Part shown: piece by piece, positions 1 to 39,826 of the stretch | How the letters are laid out: every line of letters starts with the position of its first letter | Position numbering within the stretch: the first letter of the stretch is position 1 | DNA from: a candidate division FCPU426 bacterium | Lineage (GTDB): Bacteria; Oederibacteriota; JAUXIB01 | Length of the DNA stretch: 39,826 nt | Assembly: GCA_030621225.1 (NCBI GenBank) | Contig: JAUXIB010000004.1 | Span: 1-39,826, forward strand | Direction of reading: 5' to 3' | Program-made: the position numbers and the translations under genes | The notes under the pieces: generated by a model | Seen by the model: the letters and a program-made list of their open reading frames with translations, nothing else | Databases searched by the model: none | What the model was told of the DNA's origin: nothing

Positions 1-7
1 GCAGCGA

Positions 8-342
8 GCGCCACCAGCCGTAGGCTGGTCAGTAGTGGCGTCCCTCTGCGGGCGCCACCAGCCGTAGGCTGGTCAGTAGTGGCGTCCCTCTGCGGGCGCC
101 ACCAGCCGCGGGCTGGTCAGTAGTGGCGTCCCTCTGCGGGCGCCACCAGCCGTAGGCTGGACAGTTAGTAGTGGCGTCCCTCTGTGGGCGCCACCAGCCG
201 CGGGCTGGACAGTCAGTAGTGGCGTCCCTCTGCGGGCGCCACCAGCCGCGGGCTGGACAGTTAGTAGTGGCGTCCCTCTGTGGGCGCCACCAGCCGTAGG
301 CTGGTCAGTAGGCTGGTCAGTAGGCTGGTCAGTGGTCAGTAG
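8..342. repeat. Tandem array of REP-like palindromic units (7 unit starts, 44-48 bp period)
   Basis: Unit GCGCCACCAGCCGTAGGCTGGTCAGTAGTGGCGTCCCTCTGCGG starts at 8, 52, 96, 140, 188, 236 and 284. GTAG precedes the hairpin GTGGCGTCC..GGGCGCCAC; second hairpin CCAGCC-GTA-GGCTGG. No unique spacers. Confidence 0.9.
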
Positions 343-360
343 TTAAGAAAGGAAACAACC

Positions 361-1353
361 ATGAAGAAAATACTAGTAACCGGCGGTGCTGGCTATATAG
401 GCAGCCATACCGTAAGAGAACTACTTGATAACGGGTACGAGGTAGTTGTCTACGATAACCTTGAGTCCGGTCATAAAGAAGCGGTAGCTAAAGCTAAATT
501 GATCGAGGGCGAGCTGGCTGACTCCGGTAAGTTGCAGGCGGCGCTTGAGGGGATAGACGCGGTTGTTCATTTTGCGGCCTATATATATGTAGACGAATCA
601 GTAGCTGAGCCGGCTAAATATTACCGTAATAATTTCAGTAACGGCCTGGTCTTGCTGGAGGCGATGCGGCAGGCAGGGGTGAAGAAAATAGTTTTTTCTT
701 CTACTGCCGCGGTTTATGGTGAGCCAACGGAAATACCGGTAAAGGAAAGCTCTCCCACCCAGCCGATCAATCCATACGGACATTCTAAGTTGATGTTTGA
801 GCAGGCACTGGACTGGTGTTGCCGCGCTTATGAGATGCACGGCATCAGCTTGCGCTATTTCAACGCCAGTGGCGCGCACAAAAGTGGTGAATTGGGGGAC
901 GCTCACCTGGTGCAGGCGCATTTGGGTACCGCGGCGATCAAGGCCGCCTTGGGTGAACTATCGGAACTAAAGATATTTGGCACGGACTGGGATACTGCCG
1001 ATGGTACTTGTACCCGCGATTACATCCACGTCTCCGACCTGGCCCGCGCGCATATTCTGGCCCTGGAAAAGATCGAGGAGGGGGAGCCGCACCGTGTCTA
1101 TAACTTGGGCACCGGTAAAGGGGTATCGGTAAAAGAAGTGCTGGCTGCTACCAAGAAAGTTAGCGGTGCTGATTTCAAGGTAACGGAAACCGGCCGCCGC
1201 GCCGGAGACCCGCAAGCGCTTATTGCCAACGTGGACAAAGCACGCCGGGAGCTGGGCTTTGAGACCACCGAGAGCGACATCGAGCATATCATCGAGACGG
1301 CCCTGCGCTGGCATCAGCGGCATCCGAAGGGATTTAGCGGCGGTAGCTCGTAG
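361..1353 (+). CDS. galE: UDP-glucose 4-epimerase
   Basis: TGGAGYIGSH Rossmann motif, FSSTAAVYG, catalytic YGHSK, LRYFNASGA, DGTCTRDYIHV; RBS AAAGGA upstream. Confidence 0.95.
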   Translation: MKKILVTGGAGYIGSHTVRELLDNGYEVVVYDNLESGHKEAVAKAKLIEGELADSGKLQAALEGIDAVVHFAAYIYVDESVAEPAKYYRNNFSNGLVLLEAMRQAGVKKIVFSSTAAVYGEPTEIPVKESSPTQPINPYGHSKLMFEQALDWCCRAYEMHGISLRYFNASGAHKSGELGDAHLVQAHLGTAAIKAALGELSELKIFGTDWDTADGTCTRDYIHVSDLARAHILALEKIEEGEPHRVYNLGTGKGVSVKEVLAATKKVSGADFKVTETGRRAGDPQALIANVDKARRELGFETTESDIEHIIETALRWHQRHPKGFSGGSS

Positions 1354-1550
1354 CTCGTTGCTTCCCGGGTTAGCTACCCGTGTCCCGTGTCCTGTGTACC
1401 GTGTACTAATTGTTTACGACCTACGACATCCTAAATGCGATATCCATGATAAAGTTTGGCAGGTTTAGAAGGTTAAAGGTTGTTTGCTTAGTAGTGCGTT
1501 TTGCTAAATTCAGAAGCAGAACGAGCTACGAGCTACTAACTGCGAGCTAC
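1343..1550. repeat. Inverted pair of heptamer-based repeats flanking a short degenerate segment
   Basis: GTAGCTCGTAGCTCGTT (1343-1359) is the exact reverse complement of AACGAGCTACGAGCTAC (1520-1536). Internal 7-mer runs such as CCGTGTC/CTGTGTA and TACGACC. Confidence 0.7.
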
Positions 1551-1578
1551 AAGAACGGACGCAACGCCACACACGATA

Positions 1579-2232
1579 ATGGATACACAATACAAAGACT
1601 TAATAGCAATCGCCCGCAAATATTTTAAAGGCGCCCGTGGCAGCCACGGCTGGGATCATGTGGTCAGGGTCTGCGGGCTCTGCGAGGGTATAGGCAAGAA
1701 GGAAGGCGCGGATATGTCTATTCTGATGCCGGCGGCTATTCTCCATGATATCGGCCGTCAGGCCCAGGATGAAGCCAATGGCAAACTGTGTCACGCTGAG
1801 CTGGGCGCGAAGCTGGCTAGGCGCATACTAAACCAATCGAAGATTAGAGAGAGACTTGCCCTGAGTAAGGCCGAAGGCCGCATCGAAGGGGTGGTGGAAT
1901 GCATAAGGACGCACCGCTTTCGGGACAAGAAAGCGCCGGTGAGCATAGAGGCCAAGGTGCTTTTCGATGCGGACAAGATAGATTCCCTGGGTGCGGTGGG
2001 CGTGGGCCGGGCCTTTCTTTTTGCCGGCGAGGTCGGCGCGCGCCTGGTGAACAGTGATAAGCTTAAAGACACACGTTCTTATTCACGGGAAGATACCGCT
2101 TATCGGGAATATATGGTAAAACTCCGCAAACTTCCGGCAAGGATACGCACCAAGACCGGGAAAGCCATCGCCCGTCATCGGGCCAAAGTAATGCGGCAGT
2201 TCTTTAAGGAGTTTATGCAGGAAACGAGATGA
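1579..2232 (+). CDS. HD-domain metal-dependent phosphohydrolase
   Basis: SHGWDHVVRV, AAILHDIGR, HAELGA, THRFR, DADKIDSLGAVG motifs. Confidence 0.9.
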   Translation: MDTQYKDLIAIARKYFKGARGSHGWDHVVRVCGLCEGIGKKEGADMSILMPAAILHDIGRQAQDEANGKLCHAELGAKLARRILNQSKIRERLALSKAEGRIEGVVECIRTHRFRDKKAPVSIEAKVLFDADKIDSLGAVGVGRAFLFAGEVGARLVNSDKLKDTRSYSREDTAYREYMVKLRKLPARIRTKTGKAIARHRAKVMRQFFKEFMQETR

Positions 2233-2243
2233 TTTAACCGTTC

Positions 2244-2337
2244 TTCACACCCGGTGTGCATGTCGTTGGCTCACCGGGTGTGAAGAGGTTGCGGTAATAA
2301 GAAGCCACGCTGTACAAGTTTTAGCAACCCCAGAGGT
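2244..2337. repeat. Intergenic repeat block A, short copy (CACACCCGGTG..CACCGGGTGTG hairpin)
   Basis: Same block recurs at 2961-3143 and 5464-5640. Confidence 0.85.
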
Positions 2338-2430
2338 GTGGGACACTTCGAATGTGACAACGTGCTGGTGATATGATACACTTTAATTGGTGGTTACTTC
2401 ACAAGATCTGTCGTACATAGGACATAACAA

Positions 2431-2724
2431 ATGAGATTCGAGTGGGACAGGAAGAAGACAGATTCCAATATAAGAAAGCATGGTATTTCATTCGAACAGG
2501 CGGCATTTATTTTCGCGGATAAAAATTCTTTGTCGCTATATGATAAGGAGCGTTCCCGAGAAGAAGAGAGATGGATTACTATGGGCCTATCTCCCAAAGC
2601 CGGAATAATTGTGGTCGCGCATACGTATAGAAAAAAGGACAAGCAAGAGTTTGTAAGGATAATCTCCGCGCGCAAAGCTACTAAAAAGGAGATCAACCAG
2701 TATCGCGGTAAGAAAAAGGGATGA
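2431..2724 (+). CDS. BrnT-family (DUF497) ribonuclease toxin
   Basis: MRFEWD..K..SNIRKHGISFEQAA, EERWITMG, VRIISARKAT signature. Confidence 0.9.
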   Translation: MRFEWDRKKTDSNIRKHGISFEQAAFIFADKNSLSLYDKERSREEERWITMGLSPKAGIIVVAHTYRKKDKQEFVRIISARKATKKEINQYRGKKKG

Positions 2725-2728
2725 GAAA

Positions 2729-2938
2729 ATGAAAAAAGAATATGATTTCTCGAAAGCAACGAGGGGCAGGTTCTATCAAGCAATAGGAAACTTGGAGCTG
2801 CCGGTCTATCTTGATAAAAAGATTGGCAAGTTCTATGCGGAGGTCGCAATTAGGCGGAAGACCGAGCTCAGAAAGGTCGTTAATATCATTCTGAAAAAAG
2901 AAATGAAAAGCCAAGAGGAGATCGGCGTTAAAAAGTGA
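2729..2938 (+). CDS. BrnA-like antitoxin
   Basis: MKKEYDFSKA..G.FY N-terminus typical of BrnT partners; starts 4 nt after the toxin. Confidence 0.75.
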   Translation: MKKEYDFSKATRGRFYQAIGNLELPVYLDKKIGKFYAEVAIRRKTELRKVVNIILKKEMKSQEEIGVKK

Positions 2939-2960
2939 CCATTGTGCTAGGTTAAGGGGG

Positions 2961-3143
2961 CACACCCGGTGTGCAGGTCGTTGGCTCACCGGGTGTGGGA
3001 AGGTTGCGGTAATAAGAAGCCACGCTATAAGAATTCTCTGGCTAACGCCCGTGTCTTCTTGTCCCGATTAGGTTTGGGTATTTTGGCTTGCGGGATAACG
3101 CTGTACGCTCTACGCTATACAAGTTTTGGCACCCCCAGAGGTT
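2961..3143. repeat. Intergenic repeat block A, long copy
   Basis: Near-identical to 5464-5640 over about 180 bp. Confidence 0.9.
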
Positions 3144-3168
3144 GCCGGGGTTTTAATAAGGAGGGGGT

Positions 3169-4092
3169 ATGAAACGTTTTTTCGCGGCGATTTTGGTCTT
3201 CTCTCTTTCCATATGTATGCTTTCTGCTGATCCGTGGCCCACAAGCGCTACCATTGGAATAGGTTCGCACGCTCCATACAGCATATATTTTAATGGCACG
3301 CTCGTTGTGGAGATGCTGCGTGAAGGTACGGGAGAAAGCACTACTCACAAACATCCGGTTCCCCTGGAACTATTGGCAGAGGGAAAGAACGTTCTTTGCA
3401 TTAAGACAGCGAACAAAAAAGGGGCGGTCGGGGATTACCAGTTGGTTTCCTATGTGTTTATATTGAATCTTGATTCCGATAAGAGAAAAGTGGTACACGT
3501 CGATGGCGCCGGGAAGATCATGACGCTATATACGGATGGTAGCCGCGAGCCGGCCCCGGACCAGCAGGGGAGGAAATGGAACGAGCTCTCTTTTGTGCCA
3601 TTAGGGAAAGCCGGCTGGGCGGAGCCGAAATTCAAACATGCTACTGGTGGTCTGGGGGTGCATTCAGTAATGTTGGGGCGCACGCGCGTACCGTTTGTTA
3701 TGGTTGCCGAGAAGGGAAAACTGAAGACCAAGACGGATAGCTACTATTATCGCCATACATTCGATCTGCGTGAAGTACCTGCAAATCTGCCGGAATATAG
3801 TTCGAGCAGGCGGAGACAAAAGACGCCAACCCGTTCGCACAGTAATCAGTTGATCCAGCAGGCCGCGAGTATGAAAACACGGGAAGATGTCACTGCCTAC
3901 GTGAGGAAACTCAAAGCCGCCACGGGCGGCGACCCCGAGAATCTGAAACTGTATGAGTTTCTTGGTTATTATTATTTGTACCTCGGCGATAAGAAAAGCG
4001 CGCGGGAAGCTTACGTGAGATACCTGAAACACGACCCGGGGAATAAGGAAATAGAGAAGCTGCTCAATGGTGATTCGTTACGTGTGGAATGA
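3169..4092 (+). CDS. Secreted protein: beta-rich (galactose-binding-like?) domain plus C-terminal TPR; paralog of 31375..32229
   Basis: Signal peptide MKRFFAAILVFSLSICMLSA; strong RBS AAGGAGG; C-terminal YEFLGYYYLYLGDKKSAREAYVRYLKHDP TPR pattern. Confidence 0.7.
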   Translation: MKRFFAAILVFSLSICMLSADPWPTSATIGIGSHAPYSIYFNGTLVVEMLREGTGESTTHKHPVPLELLAEGKNVLCIKTANKKGAVGDYQLVSYVFILNLDSDKRKVVHVDGAGKIMTLYTDGSREPAPDQQGRKWNELSFVPLGKAGWAEPKFKHATGGLGVHSVMLGRTRVPFVMVAEKGKLKTKTDSYYYRHTFDLREVPANLPEYSSSRRRQKTPTRSHSNQLIQQAASMKTREDVTAYVRKLKAATGGDPENLKLYEFLGYYYLYLGDKKSAREAYVRYLKHDPGNKEIEKLLNGDSLRVE

Positions 4093-4100
4093 GTTGCGTT

Positions 4101-4130
4101 TAACCTCTGGGTTGTCAACCCCAGAGGTTA
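4101..4130. repeat. REP-like palindrome AACCTCTGGGG..CCCCAGAGGTT (family B)
   Basis: Copies at 4101-4130, 5418-5447, 36021-36058 and 36721-36749; half copies at the ends of block A. Confidence 0.85.
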
Positions 4131-4159
4131 CGGGAACCGCCAGGGCAGGTGAAAGCCGC

Positions 4160-4199
4160 TTGACAAGTTATTATCGTTATAGTATGATATCGATAATAA
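4160..4199 (+). promoter_or_regulatory. Sigma70 promoter of fic with overlapping inverted-repeat operator
   Basis: TTGACA(4160)-17 nt-TATGAT(4183). TTATTATCGTTAT..ATATCGATAATAA 13-bp inverted repeat (1 mismatch) overlaps it. Confidence 0.75.
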
Positions 4200-4236
4200 G
4201 GCAAGCGGCTGTTTTCGTTGCTAAAAAGAGAAGAAA

Positions 4237-5388
4237 ATGATGATACAAAGGAGAAAACCTTCTGGACAGAAAAAGCGGTGCCAGGGCGGCTACCTGGCCT
4301 TCATCCCCGACCCCTTGCCGCCGGTGCTGGAGTGGTCGCGGCGCCTGACGCGTGTCCTTTCGGACGCCGACCGCTTGGTCGGCCGGTTGGCGGGCGAGGG
4401 AAGGCGTCTGCCCAATCCACATTTACTGATGCGCCCCTTCCTGCGGCGGGAGGCGGTCCTCTCCAGTCGCATCGAGGGAACGCAGGCCACGCTGGGAGAA
4501 CTGCTGGCTGCGGAGGCGGGCGCCTCGGTGGAAAGAAGCGGCGCGGACCTGCGCGAGGTAGGCAACTATGTTGCCGCTCTGGAATACGGTATCAAGCGGC
4601 TCAAGACGTTACCGCTCTCGCTGCGGCTGGTAAGAGAGCTCCATAGGAAACTGATGAAGGGCGTGAGGGGAGGGGTTGTGACGCCGGGAGAGTTTCGCCG
4701 CACTCAGAACTGGATTGGGGAGCAAGGCTGCACGCTGGAAAATGCTTCCTATGTCCCGCCGCCGCCGGATGAACTGATCTGTTGTCTGGGCGACTGGGAA
4801 AAATTTCTGCATGACAGGACGCTGCCGCCGTTGGTGCAGATAGCGCTGGCCCACTATCAATTTGAGGCGATACATCCTTTTCTGGACGGGAATGGACGCG
4901 TAGGGCGGTTGTTGGTGACTCTTTTCCTGGTCGAAAGGGACATTCTGCCAACTCCGCTCTTATACCTCAGCGCTTTTTTTGAGGCCACACGACGGGAATA
5001 CTACGAACGACTGGGCGGGGTGAGCAGTCGAGGAGAATGGTTGCCTTGGCTGGAATATTTTCTCAATGGGGTGGCACGCCAATCGGAGGATGCGTTACAG
5101 CGGGCGGAGCAGATCAATAAACTACTGCTGGCGTGGCGGCAGGCCGCGGTCGGCTTGAGATCGCGAACGCCGGCACTTCTGCTGGATATGGTGGCGGCGA
5201 ACCCGTTCCTGACCGTTAAAAATGCCGCCGAGAAGATCGGTATCGCCTTCACCACGGCGCAAAGGGCGATGCGGAAGTTGGAAAAGCTATCTATCCTGCG
5301 CGAGGTGAGCGAGGCGAAACGTGGCCGCATCTATTGCGCACGGCAGATCCTGGAGATCCTGGAGCGTCCGGCGCGGTTGTCACCTTAG
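4237..5388 (+). CDS. Fic/DOC family protein with C-terminal HTH
   Basis: HPFLDGNGRVGR catalytic motif, EAVLSSRIEG inhibitory motif, PGEFRRTQNWIG, C-terminal wHTH. Confidence 0.93.
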   Translation: MMIQRRKPSGQKKRCQGGYLAFIPDPLPPVLEWSRRLTRVLSDADRLVGRLAGEGRRLPNPHLLMRPFLRREAVLSSRIEGTQATLGELLAAEAGASVERSGADLREVGNYVAALEYGIKRLKTLPLSLRLVRELHRKLMKGVRGGVVTPGEFRRTQNWIGEQGCTLENASYVPPPPDELICCLGDWEKFLHDRTLPPLVQIALAHYQFEAIHPFLDGNGRVGRLLVTLFLVERDILPTPLLYLSAFFEATRREYYERLGGVSSRGEWLPWLEYFLNGVARQSEDALQRAEQINKLLLAWRQAAVGLRSRTPALLLDMVAANPFLTVKNAAEKIGIAFTTAQRAMRKLEKLSILREVSEAKRGRIYCARQILEILERPARLSP

Positions 5389-5463
5389 GCGGCGATGTGT
5401 TTTTGTGTGATGACGTTTAACCTCTGGGGTGTCAACCCCAGAGGTTATGGAAAGTCTCTCTGT

Positions 5464-5640
5464 CACACCCGGTGTGCATGTCGTTGGCTCACCGGGTGTG
5501 AAAAGGTTGCGGTAATAAGAAGCTACGCTATAAGAATTCTCTGGCTAACGCCCGTGTCTTCTTGTCCCGATTAGGTTTGGGTATTTTGGCTTGCGGGATA
5601 ACGCTGTACGCTCTACAAGTTTTGGCACCCCCCAGAGGTT
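5464..5640. repeat. Intergenic repeat block A, third copy
   Basis: Matches 2961-3143. Confidence 0.9.
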
Positions 5641-5650
5641 TACGGGGACG

Positions 5651-5956
5651 TTATTGCCTGGGTTGAACCTTGACCGAGAGTTTTAAACCAAAAGAGGTGA
5701 GTATTTTATCCAAGCTTTTCAACTCCGGATTTCCTTTGCCTGAAAATACTTTGTAGAGGCCGGCTCGCGAACAGCCAACTTCCCTTGAAAGGCGAGAGAT
5801 TCCTCCCTGTGCCTGGGCTACTTTACGTAATGCTTTGCAAAATATCCGGTAATCGCCGTCTTCCCAAATCGCTTCCAGGTAAGCTGCCGCCTCCTTGGGA
5901 TCCTTGAGTGATTCCAAAAGCCATTCGTTATAATCGCCGGACCTAACCATTTTCAT
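5651..5956 (-). CDS. Addiction-module antidote (HTH antitoxin)
   Basis: LKDPKEAAAYL..ALRKVAQAQGGISRLSREVG.SR.GLYK..S.KGNP signature. Confidence 0.9.
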   Translation of the reverse strand: MKMVRSGDYNEWLLESLKDPKEAAAYLEAIWEDGDYRIFCKALRKVAQAQGGISRLSREVGCSRAGLYKVFSGKGNPELKSLDKILTSFGLKLSVKVQPRQ

Positions 5957-6287
5957 TCCCCCTTTTTTGGTAATCTTTCCAATACTGTATCGCTAATTTT
6001 ATGTCTTTGTTTTGGCTTCCCTTCGTTCCGCCACATAGAAGTAAAACTATAATCCGATCGATGTTGCTAAAGTACACGCGATAGCCAGCCCCGTAATGGA
6101 TCCTTAATTCATAAACCCCCTCACCAACAGACTTCGCGTCACCAAAATTGCCCCGCTCGACTCGTTCCAATCTTCCCTTTATCTTGGCTCGTCCCTTGTG
6201 GTCGCTAAGTGTCTCCAGCCATTCCGGGAAGGGACTGCGACCACCCTTGGTCTTGTAGTATCTGATATGTTTTTGTTGCTCTCTCAT
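5943..6287 (-). CDS. Addiction-module killer (RelE/ParE-like toxin)
   Basis: SPF.EWL..L.D, GNFGDAKSVGEGVYELRIHYGAGYRVYF, LLLCGGTK..Q.KDI. ATG at 6287 preferred over the GTG at 6299. Confidence 0.9.
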   Translation of the reverse strand: MREQQKHIRYYKTKGGRSPFPEWLETLSDHKGRAKIKGRLERVERGNFGDAKSVGEGVYELRIHYGAGYRVYFSNIDRIIVLLLCGGTKGSQNKDIKLAIQYWKDYQKRGNENG

Positions 6288-6290
6288 ACT

Positions 6291-6319
6291 AGTGTACACT
6301 ATAGTTTACATATCGTCAA
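6291..6319 (-). promoter_or_regulatory. TA promoter with palindromic operator
   Basis: Minus strand TTGACG-17 nt-TACACT; near-palindrome TGTAAACTATAGTGTACA overlaps it. Confidence 0.65.
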
Positions 6320-6426
6320 GGGCCACGGGGGTTTTTCTTTGTGGCTTCATACAATTATATTAGCATTCACCCCTGACAAAAATGGGTAAGCGCGGTAAAA
6401 TAGTTTGAGTATTTAAAGTGACCCCC

Positions 6427-6529
6427 CCCATTTTTGTCAGGGGGCGATGTTAACATGGTATTGGGGGCTCCGGACGCCGGAGGCGTCCCCGTGGTTCCCT
6501 ACCGTCGGATATTATGAGAGGGAATCACC
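6427..6529 (+). repeat. Repeat block C: CCCATTTTTGTCAGGGGG, extended -10-like TGnTAAyAT, then a double-hairpin segment
   Basis: Copies at 6427-6529, 8521-8612, 12918-13010 and inverted at 32299-32400. The 17-bp head is also present as a perfect inverted copy at 6370-6386. Confidence 0.9.
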
Positions 6530-6686
6530 GTACGTGCCGTGCATGTCCTTCATAGCTGGCGTTTTCGTCGGTTGAAGTAATGCAGAAGAAAACGCTAACG
6601 AAGAAGGACGAAACACAAACAAGGGGGAATGAGGGACGGGGCGTAGTTGATCAGGCAACTCATCAAGAAAAAGAATAGCAGAAATT

Positions 6687-8159
6687 ATGAAATCAATTTC
6701 CAAGTCAAAATATATCTCCGGGCTTAAGTGCCCCAAGCTGCTCTGGTACCTATACAACGCCAAGGATGAAATCCCTGCTTTCGACGCGGCGACCGAGGCC
6801 AGGTTCGCTGGCGGCCATGAAATAGGCGAATGGGCGAAGAAGCTCTACCCAGGCGGCATTGAGGTGGCCTACGATCCTGATAGTTACGAGGCGATGATCA
6901 AGCAGACGAAAGAGCTCTTGCCCCAGCGGATACCAATATTCGAGGCGACACTTGAGCATCGGGGCGCCTTCGCCCGGGCGGACGTACTTGTCCCGGTGGG
7001 CGAGGATCAGTGGGATATGATAGAGGTGAAGTCCTCTACCAAGGTGAAAGACTATCACTATGACGATATGGCGGTGCAGGCATATATCTTCAAGGGCGAA
7101 GGGCTGAAGATAAGGAAGTGCATGTTAGCGTGTGTGAATAATCAATACGTGCGTCAGGGTGATATCGATCCGGCACAACTGCTCAAGCAAGAAGAGCTGA
7201 CCGAGGCGGTTGAGGAGAAGCTTGCCGGGGTTGCGGATAAGCTCAAAGAAATGCAGGAGATCATCAAGCTGAAGAAGTGCCCGGACACTAAGATCGGCAA
7301 ACACTGCGATATGTTTCATAGCTGCCAGATGGAAGAGGTCTGCTGGGGCTTTCTGCCCAAGCATAATGTCTTTACCCTGCGGAGCATCGGGGCAAAAGCA
7401 TACGAGCTCTTTGAGCAGGGGGTGCTGGATGTCGCTGATATTCCCGAGGAATTCTCGCTTAGCGATAAGCAGCAGATCCAGTTAGCAGCGATACGCAGCG
7501 GCCAGGCCCAGGTGGACAAGCTGGGATTACAGGAGTTCTTGGGGCAGCTAAAATATCCGCTCTATTTTTTGGATTTTGAAACGGTCTGGCCGCCGCTGCC
7601 GCTGTTCGATGGGGTTCGTCCCTACCAGCAGATCCCTTTTCAGTTCTCGTTGCATGTCCGTGAGAGCGAGGGCGCTGAGCTTCGACATCATTCCTATCTG
7701 GCAGAGGGCGGGGACGATCCAAGACAGGAACTGGCTGAGAAGCTGAAACCGCTGATGGGGGATAAGGGTTCTGTACTCGCGTTCAACGCCCGGTTTGAAT
7801 GCTCCCGCTTGCAGGAACTGGGTGAAGCTTATCCCGAATACGCGGCCTGGGTGGAAACGATCCTGGCCCGGGTGGTGGATTTGATCGTGCCCTTTAGAAA
7901 ATTTCATTATTATCACGCTTGCCAACTTGGTTATGCTTCGCTCAAGAATATTCTGCCCGCTTTCGATAAAAAAGCTTACCAGGATATGGCTATTGCTGAT
8001 GGTGGTACCGCTAGTAGTGAGTACGCTCGTGTGACGTATGGTGATGATGTTGCTCAGGAAGACCGTGCCAAGGTTCGCGAAGATTTGGAGGCCTACTGCG
8101 CACTTGATACGTTGGCTATGGTACGACTGCTGGATGGTTTGCAGGAACTTGTAAAGTAG
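6687..8159 (+). CDS. DUF2779-type RecB/Cas4-like nuclease with RNase H-like C-terminal domain
   Basis: ISKSKY..GLKCPKLLW; ARADVL..IEVKSST (PD-(D/E)xK); C..C..C cluster; YFLDFET..PYQQIPFQFSLH; YCALDTLAM. Confidence 0.85.
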   Translation: MKSISKSKYISGLKCPKLLWYLYNAKDEIPAFDAATEARFAGGHEIGEWAKKLYPGGIEVAYDPDSYEAMIKQTKELLPQRIPIFEATLEHRGAFARADVLVPVGEDQWDMIEVKSSTKVKDYHYDDMAVQAYIFKGEGLKIRKCMLACVNNQYVRQGDIDPAQLLKQEELTEAVEEKLAGVADKLKEMQEIIKLKKCPDTKIGKHCDMFHSCQMEEVCWGFLPKHNVFTLRSIGAKAYELFEQGVLDVADIPEEFSLSDKQQIQLAAIRSGQAQVDKLGLQEFLGQLKYPLYFLDFETVWPPLPLFDGVRPYQQIPFQFSLHVRESEGAELRHHSYLAEGGDDPRQELAEKLKPLMGDKGSVLAFNARFECSRLQELGEAYPEYAAWVETILARVVDLIVPFRKFHYYHACQLGYASLKNILPAFDKKAYQDMAIADGGTASSEYARVTYGDDVAQEDRAKVREDLEAYCALDTLAMVRLLDGLQELVK

Positions 8160-8250
8160 CTGCCCTTCTTTTTTCTCCAAAAGTGCCATGTTTTGACTGT
8201 TCTGCTGATGCAAGTATTCCAGACGTAGGGGCGGCTCGCGAGCCGCCTAA

Positions 8251-8864
8251 GGGTATGATGACGAACCAAGCGGTGGAAAATATTACCGTAGGGGAGGGGC
8301 GGAGTTTACCCGACATAGCCTTGGCGACGGCGGGCGCCCTCCCCCATGCCTCGAAGAGGCATGGCCAAGAGGGGGTGATTCGCTAGGAACAGATTGCCTG
8401 CTAGTAGGGCCGTGGGCTAGGATGAGGGCGAAGATGGGAGTTGTCCATTTTTGCCTGCCCTGCGAAGCGCGCGCTTTCATCGACTGAAGTAATGAACGGG
8501 AAAGCGTGAACGAAGAAGGGTCAGGGGGCGATGTTAATATGTTATTAGGGCTCCGGACGCCGGAGGCGTCCCCGTGGTTCCCTACCGTCGGATATTATGG
8601 GAGGGAATCACCAGTAGGGGCCGCACAAAACACAAACAAGGGGTGAGGTTACGTGTCGCGGGGGAGGCATGTCTTTTTTTTGTCTAATTTTTCTTGAAGA
8701 TGTAGTTTATATCTGGCACAATTGCTTTAACAATTGAGGGGCGGTAGGGGGAGCGAGGGCCTTTTCGCTTACCAATATCTGTGGGTGCGGTCTTGGCGTA
8801 AATGTCAAATATCACTTGTCCATCGTAGTCTAGCCGAAGACGGAAGACCTGGCCCCGTCATCTT
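8251..8864. repeat. About 600-bp mosaic intergenic block duplicated at 12737-13324
   Basis: Shared GGTATGATGACG..AAAATATTACCGTAGGGGAGGG, CCATGCCTCGAAGAGGCATGG, block C and ..AATGTCAAAT..AGACCTGGCCCCGTCATCTT; copies differ by small inserts. Confidence 0.9.
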
Positions 8865-9059
8865 ATTTAATCAGGAAATATACCGGAAACGCCGATAAAG
8901 GGGATCGGAAGAATATTCAAAATAAGTAGCTATAAAACGGTGTCATCGATGATAGTTCGAGACGAGAAGGAGTTAATGAAGGACGAAAAGGGTTAAAAGG
9001 ATCAAATCTCGATTGAATGATATAATTAATAAACGGTAAATACGGAATGCGAAGACCCC
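8864..9059 (+). pseudogene. Decayed C-terminal DnaA-like HTH tail, probably of a RAYT/HUH-type transposase, ending at a GACCCC terminal motif
   Basis: Across two frameshifts reads YLIRKYTG/TPIKGIGRIFKISSYKTVSSMIVRDEKELMKDE/RVKRIKSRLNDIINKR*. The 3' part is repeated at about 17616-17681 plus 17919-17946. Confidence 0.55.
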
Positions 9060-9170
9060 GTTTTTTTGCAAGGAAAGCATTCAGGTTCGGGGCAAGCGGA
9101 TGACGTATGTACTGCGCCTCAGGGTGGACGAAGAAGCGAAAGGGGAATAAAAAGGGGGGAGAGGAACGGT

Positions 9171-10541
9171 ATGAGCGATATCGGTCGCAACGACCCGTGC
9201 CCGTGCAACAGCGGCAAGAAATACAAAAAGTGCTGTTTGCTCAAGAAAGAGGGCGCTAGGGATGGTCTTTTCTTGTGGAAGCGGGCGGACGCGAGGGTGA
9301 TCGGCGAAGGGGTCAAGTTGTCGGAGAAGATGTTTATGGACGAAATGGCAGCCCTTCATCTCCTGTATTGGGGAAAGGAGGAGAATGGCGTCGCGTACGG
9401 CTCCGAGGAAAGCGAGCGTATGCAATTCATTGAATGGTTGGTACATGACCACCGTCAGGCCGAAGGTGGCCCGACGGCTATGGAGAATGTACTGAAGGAC
9501 AAGGGCCTGGGTGATTTGGAACGGCGGATAGCGGAGGCGAGGACGCAGGCGACGATGTCAGTTTACCAGGTAACGGGGATTTTTCCCGAGGAAGGGCTGG
9601 AACTGGAAGATATCTTTAGCCGAAAAAAAGTCATCGTAAAAGATAAGCTGGCCTCTCGCTCGGTGCAGAAAGGAGTGCTTATCCCGTGTCGAATATTCCC
9701 CGCGGGGGAACACAACTTTGTGTCGGGTGCAGTCTTCGCCATCTCTCCCGCCGAGCGACACGTGGTGGACGAGTACTTGGAGGGAGGCTACCGGAATTTC
9801 AAGAAGAAAGTTGATAAGAAGACATCCTTCGGAGATTTTCTGCGCCGTAAGGCGCACCTCTTCGGCGGCCTTCGCGTGGCAGTGGAGCGTTTTCGTGAGG
9901 AGAACCTGTTTCCCAGGGCTCTCGTAAACCATGACGGCGAGAAGCTGGAGCCCAGCAAGGCGGTCTACAGGGTCGTGGACGCAGGGAAGGTTGCGGACGA
10001 ACTCAGGGAATTGAAAGAAATGGACGAGATGGAGAAGGGCGAGAGGTTCATCTGGAACAACGCGAAGAGTAACCTTCTCCTGGGGAACATTGAGCTAAAG
10101 GAGGGGACGCTGAGCCTGGAGTGCAATTCAAAAGAGCGACTTGCCAGGGGCAAGAAGCTGTTGAAGGGGATCAGCGGCCTTAAGCATAAGGTGGGCGTGC
10201 TCGAGTCAATGAAGTCCTTGTTGGAAAGTGTCAAGGCAGGCGTGATTGCCGGCAAGAGGAAGGACGAGGAAAAAAACGATCCGCCGGAGTTGGCGGCGGT
10301 AAAAAAACGCCTGCTATTGGAGCACAAGCAGGAATACTATGAAGAAAAATGGTTAAAAAACGAGGTGCTCGCCCTCGATGGCATGATGCCGCTGTTAGCG
10401 GCCAAGGACCCAAAGATGCGGCGGCGTCTCATCGACCTTCTGCGCCAGCTGGAGTTCATGGAGGGTGGCGACAGTGACCCAGAGGGGCCCCGCTATGATT
10501 TCAATTGCCTCAGGGTGAAGCTGGGACTGAAGGAAGAGTAA
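9171..10541 (+). CDS. SEC-C motif protein with a C-terminal Xre/MbcA/ParS-like segment
   Basis: IGRNDPCPCNSGKKYKKCC directly after ATG 9171 (RBS GAGGA); C-terminal KWLKNEVLALDGMMP. Confidence 0.8.
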   Translation: MSDIGRNDPCPCNSGKKYKKCCLLKKEGARDGLFLWKRADARVIGEGVKLSEKMFMDEMAALHLLYWGKEENGVAYGSEESERMQFIEWLVHDHRQAEGGPTAMENVLKDKGLGDLERRIAEARTQATMSVYQVTGIFPEEGLELEDIFSRKKVIVKDKLASRSVQKGVLIPCRIFPAGEHNFVSGAVFAISPAERHVVDEYLEGGYRNFKKKVDKKTSFGDFLRRKAHLFGGLRVAVERFREENLFPRALVNHDGEKLEPSKAVYRVVDAGKVADELRELKEMDEMEKGERFIWNNAKSNLLLGNIELKEGTLSLECNSKERLARGKKLLKGISGLKHKVGVLESMKSLLESVKAGVIAGKRKDEEKNDPPELAAVKKRLLLEHKQEYYEEKWLKNEVLALDGMMPLLAAKDPKMRRRLIDLLRQLEFMEGGDSDPEGPRYDFNCLRVKLGLKEE

Positions 10542-10649
10542 GGGAACTTGGGGATTACTGCGCGTGCCAATGAAAAAAGTTATCAGCGATCTTGCGGTAT
10601 GAAAACAATAAGTTGCGCGTGCATTATAGTCCCCCATTCGCATCAAATG

Positions 10650-10745
10650 AAGGGACAGTGTCTTCCTACTTCGCTGAAGCTTCGTAGGACAGGAGAATTG
10701 TGGCATGCGAAAGGTGAAAAAATTCTCGATTCTAGACGCGGTCCC
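10650..10745. mobile_element. Mini-element formed by two inverted copies of the GGGAC..GTCTAGAATT terminal repeat
   Basis: Left AAGGGACAGTGTCT[30-bp insert 10664-10693]AGAATTGTGG; right GATTCTAGACGCGGTCCC. Further copies at 16637, 20176-20204 (inverted) and 28794. Confidence 0.65.
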
Positions 10746-11033
10746 ATCATTAAGCCGACGGATTACGCATCGTGGGAGAAGGCGATTGAGTCCATTGATT
10801 CGGACAATGACGCTTTTATAGACGAGTGTCTAGATGGTAAGTTTGAGGGCTGATACGTAGTTTTGATCCCACCGAGTCTTATTGTATTCGCCTCTTCCAC
10901 CATAGCCTGAGAATTCCGGAGCAAATCGTCCACCTTGCTTATCTCGGTATTAGCAATCCAAAAGTGATATACTACAGGGCAATTAAATGTGCCCCTTGGA
11001 GGCTAGCTTAATTTTATTGAGCGGTAGCGGCTT

Positions 11034-12509
11034 ATGGAGAAGATCCCGGTTACAATAGATAAGTCTCACCTGATTACTATCGGCGAGCGTCTTTATACGG
11101 AAAGCGTAGAGTTACTGCGCGAACTGGTGAATAACGCCTATGACGCCGACGCCAGCGAGGTGAAGATAGAGATATCCGGCGGCAGGGTGGTGGTGGAAGA
11201 CGACGGCTCTGGCATGGATCTCGAGGGCCTCAGGCAGTATTTTAATATTGGTTCGACCTTCAAGCGCGAGCACCCGAAAAGCCCGCGTTTTGGCCGGGCG
11301 AGGATCGGCGAGTTTGGCATCGGCAAGTTCTCGGTGCTCTCGGCCTGCGAGCGTTTCGAGGTATTCAGCAGGCGGGGCGCTTTCGCCGGCACGATCATAT
11401 TTGATAAAAAGGATTGGAATGCTAACGCCGAAGAATGGCAATTGCCCCTGCGGCGTGAGGAGGCGGTAGTGGGGCAGGCCAATGGTTCGCGGGTGGTCTT
11501 GGAGGGCTTGCGCAAGGAATTCGACTTGGAGACAGTAGAGAGAAGGCTGATAGAGACTCTGCCGCTGAAGGCGCCGGAGTTCGCTGTCTTTCTCAACGGC
11601 AAGAAGCTTGTGCCGCGCGCCGTGAGCGGTCGGAAGATCCCTTTTCTGGACGGCACGGATTACGGCGTGGTACACGGTGAGGTGGTGATCCTGCCCGCGT
11701 CGCGGGCCACGCATGGGGAGGCAGGCATTCTGTTGCGGGTTAAAGGGGTGGCGGTGCGCAGGTTTCCCTTTGGCATGGAGCCGGATATTTTACAGCGAGT
11801 GAGTGGCGAGGTTAACGCCGACTTTTTGCCGCTGACCACCGACCGGAACGACGTGATCCGGGACAGCCCGGAGTTCGCGGCGCTGGGCAAGGTGATGGAG
11901 CGGGTGATGGTGCGAGTGAGAGGAGAACTGGATAGCCAGTATGATCGCAAGGAGAACACGCGGATAAAACGCGCTTTGAAGGAGGTGTCAGCAAAAATAG
12001 AAGCGGCCCTGACGAGAAACAGGGACTGGTGCCCACCGGGGCTCTTGCCGCTTGGTGATGGGACTGGCGGAAAAGACATGGCGGCGGTTCCGGGCAAGTC
12101 GGGAGCGAGTGCTGCCGGCGATGAGGGTAAAGCGGCGGAAGAAAAGGCGGAAAAGAAACCGGGGAAGAAAAAGAAAAGACGCCCGCGCCTGAGAAGACTG
12201 ACGCCGAGCGCGATGGTGAAGAAGATGAAGATTGGTCAGATGAACCTGGCCTTGGTGATGGACCATTATGGGTCGGAAGGACCGGAATCGTTCTTGGAGG
12301 GCGATATAATCTATATCAACCGTGATCACCCTCTCTACCAGCGGGAGGCGCGGAACCGCGAACGCCATATTATTAACATTGCCCGCCTCATCTGCCAGGA
12401 GATATCGCTGATGTCAAAGCCGAGGAACCCACGCCATGCCTACGAGCGGCAGTCGAAGCTGATGAAGGACGCCTTTATAAGCGCCAAGAAACCAGCGGAT
12501 GGGGCTTGA
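11034..12509 (+). CDS. GHKL (HATPase_c_3/MORC-like) ATPase
   Basis: ELVNNAYDA (N box), DDGSGM (G1), GEFGIGK (G2), NGSRV; S5-like GEVNADFL; C-terminal YINRDHPLY. Confidence 0.85.
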   Translation: MEKIPVTIDKSHLITIGERLYTESVELLRELVNNAYDADASEVKIEISGGRVVVEDDGSGMDLEGLRQYFNIGSTFKREHPKSPRFGRARIGEFGIGKFSVLSACERFEVFSRRGAFAGTIIFDKKDWNANAEEWQLPLRREEAVVGQANGSRVVLEGLRKEFDLETVERRLIETLPLKAPEFAVFLNGKKLVPRAVSGRKIPFLDGTDYGVVHGEVVILPASRATHGEAGILLRVKGVAVRRFPFGMEPDILQRVSGEVNADFLPLTTDRNDVIRDSPEFAALGKVMERVMVRVRGELDSQYDRKENTRIKRALKEVSAKIEAALTRNRDWCPPGLLPLGDGTGGKDMAAVPGKSGASAAGDEGKAAEEKAEKKPGKKKKRRPRLRRLTPSAMVKKMKIGQMNLALVMDHYGSEGPESFLEGDIIYINRDHPLYQREARNRERHIINIARLICQEISLMSKPRNPRHAYERQSKLMKDAFISAKKPADGA

Positions 12510-12573
12510 GGGTTGATTAAGGGGTAGAAGGACAAGAGGCTACGTAGGACAGGCAAGCTTCGTAGGACAAGTA

Positions 12574-12701
12574 GCTAGACAAGTTAACTGGTAGTAACAA
12601 GGGTGTTCTCGGCGAGCACCTTTTGTTTTAGGCGCGTTCTGCTACATTCATTCCGAAGAGCCTTTCTGTACATTTTTCTTTTGGTAACCCCCCTATTTTT
12701 G
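12574..12701. terminator. Repeat block D containing a terminator-like hairpin (consensus AAAGGTGCTC-loop-GAGCACCTTTT)
   Basis: Copies at 12574-12701, 14800-14940, 27510-27584 and 36061-36203, each downstream of a + strand gene. Confidence 0.75.
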
Positions 12702-12736
12702 CCTGCCCTGCGTAGCGCCTTGTGTTACACCTCTGG

Positions 12737-13324
12737 GGTATGATGACGGATCAAGCGGTAGAAAATATTACCGTAGGGGAGGGCCTCTGCGCCCTCCCCC
12801 ATGCCTCGAAGAGGCATGGCCAAGAGGGGGGCGAAGATGGGAGATGCCCATTTTTGCTTGCCCTTCGTAGCCCCTGCGGCTGCTTGTTAGCAGACAAGCG
12901 CAGGGGCGGAGTAGGGTCAGGAGGGCGATGATAATATGTTATTTGGGGCTCCGGACGCCGGAGGCGTCCCCGTGGTTCCCTACCGTCGGATATTATGAGA
13001 GGGAATCACCGTACGGGCAGCGCATGTCCTTCATAGCTGGCGTTTTCGTCGGTTGAAGTAATGCAGAAGAAAACGCTAACGAAGAAGGACAAAACACAAA
13101 CAAGGGGCGAGGTTACGTGTCACGGGGGAGTTATAGCTTTTTTGTCTAATTTTTCTTGAAGATATAATTTACATCTGGCACAATTGCTTTAACAATTGAG
13201 GGGCGGTGGGGTAGCGGGGGCTTTTCGCTTACCAATATCTGCGGGTGCGGTTTTGGCGTAAATGTCAAATGTCACTTGTCCGTCGTAGTCTAGCCGAAGA
13301 CGGAAGACCTGGCCCCGTCATCTT
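12737..13324. repeat. Second copy of the 8251-8864 mosaic block
   Basis: Direct alignment by eye; also shares 12918-13107 with 6438-6628. Confidence 0.9.
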
Positions 13325-13419
13325 GGGCCGGATCATATTCGCGGGGATAAGGGACAGCTCTTGGTCGCCAAGGCTAGCGAGCAGCTGAAGGTGACCCTAG
13401 AACCTACAGGAGAAATACT

Positions 13420-14715
13420 ATGTTTAACCCTTTTGGTAAATACTTCAGGGATTTGAAGGCAAAGGATCTGGAGATTCTCAAGGACAAGCAAGTAGCTGAG
13501 GGATGGCATGTTGAATACAAGGAAAGCAGACAGAAGGCGGAGAAAGTTGCCAAGTCTGTCTCATCGTTTGCCAACTCGCGAGGAGGAATATATTTTGTGG
13601 GCATTCAGGCCGATGATGATAACCGGTGTAAGAAAGTAGTCGGTGTTGAGGACTCGCCGGATGTGATAAGGGACTGCGTTAAAGGGCACATACAGCCTTT
13701 CCCATATTTCGAGACATTCGCTGTGAAACTAGTCAACAATATGAAAGTTCTAATAGTGGTAGTGCCAGAGAGCAAGACTCCTCCGCATATTCATTCTGAC
13801 GGAAGAATCTACGTTCGACAAGAAGCGGCTTCGGATCCTGTCTTTCAGAGTGATAGACATGTTATTGATGGTCTATATTCTAGGGCAGAATCGTGGCGGA
13901 AGGATCTTCAGGACTTCAGAACAATGGACTACGAATTATGCCAAGGGGAGAGCAATCAGCCCTATCTTCAGATCTTCATGAATACGGTGCCATATAAGCA
14001 TTTCATGATGAGCGACCTGTTTAAGGGCGAAGAGATAACGAAAATGCTAGCCCATTTTCACAAAGGCTATGAGATATCAGAAACGATAGATGGTAAGAAC
14101 GTGCCTTTCAGGGGGAATATCACATTAGATACCGTGAATACTTACCACAATAGTGTGGCTTTGAGGTATTTGAACGGAAGCGACATTTCTCGCAATGGAT
14201 TGACGGTAGAGGTGGATATTCATGGCAACACAAAGGTGCTTCTGCCTTTGGAATACACAACCTATGATAATCTTGAGAAGGAGGACGAGCTGTTCCAGCG
14301 TTACCATATTAAGTTAAGCAAATCGAACTTGGTTGCCGTGGATACCATAAAGTTCATCAACGTGAAAACACTATACGGTGCAATACTGGGACTGTTTGTG
14401 AAGGTCTCGAAGTACCTGAAAGACAGAGGCTATGAAGATACTCTAGAGGTAAAGATGAGATTGAGTGATTCGTGGCGAACGACGCTATACTGCGCCAGCG
14501 AAACATTTGTGTTCTATATAGAAGAGTGGGGAGTCCCTATCTGTATGAAGAATGACCAGTATTTTCCGGAATATGATCTTATCGTCAAGTTATCAGAGCT
14601 GAAGGCGAAGCCCATCACTCAGACTGCCCTTCTTTTTGCCCCGGTGGCCTCAGCGTTGGGCATGACAGGTTCCATAGCTACTCAAGCTGTGATTCAGACG
14701 CTTGCGAAGAAATAG
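13420..14715 (+). CDS. AlbA_2/Schlafen-like domain protein
   Basis: EGWHVEYKES, VSSFANSRGGIYFVGI, VVVPESKTPPH..GRIYVRQ N-terminal signature. Confidence 0.8.
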   Translation: MFNPFGKYFRDLKAKDLEILKDKQVAEGWHVEYKESRQKAEKVAKSVSSFANSRGGIYFVGIQADDDNRCKKVVGVEDSPDVIRDCVKGHIQPFPYFETFAVKLVNNMKVLIVVVPESKTPPHIHSDGRIYVRQEAASDPVFQSDRHVIDGLYSRAESWRKDLQDFRTMDYELCQGESNQPYLQIFMNTVPYKHFMMSDLFKGEEITKMLAHFHKGYEISETIDGKNVPFRGNITLDTVNTYHNSVALRYLNGSDISRNGLTVEVDIHGNTKVLLPLEYTTYDNLEKEDELFQRYHIKLSKSNLVAVDTIKFINVKTLYGAILGLFVKVSKYLKDRGYEDTLEVKMRLSDSWRTTLYCASETFVFYIEEWGVPICMKNDQYFPEYDLIVKLSELKAKPITQTALLFAPVASALGMTGSIATQAVIQTLAKK

Positions 14716-14799
14716 GTGAACAGAAAGAGGGGGTCACTTATGAAAAAGCATGTCAAGCACGAAATGACGAAGGAATAGAGGAAGAGGGAACAGGCTTAA

Positions 14800-14955
14800 G
14801 CTAGGCAAGTTGACTTGTAGTAACAAAGGTGCTCTCGGTGAGGACCTTTTATTTTAGGCGCATTCTGCCATATTCATCCCAAAGATCTTTCCTATATCTT
14901 TTTTCATCTTTTTTTCAGCAAACCCCCATTTTGGTCAGGGGGAGGTGCTACGATA
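14800..14955 (+). promoter_or_regulatory. Block D terminator followed by a CCCCATTTTGGTCAGGGGG..TGCTACGAT extended -10 module
   Basis: Same arrangement recurs at 36061-36216 (TGGTAGGAT). Confidence 0.55.
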
Positions 14956-14979
14956 GTTAGGTAAAGAAAGGAGGATGAT

Positions 14980-15855
14980 ATGGAGCGAATGCACTTGAAC
15001 CAGCAGGGATCCTTTGATAGTCTTATTGAGGAAAGAGTGTTTGAATTAAGGAGAATGCGGATGAAGAAGTGGATTAATGGAATTCATTGTGGAGATTGTC
15101 TCGAGCTAATGAGGAAGATGCCCGAGAAGTGTATAGACCTGGTCGTTACGTCACCCCCCTATAATTTAAGAAACTCAACGGGGAATGGTATGAAGGACGG
15201 TCGTGGAGGTAAATGGGAAAAAGCCAGGTTGATAAACGGTTATGAAGAGCATGACGACAAAATGCCGCATGATAAATATGTGAGCTGGCAGAGAGATTGT
15301 CTAGCAGAAATGATGCGTCTGCTTAAGGATGATGGAGCTATATTTTATAACCACAAATGGCGTGTCCAGAAGGGAAAGTTGCAAGACAGACAGGACATTG
15401 TTGGTGATTATCCCGTTAGGCAGATAATTATCTGGCAGCGCAATGGCGGGATCAACTTTAATGCTGGATATTTCCTGCCTACATATGAGGTGATTTATCT
15501 AATAGCCAAACCAAAGTTTAGGCTCGCAAAAGGAGCAAATAAAATTGGTGATGTATGGTCAATACCTCAAGAAATGAATAATGAACACCCCGCTCCTTTT
15601 CCGGTGGAATTGATAGAAAGATGTATTGGCTCTACTAAGGCGAAGATCGTTTTAGATCCGTTTATGGGAAGTGGGACGACCGCTGTAGCGGCAGTTAATC
15701 TTGGCAGAAAATGGATTGGTTTTGATCTTTCTAAAACTTACTGCAAAATGGCGATGGAGCGTTTGGCAGAGAAGAAAGGATTAAATGATTCGCCATCTAA
15801 AGAAGTCCGAGCTAGAAGTAAAGTTAAAGGAAGTCATCGGCTTAGGTTGGCATGA
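14980..15855 (+). CDS. Beta-class amino-methyltransferase (SPPY, probably N4-cytosine)
   Basis: DLVVTSPPYN precedes HPAPFP and VLDPFMGSGTT; alternative start at 15061. Confidence 0.9.
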   Translation: MERMHLNQQGSFDSLIEERVFELRRMRMKKWINGIHCGDCLELMRKMPEKCIDLVVTSPPYNLRNSTGNGMKDGRGGKWEKARLINGYEEHDDKMPHDKYVSWQRDCLAEMMRLLKDDGAIFYNHKWRVQKGKLQDRQDIVGDYPVRQIIIWQRNGGINFNAGYFLPTYEVIYLIAKPKFRLAKGANKIGDVWSIPQEMNNEHPAPFPVELIERCIGSTKAKIVLDPFMGSGTTAVAAVNLGRKWIGFDLSKTYCKMAMERLAEKKGLNDSPSKEVRARSKVKGSHRLRLA

Positions 15856-16561
15856 TGTTTCAAGGTTTTCTGGCTCGGGAAGAGCGGGGGTCTTGTTAGA
15901 ACATTTGCTGGGTATTGAGGGGGGGAATTATGATTTACCAGACGCAGTTGGACACGAACTTAAGACGTCTCTTTCCTCCACTACGTTGGTTACGTTATTT
16001 CATAAGGATCCTAAGCCGCGAAAACCAAGTGTGGTTAAAGCACTCGTCGATGGTTTTGGCTGGGAGCCAACTCACAAAGACAAGTATCCGAGTGGAACTT
16101 TAAGCTTTAGGCACACGATTCACGGCAAGTCAGATAGAGGGTTCTCAGTTATTGTCGATGATGAGAAGATATCCATTGCTTTTCGTCCAGAGGATGTAGA
16201 CGCGAAGCACCGCGAATGGTTGGATTTAGTGTATAAAAGAACGAAGGGTCGTCTTGACCCATGTCCATACTGGACTGTCGACGAGATAGTATCCGCAGCA
16301 TCCTCGAAGTTGAGAAACTGTATTTTTGTAAAAGCAGTACAAGATAAGCCACAGAAGATGGTGAAGTATACAAACGCGTATTTTCTTGCTAACTTTAAGC
16401 CTATGTTCTTCCTTAAGTGTATCAAGGAAGGAAGGGTAGCCATTGACTTTGATGCAAGAACGAAAGGCAAAACAGTGAGAAACCACGGAACGAAATTTAG
16501 GATAAAAGAAGAGTATTGGCCGCACTTGTTTGAGAGTCAAGAGGAGCTGACCATACCTTAG
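15785..16561 (+). CDS. MvaI/BcnI-family type II restriction endonuclease
   Basis: G.AG.LLE.LLGI...N...PD....ELKT, VTLFHKDP, RNHGTKFRI; overlaps the MTase end. Confidence 0.8.
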   Translation: MIRHLKKSELEVKLKEVIGLGWHDVSRFSGSGRAGVLLEHLLGIEGGNYDLPDAVGHELKTSLSSTTLVTLFHKDPKPRKPSVVKALVDGFGWEPTHKDKYPSGTLSFRHTIHGKSDRGFSVIVDDEKISIAFRPEDVDAKHREWLDLVYKRTKGRLDPCPYWTVDEIVSAASSKLRNCIFVKAVQDKPQKMVKYTNAYFLANFKPMFFLKCIKEGRVAIDFDARTKGKTVRNHGTKFRIKEEYWPHLFESQEELTIP

Positions 16562-16707
16562 GGGGTGGGTGGCGCAGTGAATTCATCTAGTTTTGTAGGC
16601 ACCTTGTCCTGAGAAAACTATTTTGGGGTGATAAACGGACCGCGTCTTCCTCCTCCGTTTTACTACGGCGCGACTGGAGAATTATGACATATTAAGGAGC
16701 TTATTGA

Positions 16708-17619
16708 ATGTCCCTCGAAGCATCCCGCGAAATCCAAATCCGTATGAAAGCCTTCGCTTGGCTCAAGGAGAGAGCTATTGGGAATGAGGGCGTTTTTCAT
16801 TCCAGCGAGCTCAACGATTTCAAGGTTGATGGGAAGAGGATTACTCTAAAGGGATCAAGAGGGATATGGCAGCCCAAAGGTTGGGAGCTGCCGATTTCGA
16901 TTACCACCGCGGCAGATGGACCCTATGAGGATGTTGTCTCGGATGACGGTTTGATTCTTTACAAGTATCAAGGAACGAATGCCCAGCAGTGGGACAACGT
17001 TGGTCTGCGCAAAGCGATGCAGCAGCATGTTCCACTGATATACTTCCACGGTATTTCCCGAGTGAAGGGAAGACATGTCGCGATTTGGCCGGTGTTTATT
17101 GTGGGGGATGATCCTGCGAGCTTAACCTTCACAGTTGCTGCTGATGATATGTCAGCGCTGGATCAGGCGACTGAGAATGGTTTTGCTGAAGAGAACACTG
17201 GACGTCGGCAATACATCACAGCTACCGTGCGGCAACGCTTGCACCAACGCTCTTTCCGTATTCGTGTTCTGGATGCTTACCGCGAACGCTGTTCCCTGTG
17301 CAACCTAAGACATCCGGAGCTCCTTGACGCAGCACATATCATCCCTGACGGCCAACCAGGAGGCGATCCGATAGTTCCAAACGGTCTGTCCCTTTGCAAA
17401 ATTCACCACGCTGCCTTTGACAGAAACTTCTTGGGCATTACTCCTGACTATAATATTGATGTCCGAGCGGATATCCTGAAAGAGAATGACGGTCCCATGC
17501 TCCAGCACGGGCTGAAAGAACTGCATGAGAAGAAAATTATTCTGCCTAGGCGGAAGGATGATAGACCTAAGCCGGAGTTGCTTGAGAGAAGGTATGCAGA
17601 GTATAAACAAGTTGGATGA
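16708..17619 (+). CDS. HNH endonuclease with N-terminal SRA-like domain (putative modification-dependent REase)
   Basis: PYED....LI.YKYQG....DN.GLR.AM....PLIYF; RLHQRSFR..VLDAY..RCSLC, LDAAHI, NGLSLCKIHHAAFD. Confidence 0.8.
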   Translation: MSLEASREIQIRMKAFAWLKERAIGNEGVFHSSELNDFKVDGKRITLKGSRGIWQPKGWELPISITTAADGPYEDVVSDDGLILYKYQGTNAQQWDNVGLRKAMQQHVPLIYFHGISRVKGRHVAIWPVFIVGDDPASLTFTVAADDMSALDQATENGFAEENTGRRQYITATVRQRLHQRSFRIRVLDAYRERCSLCNLRHPELLDAAHIIPDGQPGGDPIVPNGLSLCKIHHAAFDRNFLGITPDYNIDVRADILKENDGPMLQHGLKELHEKKIILPRRKDDRPKPELLERRYAEYKQVG

Positions 17620-17681
17620 AGGACGAAAGGGTTAAAAGGATCGAATCTCAATCGAATCTCGATTGAATGATATAATTAATA

Positions 17682-17923
17682 AGAATCCCCGGGCTAACAC
17701 CCGCGGTATTCTTGTCCCGAACGGTCGCCGGCAGGCGACCACAAGTTTTTCCTCCTTCGAATATGAAAAAGAAAAGCTTCTATTGCGTCCGCTTCCTCCT
17801 ACGCTAACCTACTTCGCACTTCGTGCTACGAAGGTCAGGAAGCTATGGAGGACAAGAAAGCGAACGATATATAACGCTTCCTCCACGAGCTTACGCTCGT
17901 GGTATTCGTGCGCAACGGAATAA
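17682..17923. mobile_element. Non-autonomous IS200/IS605-like insertion with nested palindromic repeats
   Basis: Interrupts ..ATTAATAA^ACGGTAAAT.., which is intact at 9025-9041. Subterminal hairpins CCCCGGGCTAACACCCGCGG and CCACGAGCTTACGCTCGTGG, each followed by TATTC. Confidence 0.6.
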
Positions 17924-18007
17924 ACGGTAAATGCGGAGACTTGACCCTGACCCTCGGAGTATACGTTGGTGAATGAGCGGATAGACAAGTAGCGGGGAGA
18001 AAGCAGA

Positions 18008-19144
18008 ATGGACTATGGACGAGGTCTGAACGATAGACTGTCTTTGTGCCTGGATAAGTTCAGTATATTCGTAGAGAAGGAAAACGGTACGCCGCTAGAA
18101 CAATTCAGTTCCCATCGTTATGTAGTTGAATATGAGAACTACAAGACGATACTTCGGCTGGACGCCAGGGATAAATTGCTGTATTGGCAGTGGGAAAGTG
18201 AGTCTTTCGGAAGTGGTTTGATTCTCGAGAATCTTATAGGTGCAATTGAAATAGACGAGAACAATTTCTTCCGATGGAGGGAGAAGCGCGTTGGGCTCAA
18301 GGGGATAGCTCATCGAAGGTTGGTTGAGCTGAGAGGGGGATCGGATGACCTAGCAGAATTCGAAAAGAAGACATACCTATTCTTCAAAGATGAATGTTCG
18401 CATAAACATTACTTTGACTATCTAGTGGAGACTATCGGTAGGAAGTACTCGCTACTAGCATATATCTTCTTTCTCAAGGATTCTGAAAAGTACCTCCCGA
18501 TTTCTACCACTAACTTTGATAGACTTTTCATTGATCTTGACGTACCTATCACGACCAACAGAAATTGTTCGTGGGAGAACTACCAGGAGTTTCTCGGGTT
18601 CATAGCTCATGTGAGGGAGTTTTTGGGCACAAAAGGCCGTGGTGAGATATCTCTACTTGATGCGCACTCCTTCTGTTGGATTCTCACAAAGCAAATGAGG
18701 AAAAAGGCCGAAGAGCTGCCGTTTCTCAAGGGAGCGATGGGTGCGGGGACCGGGGAGAACCGAATATCTACAACCACTGCAAGAATAGGACAGGATCGTT
18801 TTCGAAAGCACCTGATCGCTCTGTGGGGCGAGAAATGCTCGATATCAGACTACGATAATCTGAAGTTCCTTACTGCGTGTCATATAAAGCCTTGGAATGA
18901 TTCAACTAGTGAGGAGAAGGGTGATCCCGACAATGGACTTCTGCTTACCCCGTGTTACCATGAACTGTTTGATAAGGGCTACATAAGCTTCGATGATGAT
19001 GGAGGAATAGTGCTGTCGAAGAAACTGATGACAGATGATGTGGACTCGCTGAGCATTGATAAGTCTGCGAAGTTGAGACAGGAACTGACGATTGACCAAA
19101 AGCGTTACCTTGAATTCCATAGAGAGAACATATATAAGTCCTAG
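18008..19144 (+). CDS. HNH endonuclease
   Basis: C-terminal RIGQDRFRK.LI..W...CSIS, ACHIKPW, DPDNGLLL..YHELFDKGYISF, YLEFHR. Confidence 0.85.
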   Translation: MDYGRGLNDRLSLCLDKFSIFVEKENGTPLEQFSSHRYVVEYENYKTILRLDARDKLLYWQWESESFGSGLILENLIGAIEIDENNFFRWREKRVGLKGIAHRRLVELRGGSDDLAEFEKKTYLFFKDECSHKHYFDYLVETIGRKYSLLAYIFFLKDSEKYLPISTTNFDRLFIDLDVPITTNRNCSWENYQEFLGFIAHVREFLGTKGRGEISLLDAHSFCWILTKQMRKKAEELPFLKGAMGAGTGENRISTTTARIGQDRFRKHLIALWGEKCSISDYDNLKFLTACHIKPWNDSTSEEKGDPDNGLLLTPCYHELFDKGYISFDDDGGIVLSKKLMTDDVDSLSIDKSAKLRQELTIDQKRYLEFHRENIYKS

Positions 19145-19163
19145 CGAATAGTGACTGAGCTTT

Positions 19164-20156
19164 ATGCCTACTAGTAGATATAGAAAACTATCAGACTTCA
19201 TTCGCAACCAGATGCGGATGTCGCATGTCTATCAGCCGGTAATGCTGATTGAGTTGTTGAAGCATGAGGGCAAGGCTTCGGTGCGGCAGATTGCCAAGGC
19301 GTTATCGGGGCAGGATCTCTCTCAGATTGAATACTACGAGCAAATTACCAAGAATATGGTGGGTCGGGTGCTTACTAAGAATCGGGGGATCACTGATAAG
19401 CAAGAGAACAACTACCACATAAAGGGTTTTGACCAGCTCTCGCCGGCTGAGATCAAGCAGTTGGTTGAGTTATCGATGCAGCGCTTGGATGAATACGTGG
19501 CCAAGCGAGGCAAGGACATCTGGTCGCACCGGCGCAAGTCGAGCGGCTACATATCTGGAACCAAGCGTTATGAAGTGTTAAAGAGAGCCAAGTTTTGCTG
19601 TGAACTGTGTGGCATCTCTGCTCGCAAAAAGGCGTTGGAGGTGGATCACATTGTGCCGCGAAGCAAGCAGGGATCCGATGATATCTCGAATCTTCAAGCG
19701 TTGTGTTACAGCTGTAATGCCATGAAGCAGAATCGGGACGACACCGACTTTCGTGGCATCGAAAGACGCTACAAGGAAAGAACTCCCGGCTGTGTCTTTT
19801 GCGACCTGCCCAAAAAGCGGATCATTGGCGAGAACGAACTGTGCTTAGCAATGCGTGATAAATATCCAGTGACCGAGTTACATTCGTTAGTTATTCCCAA
19901 ACGGCATGTGCGCGAATACTTTGGATTATTCCAGCCGGAGCTAAATGCAGTTAACTCCTTGTTGGTAGAACTGAAGAAAGATATCGCGAAGCGTGATGAT
20001 ACAGTGACTGGCTTTAATATTGGGGCAAACTCTGGGCCTGATGCCGGGCAGACCATTTTTCACTGTCACATCCATCTGATTCCAAGAAGGAAGGGCGATG
20101 TAAAGAATCCGCGCGGGGGAGTGAGGGGAGTGATTCCGGAGAAGCAAGGGTATTAG
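19164..20156 (+). CDS. Fusion: N-terminal helical/wHTH-like domain + HNH nuclease + HIT hydrolase
   Basis: CELCG..LEVDHIVP..NLQALC..CNAMK; then CVFC, DKYPVT..HSLVIPKRH, AGQTIFHCHIHLIPRR. Confidence 0.88.
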   Translation: MPTSRYRKLSDFIRNQMRMSHVYQPVMLIELLKHEGKASVRQIAKALSGQDLSQIEYYEQITKNMVGRVLTKNRGITDKQENNYHIKGFDQLSPAEIKQLVELSMQRLDEYVAKRGKDIWSHRRKSSGYISGTKRYEVLKRAKFCCELCGISARKKALEVDHIVPRSKQGSDDISNLQALCYSCNAMKQNRDDTDFRGIERRYKERTPGCVFCDLPKKRIIGENELCLAMRDKYPVTELHSLVIPKRHVREYFGLFQPELNAVNSLLVELKKDIAKRDDTVTGFNIGANSGPDAGQTIFHCHIHLIPRRKGDVKNPRGGVRGVIPEKQGY

Positions 20157-20484
20157 TGTAAGTAGTGTGTGATGAAAAAGTCGCAATTCTAGACGCGGTC
20201 CCTTAATTTTATACGTAGAGGAGCACCACTGCGTGCTCCCCCATGCCTCAAAGAGGCATGGCTAAGGGTGAGTTTTTTCGATTGAACACGTAGGGGCAGC
20301 CCATGCCTGTCACACCTGCGAAAGCATGTCCTCATGAAAACGGGGATAGGTGTCCAATACAAAAGGGGAGGGTGTGGGTGAAGGAAGCCAGGAGTGGGGG
20401 TGAAGAAGGGCGTGCAATAAATGTCAGAGGTGGGGCGAAGGGGACAAGTCTAAAACTGTCTATCGACTAAATTAAGGAGGCACC

Positions 20485-21081
20485 ATGGCAAGAAGCGGAA
20501 CGACAGTGCCGCAGGAGATCAAGATTGCTCGGATCAACAATGAATGGAGCATGTCGTGGAATCACATCGGCAATATCAGCACGGTCTTTTGGGGGATATT
20601 TGCGGCTCAGGTAGTGATCAACGGGGCCATTGTTTTCAAATTTGACGATCTCAATGCCACAGCTGCCAGCTTCTGGTTGCTTCTCTTCAACATACTCGTG
20701 GCCCTTCATTACCAAAGGGAGCATTGGGCCAGAATGAGAATAATTAATCATATCTGTGGACTGAGAAAGGCACTAAAGTTGCCGGATGATGAAGAAAAAT
20801 TGTTGTTTTTTAACTCCTTGAGAGTTCCCAAACCCCGTTTCGATAAGGTTCATGCCTATTTTATCTCGTTGCACCTGCTATTTATCGCCATACCGTTCTA
20901 TCTTTTTTGTTGCGAGACGGTGGCAACGGGAAAAATGGTGTACAGTTGCGCCAACCTTGCGTCTCCCAAAGGTTTGACAGCTTTTGCCATTTTTGTTGGC
21001 GCAGCTATCTGGTATGGCTATGACGATGCCAAGAGCAGGGACAATATCGCGAAGCACTGGAAAGAGCGGAAGGAGGGGTAA
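20485..21081 (+). CDS. Integral membrane protein (about 4 TM), first gene of the OLD operon
   Basis: RBS AAGGAGG; four hydrophobic stretches; ends 2 nt before the next gene. Confidence 0.7.
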   Translation: MARSGTTVPQEIKIARINNEWSMSWNHIGNISTVFWGIFAAQVVINGAIVFKFDDLNATAASFWLLLFNILVALHYQREHWARMRIINHICGLRKALKLPDDEEKLLFFNSLRVPKPRFDKVHAYFISLHLLFIAIPFYLFCCETVATGKMVYSCANLASPKGLTAFAIFVGAAIWYGYDDAKSRDNIAKHWKERKEG

Positions 21082-21083
21082 TT

Positions 21084-22553
21084 ATGAGAATATCTGCGTC
21101 TGATTTGTACTCTTTCCAAAAACCATCAAAATGCTCTCTCCGCGTCTACCTCCGGCATATAGGTGAACCACAATTAGATTCTGGTCCTTTCGAGCAGGTG
21201 CTCCAGCGTTTTGGGATAGAGCACGAAAAAAAGCATCTTGATTCTTTGGGGGACTTCGTTGATCTAAGCGAGGAATTCAATCCCGAACTCAGGACCAGGG
21301 AAGAGGTCGAGAAAAAATCTGCGGTTATCTATCAGCCAAACATGGGCGTGAATGAGACCGTTGGTGGTACTGCTTGCGAGGTAGTGGGGCGTCCCGATTA
21401 CTTCCTTCTGGATGGAGATGAGTATGTGATTCGCGATTCGAAAATATCGAGGCGAATCAATGATAGGGACCATCCTGAAATAATCAATCAACTGAATGTT
21501 TATGGCTGGTTATTCAATAAGACATTTGGCAAGCCACCTAAGCGGTTGGAAGTACACAATGGGCTAAATGAGATAGTTCCCGTCGACTATGCGGGGGATG
21601 AAAAAGTTGCAGAAAATCTCAAGAGCATTTTAACTATAAAGCTATCTGAAGAAGAGCCGTTTGAACCAGTGGGCTGGTCAAAGTGCAATGGGTGTGCGTT
21701 TAGGGATAAGTGTTGGCCTGAAGCTGAAGCGAGAAAAGATGTAGCTATGGTTGCTGATCTGGATCAGGGCATTGTTAGAGCATTGCGCGGTGAGAGTATT
21801 GTTACCGTCAGTGAGTTCGTAGATAAGTATGACGAGAATAGTTTGGCTGAATTGCAGAGACCCTGGGGACAGAGGACACAACGGGTTGGAAAGTCGGCTA
21901 CTAAAATCATGCCGCTTGCCAGGGCAATGGCTAGCGGGAAAGAAATACTGATTCAGAAACCTGACATTCCACAACATGAGAATTATGTGATGTTTGATTT
22001 AGAGGGATTGCCGCCTCACCTTGATGAGTTAGAAAAGATATACCTGTGGGGGATGCAAGTCTTTGGCGAAAAGCCATCGGATTTTATTCCGGCAACGGCA
22101 GACTTTGGCGAAGAGGGGGATGAGCAAGGGTGGAATGACTTTCTGGCTAAAGCTAAAAAGATATTTGATGAATATGGGGATATACGATTCGTTCACTGGG
22201 CCACGTATGAAAAGACCTATGTGAAGAAATACATTGAAAGATACGGGGATTCTAATGATGTTGGGGCAAAGGTGTTAGAAAGTCTGTTGGATTTACTGCC
22301 TATTGCAAAAAGCTCGATAGCTTTGCCTCTGCCGAGTTATAGTTTAAAAGTGGTAGAGAAATACAGGGATGTTGGATTCAAACGCTCGATGGCTGAATCA
22401 GATGGCGAGTGGTCAATTGCTAAGTACATCGAGGCGACGGAGACAAATGATCCCAAGAAACGAGAGGAGGTGATGAATGAGATACTGAAATATAACGAGG
22501 AGGATTTGTTGGCTACTTGGGCAGTGTTTGAATGGTTAAACAGTAAACGATAA
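21084..22553 (+). CDS. TM0106-family RecB-like nuclease with RNase_H_2-like domain
   Basis: GRPDY..IRDSKIS; KCNGCAFRDKCW; VMFDLEG..YLWG, HWATYEKT, SYSLKVVE, YNEEDLLAT. Confidence 0.85.
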   Translation: MRISASDLYSFQKPSKCSLRVYLRHIGEPQLDSGPFEQVLQRFGIEHEKKHLDSLGDFVDLSEEFNPELRTREEVEKKSAVIYQPNMGVNETVGGTACEVVGRPDYFLLDGDEYVIRDSKISRRINDRDHPEIINQLNVYGWLFNKTFGKPPKRLEVHNGLNEIVPVDYAGDEKVAENLKSILTIKLSEEEPFEPVGWSKCNGCAFRDKCWPEAEARKDVAMVADLDQGIVRALRGESIVTVSEFVDKYDENSLAELQRPWGQRTQRVGKSATKIMPLARAMASGKEILIQKPDIPQHENYVMFDLEGLPPHLDELEKIYLWGMQVFGEKPSDFIPATADFGEEGDEQGWNDFLAKAKKIFDEYGDIRFVHWATYEKTYVKKYIERYGDSNDVGAKVLESLLDLLPIAKSSIALPLPSYSLKVVEKYRDVGFKRSMAESDGEWSIAKYIEATETNDPKKREEVMNEILKYNEEDLLATWAVFEWLNSKR

Positions 22554-22563
22554 AGGGGGAATA

Positions 22564-22752
22564 ATGCCAAGTGTTAATTCAAGTGTGTTTAGTTCTATCG
22601 ATTACGATCAAGAAACAAAGACGTTGGTAATGACATTCAAACACGGGAAGGAATATCCGATTTATAACTTTCCCGAAAATGTCTATAAAGAATGGATGGC
22701 CGCTGATTCCTTGGGGAGATATTTTAATGATAATATCAAGGACAAGTACTAG
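22564..22752 (+). CDS. KTSC-domain protein
   Basis: VNSSVFSSIDYD....TL..TF..G..Y....P..VY.....ADSLGRYFN.NIK. Confidence 0.9.
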   Translation: MPSVNSSVFSSIDYDQETKTLVMTFKHGKEYPIYNFPENVYKEWMAADSLGRYFNDNIKDKY

Positions 22753-22755
22753 ACA

Positions 22756-24783
22756 ATGATTATCAAATCAATCCGCGCGAAGAATTTTCGATCCATCAAA
22801 GACGCAACGCTCATATGCGAGAATCTGTCTGTATTGGTAGGAGGGAATGGTGCAGGTAAATCTTCTTTCTTCAAAGCTATTGAAGTATTCTATAATCCTT
22901 CAACAGTAATTACTGAGGATGATTATCATAATAAAAAGTTGGACGAAGAAATAGCGATTTCAATAACGTTTACTGAATTGACAAAGTCAGAATTGGATGT
23001 GCATTCAGCGTATGTTGATGAGAAGGTGCTTACTGTTGAGTATATAGTTAAGTGGGATGGCAGAAAGGCAATAGGGAAGTATCATGGTGCCACTCTTAGA
23101 AACGGAGAATTCGCGGTTGTAAGAGAGGCTTTAGAATTATCAGACAGGGGAGCTACCGCTAAGAAGGAATATAGCTTTTTGCGGGGAAAGGAGAAATACA
23201 GCAGTCTACCCGCCTATGGCTCTAAGGGAGCGACCGAAGAAGCTCTTGTAGCGTGGGAAAAAGAACATCCGGGTGAATGTATAAGAATGCGTGATGCCGG
23301 ACAGTATTTCGGTTTTAAGGAAGTGGGGCAGGGGAAATTAGAGAAGCACACCAAATTTATTCTCATTCCTGCTGTCAGAGATGCTTCCGATGATGCGGAA
23401 GAGGGACGAGATTCATATCTATCAGAATTAATGGAATTGCTAGTAAGAAGCGCCATATCGAATCGAAAAGAGTTTCGGGATTTTAGGGAACGAGCGAAGG
23501 AAGAGTATAGTAATATAATGAACCCCGAAAACATCAAAGAACTTGATGAATTATCTTCCACTATGACCGAAACCTTGCAGACGTTTGTTAAGAACGCAGA
23601 AGTGGATCTATCGTGGCGGGACTTACCGGAGCCGACTTTTCCTTTACCACAAGCAGATATGAGACTGGTCGAGGATGACTATAAGGCTACCGTGACACGA
23701 GTTGGACATGGCCTACAACGAGCGCTTATCTTTACTATTTTTCAGCATCTTGCAATGGCACAAGAAAACAAAGTTATTGAAACCGTGGAGGCACAGGGAG
23801 AAGGCGAAGGAAACGATGAAGAGCTCGGGCAGCCAAATCTGATAATTGCAATTGAAGAGCCAGAGCTATATCAGCACCCCAGTCGCCAACGTCACTTATC
23901 AGATATTCTTTCACAAATAGCTAAAGGAACAATACCAGGTGTGGCGAAAAAAACTCAAATTCTATATAGCACACATTCCCCTTTGTTTGTGGGAATGGAT
24001 AGAATTAATCAGGTCAGACTGATCAAGAAGAGTAAGATGGATAATAGTTCGATCAAACAGACAACAGTAGCTCAGATAGACGTGGACGCGATAGCCGAAA
24101 AATTATGGGAGCTGAATGGAGCTTTGGGAGAAAAATATACAGCTGAAAGTGTGCTTGCGCGTCTTGGAACGATTATGACACCTATGATGAATGAAGGTTT
24201 CTTTGCTAATGTTATTGTGCTTGTGGAGGGCGAAGGAGACAAAGCTGTCTTGCATGGAATAGCAAAGGTTAAGAAAATAGATTTTGAGGAGCAGGGAGTA
24301 TCTGTCATTCCTTGTATGGGGAAAACCAATATTGATAGGCCATACCTAATCTTCAAGAAATTTGGAATAGATGTATTTATAATGTGGGACGGCGATTACG
24401 GCAAAGGTCAGGAAGGGGAGGGATGCGAGAAGTGCGGCAGGGGGAAAAGCAAGGCCGCAAATCCTTCCGAAAACAGGCGCATCCTTGCAATGTTAGGTCG
24501 AACGGAGCAAGATTGGCCAGATGAAGTAACTGAAGAACATGCTTGCCTAAAGGTGGATCTGGAGACAACCATAAAAGAGGAAATAGGCGAGGATGAATTT
24601 GCGAAAAGTCTTTCTGAGTGCTGTGAAGAATTTGGCATGAAGAAGAGATATGCTCTAAAAAATCCATATGTTATTGAGAGCATTGTGGGAACGAACAGAG
24701 AAAAGGGCCGAATTTGCTCTACACTTGAAAAAGTAGTTGATAAAGTTATTGCTATGAAAAACCGAAAAGATCGTGATTGTTGA
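22756..24783 (+). CDS. OLD-family ATP-dependent nuclease (ABC ATPase + TOPRIM)
   Basis: KNFRSI, Walker A GGNGAGKS, IPAVRD, VGHGLQR, Walker B IEEPELYQHP, STHSP, TOPRIM VEGEGD and WDGD. Confidence 0.9.
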   Translation: MIIKSIRAKNFRSIKDATLICENLSVLVGGNGAGKSSFFKAIEVFYNPSTVITEDDYHNKKLDEEIAISITFTELTKSELDVHSAYVDEKVLTVEYIVKWDGRKAIGKYHGATLRNGEFAVVREALELSDRGATAKKEYSFLRGKEKYSSLPAYGSKGATEEALVAWEKEHPGECIRMRDAGQYFGFKEVGQGKLEKHTKFILIPAVRDASDDAEEGRDSYLSELMELLVRSAISNRKEFRDFRERAKEEYSNIMNPENIKELDELSSTMTETLQTFVKNAEVDLSWRDLPEPTFPLPQADMRLVEDDYKATVTRVGHGLQRALIFTIFQHLAMAQENKVIETVEAQGEGEGNDEELGQPNLIIAIEEPELYQHPSRQRHLSDILSQIAKGTIPGVAKKTQILYSTHSPLFVGMDRINQVRLIKKSKMDNSSIKQTTVAQIDVDAIAEKLWELNGALGEKYTAESVLARLGTIMTPMMNEGFFANVIVLVEGEGDKAVLHGIAKVKKIDFEEQGVSVIPCMGKTNIDRPYLIFKKFGIDVFIMWDGDYGKGQEGEGCEKCGRGKSKAANPSENRRILAMLGRTEQDWPDEVTEEHACLKVDLETTIKEEIGEDEFAKSLSECCEEFGMKKRYALKNPYVIESIVGTNREKGRICSTLEKVVDKVIAMKNRKDRDC

Positions 24784-24788
24784 AATCC

Positions 24789-24873
24789 GGAGGGTTGGCC
24801 GAGTGGTCTAAGGCGGCGACTTTATAAGTCGTTGGGCAGAAGTGCTCCGGGGGTTCGAATCCCTCACCCTCGG
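24789..24873 (+). tRNA. tRNA-like gene: class II (long variable arm) Ser-type body with TAT anticodon; G1:G72 mismatch; no encoded CCA
   Basis: GGAGGGT/ACCCTCG acceptor; GCC-GAGTGGTCTAA-GGC D arm; GCGAC-TTTATAA-GTCGT anticodon arm (TAT at 24823-24825); GGGCA-GAAG-TGCTC variable arm; GGGGG-TTCGAAT-CCCTC T arm; G73. Confidence 0.85.
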
Positions 24874-25059
24874 ATCTAATGAAGGGACCGAGGTTTAGTG
24901 GGGCGAGGATCATACTTGACTTGATAAAAACATTCTTGAAGTGCCCGTTTTTGTCCGGTGCTCGTGTTAGTATAGTTCATAGTTTAGATGATTGCGTTAA
25001 GGTCTTAGTCGTCGACACAAAGAGTGGAGTAACTCATCAATCTCAGATATAATGAAGCC

Positions 25060-26454
25060 ATGAGTGGAACCGTAGCCGACAAGAAGAGATTACTGAAAGT
25101 AACCGCTGCCAATCTTAAGCGAGGCAAGTTGAGCATAACCGGGAATTATGACTTTTTCCCGGCAAGATCCCTCAGGATTCATCTTAAGGGATTGGATGAT
25201 ACTATTACGACCCATGTAAGCCATGGTCCGAATGGGAAACCTGATGGATATCTTGATGGTACGGAATGGGTGCGGCGCTTCTATGAATATCATAAGATTA
25301 GAACAGGGGACATCCTCGCTCTTGAAAAAAACGGCAATGGCACTTATCGATTGTATTCCTTTGAGGCAAAGCCGGAGAGACATGGCGATTGGCATCGATT
25401 CGTACACAAGCCTTTGCGGGGCAAGGGTCCCACGATATTAGAGCTCTTTGCGGGATGTGGTGGATTGATCCAGGGCTTTAAGAGAGCAGGTTTCAGAACT
25501 GTGTTAGCAAACGAATGGGATGCGTCTGCCGCAGAAACAATCAGAGCTAACCTAACGGAAAGAGTGGCGCAATGCGCCGTGCAGGAGATAAAGAAGTTTC
25601 CCTCTGTTGATGTTGTGGCCGGCGGACCGCCGTGCCAAGGTTTTAGCAATCTTGGGGAGAGAGTGCCCTGTGATCCTCGACGACAACTATGGCGACATTT
25701 TATGAGAGCGGTTGGAGAAGCGAGTCCCAGGGCTTTTGTGATGGAGAACGTCCCGCCGCTTCTTTCGTCTCAGGAATACGTTGAGATAAAGAAGATAGCT
25801 ACTGAGCTAGGATACAACGTGGCGGGAAAGATACTGAACACTGCTGATTATGGTGTGCCACAAGTTAGAAAACGGACGATAATCATAGGATTGCAGGAGG
25901 GCACTCCGTCGTTCCCCGAGCCTACACATGTGAATCCAGCCAAGAAAGACCTCTTGAATAGCGAACTTCCCCCGTGGCAAACTGTCAGAGATGCCATCGG
26001 CGATCTTCCCTTTGAACCGGACGGTAGAAATTGGCATATTGGACGAAATCCTACCGATAAATCCAAGAAGAGATATAGGTGCATACCCGCAGGAGGTAAT
26101 CGATGGGATCTTCCGAGACATTTGATGCCCGACTGCTGGAAAAGAAAGACGAAAGGCGGAACGGATCTTTTTGGTCGCTTGTGGTGGGATCGTCCCTCGG
26201 TAACGATACGGACGGAGTTTTACAAACCGGAAAAGGGAAGATACTTGCACCCTGAAGCTCATCGACCGATCACTCATCGTGAAGCCGCGAGATTGCAGGG
26301 GTTCCCGGATGACTTTGATTTTAAGGGTAGTAAGATTAAAGTTGGAATTCAAATTGGTAATGCAGTTCCCCCTCTTTTAGCAGAGGCAATCGCCAAACAT
26401 GTCGCTAAGTTGATTGCAGTAAGGAAGCCTGCCGAGTTGGTTGCATCAGGATAA
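25060..26454 (+). CDS. DNA (cytosine-5)-methyltransferase with an N-terminal extra domain of about 115 aa
   Basis: ELFAGCGG (I), GGPPCQGFS (IV), MENV (VI), YGVPQVRKR (VIII), REAARLQGFPD and QIGNAVPP (IX-X). Confidence 0.95.
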   Translation: MSGTVADKKRLLKVTAANLKRGKLSITGNYDFFPARSLRIHLKGLDDTITTHVSHGPNGKPDGYLDGTEWVRRFYEYHKIRTGDILALEKNGNGTYRLYSFEAKPERHGDWHRFVHKPLRGKGPTILELFAGCGGLIQGFKRAGFRTVLANEWDASAAETIRANLTERVAQCAVQEIKKFPSVDVVAGGPPCQGFSNLGERVPCDPRRQLWRHFMRAVGEASPRAFVMENVPPLLSSQEYVEIKKIATELGYNVAGKILNTADYGVPQVRKRTIIIGLQEGTPSFPEPTHVNPAKKDLLNSELPPWQTVRDAIGDLPFEPDGRNWHIGRNPTDKSKKRYRCIPAGGNRWDLPRHLMPDCWKRKTKGGTDLFGRLWWDRPSVTIRTEFYKPEKGRYLHPEAHRPITHREAARLQGFPDDFDFKGSKIKVGIQIGNAVPPLLAEAIAKHVAKLIAVRKPAELVASG

Positions 26455-26470
26455 ACAATAAGATTACGCG

Positions 26471-27451
26471 ATGGCAAAAAGGCGGCCCCAAAAAGGTGTA
26501 AACGAGCTGATTGCGTATATTGACCGAGAGTTGAGAAAATTCGGCAAAGTGCGTAAGGGTGTTTCTCTGCGAAATAATGTAATTGCCTTGGCGAGGTTGC
26601 GCCAAGCGTTAGATGATCTTGGAGTTAGTACGTTGGCGGAAGGTGGGATATCCGCCAAAGGAGCAAGAGAGCGAATAAAGTTATACATGCGCGAGTATGT
26701 CGGTGAAGTTATTGAGAGCGTTGAGCTTGAGGTAGTCACGGGTATCTCAGAATATGCGCGAAGAATTCGAGAACTTAGGGTTCAATTCGGCTATCATATA
26801 GCATCCGGGGCTTCCCCTGATCCGCATTCCGAGGTGGATCTACGACCGGATCAATACATTCTTGTTGATGGGGAACCTGATCAGGATGCAGCGCGGAGGT
26901 GGGGGATAGTCAACAGAATTAGGCGAGGCAAAGGCGGCAGCAAAGATAAAATTCTACAGTTTTTGAAAGAGAATGTTGGAAAAGTTGTTACGACGGAAGA
27001 ACTTGCCTACGTTGCTAATAAAGTCAAAAATTACCCTCGCCGAATCAGAGAGCTCAGAACCGAAAGTGGTTATTCGATAGCTACCAGGTTAACCGGACGC
27101 CCGGATCTAAAAGTTGGCCAGTATGTATTGCTGTCCGCCGAGAGAATCGCCGAACCGCACGATAGACAAATCCCTGATGAAATACAAAAGACTGTATATG
27201 AACGAGATAAAAGTAAATGTAAAGTTTGTGGGTGGACTCAAGACCGCTGGTCCAAAAGAGATCCAAGAATACTTGAACTTCACCACTTGGAACACCATAA
27301 GGAAAAAGGTTCCAATAGGGAGGAAAACTTGACGGTCATCTGCAGTAAGTGCCACGATGAAGTACATTCGGGGAAACACAGAGGTGTTGTCGACAAGATA
27401 AAGAAAGCACTATGTCGGACGTATTCTCGAAGAAAAAAAGATCGGAGATAA
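26471..27451 (+). CDS. HNH endonuclease with two wHTH-like repeats; probable cognate REase
   Basis: Repeats VGEVI...EL.....YARRIRELR..FGY and VGKVV...EL.....YPRRIRELR..SGY; CKVCG..ELHH..N....L..IC..CH. Confidence 0.85.
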   Translation: MAKRRPQKGVNELIAYIDRELRKFGKVRKGVSLRNNVIALARLRQALDDLGVSTLAEGGISAKGARERIKLYMREYVGEVIESVELEVVTGISEYARRIRELRVQFGYHIASGASPDPHSEVDLRPDQYILVDGEPDQDAARRWGIVNRIRRGKGGSKDKILQFLKENVGKVVTTEELAYVANKVKNYPRRIRELRTESGYSIATRLTGRPDLKVGQYVLLSAERIAEPHDRQIPDEIQKTVYERDKSKCKVCGWTQDRWSKRDPRILELHHLEHHKEKGSNREENLTVICSKCHDEVHSGKHRGVVDKIKKALCRTYSRRKKDRR

Positions 27452-27561
27452 TGAGTCGCATCCGCGGCCCGGGCACTAAGCCGGGGGCGAGGGTCATACC
27501 TTCGATGGTCAAGTTAACTTGTAACAACAAAGGTGCTCTCGGAGAGCACCTTTTGTTTTAG
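27412..27561 (+). pseudogene. vsr: Truncated very-short-patch-repair endonuclease
   Basis: MSDVFSKKKRSEIMSRIRGPGTKP is the classic Vsr N-terminus. Homology ends near 27483 and the frame runs into repeat block D. Confidence 0.85.
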
Positions 27562-27582
27562 GCGCATTCTGCCATATTCATC

Positions 27583-27672
27583 CCTGAGCATTTTATGTTT
27601 CGCTTAAATCGGGAAGAAACCACGGCTTTGAGATGCCAATCTGGCATCTCAAAGAAAGGCAGAGGCGGGCGA
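27583..27672 (+). pseudogene. Internal fragment of an ORF6N-domain gene
   Basis: PEHFMFRLNREETTALRCQSGISKKGRGGR aligns with FPEDFMFELTKDEARVLRSHFATSKKGRGGR of 36953..37471. Confidence 0.8.
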
Positions 27673-27715
27673 AGTCTCTGGAATGTTTCACATTGCGTAT
27701 TTTGGCCTAGCTGTG

Positions 27716-27886
27716 ATGTCCAAGAGTCGTAGAAGCGAGATAGCCAAGGGTGCAGCGCTCAAGAGATGGAGTAAGCGATCAGAGGCAAAAAAGCGCAATC
27801 TATCCCGCAGAATATCGCTGGATTCCCGCCAAGAGAAAAGCCATAGCCAGGAAGGTGGCTATGGCCGATGGAAAAACGCCAAATAG
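27716..27886 (+). pseudogene. Fragment of a small basic 'RRSEIA.KAA..RW' family gene
   Basis: MSKSRRSEIAKGAALKRW; no clear RBS. Confidence 0.4.
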
Positions 27887-27895
27887 ATAGTATGG

Positions 27896-28270
27896 TTACC
27901 GCATGTAGGAAGACGCTATGTTACTGTCCCACAGTGGAATCGTGTAGAATTCTTCCCACCTCTTTTCCTTGCACAATGCAAATACCGATTGAGCAGCCCT
28001 CTCTTTGAACCACCTCTTTGCCTGCATTCGGGCTTCTTTCTGCTTAACCTTCTGTTTCATTTCTGCCATGAACTCGCTAAGGTGCACTACGGTAAGCCCC
28101 ACCATTCTCTTTGATTTGACTTCATAGTGGAACGCCATGAATTCGTCAACTTCCCTGGTGGCGATTGGATAGTTTATTTTAGAAATTCGGGTAGTCATTG
28201 TGTTTGATTTATGGTCTATCCGAATGGTTATGTATTCTTTCCCTATCTTTTTCCTTACTACCGTTGCCAT
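27896..28270 (-). CDS. DUF2283-like putative antitoxin
   Basis: ITIRID...NTM..RIS....TREVDE.....Y......MVGLTV; overlaps the upstream toxin-like gene. Confidence 0.5.
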   Translation of the reverse strand: MATVVRKKIGKEYITIRIDHKSNTMTTRISKINYPIATREVDEFMAFHYEVKSKRMVGLTVVHLSEFMAEMKQKVKQKEARMQAKRWFKERAAQSVFALCKEKRWEEFYTIPLWDSNIASSYMR

Positions 28271-28611
28271 ATTATCTTTCCTCCTGGCTTTTGCCCCGGA
28301 ACATTATAGAACGAATCTATTTTCCACCCGCCGCCTCGCAGGGAGCAAATAACTATAAGATATCTGTCTTGAGTGCCTAACCCCTCCCGCTCCTCGGGGG
28401 TCAATTTAACATAGAACCTATGTGCGCCAAATCGGTCTTTATCGACAAAAACCGGTTCTGTGATTGCCCTCTGGGCTATCCCTCCCGCTGGATATCCGGG
28501 GTGAACCCTAAGGACGTGGTAATGATATACTTCTTTGGAACACTCTACTTTGTTGCCCAATACATCATCGGACGTAAAGGCAACGCCCCGTTTTTTTTTG
28601 TTTCGTGCCAC
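28258..28611 (-). CDS. Putative RelE/BECR-fold ribonuclease toxin
   Basis: DVLGNKV..S...Y.YHVL..HP, AITEP.FV.KD, RFY, YLIVI, IDSFY, G.IIW pattern; paired with a DUF2283-like gene. Confidence 0.5.
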   Translation of the reverse strand: MARNKKKRGVAFTSDDVLGNKVECSKEVYHYHVLRVHPGYPAGGIAQRAITEPVFVDKDRFGAHRFYVKLTPEEREGLGTQDRYLIVICSLRGGGWKIDSFYNVPGQKPGGKIIWQR

Positions 28612-28793
28612 GATGCCCCGCTCTCCGCAATAACCAGAGGCACCAAGGCCTATATATAATATCGGCTATTCTAGCGGAACCATTAGTGTATTAACGGCTT
28701 CATCCTCTGCTTCAAAGAATATTCATTCTACGAGACGGGCAATACACTGTCAAGCATATTATGTGCGCGCAATGAACACTTGGTTAAAAAAGG

Positions 28794-28946
28794 AAGGGAC
28801 CGCGTCTTCCTCCTCCGCACCTTCGGTGCTACGGCGAGACCAGCCTTCGCCACAGCTTCCGCCGTCGCTCTCCGAGCTATGGCGAGACAAGTCGGCTTGG
28901 CAGACAGGAGAACCCTTCGACTATCTCAGGGCAGGTTGTGACTTTT
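28794..28946. repeat. Terminal-repeat copy AAGGGACCGCGTCT^AGAA^TTGTGACTTTT split by nested palindromic inserts
   Basis: Removing 28808-28908 and 28913-28935 restores the reverse complement of 20177-20204 (1 mismatch). Confidence 0.8.
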
Positions 28947-28988
28947 TGGTGATACCATCTGTAGTCTGCTGTATGTTTTCCTCTATGC

Positions 28989-29780
28989 CTACTCCCACTC
29001 CTCCCAATCCGCATTCAAGCCGGCAATCACATTCAGCAGCTCATCTTTTTCCATGCAGTGCGTACTCTTGACCCGGCCGCCGAGGTCACTCATCTTGGCG
29101 AGGCGGCAGTTGATCAGGTTCTCTTTCTTGTCGTGGCTGATGGTCAGGCGGAAGAAGCAGTGCTTGTTCTTGCTCAGGTGGAACTTGCCCTCAGCAGAGG
29201 TGAGCTTGATGCCGTCGTAGTCTTCCAGGTCAAACTCTACTTTGCAGGTGTGCTTGCCGACCGGCAGGCCCGAGACCAGGTTATAGACGAACATGCCCAG
29301 GTTGGCTTCAGAGAATTTTCGTCTGTATTTTCCGTCGATTACTAGTTGAGCATGTTCGGCGAGGAACTTCTTGAAGTCCTTGGGGGTCTGCAGAGTGAAC
29401 AGAATGGCCATACCGCCCGCGCTCTTCTCCTTTTTGAGCTCGACTTTTTTTACTTTTCCGACCAGGACAACGTGGTAGACGCCCTTGTCATCGTAGCCTA
29501 TCTTCTTGACCTTATAGCCGGGCAAAAGCACTGCTTCGGCCTGGGATTCGATGTAGTCGAATTCGACCTGGAAGTCTTTCACCTCGGTCTGCGATTTGAT
29601 CGCCACGCCGGCCTTCTCGATCGCTTTGCGCTTGGCGTCCATTAGCGCTTCCTGGTAGTCCTTTTGCTCACCGTCATCTTGGGCGTTGCTGATGCCTTCC
29701 TCGAAGACATCGATCGCCTGAGCGGAGAGGAAGAGCGGGAGGAAGAGGATGGTTGTCAGGCAGAGCAGTAGTTTCTTCAT
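28989..29780 (-). CDS. Secreted protein with FlgT-N/LPP20-like domain
   Basis: Signal peptide MKKLLLCLTTILFLPLFLSA at 29780 with RBS AGGAG; EALMDAKRKAIEKAGVAIKSQTEV. Confidence 0.65.
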   Translation of the reverse strand: MKKLLLCLTTILFLPLFLSAQAIDVFEEGISNAQDDGEQKDYQEALMDAKRKAIEKAGVAIKSQTEVKDFQVEFDYIESQAEAVLLPGYKVKKIGYDDKGVYHVVLVGKVKKVELKKEKSAGGMAILFTLQTPKDFKKFLAEHAQLVIDGKYRRKFSEANLGMFVYNLVSGLPVGKHTCKVEFDLEDYDGIKLTSAEGKFHLSKNKHCFFRLTISHDKKENLINCRLAKMSDLGGRVKSTHCMEKDELLNVIAGLNADWEEWE

Positions 29781-29924
29781 TATCGGGGCTCCTTTGGTTT
29801 GGAAGAAAGATATCATTCGTGTAAAAAAAAGGCAAGCATTACCCTGCAATGCACCTCCCCACATTCTGCTTGACCCCCCGAGCTGATTCTGCCAAAATCA
29901 CCTCAACAAAAGGAGCAAAATAAA

Positions 29925-30359
29925 ATGGAGATAGAATTCACGAAGCAGCAGTACAAGGTCTTGGCGCAGATGCTCTTTCTTGGGCGTTGGATGAGCCACT
30001 CGTACAAGGTTGAAGAGGACAAGAGTCCGTTTGAGGCGCTCGAACAGCACGTTCTTTCGCATGCTGAGAAGTTTGGCATGAAGGGGGTGCAGTTCAGTAA
30101 GGAATCGGGCAAGTATTACACGGACGGGGAATTTGAGGATGCGCAGGTGGAGGATTACGTGTACGCTTATGATGACTATAACTTCTGGGAGGAGCTATTC
30201 GGACGCTTGGCGGACAGAGACTTCATACGCAAGTATGGCGTGAAAGCTATCGGCGAGATGCCTGTGGAAGAACGTATCAAGAAGCGTCACCCGTTTGATG
30301 AGCAGTACGCCGACGAGGTGGAAAAGCATGGTCTGGAAAGGTTTGCCGTAAAAAAGTAA
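29925..30359 (+). CDS. Hypothetical acidic protein
   Basis: RBS AAGGAG; coherent 144-aa ORF in an operon with the next gene. Confidence 0.7.
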   Translation: MEIEFTKQQYKVLAQMLFLGRWMSHSYKVEEDKSPFEALEQHVLSHAEKFGMKGVQFSKESGKYYTDGEFEDAQVEDYVYAYDDYNFWEELFGRLADRDFIRKYGVKAIGEMPVEERIKKRHPFDEQYADEVEKHGLERFAVKK

Positions 30360-30374
30360 CGAAACGAGGTATCG

Positions 30375-31244
30375 ATGAGCAAGAAAAAACGCAAAGCGGG
30401 CCCGAAGAAAAAAAAGAAAGCACTTGAGAAAGGAAAAAAGCAGCCTCTTGACATGAAGCTTATGGAACGTTTATTACGCGAGAAGCCTACGGGCGAGAAG
30501 AATACCGCGTTGCGTAAAGCGCAGGAGCTGATCGACGACGCCTGGGAGATTGTTGACCCCGGGGAACGCGCCAAGATGGCGCTCGACGCACTGCGCATTT
30601 CCCGCGACTGTGTGGACGCTTTCGTTATCCTGGCCCAGGATGTTGCTGCTACGGATAAGCAGGCTGGCGAGTTCTATAGGATGGGTGTGGAGCAGGGTGA
30701 GAAAGCTCTGGGTGAGAAATACTTCAGTGATAACGCCGGTCATTTCTGGGGATTACACGAGACGCGTCCTTATATGCGTGCGCGCGTTGGCCTGGCCCAG
30801 TGTCTCTGGCAGGAAGGACAGCGGGATGAGTGTATAGAACATTGCCGAGAAATGCTCAAGTTGAATCCCGGCGACAACCAGGGCATCCGTTACCTGTTGA
30901 TGCCGTACCTTCTGGAGAAGGGCCGGGATGGCGAAGCGCGCGAACTGATGATCCAATACGGAAACGAACCGTCGGCGTCCTGGTCCTACAGCGCCGTTCT
31001 CCTCGCCTTTAGGAAAGAAGGGGCCTCCGCTGATTCCAATGGGTTGTTGGACAGGGCGATAAAGGTCAATCCCCATGTTCCCGATTTCCTATTGGGGCGA
31101 AAGAAGATGCCCGAAGAACTGCCGGGTTTCTATTCTCCTCACGAGGAAAGCGAAGCCGTCTTTTATGTCTCCGGGAACGAGTCGGCTTGGAAAAAGACAT
31201 CGGGCGCTTTGGACTGGCTCAAGCGGTGTGAGGGTCAGGAATAG
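30375..31244 (+). CDS. TPR-like (ST7-related) protein
   Basis: AQELIDDAWE, HFWGLHETRPYMRAR, LNPGDNQGIRY, A...NPHVP.FL, GALDWL. Confidence 0.75.
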   Translation: MSKKKRKAGPKKKKKALEKGKKQPLDMKLMERLLREKPTGEKNTALRKAQELIDDAWEIVDPGERAKMALDALRISRDCVDAFVILAQDVAATDKQAGEFYRMGVEQGEKALGEKYFSDNAGHFWGLHETRPYMRARVGLAQCLWQEGQRDECIEHCREMLKLNPGDNQGIRYLLMPYLLEKGRDGEARELMIQYGNEPSASWSYSAVLLAFRKEGASADSNGLLDRAIKVNPHVPDFLLGRKKMPEELPGFYSPHEESEAVFYVSGNESAWKKTSGALDWLKRCEGQE

Positions 31245-31374
31245 GGGACAGGCATTTGATATTTCGCCAATAGCGCAGTCCGGGGGGGCAACGATAAGTA
31301 ACAACGCTTGGGAGCCCCTTGATTTTCCTATCTCAACTTGTTAAAATCCCCTTGATACTTACACTCAGGGGGAT

Positions 31375-32229
31375 ATGATGCAAAGAAGGTTCCTGCTATT
31401 CACTCTATTGCTTCTTTTATCCAGCTTTCTCTTTGCCAAAAAGCATTTCGCCTTTATCGATTACGCCGGTAAGGGAGGATTCAAGATATACGCGAATGGG
31501 TACATAATATCTTCTTTCGAGGATAGTGTCCGGCATAGTCACCAACACTATATCCCTCGCCAGTACCTGGACAAGCAGAACGTGATCGCGGTGGTGCTAA
31601 ATACTGATAGCTATGCCGCGGTCACCGAGATGTCGTTCTACTGCGAGGTGACGATACGTGATTCGGACAAAACCAGTACAGAGGACTTGGTGTGGGTCTA
31701 CTGCACTACCAAGGGCAAGCAACCACCCGTGGACGCGCAAGGGAAGAACTGGAAGGAGCAGAACTATAAACCGGACACAGCCAAGGGGTGGAGTGATAGC
31801 CCGGCTGTATTCAAAGGGAAGGTAGGCGGAACAAAGATGCGCCCTTTCGTGTCTTGTAACAAGCGTGGGCAGTCGGGCACGGTAGATGATGTCTATTATT
31901 TTCGTATCCCTTTCGAGGTATCTGACAAGACGCTCGAACAGGCCGATAAGTGGAAGGGCTCGGCCAGGGGTGATCGTGAGAAGAAGAGGGTCGGCGAATT
32001 TCGAATTGCAGGCACGGAGCGCGCGAACGCGGGTAATTACGAAGGCGCGTTGATATGTTTTCTGCTTTCAGATGAGATGGTGCCGGGTGATCCCGAGGTG
32101 CTTAAATCCGCAGCAGGATGCTTCATCATGCTGGGCGACAAACGCCGCGGCCGCAAGCTCTACGAACAAGCGCTGGAGTTGAATCCGGATGATAAGGAAT
32201 TGAGGAAGTACTTGGAGACGTTAGACTAG
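31375..32229 (+). CDS. Secreted protein with C-terminal TPR; paralog of 3169..4092
   Basis: Signal peptide; IYANG, NVIAV, PPVDAQGKNWKE, YYFRIPF; LYEQALELNPDD. Confidence 0.72.
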   Translation: MMQRRFLLFTLLLLLSSFLFAKKHFAFIDYAGKGGFKIYANGYIISSFEDSVRHSHQHYIPRQYLDKQNVIAVVLNTDSYAAVTEMSFYCEVTIRDSDKTSTEDLVWVYCTTKGKQPPVDAQGKNWKEQNYKPDTAKGWSDSPAVFKGKVGGTKMRPFVSCNKRGQSGTVDDVYYFRIPFEVSDKTLEQADKWKGSARGDREKKRVGEFRIAGTERANAGNYEGALICFLLSDEMVPGDPEVLKSAAGCFIMLGDKRRGRKLYEQALELNPDDKELRKYLETLD

Positions 32230-32298
32230 GCGATGAGGGGGCAAGCCACGAACCATTAGTATATTTATTTACTTTTTTTTATGTGCACGGCGCCTACT

Positions 32299-32400
32299 GG
32301 TGATTCCCTCCCATAATATCCGACGGTAGGGAAACACGGGGACGCCTCCGGCGTCCGGAGCCCCAATACCATATTAACATCGCCACCTGACAAAAACGGG
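32299..32400 (-). repeat. Repeat block C, inverted copy
   Basis: Reverse complement of 6427-6529 with few changes. Confidence 0.9.
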
Positions 32401-32490
32401 CCGTGCCCTGCACCCGAGTATCGCGAGTGGTACAGGGTGTGTGCGGTAAAATATCTTTATTGTTTAAACATTGCTCCTCATTCTTCCCAC

Positions 32491-32550
32491 GCATTTTGGT
32501 ATTGACGGTTCCAAATATCATTGAAAAATGTAATTGCGTATTCCAGCATG
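32491..32550 (+). pseudogene. Decayed copy of the promoter and first codons of the AAA/DUF4143 gene
   Basis: GCATTTTGGTATTGACGGTTCCAAATATCATTGAAAAATG..GTATTCCAG aligns with 37583-37638. Confidence 0.7.
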
Positions 32551-32610
32551 CTACACTTCTCGGTGGCTGGAATTTTTTTCCGCTGAACAGATGATAGCCG
32601 GATTATTTTC

Positions 32611-32637
32611 AGTAACCTTTTCTGTGGTTACGCGTCT
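32611..32637 (+). promoter_or_regulatory. ECF-type promoter (probably autoregulated)
   Basis: AGTAAC-N16-CGTCT upstream of an operon encoding an ECF sigma. Confidence 0.65.
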
Positions 32638-32691
32638 TATATAGTAAGGGCATACTAGGCAACTGGCGGGAGCACGATAGGGAGGTGTCGG

Positions 32692-33456
32692 ATGAAGGGA
32701 ACGATGGTAGTGATGCTGGCGGCGATTTTGCTGTTGCCGGCGCTGAACGCTGAGCCGGCGGACGAAGCTGAGGCCCTGCAGGAACGCGTCAACGGAGCCG
32801 AGGGCTACAGCAAAGCGGAGAAAGAGCAGCTCAAGGAGATGGCGCGGAGTTGTCGGCAGGACGGTACGGGAGATGGTGCGGGTAAGATGACGCAGCAGCG
32901 CCAGCGCGCCAAGCGCATGGAGCAGCGTATGCTAAGGAACAAGTTGCGCGAAGGTATGGCCAAGGGCGCGGAGGTGAAGAAAATTAAAAAGGCTATGGAA
33001 CGGAGCCGTTCCCGCTTGCGTTATTCAAAGAGCGTGACCGACCGGTTCGGCGGCGCCGATGAGGGGGAAAAGATCCGTTGCCGTCAGCGCATCGCGGCGA
33101 TGATGGAGCGGGGCTTCAGCAAAGAGGAGATCGATGGCCTGGCGCGCGAAGCTAAGCGGCAGAAAAAAGCGGCAAAGGTTTTTGGAGATTGCCTGGCGAC
33201 CGCGGATGAATTGCAGGGAAAGGGCATGAGCAAGAAGAACGCGCTTGCCGCCGGCAAGGACGTCGCTACCGGCAAGAGGACACGTGCCCAGGCCAGGCAG
33301 CGCTGGCAAAAGCGCCATCAGCAGGGAGCCGGTGAGCGGGACAAGGGAGATGGGCTGGAGGACGAAGACGAACGGTCCGGCTCTCTTGATCAGGAACGCG
33401 GTACCGCGGCGGGCGGTGGAAAAGGCGGTGGTGACGGTCGACGAGGAGGAAAGTAA
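32692..33456 (+). CDS. Secreted helical, charged protein of the ECF operon
   Basis: RBS GGAGG, signal peptide, Gly-rich tail. Confidence 0.7.
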   Translation: MKGTMVVMLAAILLLPALNAEPADEAEALQERVNGAEGYSKAEKEQLKEMARSCRQDGTGDGAGKMTQQRQRAKRMEQRMLRNKLREGMAKGAEVKKIKKAMERSRSRLRYSKSVTDRFGGADEGEKIRCRQRIAAMMERGFSKEEIDGLAREAKRQKKAAKVFGDCLATADELQGKGMSKKNALAAGKDVATGKRTRAQARQRWQKRHQQGAGERDKGDGLEDEDERSGSLDQERGTAAGGGKGGGDGRRGGK

Positions 33457-33460
33457 GGGA

Positions 33461-34093
33461 TTGGTCACAGCGAATAACAGCGTATGCGGAGAAACGGCGG
33501 CTTGCGTCCCGGGCGGGACGCAACTCGTCGATCTCCATCAAATTGACAAGTGCTTGGCGGGCGAGCGTGAAGCGTTTGGGGAGTTGGTGCGTAAGTATCA
33601 GGAAGTGGTATACCGCTTCAGCTACCGCATCTGTGGTTCGAGAGAGCAGGCCGAGGACATCACGCAGGAGAGTTTTGTCCGGGCTTATCAAAGACTGTCT
33701 TCTTTGCGGCGTAAAGCTGCTTTCAAGAGCTGGCTGTTCCGCATTGCGCTCAATTTATGCCGAGACTCTTTTGCGGGCAGGAACGCCGTGGCCCGTTATG
33801 AAACGCCGTTGGAATCTGTGGCGGATGGTCTAGCGACCGCTGATCCGGGGTTTGACCCCGAGAAGAGCTATCTAATGCGGGTGGCCAGGAAAGTGGTGTG
33901 GGAAGCCTTGGACAGGTTGAGCACGGATGAACGGGCGTTGTTCATTATGAAATACGTCGAAGGGATGAGCTATACGGAGCTAAAAGAGGTTAGCGGCGCG
34001 CTCACCATTGGATTACTGAAAGTGCGTCTCTATCGCACGCGCGAGAAGTTAAGCGGTTATTTGGGTAAGAATTGGGGAGGAGGCGATGAGTAA
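33461..34093 (+). CDS. ECF RNA polymerase sigma factor
   Basis: EAFGELVRKYQ, AEDITQESF, FKSWLFRIALN.CRD, region 4 EGMSY.EL..KVRLYR.R. TTG 33461 chosen as start after the upstream stop. Confidence 0.9.
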   Translation: MVTANNSVCGETAACVPGGTQLVDLHQIDKCLAGEREAFGELVRKYQEVVYRFSYRICGSREQAEDITQESFVRAYQRLSSLRRKAAFKSWLFRIALNLCRDSFAGRNAVARYETPLESVADGLATADPGFDPEKSYLMRVARKVVWEALDRLSTDERALFIMKYVEGMSYTELKEVSGALTIGLLKVRLYRTREKLSGYLGKNWGGGDE

Positions 34094-34592
34094 GAAAAGC
34101 GAAGAACAAGCGGGCAGGGTAGGCAGGCTGATCTCCGGGGAGAGCGTGCCGCCGCATTCGCCCGGGCTCGAGGCACGGATCATGCAGCGAATAGCAGACG
34201 TAGAAGCGGCAGGGGAAAGAGCTCCCAGCTGGCGGCGTCCGGTGGCCCGCTGGAGCGCCGCGGCAGCTTTGCTCGTGGTGGGCATCGCTGCTTACCTGAT
34301 GCTGTTGGAGCGTCCACACTTAGGCAATATCCCCGCGGCGGGGATGATCGAAGCACGTTTTGTTTATCCCGATCTGAAGGCGGAATCCGTGCTGATCGCC
34401 GGTGATTTCACGGATTGGCAAAAGGTCGCTATGGAGCGCCGGGAGAGCGGTTGGTCCTTCCGCCTGCCTTTACAGGCGGGGGAAACTTACCGCTATGTCT
34501 TTCTCGTGGACGGAGCATGTGTGGAGGACCCCGCTGCCACGGTGGTGGTGAAGGATGATTTTGGCTGCGATAACAACTTGATCTCTCTCTAA
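34086..34592 (+). CDS. Anti-sigma-like membrane protein with glycogen-binding (CBM48/AMPK-beta) domain
   Basis: Overlaps the sigma gene; TM helix; V.IAGDFTDW, Y.YVF.VDG..V.DP.A.....DDFG..N. Confidence 0.8.
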   Translation: MSKKSEEQAGRVGRLISGESVPPHSPGLEARIMQRIADVEAAGERAPSWRRPVARWSAAAALLVVGIAAYLMLLERPHLGNIPAAGMIEARFVYPDLKAESVLIAGDFTDWQKVAMERRESGWSFRLPLQAGETYRYVFLVDGACVEDPAATVVVKDDFGCDNNLISL

Positions 34593-34612
34593 AAGCTTTT
34601 TTACCAGCCTCT

Positions 34613-35842
34613 ATGCGCAAAAGCTTTATTCGTTCGCTGCAAATACTGGGGGCGCTGATGATCTGGGCGCAAGGTCTGAGTGCCGCCTGGCCGGATTCCC
34701 TGTTTTATCTGGAACCGAGGTTTGGCTTTAGCACCTCTCCTCTCTCCAGCCCGGCGAGCGCGCTGGGGGAGATTGATGGCGCTTCCGTCTTTGGCGGGGC
34801 GGCTATCGTTTACAATACAGTTCCCTTTTCCGGCGCGAGATTGGATGCTGGGGTTGAGCATACCCAGTACGATTCCGATTACGGTTGCTTGGACGACCTC
34901 TGGCTGGGACTGCGCAGCAGGCACGGTGATGAGGAGCTTGGTTTTTTAATGGGCGGCTCCGTTGGCAGTACCTTCTCCGGCAGATACGATTCAGAGGAGA
35001 AATATGACGCCAGGCTCTTCGGGGAACTGCTCTTCGACCCCGAGAATTCCCCGGAGGAGCTGAGTTATTATTGCGGCTTGTCTTTTCTCATCAGGCATTA
35101 TCCGCATCGCGAGTTGGTTGACGGAGATCAGCAACTGGACACAGGGCCCGGCTTTTGGCTGGGGGTGGACTATGAGCAGGAGGAAGCGCTTACGGGGGGC
35201 GTATACGAGTTTGCCAAGCTGATCTCTAACGATGAGTATTACGAATACGCGCAGCACTCGTTGGGCGTCTATCATCGCCGATTTTTCGGCGAAGACTGGT
35301 CGCTGCACGGCGCTTATAACCTGGGCATTCTGCCTTACCGTACCGAGGTGTTTACCAAACGCGGCGGCCAACGGCAAGCGCTGTCAGCGGATTTTTCGCA
35401 TGACTTGTCGTTGTCCCTACGCTACAGGTTGAAGCCGGAGTTAGTGATCAAGGCCGAGGCTGATTACAACAGTTTCCATTATACTATGAGCGATGTTCAT
35501 TATGACCAGGTCGAATTCCAAGTGGGCCTGTCCCATAGTTTCCGCTTGCGGTGCGCCGAAAAGGATGCGGGCCTGGCGCCGCGGATGTCCGGAAACAAGG
35601 CGACCTTTAACTATTGGGGACAGGACGCGGAGAAAGTATCGCTGTATTCAAGTTTCAATGATTGGCAGGAAATCGAATTCGATAAGCGAGCTGCGGGTGA
35701 ATTCAGGCTACGCTTAGAGTTGCCCGAGGGCACGCATTCCTATTACTATCTGGTGGATGGTGAGCGCGTTTTGCCGCCAGGGGCTTTTGCCTATGTAGAG
35801 GACGATTTTGGCGGTAGACAGGCGGTGATAAGCGCGCCCTGA
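34613..35842 (+). CDS. Putative outer-membrane beta-barrel with C-terminal CBM48-like domain
   Basis: Signal peptide; aromatic-rich alternating strands; VSLYSSFNDW, G.HSYYYLVDG, DDFGG. Confidence 0.7.
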   Translation: MRKSFIRSLQILGALMIWAQGLSAAWPDSLFYLEPRFGFSTSPLSSPASALGEIDGASVFGGAAIVYNTVPFSGARLDAGVEHTQYDSDYGCLDDLWLGLRSRHGDEELGFLMGGSVGSTFSGRYDSEEKYDARLFGELLFDPENSPEELSYYCGLSFLIRHYPHRELVDGDQQLDTGPGFWLGVDYEQEEALTGGVYEFAKLISNDEYYEYAQHSLGVYHRRFFGEDWSLHGAYNLGILPYRTEVFTKRGGQRQALSADFSHDLSLSLRYRLKPELVIKAEADYNSFHYTMSDVHYDQVEFQVGLSHSFRLRCAEKDAGLAPRMSGNKATFNYWGQDAEKVSLYSSFNDWQEIEFDKRAAGEFRLRLELPEGTHSYYYLVDGERVLPPGAFAYVEDDFGGRQAVISAP

Positions 35843-35898
35843 GCGGGGACGATCCGGATTGGTGCGACACGGTACTGTGCCCCCACGTGTCGTGCCTT

Positions 35899-35926
35899 GG
35901 GGAAGGACTTGTACAAGTCCTTCCCC
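35899..35926. repeat. Perfect 28-bp palindrome GGGGAAGGACTTGTACAAGTCCTTCCCC
   Basis: Direct reading. Confidence 0.9.
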
Positions 35927-36060
35927 TATTTTTTCTGCGATGAGCGGGTTGACGAGGGGACTGCGGAATGGGGGGGCAGGTCTCCGCATTCCGCATTGAG
36001 GTCTTGGCATAGGATGATGACGTTCAACCTCTGGGGTTGACACCCCAGAGGTTGAACGGC

Positions 36061-36216
36061 GCTAGACAAGTTAACTTGTAGCAATAAAGGTGCTCTCGGT
36101 GAGCACCTTTTGTTTTAGGCGCATTTCGCTACATTTACCCCAAAAATCCTTTCTGTATCTTTTTTCATCTTTCTTTTGGCAAACCCCCGTTTTTGTCAGG
36201 GGGTGGTGGTAGGATA
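36061..36216 (+). terminator. Block D terminator plus extended -10 module
   Basis: AAAGGTGCTCTCGGTGAGCACCTTTT, then CCCCCGTTTTTGTCAGGGGGTGGTGGTAGGAT. Confidence 0.7.
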
Positions 36217-36255
36217 AATTAAGGGGTTATTCAGTATAAACAAAAGGAGAGACCA

Positions 36256-36723
36256 ATGAGCGACAAAGCGGCATCAAAATGTTGGATCTGCGAAGAAGTC
36301 TACAAGCGGCAGCGGAATGGCGCGGGGCAATGCCTCGCCTGCGGTAACTGGTTCTGTGGCGAGGAACACGGTTTGATTGACTATCACGGGGAGGATTATT
36401 GTATTTCTTGTTATTGGACTCTTCTAAGCACGGGGGATATCTCACCAAGAACTGATGTGAAGAAGGCCCAGGCGGCAGAGGAAGAGGAATGCTGGATATG
36501 CCGCGAGGTTTTAGCGCGCGAGCGGAAAGGCGATGTGAAGTGCGCAAAGTGCGGCAGAAATTGTTGTGGTGCCGAACACGTTGACTTTGACGCCAAGGAC
36601 GATGATTTTTGTCTCTCGTGCCACTTTGATGAGACCGGCGGCCCCTTCAAGGGTGATTTCTACGTTCTCACAGAGAACGGGGAAATCCCGATCCCCGGTC
36701 CACGAAGTAAAACTAACGTTTAA
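36256..36723 (+). CDS. Small protein with two tandem Cys/His zinc-binding repeats
   Basis: CWIC..C..CG..(F/C)CG.EH..C.SC twice; RBS AAGGAG. Confidence 0.75.
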   Translation: MSDKAASKCWICEEVYKRQRNGAGQCLACGNWFCGEEHGLIDYHGEDYCISCYWTLLSTGDISPRTDVKKAQAAEEEECWICREVLARERKGDVKCAKCGRNCCGAEHVDFDAKDDDFCLSCHFDETGGPFKGDFYVLTENGEIPIPGPRSKTNV

Positions 36724-36952
36724 CCTCTGGGGTGTTAACCCCGGGGTTAGGGTCCACAGGTGAGTTATTCAAAATAGTTTTCCTGACCCCCATTTTTGCC
36801 TGCCCTTCGTAGCTCCTGCGTCTGCTTGTCAGCAGATAAGCGCAGGGGCGGAGTAGGGTCAGGCTTGTCTTGCCGTAGTCTCTGACGACGGCTGAGGGTG
36901 ATGGTAATATAGACTCAGGGGCAGGGAAGATGTTTTAGTAAAGGGGGAGAAT

Positions 36953-37471
36953 ATGAATAGAGAGATCATTCCGAGGGAGACTATTGAGAGAAGAATATTC
37001 TTAATCCGTGGCAAAAAGGTGATGCTGGACAGTGATTTGGCCGAGTTATATAGCGTGCCTACGAAACGGCTTAATGAGCAAGTTCGTCGCAATAGTGTTA
37101 GGTTCCCGGAGGACTTTATGTTCGAATTGACAAAAGATGAAGCGAGAGTTTTGAGGTCGCATTTTGCGACCTCAAAGAAAGGGCGTGGAGGTAGGCGCTA
37201 CAGGCCTTACGCATTCACAGAACAAGGTGTAGCTATGTTATCGACTGTTTTGAAAAGCGAGCAAGCGATAAAGATCAATATTGAGATCATGCGTGCCTTT
37301 GTGCAGTTACGGTACTTGCTTTCATCTAACGCTGACCTTAAACGCAAAGTCGAGGCGATAGAGTTAAAATATGATGCTCAATTCGCAATAGTGTTCGATG
37401 AACTTCGCCACTTGAAAGTTCCGCCTCTTCGCAAGAAACGACCTATTGGTTTTCGCTCATCTGGAGAGTGA
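36953..37471 (+). CDS. ORF6N-domain DNA-binding protein
   Basis: IRGKKVMLDSDLAELY.V.TKRLNEQVRRN..RFPEDFMF, PYAFTEQGVAMLS.VL.S, RPIGF. Confidence 0.92.
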   Translation: MNREIIPRETIERRIFLIRGKKVMLDSDLAELYSVPTKRLNEQVRRNSVRFPEDFMFELTKDEARVLRSHFATSKKGRGGRRYRPYAFTEQGVAMLSTVLKSEQAIKINIEIMRAFVQLRYLLSSNADLKRKVEAIELKYDAQFAIVFDELRHLKVPPLRKKRPIGFRSSGE

Positions 37472-37593
37472 AACGATGTATAGGGGCCAGGTCCCCGTAC
37501 CACTCGTTCTCTCGGGTTCAGGGCAAGCCCCGAACCACTCATGCTAATGCCTTCGGGTTCAGGGCAAGCTTTTCTGTTCTGTGCATTTTGGTG

Positions 37594-37621
37594 TTGACAA
37601 CTCCAAATATCAATGTAAAAT
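37594..37621 (+). promoter_or_regulatory. Sigma70 promoter giving a probably leaderless mRNA
   Basis: TTGACA-16 nt-TAAAAT; ATG 6 nt downstream; no RBS. Confidence 0.65.
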
Positions 37622-37627
37622 GGAATC

Positions 37628-38767
37628 ATGTATTCCAGAATGATAAAGGCGCCCAGGGGCAAGAGTTTCTTTCTCTTCGGGCCCCGCGGCACGGGGAAGA
37701 CCACTTGGGTCAAGGCTAATTTTCCGAAGGCGCTCTACCTGGACCTATTGGAAGCGAGGCTTTTCAACGACCTGCTTGCCGATCCACAGCGGCTGGATGG
37801 GCTCATCCCCAGGGGGTTCAGCGATTGGATCGTTATCGACGAGATACAGCGGGTGCCGGAACTCTTGAACGAGGTGCACCGGCTGATAGAGAGGGATGGA
37901 TACCGCTTTGTGCTCACCGGTTCAAGCCCGCGCGCGATAAGACGCAAAGGCGTAAACTTACTGGCCGGTCGCGCTCTGTCGTATCATTTATTTCCGCTCA
38001 CTGCCGGGGAACTCGGCAAAGATTTTAACCTAGACCATTCGCTGATCTACGGCCAGTTGCCCAGCGCTTATCGGGAAAAGGACCCGGCAGCCTACCTGGA
38101 GAGTTACCTTCAGACCTATCTGGAGGAGGAGATACGGCAGGAGGGGCTTACCAGGAACCTGGGAGCTTTCTCCCGCTTTTTGGAGGCGGCCAGCTTATCG
38201 CAGGCCTCGGTCTTGAGCGTATCCGCGATCGCGCGTGACTGCAGCGTCGAGCGAAAAGTGGTGGAAAATTACTTTGCTATCCTGGAAGATCTACGCATTG
38301 CCTATCGGCTTCCTGCCTTCACCAAGCGGGCCAAACGACGACTGGCAGTCCATCCCAAGTTTTATTTTTTTGATGTTGGCCTTTACCGGACATTAAGACC
38401 GAAGGGACCGCTTGACCTGCCGGAAGAGATAGGGGGCCATGCCTTTGAGACGCTGTTCATGCAAGAACTTATGGCAGTTAACGCCTACCTGCGTCTGGGG
38501 TATAATCTGTACTACTGGCGGACAGCCACCAATGCCGAGGTGGATTTTGTGCTCTACGGCGCCAAGGGCATCAAGGCTTTCGAGGTCAAGCGGACGGGTA
38601 AGATCACCGGCTCGATGCTGCGGGGATTAAAACTGCTGGCCGAGGATTACCCCGCCGCCAGGTTGTATTTCATCTACGGCGGCAAGCGGCGCATGCGTGA
38701 GGGGGAGATAGAGATTCTGCCTGTCAAGCAGGCCCTGCGGGAGTTGCCCGAGATACTGCGGCAGTAG
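37628..38767 (+). CDS. AAA+ ATPase (AAA_14) with DUF4143 / PD-(D/E)xK C-terminus
   Basis: GPRGTGKT, IDEIQRVP, LTGSS, LAGRA, PKFYFFDVG, YWRT...EVDFV..FEVK. Confidence 0.92.
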   Translation: MYSRMIKAPRGKSFFLFGPRGTGKTTWVKANFPKALYLDLLEARLFNDLLADPQRLDGLIPRGFSDWIVIDEIQRVPELLNEVHRLIERDGYRFVLTGSSPRAIRRKGVNLLAGRALSYHLFPLTAGELGKDFNLDHSLIYGQLPSAYREKDPAAYLESYLQTYLEEEIRQEGLTRNLGAFSRFLEAASLSQASVLSVSAIARDCSVERKVVENYFAILEDLRIAYRLPAFTKRAKRRLAVHPKFYFFDVGLYRTLRPKGPLDLPEEIGGHAFETLFMQELMAVNAYLRLGYNLYYWRTATNAEVDFVLYGAKGIKAFEVKRTGKITGSMLRGLKLLAEDYPAARLYFIYGGKRRMREGEIEILPVKQALRELPEILRQ

Positions 38768-38919
38768 CACGTGAAAAGATCGCTACCTGACCCGACTACG
38801 CTTTTCTTGACTTTCTTCCGTCAATCTGGGACAATCCTGCCGATAAAGAAGAAGGACCTGACGAAAAAAACGCAGAAGAGAATAAGTAGCAGCGGGCATA
38901 AAAATGAGGAAACGAGATA

Positions 38920-39159
38920 ATGCCAATATTCGCCTACGAGTGTAAGAAGTGCGGTAATAAGTTCGAGCTGTTGGTCGGGGTGGGCGCGGACAGCCGGGAG
39001 CCGGAGTGCGCCAAGTGCGGCAGTAAGCAGTTGCAGAAGCTGTTGAGTAGCTTTGCCGTTGCCAGTTCATCGCGGACAGAAGCGCCGGCCTGTGGTCTGG
39101 AGGGCGGTTCTTGTCCGGGCTTTGATCCTTCCTCGTGCGGCGGCTGTAATCGCCGCTAG
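38920..39159 (+). CDS. FmdB-family zinc-ribbon protein
   Basis: MPIFAYECKKCG.KFE.L......CAKCGS..L.KLLS.F; Cys-rich tail. Confidence 0.88.
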   Translation: MPIFAYECKKCGNKFELLVGVGADSREPECAKCGSKQLQKLLSSFAVASSSRTEAPACGLEGGSCPGFDPSSCGGCNRR

Positions 39160-39289
39160 TCTTTGTCTCTTGCTTAAGAGTATCTGAAAACTTTTTACCA
39201 CGACGACACGACGTTAACGGCTTTTTTGGTAACGGCACTTATCACAGCCGCCAGAGTGTATACTGTTAACTAAATACTTAACTTTTTGC

Positions 39290-39317
39290 TTGACATCTGA
39301 AATAGCTATGTTAGAGT
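39290..39317 (+). promoter_or_regulatory. Sigma70 promoter upstream of the putative sRNA
   Basis: TTGACA-16 nt-TAGAGT with upstream TG. Confidence 0.55.
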
Positions 39318-39324
39318 ATACATA

Positions 39325-39490
39325 TGAAAAGAGCCTGCGCTGTGCGCGGTGAGTTGAGGGAGGCGAGTTAGCAACTGAGAATAGGCGCTTAATGTATGGG
39401 ATCAGCAGAAGCGAGGCCCGTAGAAGGCGTCAAATTGGATCAGCGAACTGCATCCTCCCACGACCCGCGGCAACTGCGGGTTCTTTTTTT
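39325..39490 (+). ncRNA. Probable 6S-like rod-shaped RNA
   Basis: 5' GCCTGCG.TGTGCGCGG pairs with 3' CCGCGGCA..TGCGGGT; GGGAGG/CCTCCC, AGTT/AACT; central bubble; inner GGCGCTT/AGGCGTC and TATGGG/CCCGTA; U-run end. Confidence 0.5.
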
Positions 39491-39744
39491 TAAAACAAGG
39501 TTTATCTTCAAGCGGGGTGCATGGCCACCCCCCTCTTCGTCGCTTTGCTCCTGGTCTCCGATGTCTTCCTTTTCCATATTCGATGGAGGGAAGACATGGG
39601 GTCGCCTTTGGCGACCGGAGCCCTTCAAGGGGGGAGAGGAACGGCCGGGGATTATTGTAGGCGGGTTCTTTTTATTTAAAGAAGGTTTGTTTTCAAGCGG
39701 GGTGCAGGTCCCAGGCAAAGTTAGCTATTGAATGCCTATCCAAT

Positions 39745-39820
39745 CCACCGACTTTAGTCGGTGGTGGGGTATGGGGGCGAAGGCCCCACACCAATTATTG
39801 TCCACCAACGAAGTTGGTGG
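39745..39820. mobile_element. IS200/IS605-like terminal hairpins at the window edge
   Basis: CCACCGACTTTAGTCGGTGG and CCACCAACGAAGTTGGTGG flank a GGGGCGAAGGCCCC hairpin. Confidence 0.5.
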
Positions 39821-39826
39821 TAGTAT

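Follow-up and report, generated by a model that had tools for sequence, protein, structure and literature searches.

The closest described counterparts of the repeats considered here are TIRtrons, the elements of TIR-associated tyrosine transposases, or TIRYTs (Di Nocera et al. 2013, PMC3733652), to which the TnpA-Y1 subclass 2.1 "probably corresponds" (Quentin et al. 2018, PMC6006769). In the passages of these papers drawn on here, moderately abundant transposase-less TIR families occur as single copies, dimers or clusters (PMC3733652), and no TIRYT activity is reported in either. The present genome resembles a TIRtron, as those passages portray it, in having a Y1/HUH gene whose C-terminal helix-turn-helix tail resembles Bac_DnaA_C and which is bracketed by inverted repeats starting GGGGWSAS; it differs in having at least three TIR sub-families alongside several Y1 genes, modular TIR elements with hairpin units beside the TIR, a concentration of these elements at two defence loci, a conserved core that appears longer (12 nt against the published 8-nt motif) and one family, TIR-G, without an assembled cognate gene. 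REPtrons, the REP/BIME or REPIN-RAYT systems of E. coli and Pseudomonas, share with it short intergenic repeats, a single-copy Y1 enzyme flanked by its own repeats, hairpin-forming doublets and clusters of mixed modules, but the motifs treated here lack the GTAG-plus-palindrome form and are TIR-type ends rather than self-complementary REPs. The likeness to an integron (IntI plus attC) is one of appearance only: an array of unrelated genes, mostly pointing the same way and separated by repeated DNA. The BOX elements of pneumococcus and the intergenic mosaic elements of Neisseria are likewise modular and non-coding, with few box types and a variable number of internal units. No dedicated Y1 enzyme is known for them, whereas the outer boxes here match TIRYT ends.

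The stretch analysed, called the window, is one whole contig of 39,826 nucleotides from the 2.6-Mb draft genome of an uncultured bacterium, with a genome completeness of 89.6%. An earlier note had read positions 6370-37495 as an integrase-free array of cassettes delimited by short terminal repeats. Its long motifs are real dispersed repeats, end-repeats of a known domesticated-transposase kind that lie in intergenic gaps throughout the genome; integron-like movement of genes by them is not supported. Three long-motif families were found, TIR-G (core GGGACCGCGTCT), TIR-B (AGACCTGGCCCC) and TIR-C (AATGCGGAGACTTGACCC), with these elements in the window:

8812-8856, minus strand: TIR-B end (minus-strand GGGGCCAGGTCT) carrying an inserted module and forming the 3′ boundary of duplicated block M2
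10652-10745, no strand assigned: TIR-G doublet, a degenerate GGGACAGTGTCT with an internal hairpin module plus an inverted short form ending AGACGCGGTCCC
13272-13316, minus strand: second TIR-B end; homology to the 8812-8864 copy ends 8 nt past it
16636-16688, plus strand: long form of TIR-G, in which a 30-nt inserted module parts CGGACCGCGTCT from AGAATTATGAC
17914-17948, minus strand: TIR-C end, GGGTCAAGTCTCCGCATT on the minus strand
20180-20202, minus strand: TIR-G short form, the exact 23-mer, starting 24 nt past the stop of the HNH-HIT gene
28796-28950, plus strand: long-form TIR-G containing several internal hairpin modules; end coordinate approximate
35969-36020, plus strand: TIR-C end with about 35 nt resembling the leader upstream of Y1 gene R5 (contig C83)

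The TIR-G 23-mer GGGACCGCGTCTAGAATTGYGAC matches 20180-20202(-) without mismatch and 10723-10745(-) with three, and is absent from shuffles; the 12-nt core, at one mismatch or fewer, occurs additionally at 16636(+) and 28796(+), with a two-mismatch copy at 10652(+), and at these last three sites the halves of the 23-mer are split by inserted hairpin modules of at least 30 nt. With these matches located, the repeat of about 30 bp that had been placed at five positions holds at all five. Genome-wide the core has 21 matches at one mismatch or fewer, four of which (contigs C138, C53, C65 and C75) fall within long ORFs, lack flank similarity and look like chance; setting these aside leaves 17 real TIR-G copies which, with 10652, include five in the window. 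The TIR-B motif has eight exact copies in the genome, two of them in the window (8845 and 13305), and TIR-C, at three mismatches or fewer, also has eight, two of them in the window (17930 and an inverted relative at 35973-35990); both pairs had been noticed correctly. What separates short from long forms is the insertion of modules after GTCT or before AGAC, and a complete 76-nt element on contig C152 runs from GGGGCCAGGTCT through to AGACGCGGTCCC. The doublet at 10652-10745 forms a 94-nt REPIN-like hairpin (-35.2 kcal/mol, z -3.47) that none of 200 shuffles equals. The element at 16636-16688 lies immediately against the first HNH gene's ribosome-binding site. The TIR-C end at 17914-17948 closes the 3′ edge of a mosaic of about 330 nt (17616-17947), parts of which recur as many as 36 times genome-wide. 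No Y1 gene follows the TIR-C end at 35969-36020, and a tblastn search of the window detected no Y1 remnant (best E-value 0.12).

The shorter motifs, half of those listed in the earlier note, are present where it placed them, but the 7-8-mers keep to the background density of the genome and are due to chance: GTGACCC (224 genome-wide, 0.086/kb, vs 0.100/kb in the window), GGGGTCAC (79, 0.030/kb vs 0.050/kb) and GGGGACAG (88, 0.034/kb vs 0.075/kb). GGGGCCAG (78, 0.030/kb vs 0.075/kb) and the degenerate GGGGWSAS (786, 0.302/kb vs 0.352/kb) are likewise at background level and no more than chance. The two sites said to bracket the AlbA gene (13391 and 14730) and the one at the 31244 stop lie within no repeated segment. 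At 37483, 11 of 12 positions match the TIR-B core, and membership in that family is uncertain because the flanks differ.

A profile search found seven Y1_Tnp (PF01797) matches above cut-off; for each of them NF047646, the model for REP-associated tyrosine transposases, outscored IS200. HUH and Tyr motifs are present in R1, R2, R6 and R7, and R3 and R5 carry HYH plus YxHLNP. The enzyme with a DnaA-C-like tail that the earlier note had suggested seeking is R3 (308 aa, contig C29), whose C-terminal match to Bac_DnaA_C scores 21.2 bits, below the 31.5 cut-off, and which is flanked on both sides by inverted GGGGTCAGAGCTTGACAT repeats beginning GGGGTCAG. The repeat upstream of R5, GGGGGTCAAGTCTCCGCATT, is the window motif at 17930/35972, and TIR-G flanks none of the assembled Y1 genes. 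Among 80 R3-homologue loci drawn from many phyla, the core GGGRYCRNRTCT lies within 1.5 kb at 64 and on both strands at 35, as the variants GGGGTCAGGTCT (95), GGGGTCAAGTCT (11), GGGGTCGCGTCT (5) and GGGGCCAGGTCT (1); a flanking inverted repeat of at least 14 nt was found at 36 of the 54 loci with full flanks. This externally defined core has 33 matches in our genome, 25 of them intergenic (reversed control: 10, none intergenic), and all three window families fit it. The three families belong to the published TIRYT/TIRtron class, which is also the class that the earlier note had pointed to by its C-terminal helix-turn-helix and GGGGWSAS ends, so far as the cited parts of PMC3733652 and PMC6006769 describe it.

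The TIR elements share the spacers with other reused pieces, and one array lies outside the region of interest:

4-311, plus strand: tandem array of seven 44-48-nt units, six matching a GTAG REP core
6427-6626, plus strand: promoter-like P motif and two-hairpin module M1
8251-8864, plus strand: intergenic mosaic, about 610 nt long, 5′ of the SEC-C gene; it aligns collinearly with 12736-13324 apart from inserted or deleted modules
12573-13324, plus strand: mosaic spacer upstream of AlbA_2, made of M3 (terminator-like), M0, a dispersed 75-nt repeat, M1, and M2 ending in TIR-B
14799-14955, plus strand: module M3, a stem-loop then a T-run, 3′ of the AlbA_2 gene

The array at 4-311 is of the family found on either side of the canonical RAYT gene R4 (contig C248), whose GTAG REPs are identical to it, and is the canonical REPtron case. 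The promoter-like motif, CCCRTTTTTGTCAGGGG-N7-TG-N-TAnnAT, has 31 copies on 25 contigs (reversed control: 2); the next downstream gene is co-oriented in 25 of 27 cases, and copies lie upstream of the Y1 genes R1 and R2. M3 has relatives at 12573, 27503 and 36060, and its terminator role is suggested by form and position, since shuffled versions of the 14799-14955 copy fold just as well. M1 recurs at 8520-8636, 12916-13024 and, inverted, 32273-32400; among the listed matches to window positions 6340-6640 and 8160-9066, full-length M1 occurs on this contig only, and the matches elsewhere are two partial ones of 49 nt and 80% identity, on contigs C123 and C43. M1, M2 and M3 are nearly confined to the window contig, which genome-wide colonisation alone does not explain, so that local duplication is assumed. 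Several observations speak for the repeats as passive homology, with recombination between modules (M0-M3, TIR elements) duplicating, deleting or swapping genes or integrating incoming DNA, much as in the Neisseria repeat arrays: the block of about 610 nt common to two spacers lies upstream of unrelated genes at 72-92% identity, M1, M2 and M3 have two to four copies each, and the spacers are unusually long (intergenic fraction 22.6%, rank 84 of 86 contigs). However, shared blocks could equally be duplicated regulatory regions, and no recombinant junction or alternative arrangement was seen within this one genome, whose nearest relative is family-level only; we judge this reading rather unlikely.

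The repeat load itself is ordinary. Short dispersed repeats make up 14.7% of the genome and 13.0% of the window (rank 35 of 86 contigs of at least 10 kb), and their share of intergenic DNA is 54.1% genome-wide, 51.0% across the window and 48.0% within 6370-37495. The genes are mostly co-oriented, as had been remarked, but the strand bias of 0.78 is unexceptional (rank 53 of the 86, median 0.81). The TIR ends are less evenly spread: family-specific patterns give 44 intergenic matches genome-wide (control 3), eight of them in the window contig against 0.98 expected from its intergenic length, an enrichment of about 8-fold (Poisson P ~9e-6), to be read with the caution that a segmental duplication and a doublet among the matches make these dependent on one another, and that repeats at contig ends are under-assembled. 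A further nine lie on contig C38, around an AbiD gene. Copies elsewhere adjoin aspS (aspartyl-tRNA synthetase), tmk (thymidylate kinase), tgt (tRNA-guanine transglycosylase) and fur, and also genes for a dehydrogenase, serpins, a GH3 glycosidase and an M16 peptidase. The earlier note took equal frequency in core regions as refuting its reading; the families do stand beside core genes, which speaks in part against that reading, but they are denser in this contig.

One low-GC block of defence genes lies in the region:

13420-28270, mostly plus strand: low-GC defence block, gene GC 42-50%

Across the genes of the whole genome the median is 53% and the 5th percentile 46%. The block holds AlbA_2, a type II methylase with an MvaI/BcnI endonuclease, three HNH genes, a PD-(D/E)XK plus RNase H-like gene, an OLD/GajA-like gene, a tRNA, and Dcm with an HNH gene. 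A minus-strand ORF of unknown function (27896-28270) closes the block on the right, and the next ORF, 28258-28611, lies outside. In G001, the only family-level relative, the stretch after the epimerase and HD genes carries homologues of contig C88 genes, and window content is absent from the matching locus.

Could TIRYT-type HUH enzymes acting in trans have mobilised or captured cargo between two TIRs, giving an integrase-free, integron-like array of defence cassettes? Intact Y1 genes exist in the genome, TIR ends are enriched here and also flank AbiD on contig C38, and the low-GC block (13.3-28.8 kb) is faced on each side by a TIR terminus, at 13316 and 28796. The three HNH genes are indeed bracketed, as had been claimed, by an inverted TIR-G pair, 16636(+)/20191(-), with ends outermost in TIRtron geometry, lying 72 nt ahead of the start codon and 24 nt beyond the stop codon. 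But by chance alone, half of all adjacent copies should be inverted, the flanks of the HNH block fail to rebuild an empty site, that is, the M0 module to which the right flank belongs, and apart from this pair no left-end/right-end TIR pairs surround genes in the window. Only eight of 26 gene junctions carry end-repeats, contigs C95, C240 and C38 have direct rather than inverted TIR pairs, no window gene is duplicated elsewhere together with its TIRs, and aspS, tmk and tgt are flanked by the same TIRs. The parts of PMC3733652 and PMC6006769 cited here describe no cargo movement by TIRYTs. Cargo capture thus appears quite improbable, and neither the delimiting of cassettes nor their building and shuffling by an HUH enzyme, both proposed earlier, is supported, given these orientations, the housekeeping neighbours, the genome-average repeat load and the half of the listed motifs that are chance. 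A true chromosomal integron, or an attC cluster without its integrase, is scarcely credible despite the unrelated, mostly co-oriented genes with repeated elements between them: Phage_integrase (PF00589) has no match in the 89.6%-complete genome and is present in 14 of 14 control genomes; there is no tyrosine recombinase, attC architecture or one-site-per-gene rule; the genes are large, with their own promoter-like motifs; and a crude scan found no RYYYAAC...GTTRRRY borders, a weak result because shuffles gave none either.

The explanation that we consider probable, taken as a whole, is that the spacers are filled with the same short mosaic repeats as intergenic DNA across the genome, the long motifs being terminal inverted repeats (TIRs) of the TIRYT/TIRtron class, in which such end-sequences stand on both sides of RAYT-like Y1/HUH genes. 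Those of the window would be transposase-less single ends, one inverted doublet, and modular elements that may have arisen as small hairpin units were inserted beside the inner edge of a TIR. By analogy with REP/REPIN-RAYT systems, the Y1 enzymes encoded in the genome itself have most probably spread and homogenised the repeats, working in trans on single-stranded DNA, and the other reused pieces would be the promoter-like motif and a terminator-like stem-loop. On this explanation, with the same degree of confidence, the region is a defence island with a core of foreign composition (13.4-28.3 kb), whose unusually long spacers would have been colonised by native repeats, and the repeats probably mark the gaps between transcription units rather than the borders of cassettes.

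The repeats that recur along the spacers of the window are end-repeats associated with TIRYTs (TIR-associated tyrosine transposases, TIR standing for terminal inverted repeat) and RAYTs (REP-associated tyrosine transposases), mixed with REP-like mosaics; they are of a known kind, and the long spacers that they have probably colonised are those of a defence island. The earlier note had read the range 6370-37495 as an integrase-free cassette array, delimited by reused motifs and shuffled in trans by an HUH enzyme. The long motifs, which fall into three families (TIR-G, TIR-B and TIR-C), were indeed found where it had placed them:

10652, degenerate copy of TIR-G, GGGACCGCGTCT(AGAATTGYGAC)
10734 (-), TIR-G
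16636 (+), TIR-G
20191 (-), TIR-G
28796 (+), TIR-G
8845 and 13305, TIR-B family, AGACCTGGCCCC
17930, TIR-C, AATGCGGAGACTTGACCC
35973, inverted relative of TIR-C

The short motifs, in contrast, did not stand: for GTGACCC, GGGGTCAC, GGGGACAG, GGGGCCAG and degenerate GGGGWSAS, the density in the window does not exceed that of the whole genome, and sites 13391, 14730 and 31244 lie outside every repeated segment. When all genomic TIR-G copies are aligned, a modular element appears, in which a 5′ box (gaa)GGGACCGCGTCT and a 3′ box AGAATTGTGACTTTTTGG enclose from zero to several inserted hairpin units. Of 21 matches to the TIR-G core, four lie within long ORFs, share no flanking similarity and are attributed to chance. 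The TIR-G doublet at 10652-10745 folds far better than its shuffles (z -3.47, 0/200).

The HUH enzyme that the earlier note predicted does exist in the genome. Seven genes, here called R1 to R7, exceed the cut-off of Y1_Tnp (PF01797), and all seven score higher on NF047646, the model for REP-associated tyrosine transposases, than on the IS200 model. R3, a protein of 308 aa, has the HYH and YIHLNP motifs of a Y1/HUH core with its catalytic tyrosine, and its C-terminus matches Bac_DnaA_C weakly (E 2.9e-4, 21.2 bits, under the 31.5-bit cut-off). Its gene is bracketed by terminal inverted repeats with a GGGGWSAS motif, inverted GGGGTCAGAGCTTGACAT: GGGTCAGAGCTTGACAT stands 50 nt upstream and its inverted copy 24 nt downstream. 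An end of similar type precedes R1, and the repeat upstream of R5, GGGGGTCAAGTCTCCGCATT, is the TIR-C motif of window 17930(-) and 35972(+); for R1, R5 and R6, contig ends truncate both gene and flanks. TIR-G is absent from all five assembled Y1-gene flanks that are shown in full, and tblastn found no Y1 remnant in the window (best E-value 0.12). R4 is 150 aa long, scores 90.9 bits on NF047646 (cut-off 80) and lies between GTAG-tagged palindromes, or REPs; their family has 38 copies on 23 contigs, six of them at window 32-290, outside the range 6370-37495. The genome thus shares with REP-RAYT systems (REPtrons) a RAYT flanked by genome-dispersed GTAG-tagged palindromes.

Several features of these families were seen in passing. 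At the contig start, window 4-311 (+) consists of seven tandem units of 44-48 nt, six of which fit the GTAG-REP core, in the same family as the flanks of the canonical RAYT gene R4 on contig C248, and this tandem array is probably the reason that the assembly breaks there. The Y1 genes include near-duplicate pairs (contigs C118, C131, C29, C83 and C191), with 89.7% identity between R1 and R6 across 213 aa and 61% between R3 and R5, and the start of C191 holds the beginning of another R3-like gene, preceded by an R3-type end. RAYTs are usually described as having a "single copy per family", which such copy numbers exceed.

The identity of the long motifs was examined against R3 relatives elsewhere, of which the species-genome collection holds at least 593; the best 80, from many phyla, were taken. 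An inverted repeat of at least 14 nt flanks the gene at 36 of the 54 loci with full flanks, and the strict GGGGWSAS motif occurs in 21 of those 36. A 12-nt core, GGGRYCRNRTCT, lies within 1.5 kb at 64 of the 80 loci and on both strands at 35, where an arithmetic estimate gives a chance expectation of about 0.02 per locus. The form commonest beside R3-like genes is GGGGTCAGGTCT; the variants include GGGGTCAAGTCT, which is the core of TIR-C, GGGGCCAGGTCT, that of TIR-B, and GGGGTCGCGTCT, two letters off TIR-G. All three families of the window fit the 12-nt core. Applied to this genome, the core obtained from foreign loci gives 33 matches, 25 of them intergenic, against 10 for the reversed control with none intergenic. 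These results identify the three long motifs as TIRYT-type ends. Over GGGGYCAGRKCTTGACAT, TIR-B and the R3-type end disagree at about three positions, and the AGACCTGGCCCC family is a close variant of that end. Contig C152 carries a complete 76-nt element spanning GGGGCCAGGTCT to AGACGCGGTCCC, and the GGGAC box is therefore the other end of the same small elements. In the available text of Di Nocera et al. (2013, PMC3733652), TIRYTs and TIRtrons (their TIR-bracketed units) are defined with a GGGGWSAS motif in the TIRs, and TIR families are described as moderately abundant, occurring as single copies, dimers or clusters. Quentin et al. (2018, PMC6006769) describe a subclass 2.1, whose tails are Bac_DnaA_C-like or HTH, and state that it "probably corresponds" to these. 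The motif in the available text of PMC3733652 is 8 nt long, whereas the core conserved here is 12 nt; kept across many phyla, GGGGTCAGGTCT extends that published motif.

Other modules are reused in the spacers as well. Apart from insertions or deletions of modules, a block of about 610 nt at 8251-8864 runs collinear with 12736-13324, and unrelated genes follow the two copies. Module M1, consisting of two hairpins, is present in four copies that are 92-97% identical, occurs at full length on the window contig only and has no Rfam match. Each copy stands just downstream of a promoter-like motif:

6461-6530 (+), M1
8545-8612 (+), M1
12943-13010 (+), M1
32299-32366 (-), M1

One copy points against the neighbouring genes, so that M1 could encode a small RNA instead of serving as a leader. 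Module M3, a stem-loop with a T-run, follows four genes and folds no better than its shuffles; its form and place suggest that it could act as a terminator. Copies of the promoter-like motif, CCCRTTTTTGTCAGGGG-N7-TG-N-TAnnAT, number 31, spread over 25 contigs, against two for the reversed control, and the next gene has the same orientation in 25 of 27 cases. The window copies are as follows:

6372-6385 (-), promoter-like motif
6428-6441 (+), promoter-like motif
24945-24958 (+), promoter-like motif
32386-32399 (-), promoter-like motif
36187-36200 (+), promoter-like motif

The spacing from TTGTCA to TAnnAT is just 11 nt, odd for a sigma-70-type promoter. A sigma-54 promoter was also considered for the string TGGCAC...TTGC in M2, another spacer module, and was rejected: the consensus has a GG-to-GC spacing of 12 nt, and here it is 9 nt.

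The genome itself is a draft of 2.60 Mb in 266 contigs, 89.6% complete, of which the window is one entire contig, C217. Most of its genes lie on the plus strand, with a strand bias (0.78) under the median of 0.81 for contigs of at least 10 kb. Pfam and PADLOC searches name the following members of the defence island:

SoFic with a HigB/HigA-like pair
DUF2779/Cas4-like nuclease, SEC-C protein and GHKL ATPase
AlbA_2
type II methylase with MvaI/BcnI endonuclease
three HNH genes, one a fusion to HIT
PD-(D/E)XK plus RNase H-like protein
OLD/GajA-like ATPase
Dcm with HNH endonuclease
ORF6N (PDC-S05) and AAA_14/DUF4143 protein (PDC-S01)

The genes at 13420-28270 have a GC content of 42-50%, where the genes of the whole genome have a median of 53% and a 5th percentile at 46%, and TIR termini face this low-GC block from both sides, at 13316 and 28796. 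Two genes of the island were noted in passing. An 87-nt tRNA gene at 24788-24874 (+) starts 4 nt past the OLD/GajA-like stop codon; its long variable arm is of Ser/Leu type, but its anticodon is TAT (Ile) according to ARAGORN. The incomplete genome yielded 26 tRNAs, of which it is the sole tRNA-Ile. In an Rfam search of the window it alone reached threshold, and even at E up to 1 there were zero matches on the repeats. The HNH-HIT fusion (19164-20156 (+)) has no fusion counterpart among 98 other genomes of the phylum, in which the HIT half alone was matched, by stand-alone proteins some 120 aa long.

Among 40 other genomes that were searched, a single one, G001, belongs to the same family. It has in common with the window the epimerase, HD and DUF2779 genes (66-74% protein identity) and some repeat families, and none of the genes from window 20001-39826 was detected in it at the DNA level. 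In G001 the epimerase and HD genes, which stand at the start of the window, are succeeded by homologues of the genes that open contig C88, without window content; that locus therefore lacks everything past about 2.3 kb. We infer that this content is an insertion; the join between C217 and C88 is missing from the assembly. Exact copies of GGGACCGCGTCT number zero in G001, and with one mismatch there are 14 against 102 for the reversed control, so there is no enrichment. An alignment of the region upstream of DUF2779 with its G001 counterpart gave no clear common leader. A search of metagenome contigs with the flanking HD protein found no strain-level relative, the top identity among the 80 loci kept being 56%, and a search for sequencing runs with window 12000-21999 listed none.

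If the repeats were peculiar to the island, core regions should be poorer in them, and here the answer is divided. Short dispersed repeats make up 14.7% of the genome by self-comparison and 13.0% of the window, which ranks 35 of 86 contigs of at least 10 kb; when genes are called crudely, the repeat share of intergenic DNA is 54.1% in the genome, 51.0% in the window and 48.0% within 6370-37495. What stands out is the amount of spacer, the window's intergenic fraction of 22.6% ranking 84 of 86. Elsewhere, the genes that the TIR families adjoin include those for aspartyl-tRNA synthetase, thymidylate kinase, tRNA-guanine transglycosylase, Fur, a dehydrogenase and serpins, as well as AbiD and AbiEi. 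They are nevertheless clustered: of 44 intergenic matches genome-wide (3 in the control), eight are on the window contig, where 0.98 would be expected, and the 11.5-kb contig C38 has nine, placed around an AbiD gene. The matches do not count independently, since one duplicated block accounts for two of them and one doublet for another two, and copies elsewhere are under-counted because repeats tend to break assemblies. On C38, in a stretch at about 2474-5091, the AbiD (Abi_2) gene is flanked by about 1.1 kb and 0.6 kb of mosaic repeat with seven TIRYT-type ends, and two others lie about 4 kb off, near 9 kb; its nine ends in 11.5 kb form the densest TIR cluster of the genome.

The proposal that such motifs delimit integron-like cassettes finds no support. 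PF00589 (Phage_integrase) has no match in the 89.6%-complete genome, not even of XerC/XerD type, and matches in all 14 control genomes; no repeat family occurs once per junction among the junctions of the range. The genome thus gives no match to an IntI-type tyrosine recombinase, and the analogy with an integron fails on the defining features that were tested. A crude scan for attC (RYYYAAC ... GTTRRRY) returned no candidates, and with none in 100 shuffles either it has little power. TIR ends stand at 8 of the 26 gene junctions of the range and in 8 of its 16 gaps of at least 100 nt, and housekeeping genes are among their neighbours elsewhere. Could such ends nonetheless carry cargo other than their transposase? 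One pair alone brackets genes with its ends outwards, 16636/20202, and the 3.57 kb from one TIR-G to the other, with the three HNH genes between, would on this reading have the shape of a TIRtron, be non-autonomous and be mobilised in trans by one of the Y1 enzymes of the genome. The TIR pairs on C95, C240 and C38 are in direct orientation, and at the HNH block the right flank continues a further module, M0, while the left flank lacks the other half of M0, and therefore the empty site cannot be rebuilt. We consider this cargo reading very unlikely. Were it true, the clustering of ends at two defence loci would reflect single-strand, HUH-driven collecting and shuffling of defence genes, and TIR pairs that move cargo would be a new route for defence-gene exchange.

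The reading we prefer is colonisation of the spacers: TIRYT end-repeats have multiplied here in the absence of their gene. The class is published, though little studied, and the phylum, for which the search covered 99 species genomes, is poorly sampled. The 12-nt core GGGGTCAGGTCT offers a concrete substrate for a first biochemical test of a TIRYT, and that these ends pile up at two defence loci of this genome may also be of specialist interest.

Follow-up and report, generated by a model that had tools for sequence, protein, structure and literature searches.

Organisation of the gene string

Five units lie on the forward strand at positions 20485-24874 of the window (the whole 39,826-nt stretch of contig JAUXIB010000004.1 that was analysed), separated by gaps of only 2, 10, 3 and 4-5 nt. 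They comprise, in order, an orphan membrane protein, a TM0106-family RecB-like nuclease, a KTSC-domain protein, an OLD-family nuclease and a tRNA. This tight same-strand layout, proposed in the original prediction, was confirmed by the list of open reading frames (ORFs), ARAGORN and Rfam. The features are:

20214..20266, + strand: intergenic repeat D2 (53 nt), within the upstream spacer of 328 nt
20485..21081, + strand: ORF of 198 aa, orphan membrane protein of no family, with an AAGGAGG Shine-Dalgarno motif
21084..22553, + strand: ORF of 489 aa, TM0106-family RecB-like nuclease (TIGR03491)
22564..22752, + strand: ORF of 62 aa, KTSC-domain protein (PF13619)
22756..24783, + strand: ORF of 675 aa, OLD-family ATPase-TOPRIM nuclease (AAA_15 and OLD-like TOPRIM)
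24788-24874 (ARAGORN) or 24789-24873 (Rfam RF00005), + strand: irregular serine-type (class II) tRNA with a UAU anticodon

Shine-Dalgarno motifs precede the genes of the membrane protein, the TM0106 nuclease and the KTSC protein. Consensus scans revealed no excess of promoters (9 promoter-like sites, 8.9 expected) or terminators (2 terminator-like sites, 3.8 expected) inside the string, which is probably co-transcribed. The D2 repeat, of which a further copy is located at 12772-12824 and a partial one at 8334-8369, lies in the spacer that would have to contain any promoter of the string.

The string lies inside a large defence island. The window also encodes a Fic protein, a DUF2779 nuclease, a GHKL ATPase, a Schlafen/AlbA_2 protein, two type II restriction-modification pairs and three HNH proteins, and the OLD gene is followed by the tRNA and then a C5 methylase gene. 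Compact spacing is not peculiar to the five-gene string, with other cassettes of the island being just as tight. Family searches of the window confirmed the predicted absence of helicase and reverse transcriptase (RT) families near the OLD gene, and the tRNA was the sole match in an Rfam scan of the window.

The OLD nuclease and the KTSC-domain protein

[quoted passage not shown] K35 of Walker A, E367/E368, E491/E493/D495 and D545/D547, which are invariant among 26 homologs, are all present, and the nuclease is on this basis predicted to be catalytically intact. The best PADLOC model is Old (5.3e-51), followed by AriA, which matches the ATPase part, and GajA. The nearest and sole solved relative by sequence is the Class 1 OLD of Thermus scotoductus (6p74; 1.2e-21), with the similarity restricted to residues 356-581.

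The 62-aa protein encoded upstream matches PF13619 over profile positions 1-58 of 58 (1.4e-19; 70 bits, gathering threshold 25). Solved relatives include 7x8c, 4rgi and the C-terminal domain of the HerA protein 8wiv. Among the 120 longer KTSC-profile proteins listed, the domain is combined with PIN-like (42), TIR (10), HerA (8) and Schlafen (4) domains, with RmuC, SNF2 and AlbA also among the effectors fused to it, while no OLD-KTSC fusion occurs among these 120. To our knowledge, no biochemical role has been assigned to KTSC.

Conservation of the KTSC-OLD pair

The genomic context of OLD was compared across 80 homolog loci (36-47 % amino acid identity; none closer than about 50 % found). In 45/77 assessable loci, OLD is immediately preceded by a KTSC gene in the same orientation, usually at a distance of 3-18 nt, with the KTSC match at E<=1e-27 in 39 of the linked loci and weaker or partial in six. 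KTSC is downstream of OLD in one further locus and divergent in another. The linked loci span sixteen bacterial and archaeal phylum labels, and the KTSC label follows the OLD tree (73 rows), changing twelve times as compared to a mean of 23.1 in shuffled data, with 0/500 shuffles as low. The pair is conserved with no tRNA close by, and elsewhere adjoins SNF2, RmuC or DUF1156-methylase genes, or HerA. On the evidence of these gene neighbourhoods, the partnership of KTSC with the OLD nuclease is genuine and conserved, and the two genes probably constitute an anti-phage module. However, KTSC is missing from 32/77 loci, which argues that OLD can work without it. The sole in-frame case of KTSC and OLD (locus L044) has only a C-terminal KTSC remnant.

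Unlike the three genes before it, OLD lacks a Shine-Dalgarno motif, and it starts 3 nt past the KTSC stop codon; the KTSC protein would appear to be translationally coupled to OLD. It may serve as a nucleic-acid-binding adaptor or regulator, which senses the invader or gates the OLD nuclease. As for the nuclease itself, analogy to P2 Old, Thermus OLD, Vibrio OLD and GajA suggests nicking or degradation of phage DNA, either invading or replicating, as its most likely activity.

Comparison with known OLD and KTSC systems

OLD proteins are classed by their partner, with none in Class 1, a helicase in Class 2 (Gabija), a retron in Class 3 and a split arrangement in Class 4 (PARIS). The present locus resembles the Class 1 enzymes (P2 Old, Thermus scotoductus OLD 6p74 and Vibrio cholerae OLD) in that no UvrD-like helicase or RT is adjacent and in its best PADLOC model. 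While Class 1 OLDs are described, in the available text of PMC10568477, as single genes apart from other defence genes, the present clade sits in defence islands and frequently has the KTSC partner. Gabija, retron OLDs and PARIS likewise couple an OLD-type ATPase and TOPRIM with a partner, and the protein is matched in part by the GajA and AriA profiles, but its partner, a KTSC protein of 62 aa, is neither a UvrD-like helicase nor an RT with a non-coding RNA (ncRNA). Gabija is ruled out as there is no GajB UvrD/PcrA-like helicase immediately downstream, a retron with an OLD effector as neither an RT domain nor an msr/msd ncRNA occurs beside OLD, and PARIS as the ATPase and TOPRIM are unsplit and the AriA profile covers only residues 1-412. 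The earlier proposal of an OLD context distinct from all three is thus supported. The HerA-KTSC and other KTSC-fused defence proteins carry domains scored by the same profile (HerA C-terminus, 8wiv), while KTSC is free-standing beside OLD in the present locus. A HerA, KTSC and endoDNase arrangement is mentioned as an unpublished observation in the available text of PMC9503650, and no paper describing a KTSC-OLD pairing was found in the literature.

Class 1 is the least understood OLD class, and reviews still ask whether its enzymes work alone (PMC10568477, in its available text). The upstream KTSC genes indicate that a large, horizontally spread OLD clade, which would be filed as "single-gene" Class 1, has a conserved partner of 60-70 aa. 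This would provide a concrete handle on the triggering or regulation of Class 1-type OLD enzymes, and a defence role is proposed for KTSC, a domain also found joined to many other effectors.

The membrane protein and the TM0106-family nuclease

The 198-aa membrane protein has about three hydrophobic segments by a crude hydropathy count, and no family could be assigned to it from Pfam, PADLOC or NCBIfam. Only seven relatives were found among 1.84 billion representatives, one of which is 59 % identical over its full length, the others matching at E 7e-7 or weaker. An Atlas search retrieved unnamed membrane-protein clusters only. The second protein scores 133.9 bits against TIGR03491 (curated cut-off 97.45; residues 5-485) and contains PDDEXK_1, Cas_Cas4 and RNase_H_2 domains, with a four-cysteine Cas4-like PD-(D/E)XK domain at the N-terminus and an RNase H-like domain at the C-terminus. 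The residues invariant among twenty TM0106 homologs are all kept, including C17, D105, D118, K120, C201, C204, C210, D305 and E307.

Neither gene accompanies OLD elsewhere (0/80 loci each), and TM0106 was not found in any of the three OLD-bearing genomes searched. TM0106 occurs in 12/99 genomes of the phylum and 2/301 of another, in unrelated contexts, and its homologs have no sequence-similar membrane-protein neighbour and no adjoining OLD. By this comparison of neighbourhoods the two proteins are local, unrelated neighbours and not conserved parts of the OLD module.

A serine-type tRNA with a UAU anticodon

The tRNA scores 49.8 bits against Rfam RF00005 (gathering score 29) and combines a UAU (Ile) anticodon with a long variable arm (5 bp and a loop of 4 nt as drawn by ARAGORN), G73 and a G1·G72 mismatch flagged as non-canonical. 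It lacks an encoded CCA, which is present in 24/26 ARAGORN tRNA calls in the same genome. A long variable arm, G73 and the G2:C71/A3:U70 acceptor pairs belong to the serine identity set. All of these are found in the tRNA, together with C11:G24, and its closest matches in relatives and phages are all tRNA-Ser. The stems are fully paired except at 1:72, and U8, G18-G19, U33, the purine at 37 and the T-loop are intact. The T stem comprises 5 bp and the acceptor stem 7 bp, or 8 when the mismatch is included, and the flanks lengthen the acceptor helix, with ATCCG pairing with CGGAT and one G bulged. ARAGORN draws the D arm as a 3-bp stem with an 11-nt loop, the Rfam alignment as an ordinary tRNA D arm, and a 4-bp stem with a tetraloop is possible in the free-energy fold. 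The D arms of the host tRNA-Ser(GGA) and tRNA-Ser(CGA) share the GAGTGGTC core, and similar 3-4 bp pairing is possible in them.

An ordinary tRNA-Ser is ruled out by the anticodon and the unpaired 1:72 position, despite the serine-type body. A tRNA-Ile(UAU), whose body is of class I with A73 and only a short variable loop, is ruled out by the 5-bp variable arm and G73. The tRNA resembles the allo-tRNA(UAU) species of Mukai et al. (PMC5389517) in its long variable arm, serine-type G73, anticodon, irregular pairing and position beside conflict genes. The defining traits of allo-tRNAs are, however, an acceptor/T branch of 8/4 or 9/3 and a D arm like that of tRNA-Sec, long-stemmed and closed by a tetraloop (PMC5389517). 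The present tRNA has the long variable arm, the residue (G73 or U73) and the non-serine anticodon of this group, but its 7/5 branch (or 8/5 with the mismatch) and ordinary tRNA-Ser D arm rule out an allo-tRNA proper.

No same-strand tRNA occurs within 400 nt downstream of OLD in any of the 80 homolog loci, and any tRNA call lies within about 6 kb of OLD in only 14/80. Similar tRNAs were absent from the viral and metagenome contigs scanned and from 99 genomes of the phylum. As no OLD homolog is closer than about 50 %, conservation of the tRNA is judged among distant relatives only. The host encodes TilS and a tRNA(CAU), which we read as tRNA-Ile2, and thus does not need a UAU decoder. The element probably derives from a tRNA-Ser whose anticodon has changed and whose acceptor end has been damaged. 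It is best read as a foreign or scarred passenger, most likely gained by horizontal transfer or marked by recombination at a hot spot of tRNA insertion. Were it transcribed, RNase P would probably release it from the OLD transcript, and OLD function would not depend on it. A precedent for OLD cassettes at tRNA sites is provided by locus L016, where the OLD gene is flanked on one side by a full tRNA-Val, its encoded CCA lost, and on the other by a perfect repeat of 60 nt from the 3' part of this tRNA, with CCA retained. No repeat of the 3' half of the present tRNA exists in the window or the assembly, and no att pair was found. Two features weigh against a passenger, namely that the intact stems and tertiary nucleotides represent more order than expected of a decaying pseudogene, and that the gap of 4-5 nt to the OLD stop codon is hard to obtain by ordinary 3'-end tRNA integration.

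One system or juxtaposed units

The five-gene string is best regarded as separate units juxtaposed in a defence island, with KTSC and OLD as the functional core and the tRNA as a passenger, an interpretation we consider probable. The original prediction envisaged one five-part system, in which a co-transcribed tRNA-like RNA acts as decoy, inhibitor, replacement tRNA or effector, KTSC as RNA adaptor and the RecB-like nuclease as DNA-end sensor. The 2-10 nt gaps and the lack of internal promoter or terminator excess are consistent with such a system. Furthermore, synthetase-type families, which we take to be alanyl- and tyrosyl-tRNA synthetase, are found in 2/120 of the longer KTSC-profile proteins listed, and the KTSC domain is named after lysyl-tRNA synthetase. 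The TOPRIM nuclease AriB cleaves tRNA, according to the available text of PMC12409363 and PMC11464382. However, only KTSC emerged as a conserved neighbour; the absence of the membrane protein, TM0106 and an adjacent same-strand tRNA from all 80 OLD homolog loci speaks against one conserved five-part system and, together with the lack of similar tRNAs and the tRNA-free KTSC-OLD pairs, makes such a system highly unlikely. The prediction had itself named the lack of TM0106 and tRNA neighbours as evidence against it, and this is what was found, as far as homologs of about 50 % identity can tell. The synthetase fusions hint at a tRNA-binding role for KTSC, which could aim the OLD TOPRIM at tRNA in an AriB-like manner, with the co-transcribed tRNA as a locus-specific RNA component, either an uncleavable decoy or immunity RNA restraining the nuclease or a mistranslating effector released on infection. 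This is a very doubtful reading; if true, a tRNA-like subunit would for the first time be encoded by a defence system itself, and the unexplained association of allo-tRNA(UAU) with toxin-antitoxin systems would be tied to immunity.

A lineage-specific system of the four proteins without the tRNA, in which the membrane protein and a second nuclease were recruited to the KTSC-OLD core, would fit the tight packing, the Shine-Dalgarno motifs and the single 328-nt upstream spacer for all four genes, and module addition is frequent in defence systems. It appears improbable, however, given that no second instance was found among the 80 OLD loci or TM0106 homolog neighbourhoods, that the membrane protein and TM0106 each occur elsewhere without OLD, and that genes are packed just as tightly in the rest of the island. 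Rather unlikely too is a working, serine-accepting tRNA(UAU), analogous to allo-tRNA(UAU) but of canonical shape, which would belong to general island or conflict biology independently of OLD, as a conditional AUA-to-Ser toxin or addiction element or a non-translating regulatory RNA. The serine identity features and the intact remaining stems and tertiary nucleotides agree with this reading. Allo-tRNAs with serine identity insert serine at non-serine codons and kill Escherichia coli, and the UAU species, the most abundant group, occur near toxin-antitoxin systems (PMC5389517), so that a conflict-linked function of the tRNA stays conceivable. Against it, the six allo-tRNA(UAU) species assayed were inactive in translation (PMC5389517), AUA is common in the host (15.8 per 1000 codons; 29 % of Ile codons), so that constitutive serine insertion would harm the host itself, and both charging and EF-Tu use are expected to suffer from the G1·G72 mismatch. 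Conservation is likewise not demonstrable from a single occurrence. As a single case, the serine-type tRNA(UAU) represents a canonical-shaped addition to the link between UAU serine-like tRNAs and conflict loci.

The gene string and conservation of its members

The original prediction described five closely packed units on the same strand, and these were confirmed, with gaps of 2, 10, 3 and 4–5 nt that match those first reported:

20485–21081, + strand: TM ORF, a membrane protein of 198 aa; no family
21084–22553, + strand: TM0106-family RecB-like nuclease ORF, 489 aa; TIGR03491 score of 133.9 bits (cut-off 97.45)
22564–22752, + strand: KTSC ORF, 62 aa; full KTSC domain
22756–24783, + strand: OLD ORF, 675 aa; AAA_15 and OLD-like TOPRIM domain
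24788–24874 (ARAGORN) or 24789–24873 (Rfam), + strand: tRNA; Rfam score of 49.8 bits (gathering score 29)

The TM0106-family protein incorporates Cas4-like PD-(D/E)XK and RNase H-like domains. Shine-Dalgarno motifs precede the TM, TM0106 and KTSC ORFs, with none observed ahead of OLD, which starts 3 nt past the KTSC stop, and a consensus scan revealed no excess of promoters or terminators within the string. Other cassettes in the window are packed as tightly, and close spacing by itself is thus no proof of a functional unit.

Relatives of the OLD protein number in the thousands, although the best are only ~50 % identical, and matches within its own phylum are limited to two other genomes among 99, at 32–34 % identity. 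Using an alignment of 26 OLD homologs, eighty loci (36–47 % identity, with as much as 6 kb of sequence to either side) were retrieved from species-representative genomes. tblastn comparison of the window proteins against these loci identified KTSC in 30/80, while neither TM (0/80) nor TM0106 (0/80) was found, and a same-strand tRNA within 400 nt downstream of OLD was likewise observed in 0/80. The proposals that the string forms one five-part system, and that the tRNA is a conserved neighbour of OLD, were therefore not borne out. The proposed conservation of KTSC beside OLD fared better: comparison of the KTSC profile against six-frame translations placed KTSC directly upstream of OLD, on the same strand, in 45 of the 77 assessable loci, namely those that include the OLD N-terminus and the DNA ahead of it. 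The two genes are separated by <150 nt, mostly 3–18 nt, in the linked loci, with thirty-nine KTSC matches scoring at E ≤ 1e-27 and six being weaker or partial. Outside these forty-five, KTSC occurs just downstream of OLD in one locus and in divergent orientation in another. One OLD homolog locus (L044) was considered as a KTSC-OLD fusion and rejected, with only a C-terminal KTSC remnant being in frame with OLD.

A tree was constructed from 73 OLD proteins, excluding those where the OLD ORF was shorter than 600 aa or not called. The KTSC-linked proteins carry sixteen phylum labels and span both Bacteria and Archaea. The KTSC label requires twelve changes on this tree, compared to a mean of 23.1 in shuffles, with 0/500 shuffles as low, and at least six of the twelve changes are forced by well-supported branches. 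The tree and label changes thus mark KTSC-OLD as an old, much-transferred two-gene module from which KTSC has been lost repeatedly. The window OLD itself sits on a long branch without a supported sister. Prediction of an OLD and KTSC complex from two alignments (A1 and the KTSC alignment A2) returned a score of 0.00, which was counted neither for nor against the pairing. The best-supported reading is that KTSC-OLD represents a conserved two-gene defence module, with TM and TM0106 as unrelated neighbours. On the basis of characterised relatives and the range of proteins to which KTSC is fused, OLD would nick or degrade DNA, while KTSC would sense or gate.

Class 1 OLD nucleases are defined in reviews as single genes that lack partners and lie away from defence islands (PMC10568477; PMC12392090). 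A full-text literature search found no description of a KTSC-OLD pair, the nearest statement being a mention of unpublished work in which HerA is coupled to an endoDNase and to a KTSC protein that binds DNA (PMC9503650). The KTSC-OLD module is best read as an OLD-family variant for which the literature search returned no published account.

The TM and TM0106 proteins

Both TM and TM0106 look like real genes. Relatives of the TM protein are few enough to make it almost an orphan: seven matches, one of them close, among 1.84 billion representatives. Homologs of TM0106 (45–57 % identity) are encoded in 12/99 genomes of its own phylum, 2/301 genomes of another phylum and one viral contig. Among fifteen other TM0106 loci, none has an adjoining OLD and none an adjoining sequence-similar TM, and a TM-TM0106 pairing was rejected on the latter basis. 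In one of these loci a membrane-like but unrelated ORF of 195 aa (BLASTP E 7.3) lies upstream, and in one a 3-TM ORF lies downstream. TM0106 was not found with this query in the three OLD-bearing genomes searched. Across the 80 OLD loci and 15 other TM0106 loci, no evidence was found that TM or TM0106 belongs with OLD.

KTSC neighbourhoods and fusions

BLAST clustering of the proteins encoded around KTSC-OLD distinguished one of ~990 aa after OLD in about ten loci, one of 470–590 aa ahead of KTSC in five loci and one of ~1000–1200 aa nearby in eight loci. A scan of three representative proteins, on which the cluster identities rest, showed a DUF1156 methyltransferase, RmuC and a SNF2 helicase with a NOV_C domain. 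These SNF2/RmuC/DUF1156 neighbourhoods presumably resemble class 1 DISARM ("DISARM-like"). Furthermore, a HerA ATPase precedes KTSC in two haloarchaeal loci, and a HerA protein of solved structure (8wiv) ends in a C-terminal KTSC domain. Longer proteins that contain KTSC were sought with the profile, and among the 120 listed (P0249–P0368) KTSC is fused to the PIN-like family PF18476 (42), TIR (10), HerA (8), Schlafen/AlbA_2 (4), DnaJ (4), Ham1-like (3), RmuC (1), SNF2 (1) and PF13366 (1) domains, and none of which contains an OLD domain. Two of the 120 listed proteins carry families that we take to be those of aminoacyl-tRNA synthetases. The neighbourhoods and fusion spectrum indicate that KTSC acts in defence systems as a small adaptor domain, and its role as an adaptor appears to be general among conflict systems. 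PADLOC-DB 2.0.0 has no KTSC model, its sole KTSC match being weak and inside a methylase model. In one paper, KTSC is described as a domain of lysyl-tRNA synthetase that binds RNA (PMC7824862).

The tRNA gene

In the ARAGORN drawing of the tRNA the variable arm is long, the UAU anticodon sits in a loop of the standard 7 nt, the T stem has 5 bp and the acceptor stem contains a G·G mismatch. The Rfam alignment gives a 7/5 structure with G1·G72 flagged and a G73 discriminator, while in the free-energy fold the acceptor helix runs on into the flanks with one bulged G remaining. The best matches among relatives in the phylum are all tRNA-Ser, as is the single annotated phage match. The acceptor and T arm are identical to those of a same-phylum tRNA-Ser(UGA), position 72 excepted, and the Rfam score (49.8 bits) is lower than that of eight of nine tRNA-Ser genes of relatives (54–62.5 bits; 32.9 bits for the ninth). 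CCA is encoded in 24/26 ARAGORN calls of the host genome, the exceptions being this tRNA and a dubious 95-nt call. The latter, a 'tRNA-Gln(ttg)' on another host contig (C136, 4262–4356), lacks CCA, shows no alignment to the other tRNAs in the genome and is probably a false call. The host encodes TilS (174.6 bits) and a tRNA(CAU) on contig C142 that is read as tRNA-Ile2, and AUA, which is used at 15.8 per 1000 codons (29 % of Ile codons), is thus decoded in the ordinary way.

The tRNA is best read as a foreign or scarred tRNA-Ser derivative that is carried along. Neither the window nor the assembly contains a copy of its 3' end, and no direct repeat in the window involves it; no repeat partner was thus found, and the integration scar is putative. 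Some tRNA call, of many identities, occurs within ~6 kb of OLD in 14/80 loci, and within 450 nt of the cassette in four. In a Chloroflexota chromosome (L016), tRNA-Val sequences at 5787–5861 and 8388–8461 flank a lone OLD gene. One is a complete tRNA-Val(CAC) without encoded CCA, and the other repeats 60 nt of that tRNA's 3' part perfectly and keeps CCA. Such an arrangement is characteristic of insertion at a tRNA gene, and the locus looks like a mini-island of ~2.5 kb inserted there, with no integrase gene between the tRNA and its repeat. The damage in the window tRNA, which lacks CCA and is broken at position 72, is similar to that of the tRNA-Val.

Mukai et al. (PMC5389517) describe allo-tRNAs as Ser-type, with a branch of 8/4 or 9/3 and a D arm like that of tRNA-Sec; UAU is their commonest anticodon, they often occur near toxin-antitoxin systems, stem defects are frequent, and none of the six UAU species tested was active in translation. 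The window tRNA shares the Ser features, UAU anticodon, stem defect and conflict-locus address. However, it differs in both branch and D arm, the structural characters described there, and its assignment as an allo-tRNA was therefore rejected. Scans with a Ser-type tRNA(UAU) pattern gave no matches in viral contigs and 96 in metagenome contigs; none of the eighty metagenome matches listed is an ARAGORN tRNA(UAU), and they are thus regarded as chance matches. A looser pattern matched five times in 99 genomes of the phylum, compared to six in the reversed control, and the four outside the window are not tRNAs. The loose pattern matched twenty-one times in 401 Acidobacteriota genomes, five of these being ARAGORN tRNA(UAU) with long variable arms. 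Two are found in tRNA arrays and three, identical copies, are antisense inside a 649-aa ORF. The array cases (L228, 1469–1561; L230, 1156–1251) lie among 6–9 tRNA genes, just after tRNA-Ile(GAU), and combine a class I D arm with a long inserted variable arm. The other three are class II, 7/5, with G73 and an encoded CCA, and occur in one genome (G420; L241, L242 and L243) within a 2.5-kb repeat that includes the 649-aa ORF and whose three copies share at least 99.9 % identity. They echo the overlap of allo-tRNA(UAU) with a transposon reported by Mukai et al. (PMC5389517). None of the five adjoins OLD; such tRNA(UAU) sequences thus occur in mobile contexts, not beside OLD.

The island setting

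The window, of 39.8 kb, corresponds to a single contig of an assembly that totals 2.6 Mb in 266 contigs and is estimated to be 89.6 % complete. A defence island spans ~4 kb to 28 kb of the window. The island encodes Fic, a DUF2779 Cas4-like nuclease, a SEC-C protein, a GHKL ATPase, a Schlafen/AlbA_2 protein, an N4/N6 methylase with an MvaI/BcnI endonuclease, two HNH_2 proteins, an HNH-HIT fusion, the string under study and a C5 methylase with an HNH endonuclease. No integrase was identified among the 29 window ORFs scanned. The G+C content is 40–49 % over 13–29 kb, compared to 50–59 % in most 1-kb windows of the flanks. Synteny with a genome of the same family (G001) is limited to the first 2.2 kb of the window and the DUF2779 gene, which rules out an empty-site comparison. 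Among the sequencing runs listed, none of RNA contains the sequence and one of DNA contains a small share of it; the contigs of that DNA run matched the window exactly over a single piece of 210 nt, the remainder being a few short pieces unlike it.

Directly upstream of the string, a single 330-aa protein (19164–20156) combines HNH endonuclease and HIT nucleotide hydrolase domains. Three consecutive genes for proteins of ~490 aa on one strand (6687–8159, 9066–10541 and 11034–12509) encode the DUF2779 protein with a Cas4-like domain, the SEC-C motif protein and the GHKL (HATPase_c_3) ATPase, and may form another defence cassette; the DUF2779 gene shares 73 % identity at the DNA level with a gene of the same-family genome. 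A 75-nt repeat (85–100 % identity), which combines a GC-rich hairpin with a short palindrome and a run of T residues, occurs at 12580–12654, 14806–14880, 27510–27584 and 36067–36141, just after defence cassettes, and is confined to this contig within the assembly; it may serve as a shared terminator or cassette-boundary element. Shorter intergenic repeat copies are present at 12772–12824, 20214–20266 and 8334–8369, with others at 30–72, 214–256, 8288–8345, 12856–12917, 17678–17720, 17794–17856 and 36798–36860. Several of these match many contigs of the same-family genome at 83–97 % identity, and they thus look like REP- or MITE-like elements of the lineage situated between island cassettes.

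What the first reader, a model, noticed from the sequence alone, without database searches (positions are those of the whole stretch)
24789..24873. tRNA with Ser-type body but TAT (AUA-reading) anticodon and a G1:G72 mismatch
Seen: a complete cloverleaf with GGA start, GAGTGGTCTAAGGC D loop, 5-bp variable stem, G73 and anticodon loop TTTATAA. The flanks extend the acceptor helix (ATCC-G-GAGGGT / ACCCTC-GGAT). Established: bacteria normally read AUA with lysidine-modified tRNA-Ile(CAU), Ile tRNAs have short variable loops, and SerRS recognises the long arm while ignoring the anticodon. Ser-identity 'allo-tRNAs' with non-Ser anticodons are known but have 8/4 or 9/3 folds, whereas this one is 7/5. 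Inference: if charged, it would put Ser at AUA codons, which could penalise AUA-rich invaders. The adjacent OLD gene itself has about 19 ATA codons by hand count (needs verification). If uncharged because of the mismatch, it may be a structural mimic.
Basis: partly seen in the sequence, partly recalled or inferred. Interest (0 to 1): 0.85.

Follow-up and report, generated by a model that had tools for sequence, protein, structure and literature searches.

The report
Serine-type tRNA with isoleucine anticodon
A real but odd transfer-RNA gene, built like a serine tRNA yet carrying the anticodon for the isoleucine codon AUA, sits just behind a nuclease gene in a defence island, and look-alikes in other bacteria mostly travel next to jumping-gene enzymes.

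Summary
Window 24789-24873 (+) is a complete long-arm tRNA with anticodon TAT, G73, a G1.G72 mismatch and no encoded CCA. It starts 5 nt after the stop codon of an OLD nuclease gene that has exactly 19 ATA codons.

It is not a recent copy of a host tRNA-Ser (71-75% identity). All 24 credible host tRNA genes encode CCA.

The same design (Ser-type D arm plus UAU loop) occurs in 16 genomes of many phyla and in 69 metagenome contigs. ARAGORN calls a long-arm tRNA(tat) in 72 of these 85 loci. Their stems covary. In 41 of 72 loci an IS1595-type transposase lies nearby. Its Ile codons are ATA-only at a few polar columns.

The window shows no such coupling. Host ATA use is high (16 per 1000 codons). 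TilS and a tRNA-Ile2-like gene are present. In three island genes, 33 of 43 ATA codons fall at hydrophobic columns.

Best reading: an acquired, orphan, probably weakened Ser-identity AUA reader. The idea that it selectively penalises AUA-rich invaders is not supported.

The parts
24789..24873 (+). Class-II (long variable arm) tRNA gene with a Ser-type body, anticodon TAT and discriminator G73. No CCA is encoded.
   Evidence: Rfam RF00005, 49.8 bits. ARAGORN 24788-24874, tRNA-Ile(tat). Cloverleaf is the minimum-energy fold of the isolated RNA.
24823..24825 (+). Anticodon TAT (reads AUA), inside the 7-nt loop TTTATAA at 24821-24827.
   Evidence: ARAGORN places the anticodon at position 36 of its 24788 start; sequence.
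24789..24789 (+). G1, which faces G24872 (position 72). This is the only broken pair of the acceptor stem.
   Evidence: Rfam alignment marks the pair as non-standard; ARAGORN drawing. In the look-alike alignment, pair 1:72 is intact in 46 of 56 sequences.
24834..24847 (+). Variable arm: 5-pair stem GGGCA/TGCTC with loop GAAG.
   Evidence: ARAGORN drawing. RNAfold draws 4 of the 5 pairs.
22756..24783 (+). OLD-family nuclease gene (675 aa). Its stop codon ends 5 nt before the tRNA. It has 19 ATA codons.
   Evidence: Pfam AAA_15 8.8e-41 and OLD-like_TOPRIM 1.7e-18. Codon counts. Full-length homologues at 45-50% identity.
24944..24974 (+). Copy of a repeated intergenic element (family D12) lying between the tRNA and the next gene. 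My reading of it as promoter-like is inferred, not tested.
   Evidence: the repeat finder D12, 4 copies. Alignment with the other intergenic modules. The consensus scan found no promoter-like site on the + strand downstream of 23732, and no terminator-like site next to the tRNA.
25060..26454 (+). C-5 cytosine DNA methyltransferase gene downstream of the tRNA. All 10 of its ATA codons lie at hydrophobic columns.
   Evidence: Pfam DNA_methylase 3.1e-66. ATA-column test with 119 homologues.
26471..27451 (+). HTH_39 + HNH endonuclease gene, last gene before the terminator-like repeat at 27503-27584.
   Evidence: Pfam; repeat family D3.

Best explanation
This is a genuine, horizontally acquired class-II tRNA gene that joins the body of a bacterial tRNA-Ser to the anticodon UAU. 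The Ser features are the long variable arm, G73, G2:C71, A3:U70 and a Ser-type D arm.

By its features it belongs to a sparse, widely scattered class of Ser-type tRNA(UAU) genes. Where context is visible, those genes ride on mobile DNA, most often beside an IS1595-family transposase. The copy in this window is an orphan of that class. It lies at the tail of the OLD nuclease transcription unit in a low-GC array of defence-type genes, and no partner gene appears to depend on it.

Inferred mechanism, not shown:
1. It would be transcribed with OLD.
2. RNase P and 3' trimming would cut it out.
3. The host nucleotidyltransferase would add CCA.
4. SerRS, which ignores the anticodon, would charge it with serine.
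5. It would then compete with the lysidine tRNA-Ile2 at AUA and insert Ser.

The host and the island both use AUA as an ordinary and frequent Ile codon. This copy also has a G1.G72 mismatch and lacks CCA. I therefore judge it to be at most weakly active, either attenuated or decaying, rather than an efficient recoder.
For: Real tRNA with Ser-type features.

Ser-like by similarity: at all 11 fetched nearest matches in related genomes ARAGORN finds a tRNA-Ser gene. Alignment scores against host tRNA-Ser are 26.5-30, against 2-12.5 for host tRNA-Leu.

Foreign to the host:
- Only 71-75% identical to the host's tRNA-Ser genes.
- No CCA, whereas 24 of 26 ARAGORN calls in the genome encode CCA. The other exception is a dubious 95-nt call.
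- Lowest Rfam score of the 25 tRNA matches in the genome.
- Lies in a 14-28 kb stretch of GC 0.42-0.48, against mostly 0.50-0.56 in the rest of the window.

The design recurs:
- A degenerate pattern for the Ser D arm plus the UAU loop found 16 genome loci in at least 7 phyla, and 16 of 16 are ARAGORN long-arm tRNA(tat) genes.
- It also found 69 metagenome contigs. In all, 72 of 85 loci carry a tat call, giving 55 unique sequences.
- 13 of 18 consensus pairs keep pairing through double changes, and the discriminator is G in 47 of 56.

Mobile context of the look-alikes:
- An IS1595-type transposase lies within 3.5 kb in 41 of 72 loci, and in 35 of the 52 loci with at least 1200 nt downstream.
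- Other contexts include IS1-like and IS30-like transposases, an integrase and ArdC.
- Occurrence is sporadic: 1 of 301 genomes in one family, which is the centre genome itself, and 0 of 120 other Acidobacteriota sampled.

Maturation and charging are possible in principle: serS at 520 bits and a CCA-adding-family gene.

Reasons to think it weak or orphan:
- G1.G72 mismatch and no CCA.
- Host ATA use of 15.95 per 1000 codons.
- tilS and a tRNA-Ile2-like gene are present.
- ATA falls at hydrophobic columns in 33 of 43 cases, against 50 of 56 for ATT+ATC (Fisher p = 0.11).
- The host's own IS1595-type gene has no ATA at the special columns.
Against: - No expression, processing or charging data exist; no sequencing run was listed.
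- Shared descent with the look-alikes is not shown. The best identity to any of them is about 73%, no better than to ordinary tRNA-Ser genes of related genomes (up to 76%). The search pattern itself fixes the D arm and the anticodon loop.
- Apart from pair 1:72, every stem and the conserved D- and T-loop residues are intact, in a GC-poor setting. That could mean selection for function rather than decay.
- In OLD, 4 of 19 ATA columns are S/T-rich in homologues, against 1 of 30 for ATT+ATC. This is a weak hint in the other direction. It is not significant when pooled over the three genes: 4 of 43 against 1 of 56, p = 0.16.
- Broken acceptor ends recur in about 10 of 56 look-alikes. This could be an attenuating design rather than damage.
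Confidence: 0.5

Rival explanations
1. Non-translational tRNA-like element. The cloverleaf would serve as an RNase P / 3'-end processing and stabilising structure for the OLD transcript. It stands where the other cassettes of the array carry a hairpin terminator module. Alternatively it acts as a decoy or ligand for a nuclease of the island.
For: - It starts 5 nt after the OLD stop codon.
- No promoter-like site lies just upstream and no terminator-like site follows it.
- Other units of the array end in the D3 hairpin module followed by the D12 element. Here only D12 follows the tRNA.
- Leader and trailer can extend the acceptor helix (ATCC/GGAT).
- An alternative hairpin at about 24868-24893 competes with the acceptor 3' strand.
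- Mukai et al. concluded that most allo-tRNA(UAU) species may not be used for translation (PMC5389517, section 16).
Against: - Nothing in such a role needs a canonical 7-nt anticodon loop with U33, UAU and A37, a Ser-type D arm or G73.
- 0 of 4 OLD-homologue loci carry a tRNA.
- The fold in context is not more stable than shuffles (z = -0.69).
Confidence: 0.15
2. Active conditional mistranslator. When expressed with OLD, Ser-tRNA(UAU) puts Ser at AUA codons and poisons protein synthesis, as an abortive-infection or anti-invader effector.
For: - Ser identity elements and an intact anticodon loop.
- Position in a defence-gene array, co-oriented with OLD.
- Induced Ser-inserting allo-tRNAs with Leu anticodons arrested and killed E. 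coli (PMC5389517, section 15).
Against: - There is no selectivity. Host ATA use is 15.95 per 1000 codons, 28.9% of Ile codons.
- The island's own genes have ATA at conserved hydrophobic positions, for example methylase position 383, which is Ile in 119 of 119 homologues.
- The G1.G72 mismatch and missing CCA argue against high activity.
- The pairing with OLD is not conserved (0 of 4).
- The looser pattern gave only 1 hit in the viral contig collection, and that hit is not a tRNA.
Confidence: 0.12
3. A true Ile-accepting AUA decoder. IleRS would recognise the UAU anticodon, and the gene would supplement tRNA-Ile2 for the ATA-rich island (21-37 ATA per 1000 codons in several island genes).
For: - Island genes are ATA-rich: OLD 28.1, HNH_2 37.0 and the PD-(D/E)XK gene 26.6 per 1000 codons.
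- ATA means Ile in these genes.
- Bacterial tRNA-Ile(UAU) species exist (recalled, no call).
Against: - It has a long variable arm and G73 instead of the class-I body and A73 of tRNA-Ile (recalled identity rules).
- Every nearest relative is a tRNA-Ser.
- The host already has tilS and a tRNA-Ile2-like gene, and host-wide ATA use is high without needing this gene.
Confidence: 0.08
4. Remnant of an integration site. A tRNA gene was clipped at its 3' end when the methylase-HNH unit, or another element, inserted. That would explain G72 and the missing CCA.
For: - The break in tRNA-likeness lies exactly at the 3' end (position 72 onward).
- About 10 of 56 look-alikes have their first or last 1-2 acceptor bases replaced.
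- An integrase lies next to one look-alike, L047.
Against: - There is no second copy of the tRNA 3' half in the window (up to 3 mismatches) or in the genome (up to 2 mismatches).
- No integrase or transposase was found among the window genes scanned.
- This does not explain the UAU anticodon.
Confidence: 0.05
5. Plain pseudogene of a host tRNA-Ser whose anticodon drifted to TAT.
For: Ser-type body; lowest tRNA score in the genome; G.G mismatch; no CCA.
Against: - Only 71-75% identity to the three host tRNA-Ser genes. The tRNA search in the host genome returned only itself at E <= 0.001.
- At least two anticodon substitutions are needed from any Ser anticodon, while all other stems stay paired.
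- The same TAT anticodon recurs in 72 loci elsewhere, with covarying stems.
Confidence: 0.03

Closest known systems
allo-tRNA(UAU) and other allo-tRNAs (Mukai et al. 2017, PMC5389517; outline, section 12 part 1, section 16 and search passages read)
   Same: - Long variable arm and a G73/U73 discriminator suggesting Ser identity.
- A non-Ser anticodon, with UAU the most abundant group.
- Found near transposon-related genes and toxin-antitoxin loci, mostly in soil Acidobacteria.
- Doubt whether they take part in translation.
   Different: - Allo-tRNAs are defined by an 8/4 or 9/3 acceptor/T branch and a Sec-like D arm (long stem, tetraloop).
- This gene has a 5-pair T stem with a 7-pair (or 8-pair) acceptor, and an ordinary Ser-type D arm with G18 G19.
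Overlap between their set and the look-alikes found here cannot be excluded.
Canonical bacterial tRNA-Ser
   Same: Class-II body, GGAG... acceptor, G2:C71, A3:U70, G73, D arm GCCGAGTGGTNNAAGGC, T arm GGTTCGAATCC. It is 71-75% identical to the host's three tRNA-Ser genes.
   Different: The anticodon is UAU instead of NGA/GCU. Pair 1:72 is G.G. No CCA is encoded, although all credible host tRNA genes encode it.
tRNA-ProX / ProRSx dual-identity tRNAs of Streptomyces and Kitasatospora (review PMC11415595, passages read)
   Same: Natural bacterial tRNAs that combine the identity elements of one amino acid with the anticodon of another, with unknown function in their hosts.
   Different: Those have Pro identity with Ala, Asn or Thr anticodons, a dedicated synthetase gene next door and an unusual A33/A34. 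Here no synthetase gene is adjacent, and SerRS needs none because it ignores the anticodon.
tRNA-Ser(CAG) of CUG-clade yeasts (PMC6041473, search listing and abstract start only; otherwise recalled)
   Same: A Ser-identity tRNA that reads a codon of a hydrophobic amino acid.
   Different: That case is eukaryotic and is a genome-wide reassignment with matching codon usage. Here the host and neighbouring genes keep AUA = Ile.
Bacterial tRNA-Ile2: lysidine CAU type, or the rare UAU type (recalled; tRNAscan-SE 2.0 preprint 10.1101/614032, passages read for the CAU type)
   Same: Reads AUA.
   Different: tRNA-Ile2 is class I with a short variable loop and A73. The host has its own copy and tilS.

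Membership tests
Bacterial tRNA-Ser (class II) | Long variable arm with a paired stem | tested here: met
   5-pair stem GGGCA/TGCTC with a 4-nt loop (ARAGORN drawing). The 14-nt insertion is aligned by Rfam.
Bacterial tRNA-Ser (class II) | G73 discriminator and a G2:C71, A3:U70 acceptor (identity rules recalled; G73 and the V-arm are also stated in PMC5389517, section 13) | tested here: met
   Sequence GGAGGGT...ACCCTCG-G.
Bacterial tRNA-Ser (class II) | Intact G1:C72 pair | tested here: not met
   G24789 faces G24872.
Bacterial tRNA-Ser (class II) | Serine anticodon (NGA or GCU) | tested here: not met
   The anticodon is TAT.
Bacterial tRNA-Ser (class II) | Charged by SerRS | not testable with these tools
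   serS is present in the host. No aminoacylation data exist.
allo-tRNA (Mukai 2017) | 12-pair acceptor branch split 8/4 or 9/3 | tested here: not met
   The T stem has 5 pairs and directly abuts a 7-pair (Rfam) or 8-pair (ARAGORN) acceptor, giving 7/5 or 8/5.
allo-tRNA (Mukai 2017) | Sec-like D arm: long stem with a tetraloop | tested here: not met
   The D stem has 3-4 pairs and a large loop AGTGGTCTAA containing GG.
allo-tRNA (Mukai 2017) | Long V-arm, G73/U73 and a non-Ser anticodon (UAU predominant) | tested here: met
   the definition comes from PMC5389517, sections 13-14.
tRNA-Ile2 (AUA decoder) | Class-I body with a short variable loop and A73 (recalled) | tested here: not met
   Long variable arm and G73.
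tRNA-Sec | UCA anticodon, 13-pair 8/5 branch, 6-pair D stem (recalled; partly in PMC5389517, section 13) | tested here: not met
   The anticodon is TAT and the D stem has 3-4 pairs. An 8/5 reading is possible only with a G.G mismatch.
Ser-type tRNA(UAU) class found here (loci L014-L029, L041-L109) | Ser-type D arm TGRCCGAGYGGNNNAAGG, a 7-nt loop YTTATAN, a long variable arm and mostly G73 | tested here: met
   The window sequence fits the pattern used. Alignment A2.
Ser-type tRNA(UAU) class found here (loci L014-L029, L041-L109) | Shared descent with the other members | tested here: inconclusive
   Best identity is 73% (62 of 85), no higher than to ordinary tRNA-Ser genes of related genomes (up to 76%).
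Ser-type tRNA(UAU) class found here (loci L014-L029, L041-L109) | Neighbouring IS1595-type transposase with ATA-only Ile columns | tested here: not met
   tblastn with 30 transposases hit nothing in the window contig C217. The host's own copy on C214 has 3 ATA among 18 Ile codons, none at those columns.

The most novel reading that the evidence does not exclude
Ser-type tRNA(UAU) genes may be a mobile-element device for reading AUA differently from the host. In the IS1595-linked members, the transposase keeps ATA, never ATT or ATC, at a few polar positions where relatives have Thr, Ser, Lys or Gly. The element's own tRNA would therefore be needed to make the intended protein, either as a private Ser reading or as a private supply for a scarce codon.

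On this reading the window copy is a live member, borrowed by a defence island. Its weakened acceptor end would keep misreading low until the OLD unit is induced. It would then insert Ser at AUA across the proteome.
Probability: 0.2. Interest if true: 0.85.

Novelty: new variant of a known kind. Interest (0 to 1): 0.68.

Why it matters
Natural tRNAs whose identity and anticodon disagree are rare. They are the raw material of genetic-code change. So far the bacterial cases in print that I could find are the structurally odd allo-tRNAs and the Pro-type tRNA-ProX.

This gene shows the same mismatch, Ser body with an Ile anticodon, in an otherwise ordinary cloverleaf. The search it prompted turned up 72 similar genes. 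Most sit beside a transposase whose ATA codons are conserved as codons.

If that coupling is real, it is a directly testable case of sense-codon recoding, or codon-specific control, owned by a mobile element. It would also explain why UAU is the favoured anticodon of such tRNAs. For the window itself, the practical lesson is that automatic annotation as 'tRNA-Ile' would be wrong.

Tried and rejected
- Exact 28-nt search for the anticodon/variable-arm stretch in genome contigs found nothing.
- The looser pattern in viral contigs gave 1 hit, which ARAGORN does not call a tRNA. The OLD protein had no relative in viral contigs.
- OLD homologues in the host phylum (2 of 98 other genomes) and on plasmids (11 records; I fetched the two best): 0 of 4 loci have a tRNA.
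- A plasmid search with the Acidovorax look-alike tRNA returned matches at 75-80% identity that I took to be ordinary tRNA-Ser genes (not checked with ARAGORN); there was no closer match.
- I looked for a duplicated 3' half of the tRNA as an att repeat. There is none in the window or the genome.
- I looked for inverted repeats bounding transposase plus tRNA in four loci and found none convincing. Copy-number search: usually one full unit per genome. Whether the tRNA lies inside the IS is therefore unresolved.
- Sequencing runs: none was listed, and no RNA holder was listed.
- Literature searches found no description of a canonical-fold Ser-type tRNA(UAU), nor of an IS1595-tRNA coupling. One search returned the allo-tRNA papers. 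Searches returned nothing on the point. The query 'allo-tRNA' plus 'transposase' returned 0 papers. The library lacks most subscription journals. The supplementary figures of PMC5389517, which show the allo-tRNA(UAU) folds, were not open to me.
In 121 Acidobacteriota genomes the pattern with a free anticodon gave mostly TGA, GGA, GCT and CGA. The non-Ser triplets were TCA twice, GTA once, ATC once and ACC once, and TAT only in the centre genome.
- That tally includes two unpublished genomes, G127 and G152. Each shows one ordinary TGA match. Without them the result is 0 of 118 other genomes with TAT.
- tRNAscan-SE isotype models are not available here. The similarity results are a proxy only.
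Full report
**The object.**
- Rfam's tRNA model matches window 24789-24873 on the + strand at 49.8 bits (gathering score 29, E 7.3e-8). It is the only Rfam match in the window.
- ARAGORN calls 24788-24874 as tRNA-Ile(tat).
- The sequence and drawings show the following:
  - an acceptor GGAGGGT/ACCCTCG, whose first pair is G24789 opposite G24872;
  - discriminator G24873;
  - a Ser-type D arm GCCGAGTGGTCTAAGGC;
  - a 5- to 6-pair anticodon stem with the canonical 7-nt loop TTTATAA, anticodon TAT at 24823-24825;
  - a variable arm with a 5-pair stem at 24834-24847;
  - a standard T arm.
- ARAGORN prefers an 8-pair acceptor that begins with C24788:G24873, with the G.G mismatch as second pair and A24874 as discriminator. 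Either way one pair near the top is broken and no CCA follows.
- Alone, the RNA folds into the cloverleaf as its minimum-energy structure (-35.1 kcal/mol, z = -1.68). With 19 and 27 nt of flanks it does not (z = -0.69). A hairpin formed by the acceptor 3' strand and bases up to about 24893 then competes.

**The setting.**
- The window is contig C217 of a 2.6-Mb, 266-contig assembly, 89.6% complete.
- Nearly all genes of the window lie on the + strand. Among the 30 ORFs scanned with Pfam, many are of the defence or conflict type:
  - HD;
  - Fic;
  - DUF2779/Cas4-like;
  - SEC-C;
  - a HATPase protein;
  - Schlafen/AlbA_2;
  - an N4/N6 methylase with an MvaI/BcnI endonuclease;
  - two HNH_2 proteins;
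  - HNH-HIT;
  - PD-(D/E)XK plus RNase_H_2;
  - the OLD nuclease (22756-24783);
  - then the tRNA;
  - a C-5 methylase (25060-26454);
  - an HTH-HNH protein.
- The genes are separated by families of repeated intergenic sequence.
- GC is 0.42-0.48 between 14 and 28 kb, against mostly 0.50-0.56 in the rest of the window.
- The tRNA begins 5 nt after the OLD stop codon.
- The consensus scan shows no promoter-like site just upstream and no terminator-like site after it. Transcription with OLD is therefore the simplest assumption, though inferred.
- Where other units end with a hairpin module (repeat D3) followed by element D12, only D12 follows the tRNA, at 24944-24974.

**Host or foreign?**
- ARAGORN finds 26 tRNA genes in the assembly, and Rfam finds 25.
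- 24 of the 26 encode CCA. The exceptions are this gene and a doubtful 95-nt call on C136 that Rfam does not list.
- The host's three tRNA-Ser genes are 71-75% identical to the window tRNA, with alignment scores of 26.5-30. Its two tRNA-Leu genes score 2-12.5.
- A DNA search of 60 related genomes gave matches of 70-76% identity, plus short partial matches. In all 11 fetched loci ARAGORN finds a tRNA-Ser gene at or next to the match, and none has TAT.
- The body is therefore Ser-like, but the gene is not a recent duplicate of a host gene.
- The host has the following:
  - tilS (174.6 bits, above the curated cut-off);
  - three CAT tRNAs, which I read from their sequences as initiator, elongator Met and tRNA-Ile2;
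  - serS (520 bits);
  - one gene of the CCA-adding / poly(A) polymerase family.
- The normal AUA system is in place, so this tRNA is supernumerary.

**The design recurs elsewhere.**
- I wrote a degenerate pattern for U8-G9, the Ser-type D arm and the loop YTTATA.
- By my arithmetic, about two chance matches are expected in the 596-Gb genome collection.
- The pattern found 16 loci. These came from:
  - Acidobacteriota (six);
  - Proteobacteria (an unclassified MAG, Acidovorax delafieldii and Tatumella ptyseos);
  - Pirellulales;
  - Bacteroidota (three);
  - Clostridium aminobutyricum;
  - Thermodesulfobacteriota;
  - Bdellovibrionota.
- ARAGORN calls a long-arm tRNA(tat) of 83-97 nt at all 16.
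- The metagenome collection gave 69 more contigs. Together, 72 of 85 loci have a tat call, with 55 unique sequences.
- In an alignment of these with the window tRNA (56 rows):
  - 13 of 18 consensus pairs keep pairing through changes on both sides;
  - the discriminator is G in 47, U in 5, A in 3 and C in 1;
  - pair 1:72 is intact in 46.
- Many members encode CCA.
- A subgroup (L024, L026, L058, L103) has an 8-pair acceptor, a U discriminator and CCA.
- About ten members, none of them beside an IS1595-type ORF, have their first or last one or two acceptor bases replaced, as the window copy does.
- Caveats:
  - the pattern fixes the D arm and the loop;
  - the best identity of the window tRNA to any member is 62 of 85, no better than to ordinary tRNA-Ser genes, so common descent is not shown;
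  - the class is rare, at 0 of 120 other Acidobacteriota sampled (which includes unpublished G127 and G152) and 1 of 301 genomes of the Acidovorax family, the centre itself.

**What the look-alikes travel with.**
- Clustering ORFs within 3.5 kb of the 72 tRNAs gave one dominant family, present in 41 loci. In 37 of these it lies downstream on the opposite strand, at a median gap of 135 nt.
- Among loci with at least 1200 nt of downstream sequence, the count is 35 of 52.
- Pfam names this family DDE_Tnp_IS1595 with Zn_ribbon_IS1595.
- Three such loci share sequence from the transposase start to the tRNA 5' end and not beyond. I found no bounding inverted repeats, and there is usually one unit per genome.
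- Other neighbours include IS1-like DDE genes, an IS30-like gene, a tyrosine integrase, ArdC, a Cro/CI-type HTH, small HARE-HTH proteins, and in two cases only housekeeping genes.

**A codon-level link in those elements.**
- In 30 unique transposases (median pairwise identity 0.59), 21 alignment columns hold at least 10 Ile codons.
- In 16 of these columns ATA is 0-4 of the Ile codons, 8 of 279 in all by my sum.
- In four columns ATA is 23 of 25, 18 of 18, 15 of 15 and 20 of 20. A fifth has 8 of 12.
- Synonymous sites are otherwise well mixed. In 58 conserved control columns the commonest codon averages a 0.54 share, and only one column uses a single codon.
- Against 126 representatives of the wider transposase family, three of the four ATA positions of the L084 protein are polar or small in relatives and almost never Ile:
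  - Position 185: T 57, N 15, E 10, S 9; Ile 5 of 125.
  - Position 210: G 33, R 14, K 11; Ile 2 of 124.
  - Position 259: K 27, P 21, R 18; Ile 4 of 126.
- ATT and ATC positions are mostly hydrophobic.
- A further transposase of this clade (L033) has its 3 ATA codons at three of the ATA-only columns (4, 185, 259). ARAGORN finds another tRNA(tat) about 900 nt downstream, one that my pattern had missed.
- Three related transposases without a nearby tRNA have no ATA at those columns.
- So ATA is not interchangeable with ATT or ATC in these genes.
- Two readings fit: a private reading of AUA as a small polar residue, Ser, by the element's tRNA, or a rare-codon gate opened by that tRNA.
The residues in relatives do not single out Ser.

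**The same test in the window is negative.**
- Host ORFs of at least 200 aa outside this contig (629,490 codons) use ATA at 15.95 per 1000 codons, 28.9% of Ile codons, more than ATT.
- With 119, 119 and 86 homologues, ATA codons fall at columns that are at least 60% hydrophobic in 13 of 19 (OLD), 10 of 10 (C-5 methylase) and 10 of 14 (HNH_2 at 18008-19144). That is 33 of 43, against 50 of 56 for ATT plus ATC (Fisher p = 0.11).
- S/T-rich columns number 4 of 43 against 1 of 56 (p = 0.16). All four are in OLD (positions 106, 176, 393, 441). Single C-to-T changes from ACA could explain them.
- The host's own IS1595-type gene (C214:18429-19304) has 3 ATA among 18 Ile codons, none at the special columns.
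- No transposase relative lies in the window contig.
- No second copy of the tRNA 3' half exists in the window or the genome.
- OLD homologues elsewhere are not followed by a tRNA (0 of 4).

**Interpretation.**
- Shown: a real, foreign, Ser-type tRNA gene with a UAU anticodon; a recurrent class with the same design on mobile DNA; standard AUA = Ile use by the host and the neighbouring genes.
- Inferred: co-transcription with OLD; maturation by RNase P, trimming and CCA addition; charging by SerRS, which according to PMC5389517 (section 13) relies on the long V-arm and the discriminator; competition with tRNA-Ile2 at AUA.
- An efficient Ser inserter would hit about 1.6% of all host codons and the conserved cores of the genes around it. 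Given that, and the G1.G72 mismatch and missing CCA, I rank an orphan, weak or decaying copy first (0.5).
- The other readings, in order:
  - a non-translational tRNA-like role at the end of the OLD transcript (0.15);
  - a conditional mistranslating effector (0.12);
  - an Ile-accepting decoder (0.08);
  - an integration-site remnant (0.05);
  - a host pseudogene (0.03).

**Comparison with what is known.**
- The nearest precedent is allo-tRNA(UAU). [quoted passage not shown]
- This gene fails both structural criteria of allo-tRNAs, namely the 8/4 or 9/3 branch and the Sec-like D arm. It is best called a canonical-fold counterpart.
- A 2024 review of mistranslating tRNAs has no occurrence of UAU, AUA or allo-tRNA in its text (PMC11415595, term search).
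- My literature searches found no description of a canonical-fold Ser-type tRNA(UAU), or of codon coupling with IS1595 transposases. The library is incomplete, and supplements were closed.
- I therefore rate it a new variant of a known kind. Interest comes mainly from the class it led to.

Noticed in passing
L015, L021, L024, L026, L027, L033, L041-L109 (41 of 72 loci); e.g. L084:6067-7347 with the tRNA at L084:7478-7573: IS1595-family transposase genes lie convergent to a Ser-type tRNA(UAU). In them, four alignment columns encode Ile only or almost only by ATA (23/25, 18/18, 15/15, 20/20). ATA is 8 of 279 Ile codons in 16 other Ile columns. Three of the ATA positions are polar or small in 126 wider relatives.
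   Followed up: partly
L024:7399-7495, L026:6205-6295, L058:495-591, L103:7008-7098: A subgroup of the tRNA(UAU) class with an 8-pair acceptor, a 5-pair T stem and a U discriminator (CCA follows in L024 and L058). This is an 8/5 branch, as in bacterial tRNA-Sec.
   Followed up: no
most Acidobacteriota-type members, e.g. L044:2266-2360: The T loop reads GGTCCGAATCC. It has C at the position where U55 is nearly universal in tRNAs (recalled). The window tRNA has the usual GGTTCGAATCC.
   Followed up: no
L023:2685-3527 and L025:6346-7176: Two IS1-like DDE transposases (43% identical; Bacteroidota and Thermodesulfobacteriota) lie next to a tRNA(UAU). They share an ATA codon at the same position of the motif RYSPA...
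   Followed up: no
window 12573-12729, 14799-14955, 27503-27584, 36060-36216 (and families D5-D20 across 2245-20266): The intergenic regions of this one-strand array of defence-type genes are built from repeated modules 30-185 nt long (83-97% identity between copies). They include a hairpin-plus-T-run part and a possible promoter part, as if the cassettes shared expression signals.
   Followed up: partly
window 4097-4136, 5414-5453, 36021-36060, 36717-36756: There are four copies of a 40-nt imperfect palindrome (CGTTTAACCTCTGGGG...CCCCAGAGGTTA...). Its ends resemble integron attC core sites (recalled consensus). No integron integrase was sought.
   Followed up: no
window 4-355: Seven tandem copies of a 44-48-nt unit, itself containing two short palindromes, lie at the contig start upstream of an epimerase gene.
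   Followed up: no
whole genome G000 (ORFs >= 200 aa outside C217): ATA is used at 15.95 per 1000 codons, 28.9% of Ile codons and more than ATT. This is unusually high for a genome of about 50-55% GC.
   Followed up: partly
G000:C136:4262-4356: ARAGORN calls a 95-nt 'tRNA-Gln(ttg)' without CCA. Rfam's tRNA model does not list it. It is probably a false call.
   Followed up: no
window 24868-24893: The acceptor 3' strand CCTCGG can pair perfectly with CCGAGG 16 nt downstream. This hairpin competes with the acceptor stem in the fold of the region and involves the mismatched G24872.
   Followed up: no
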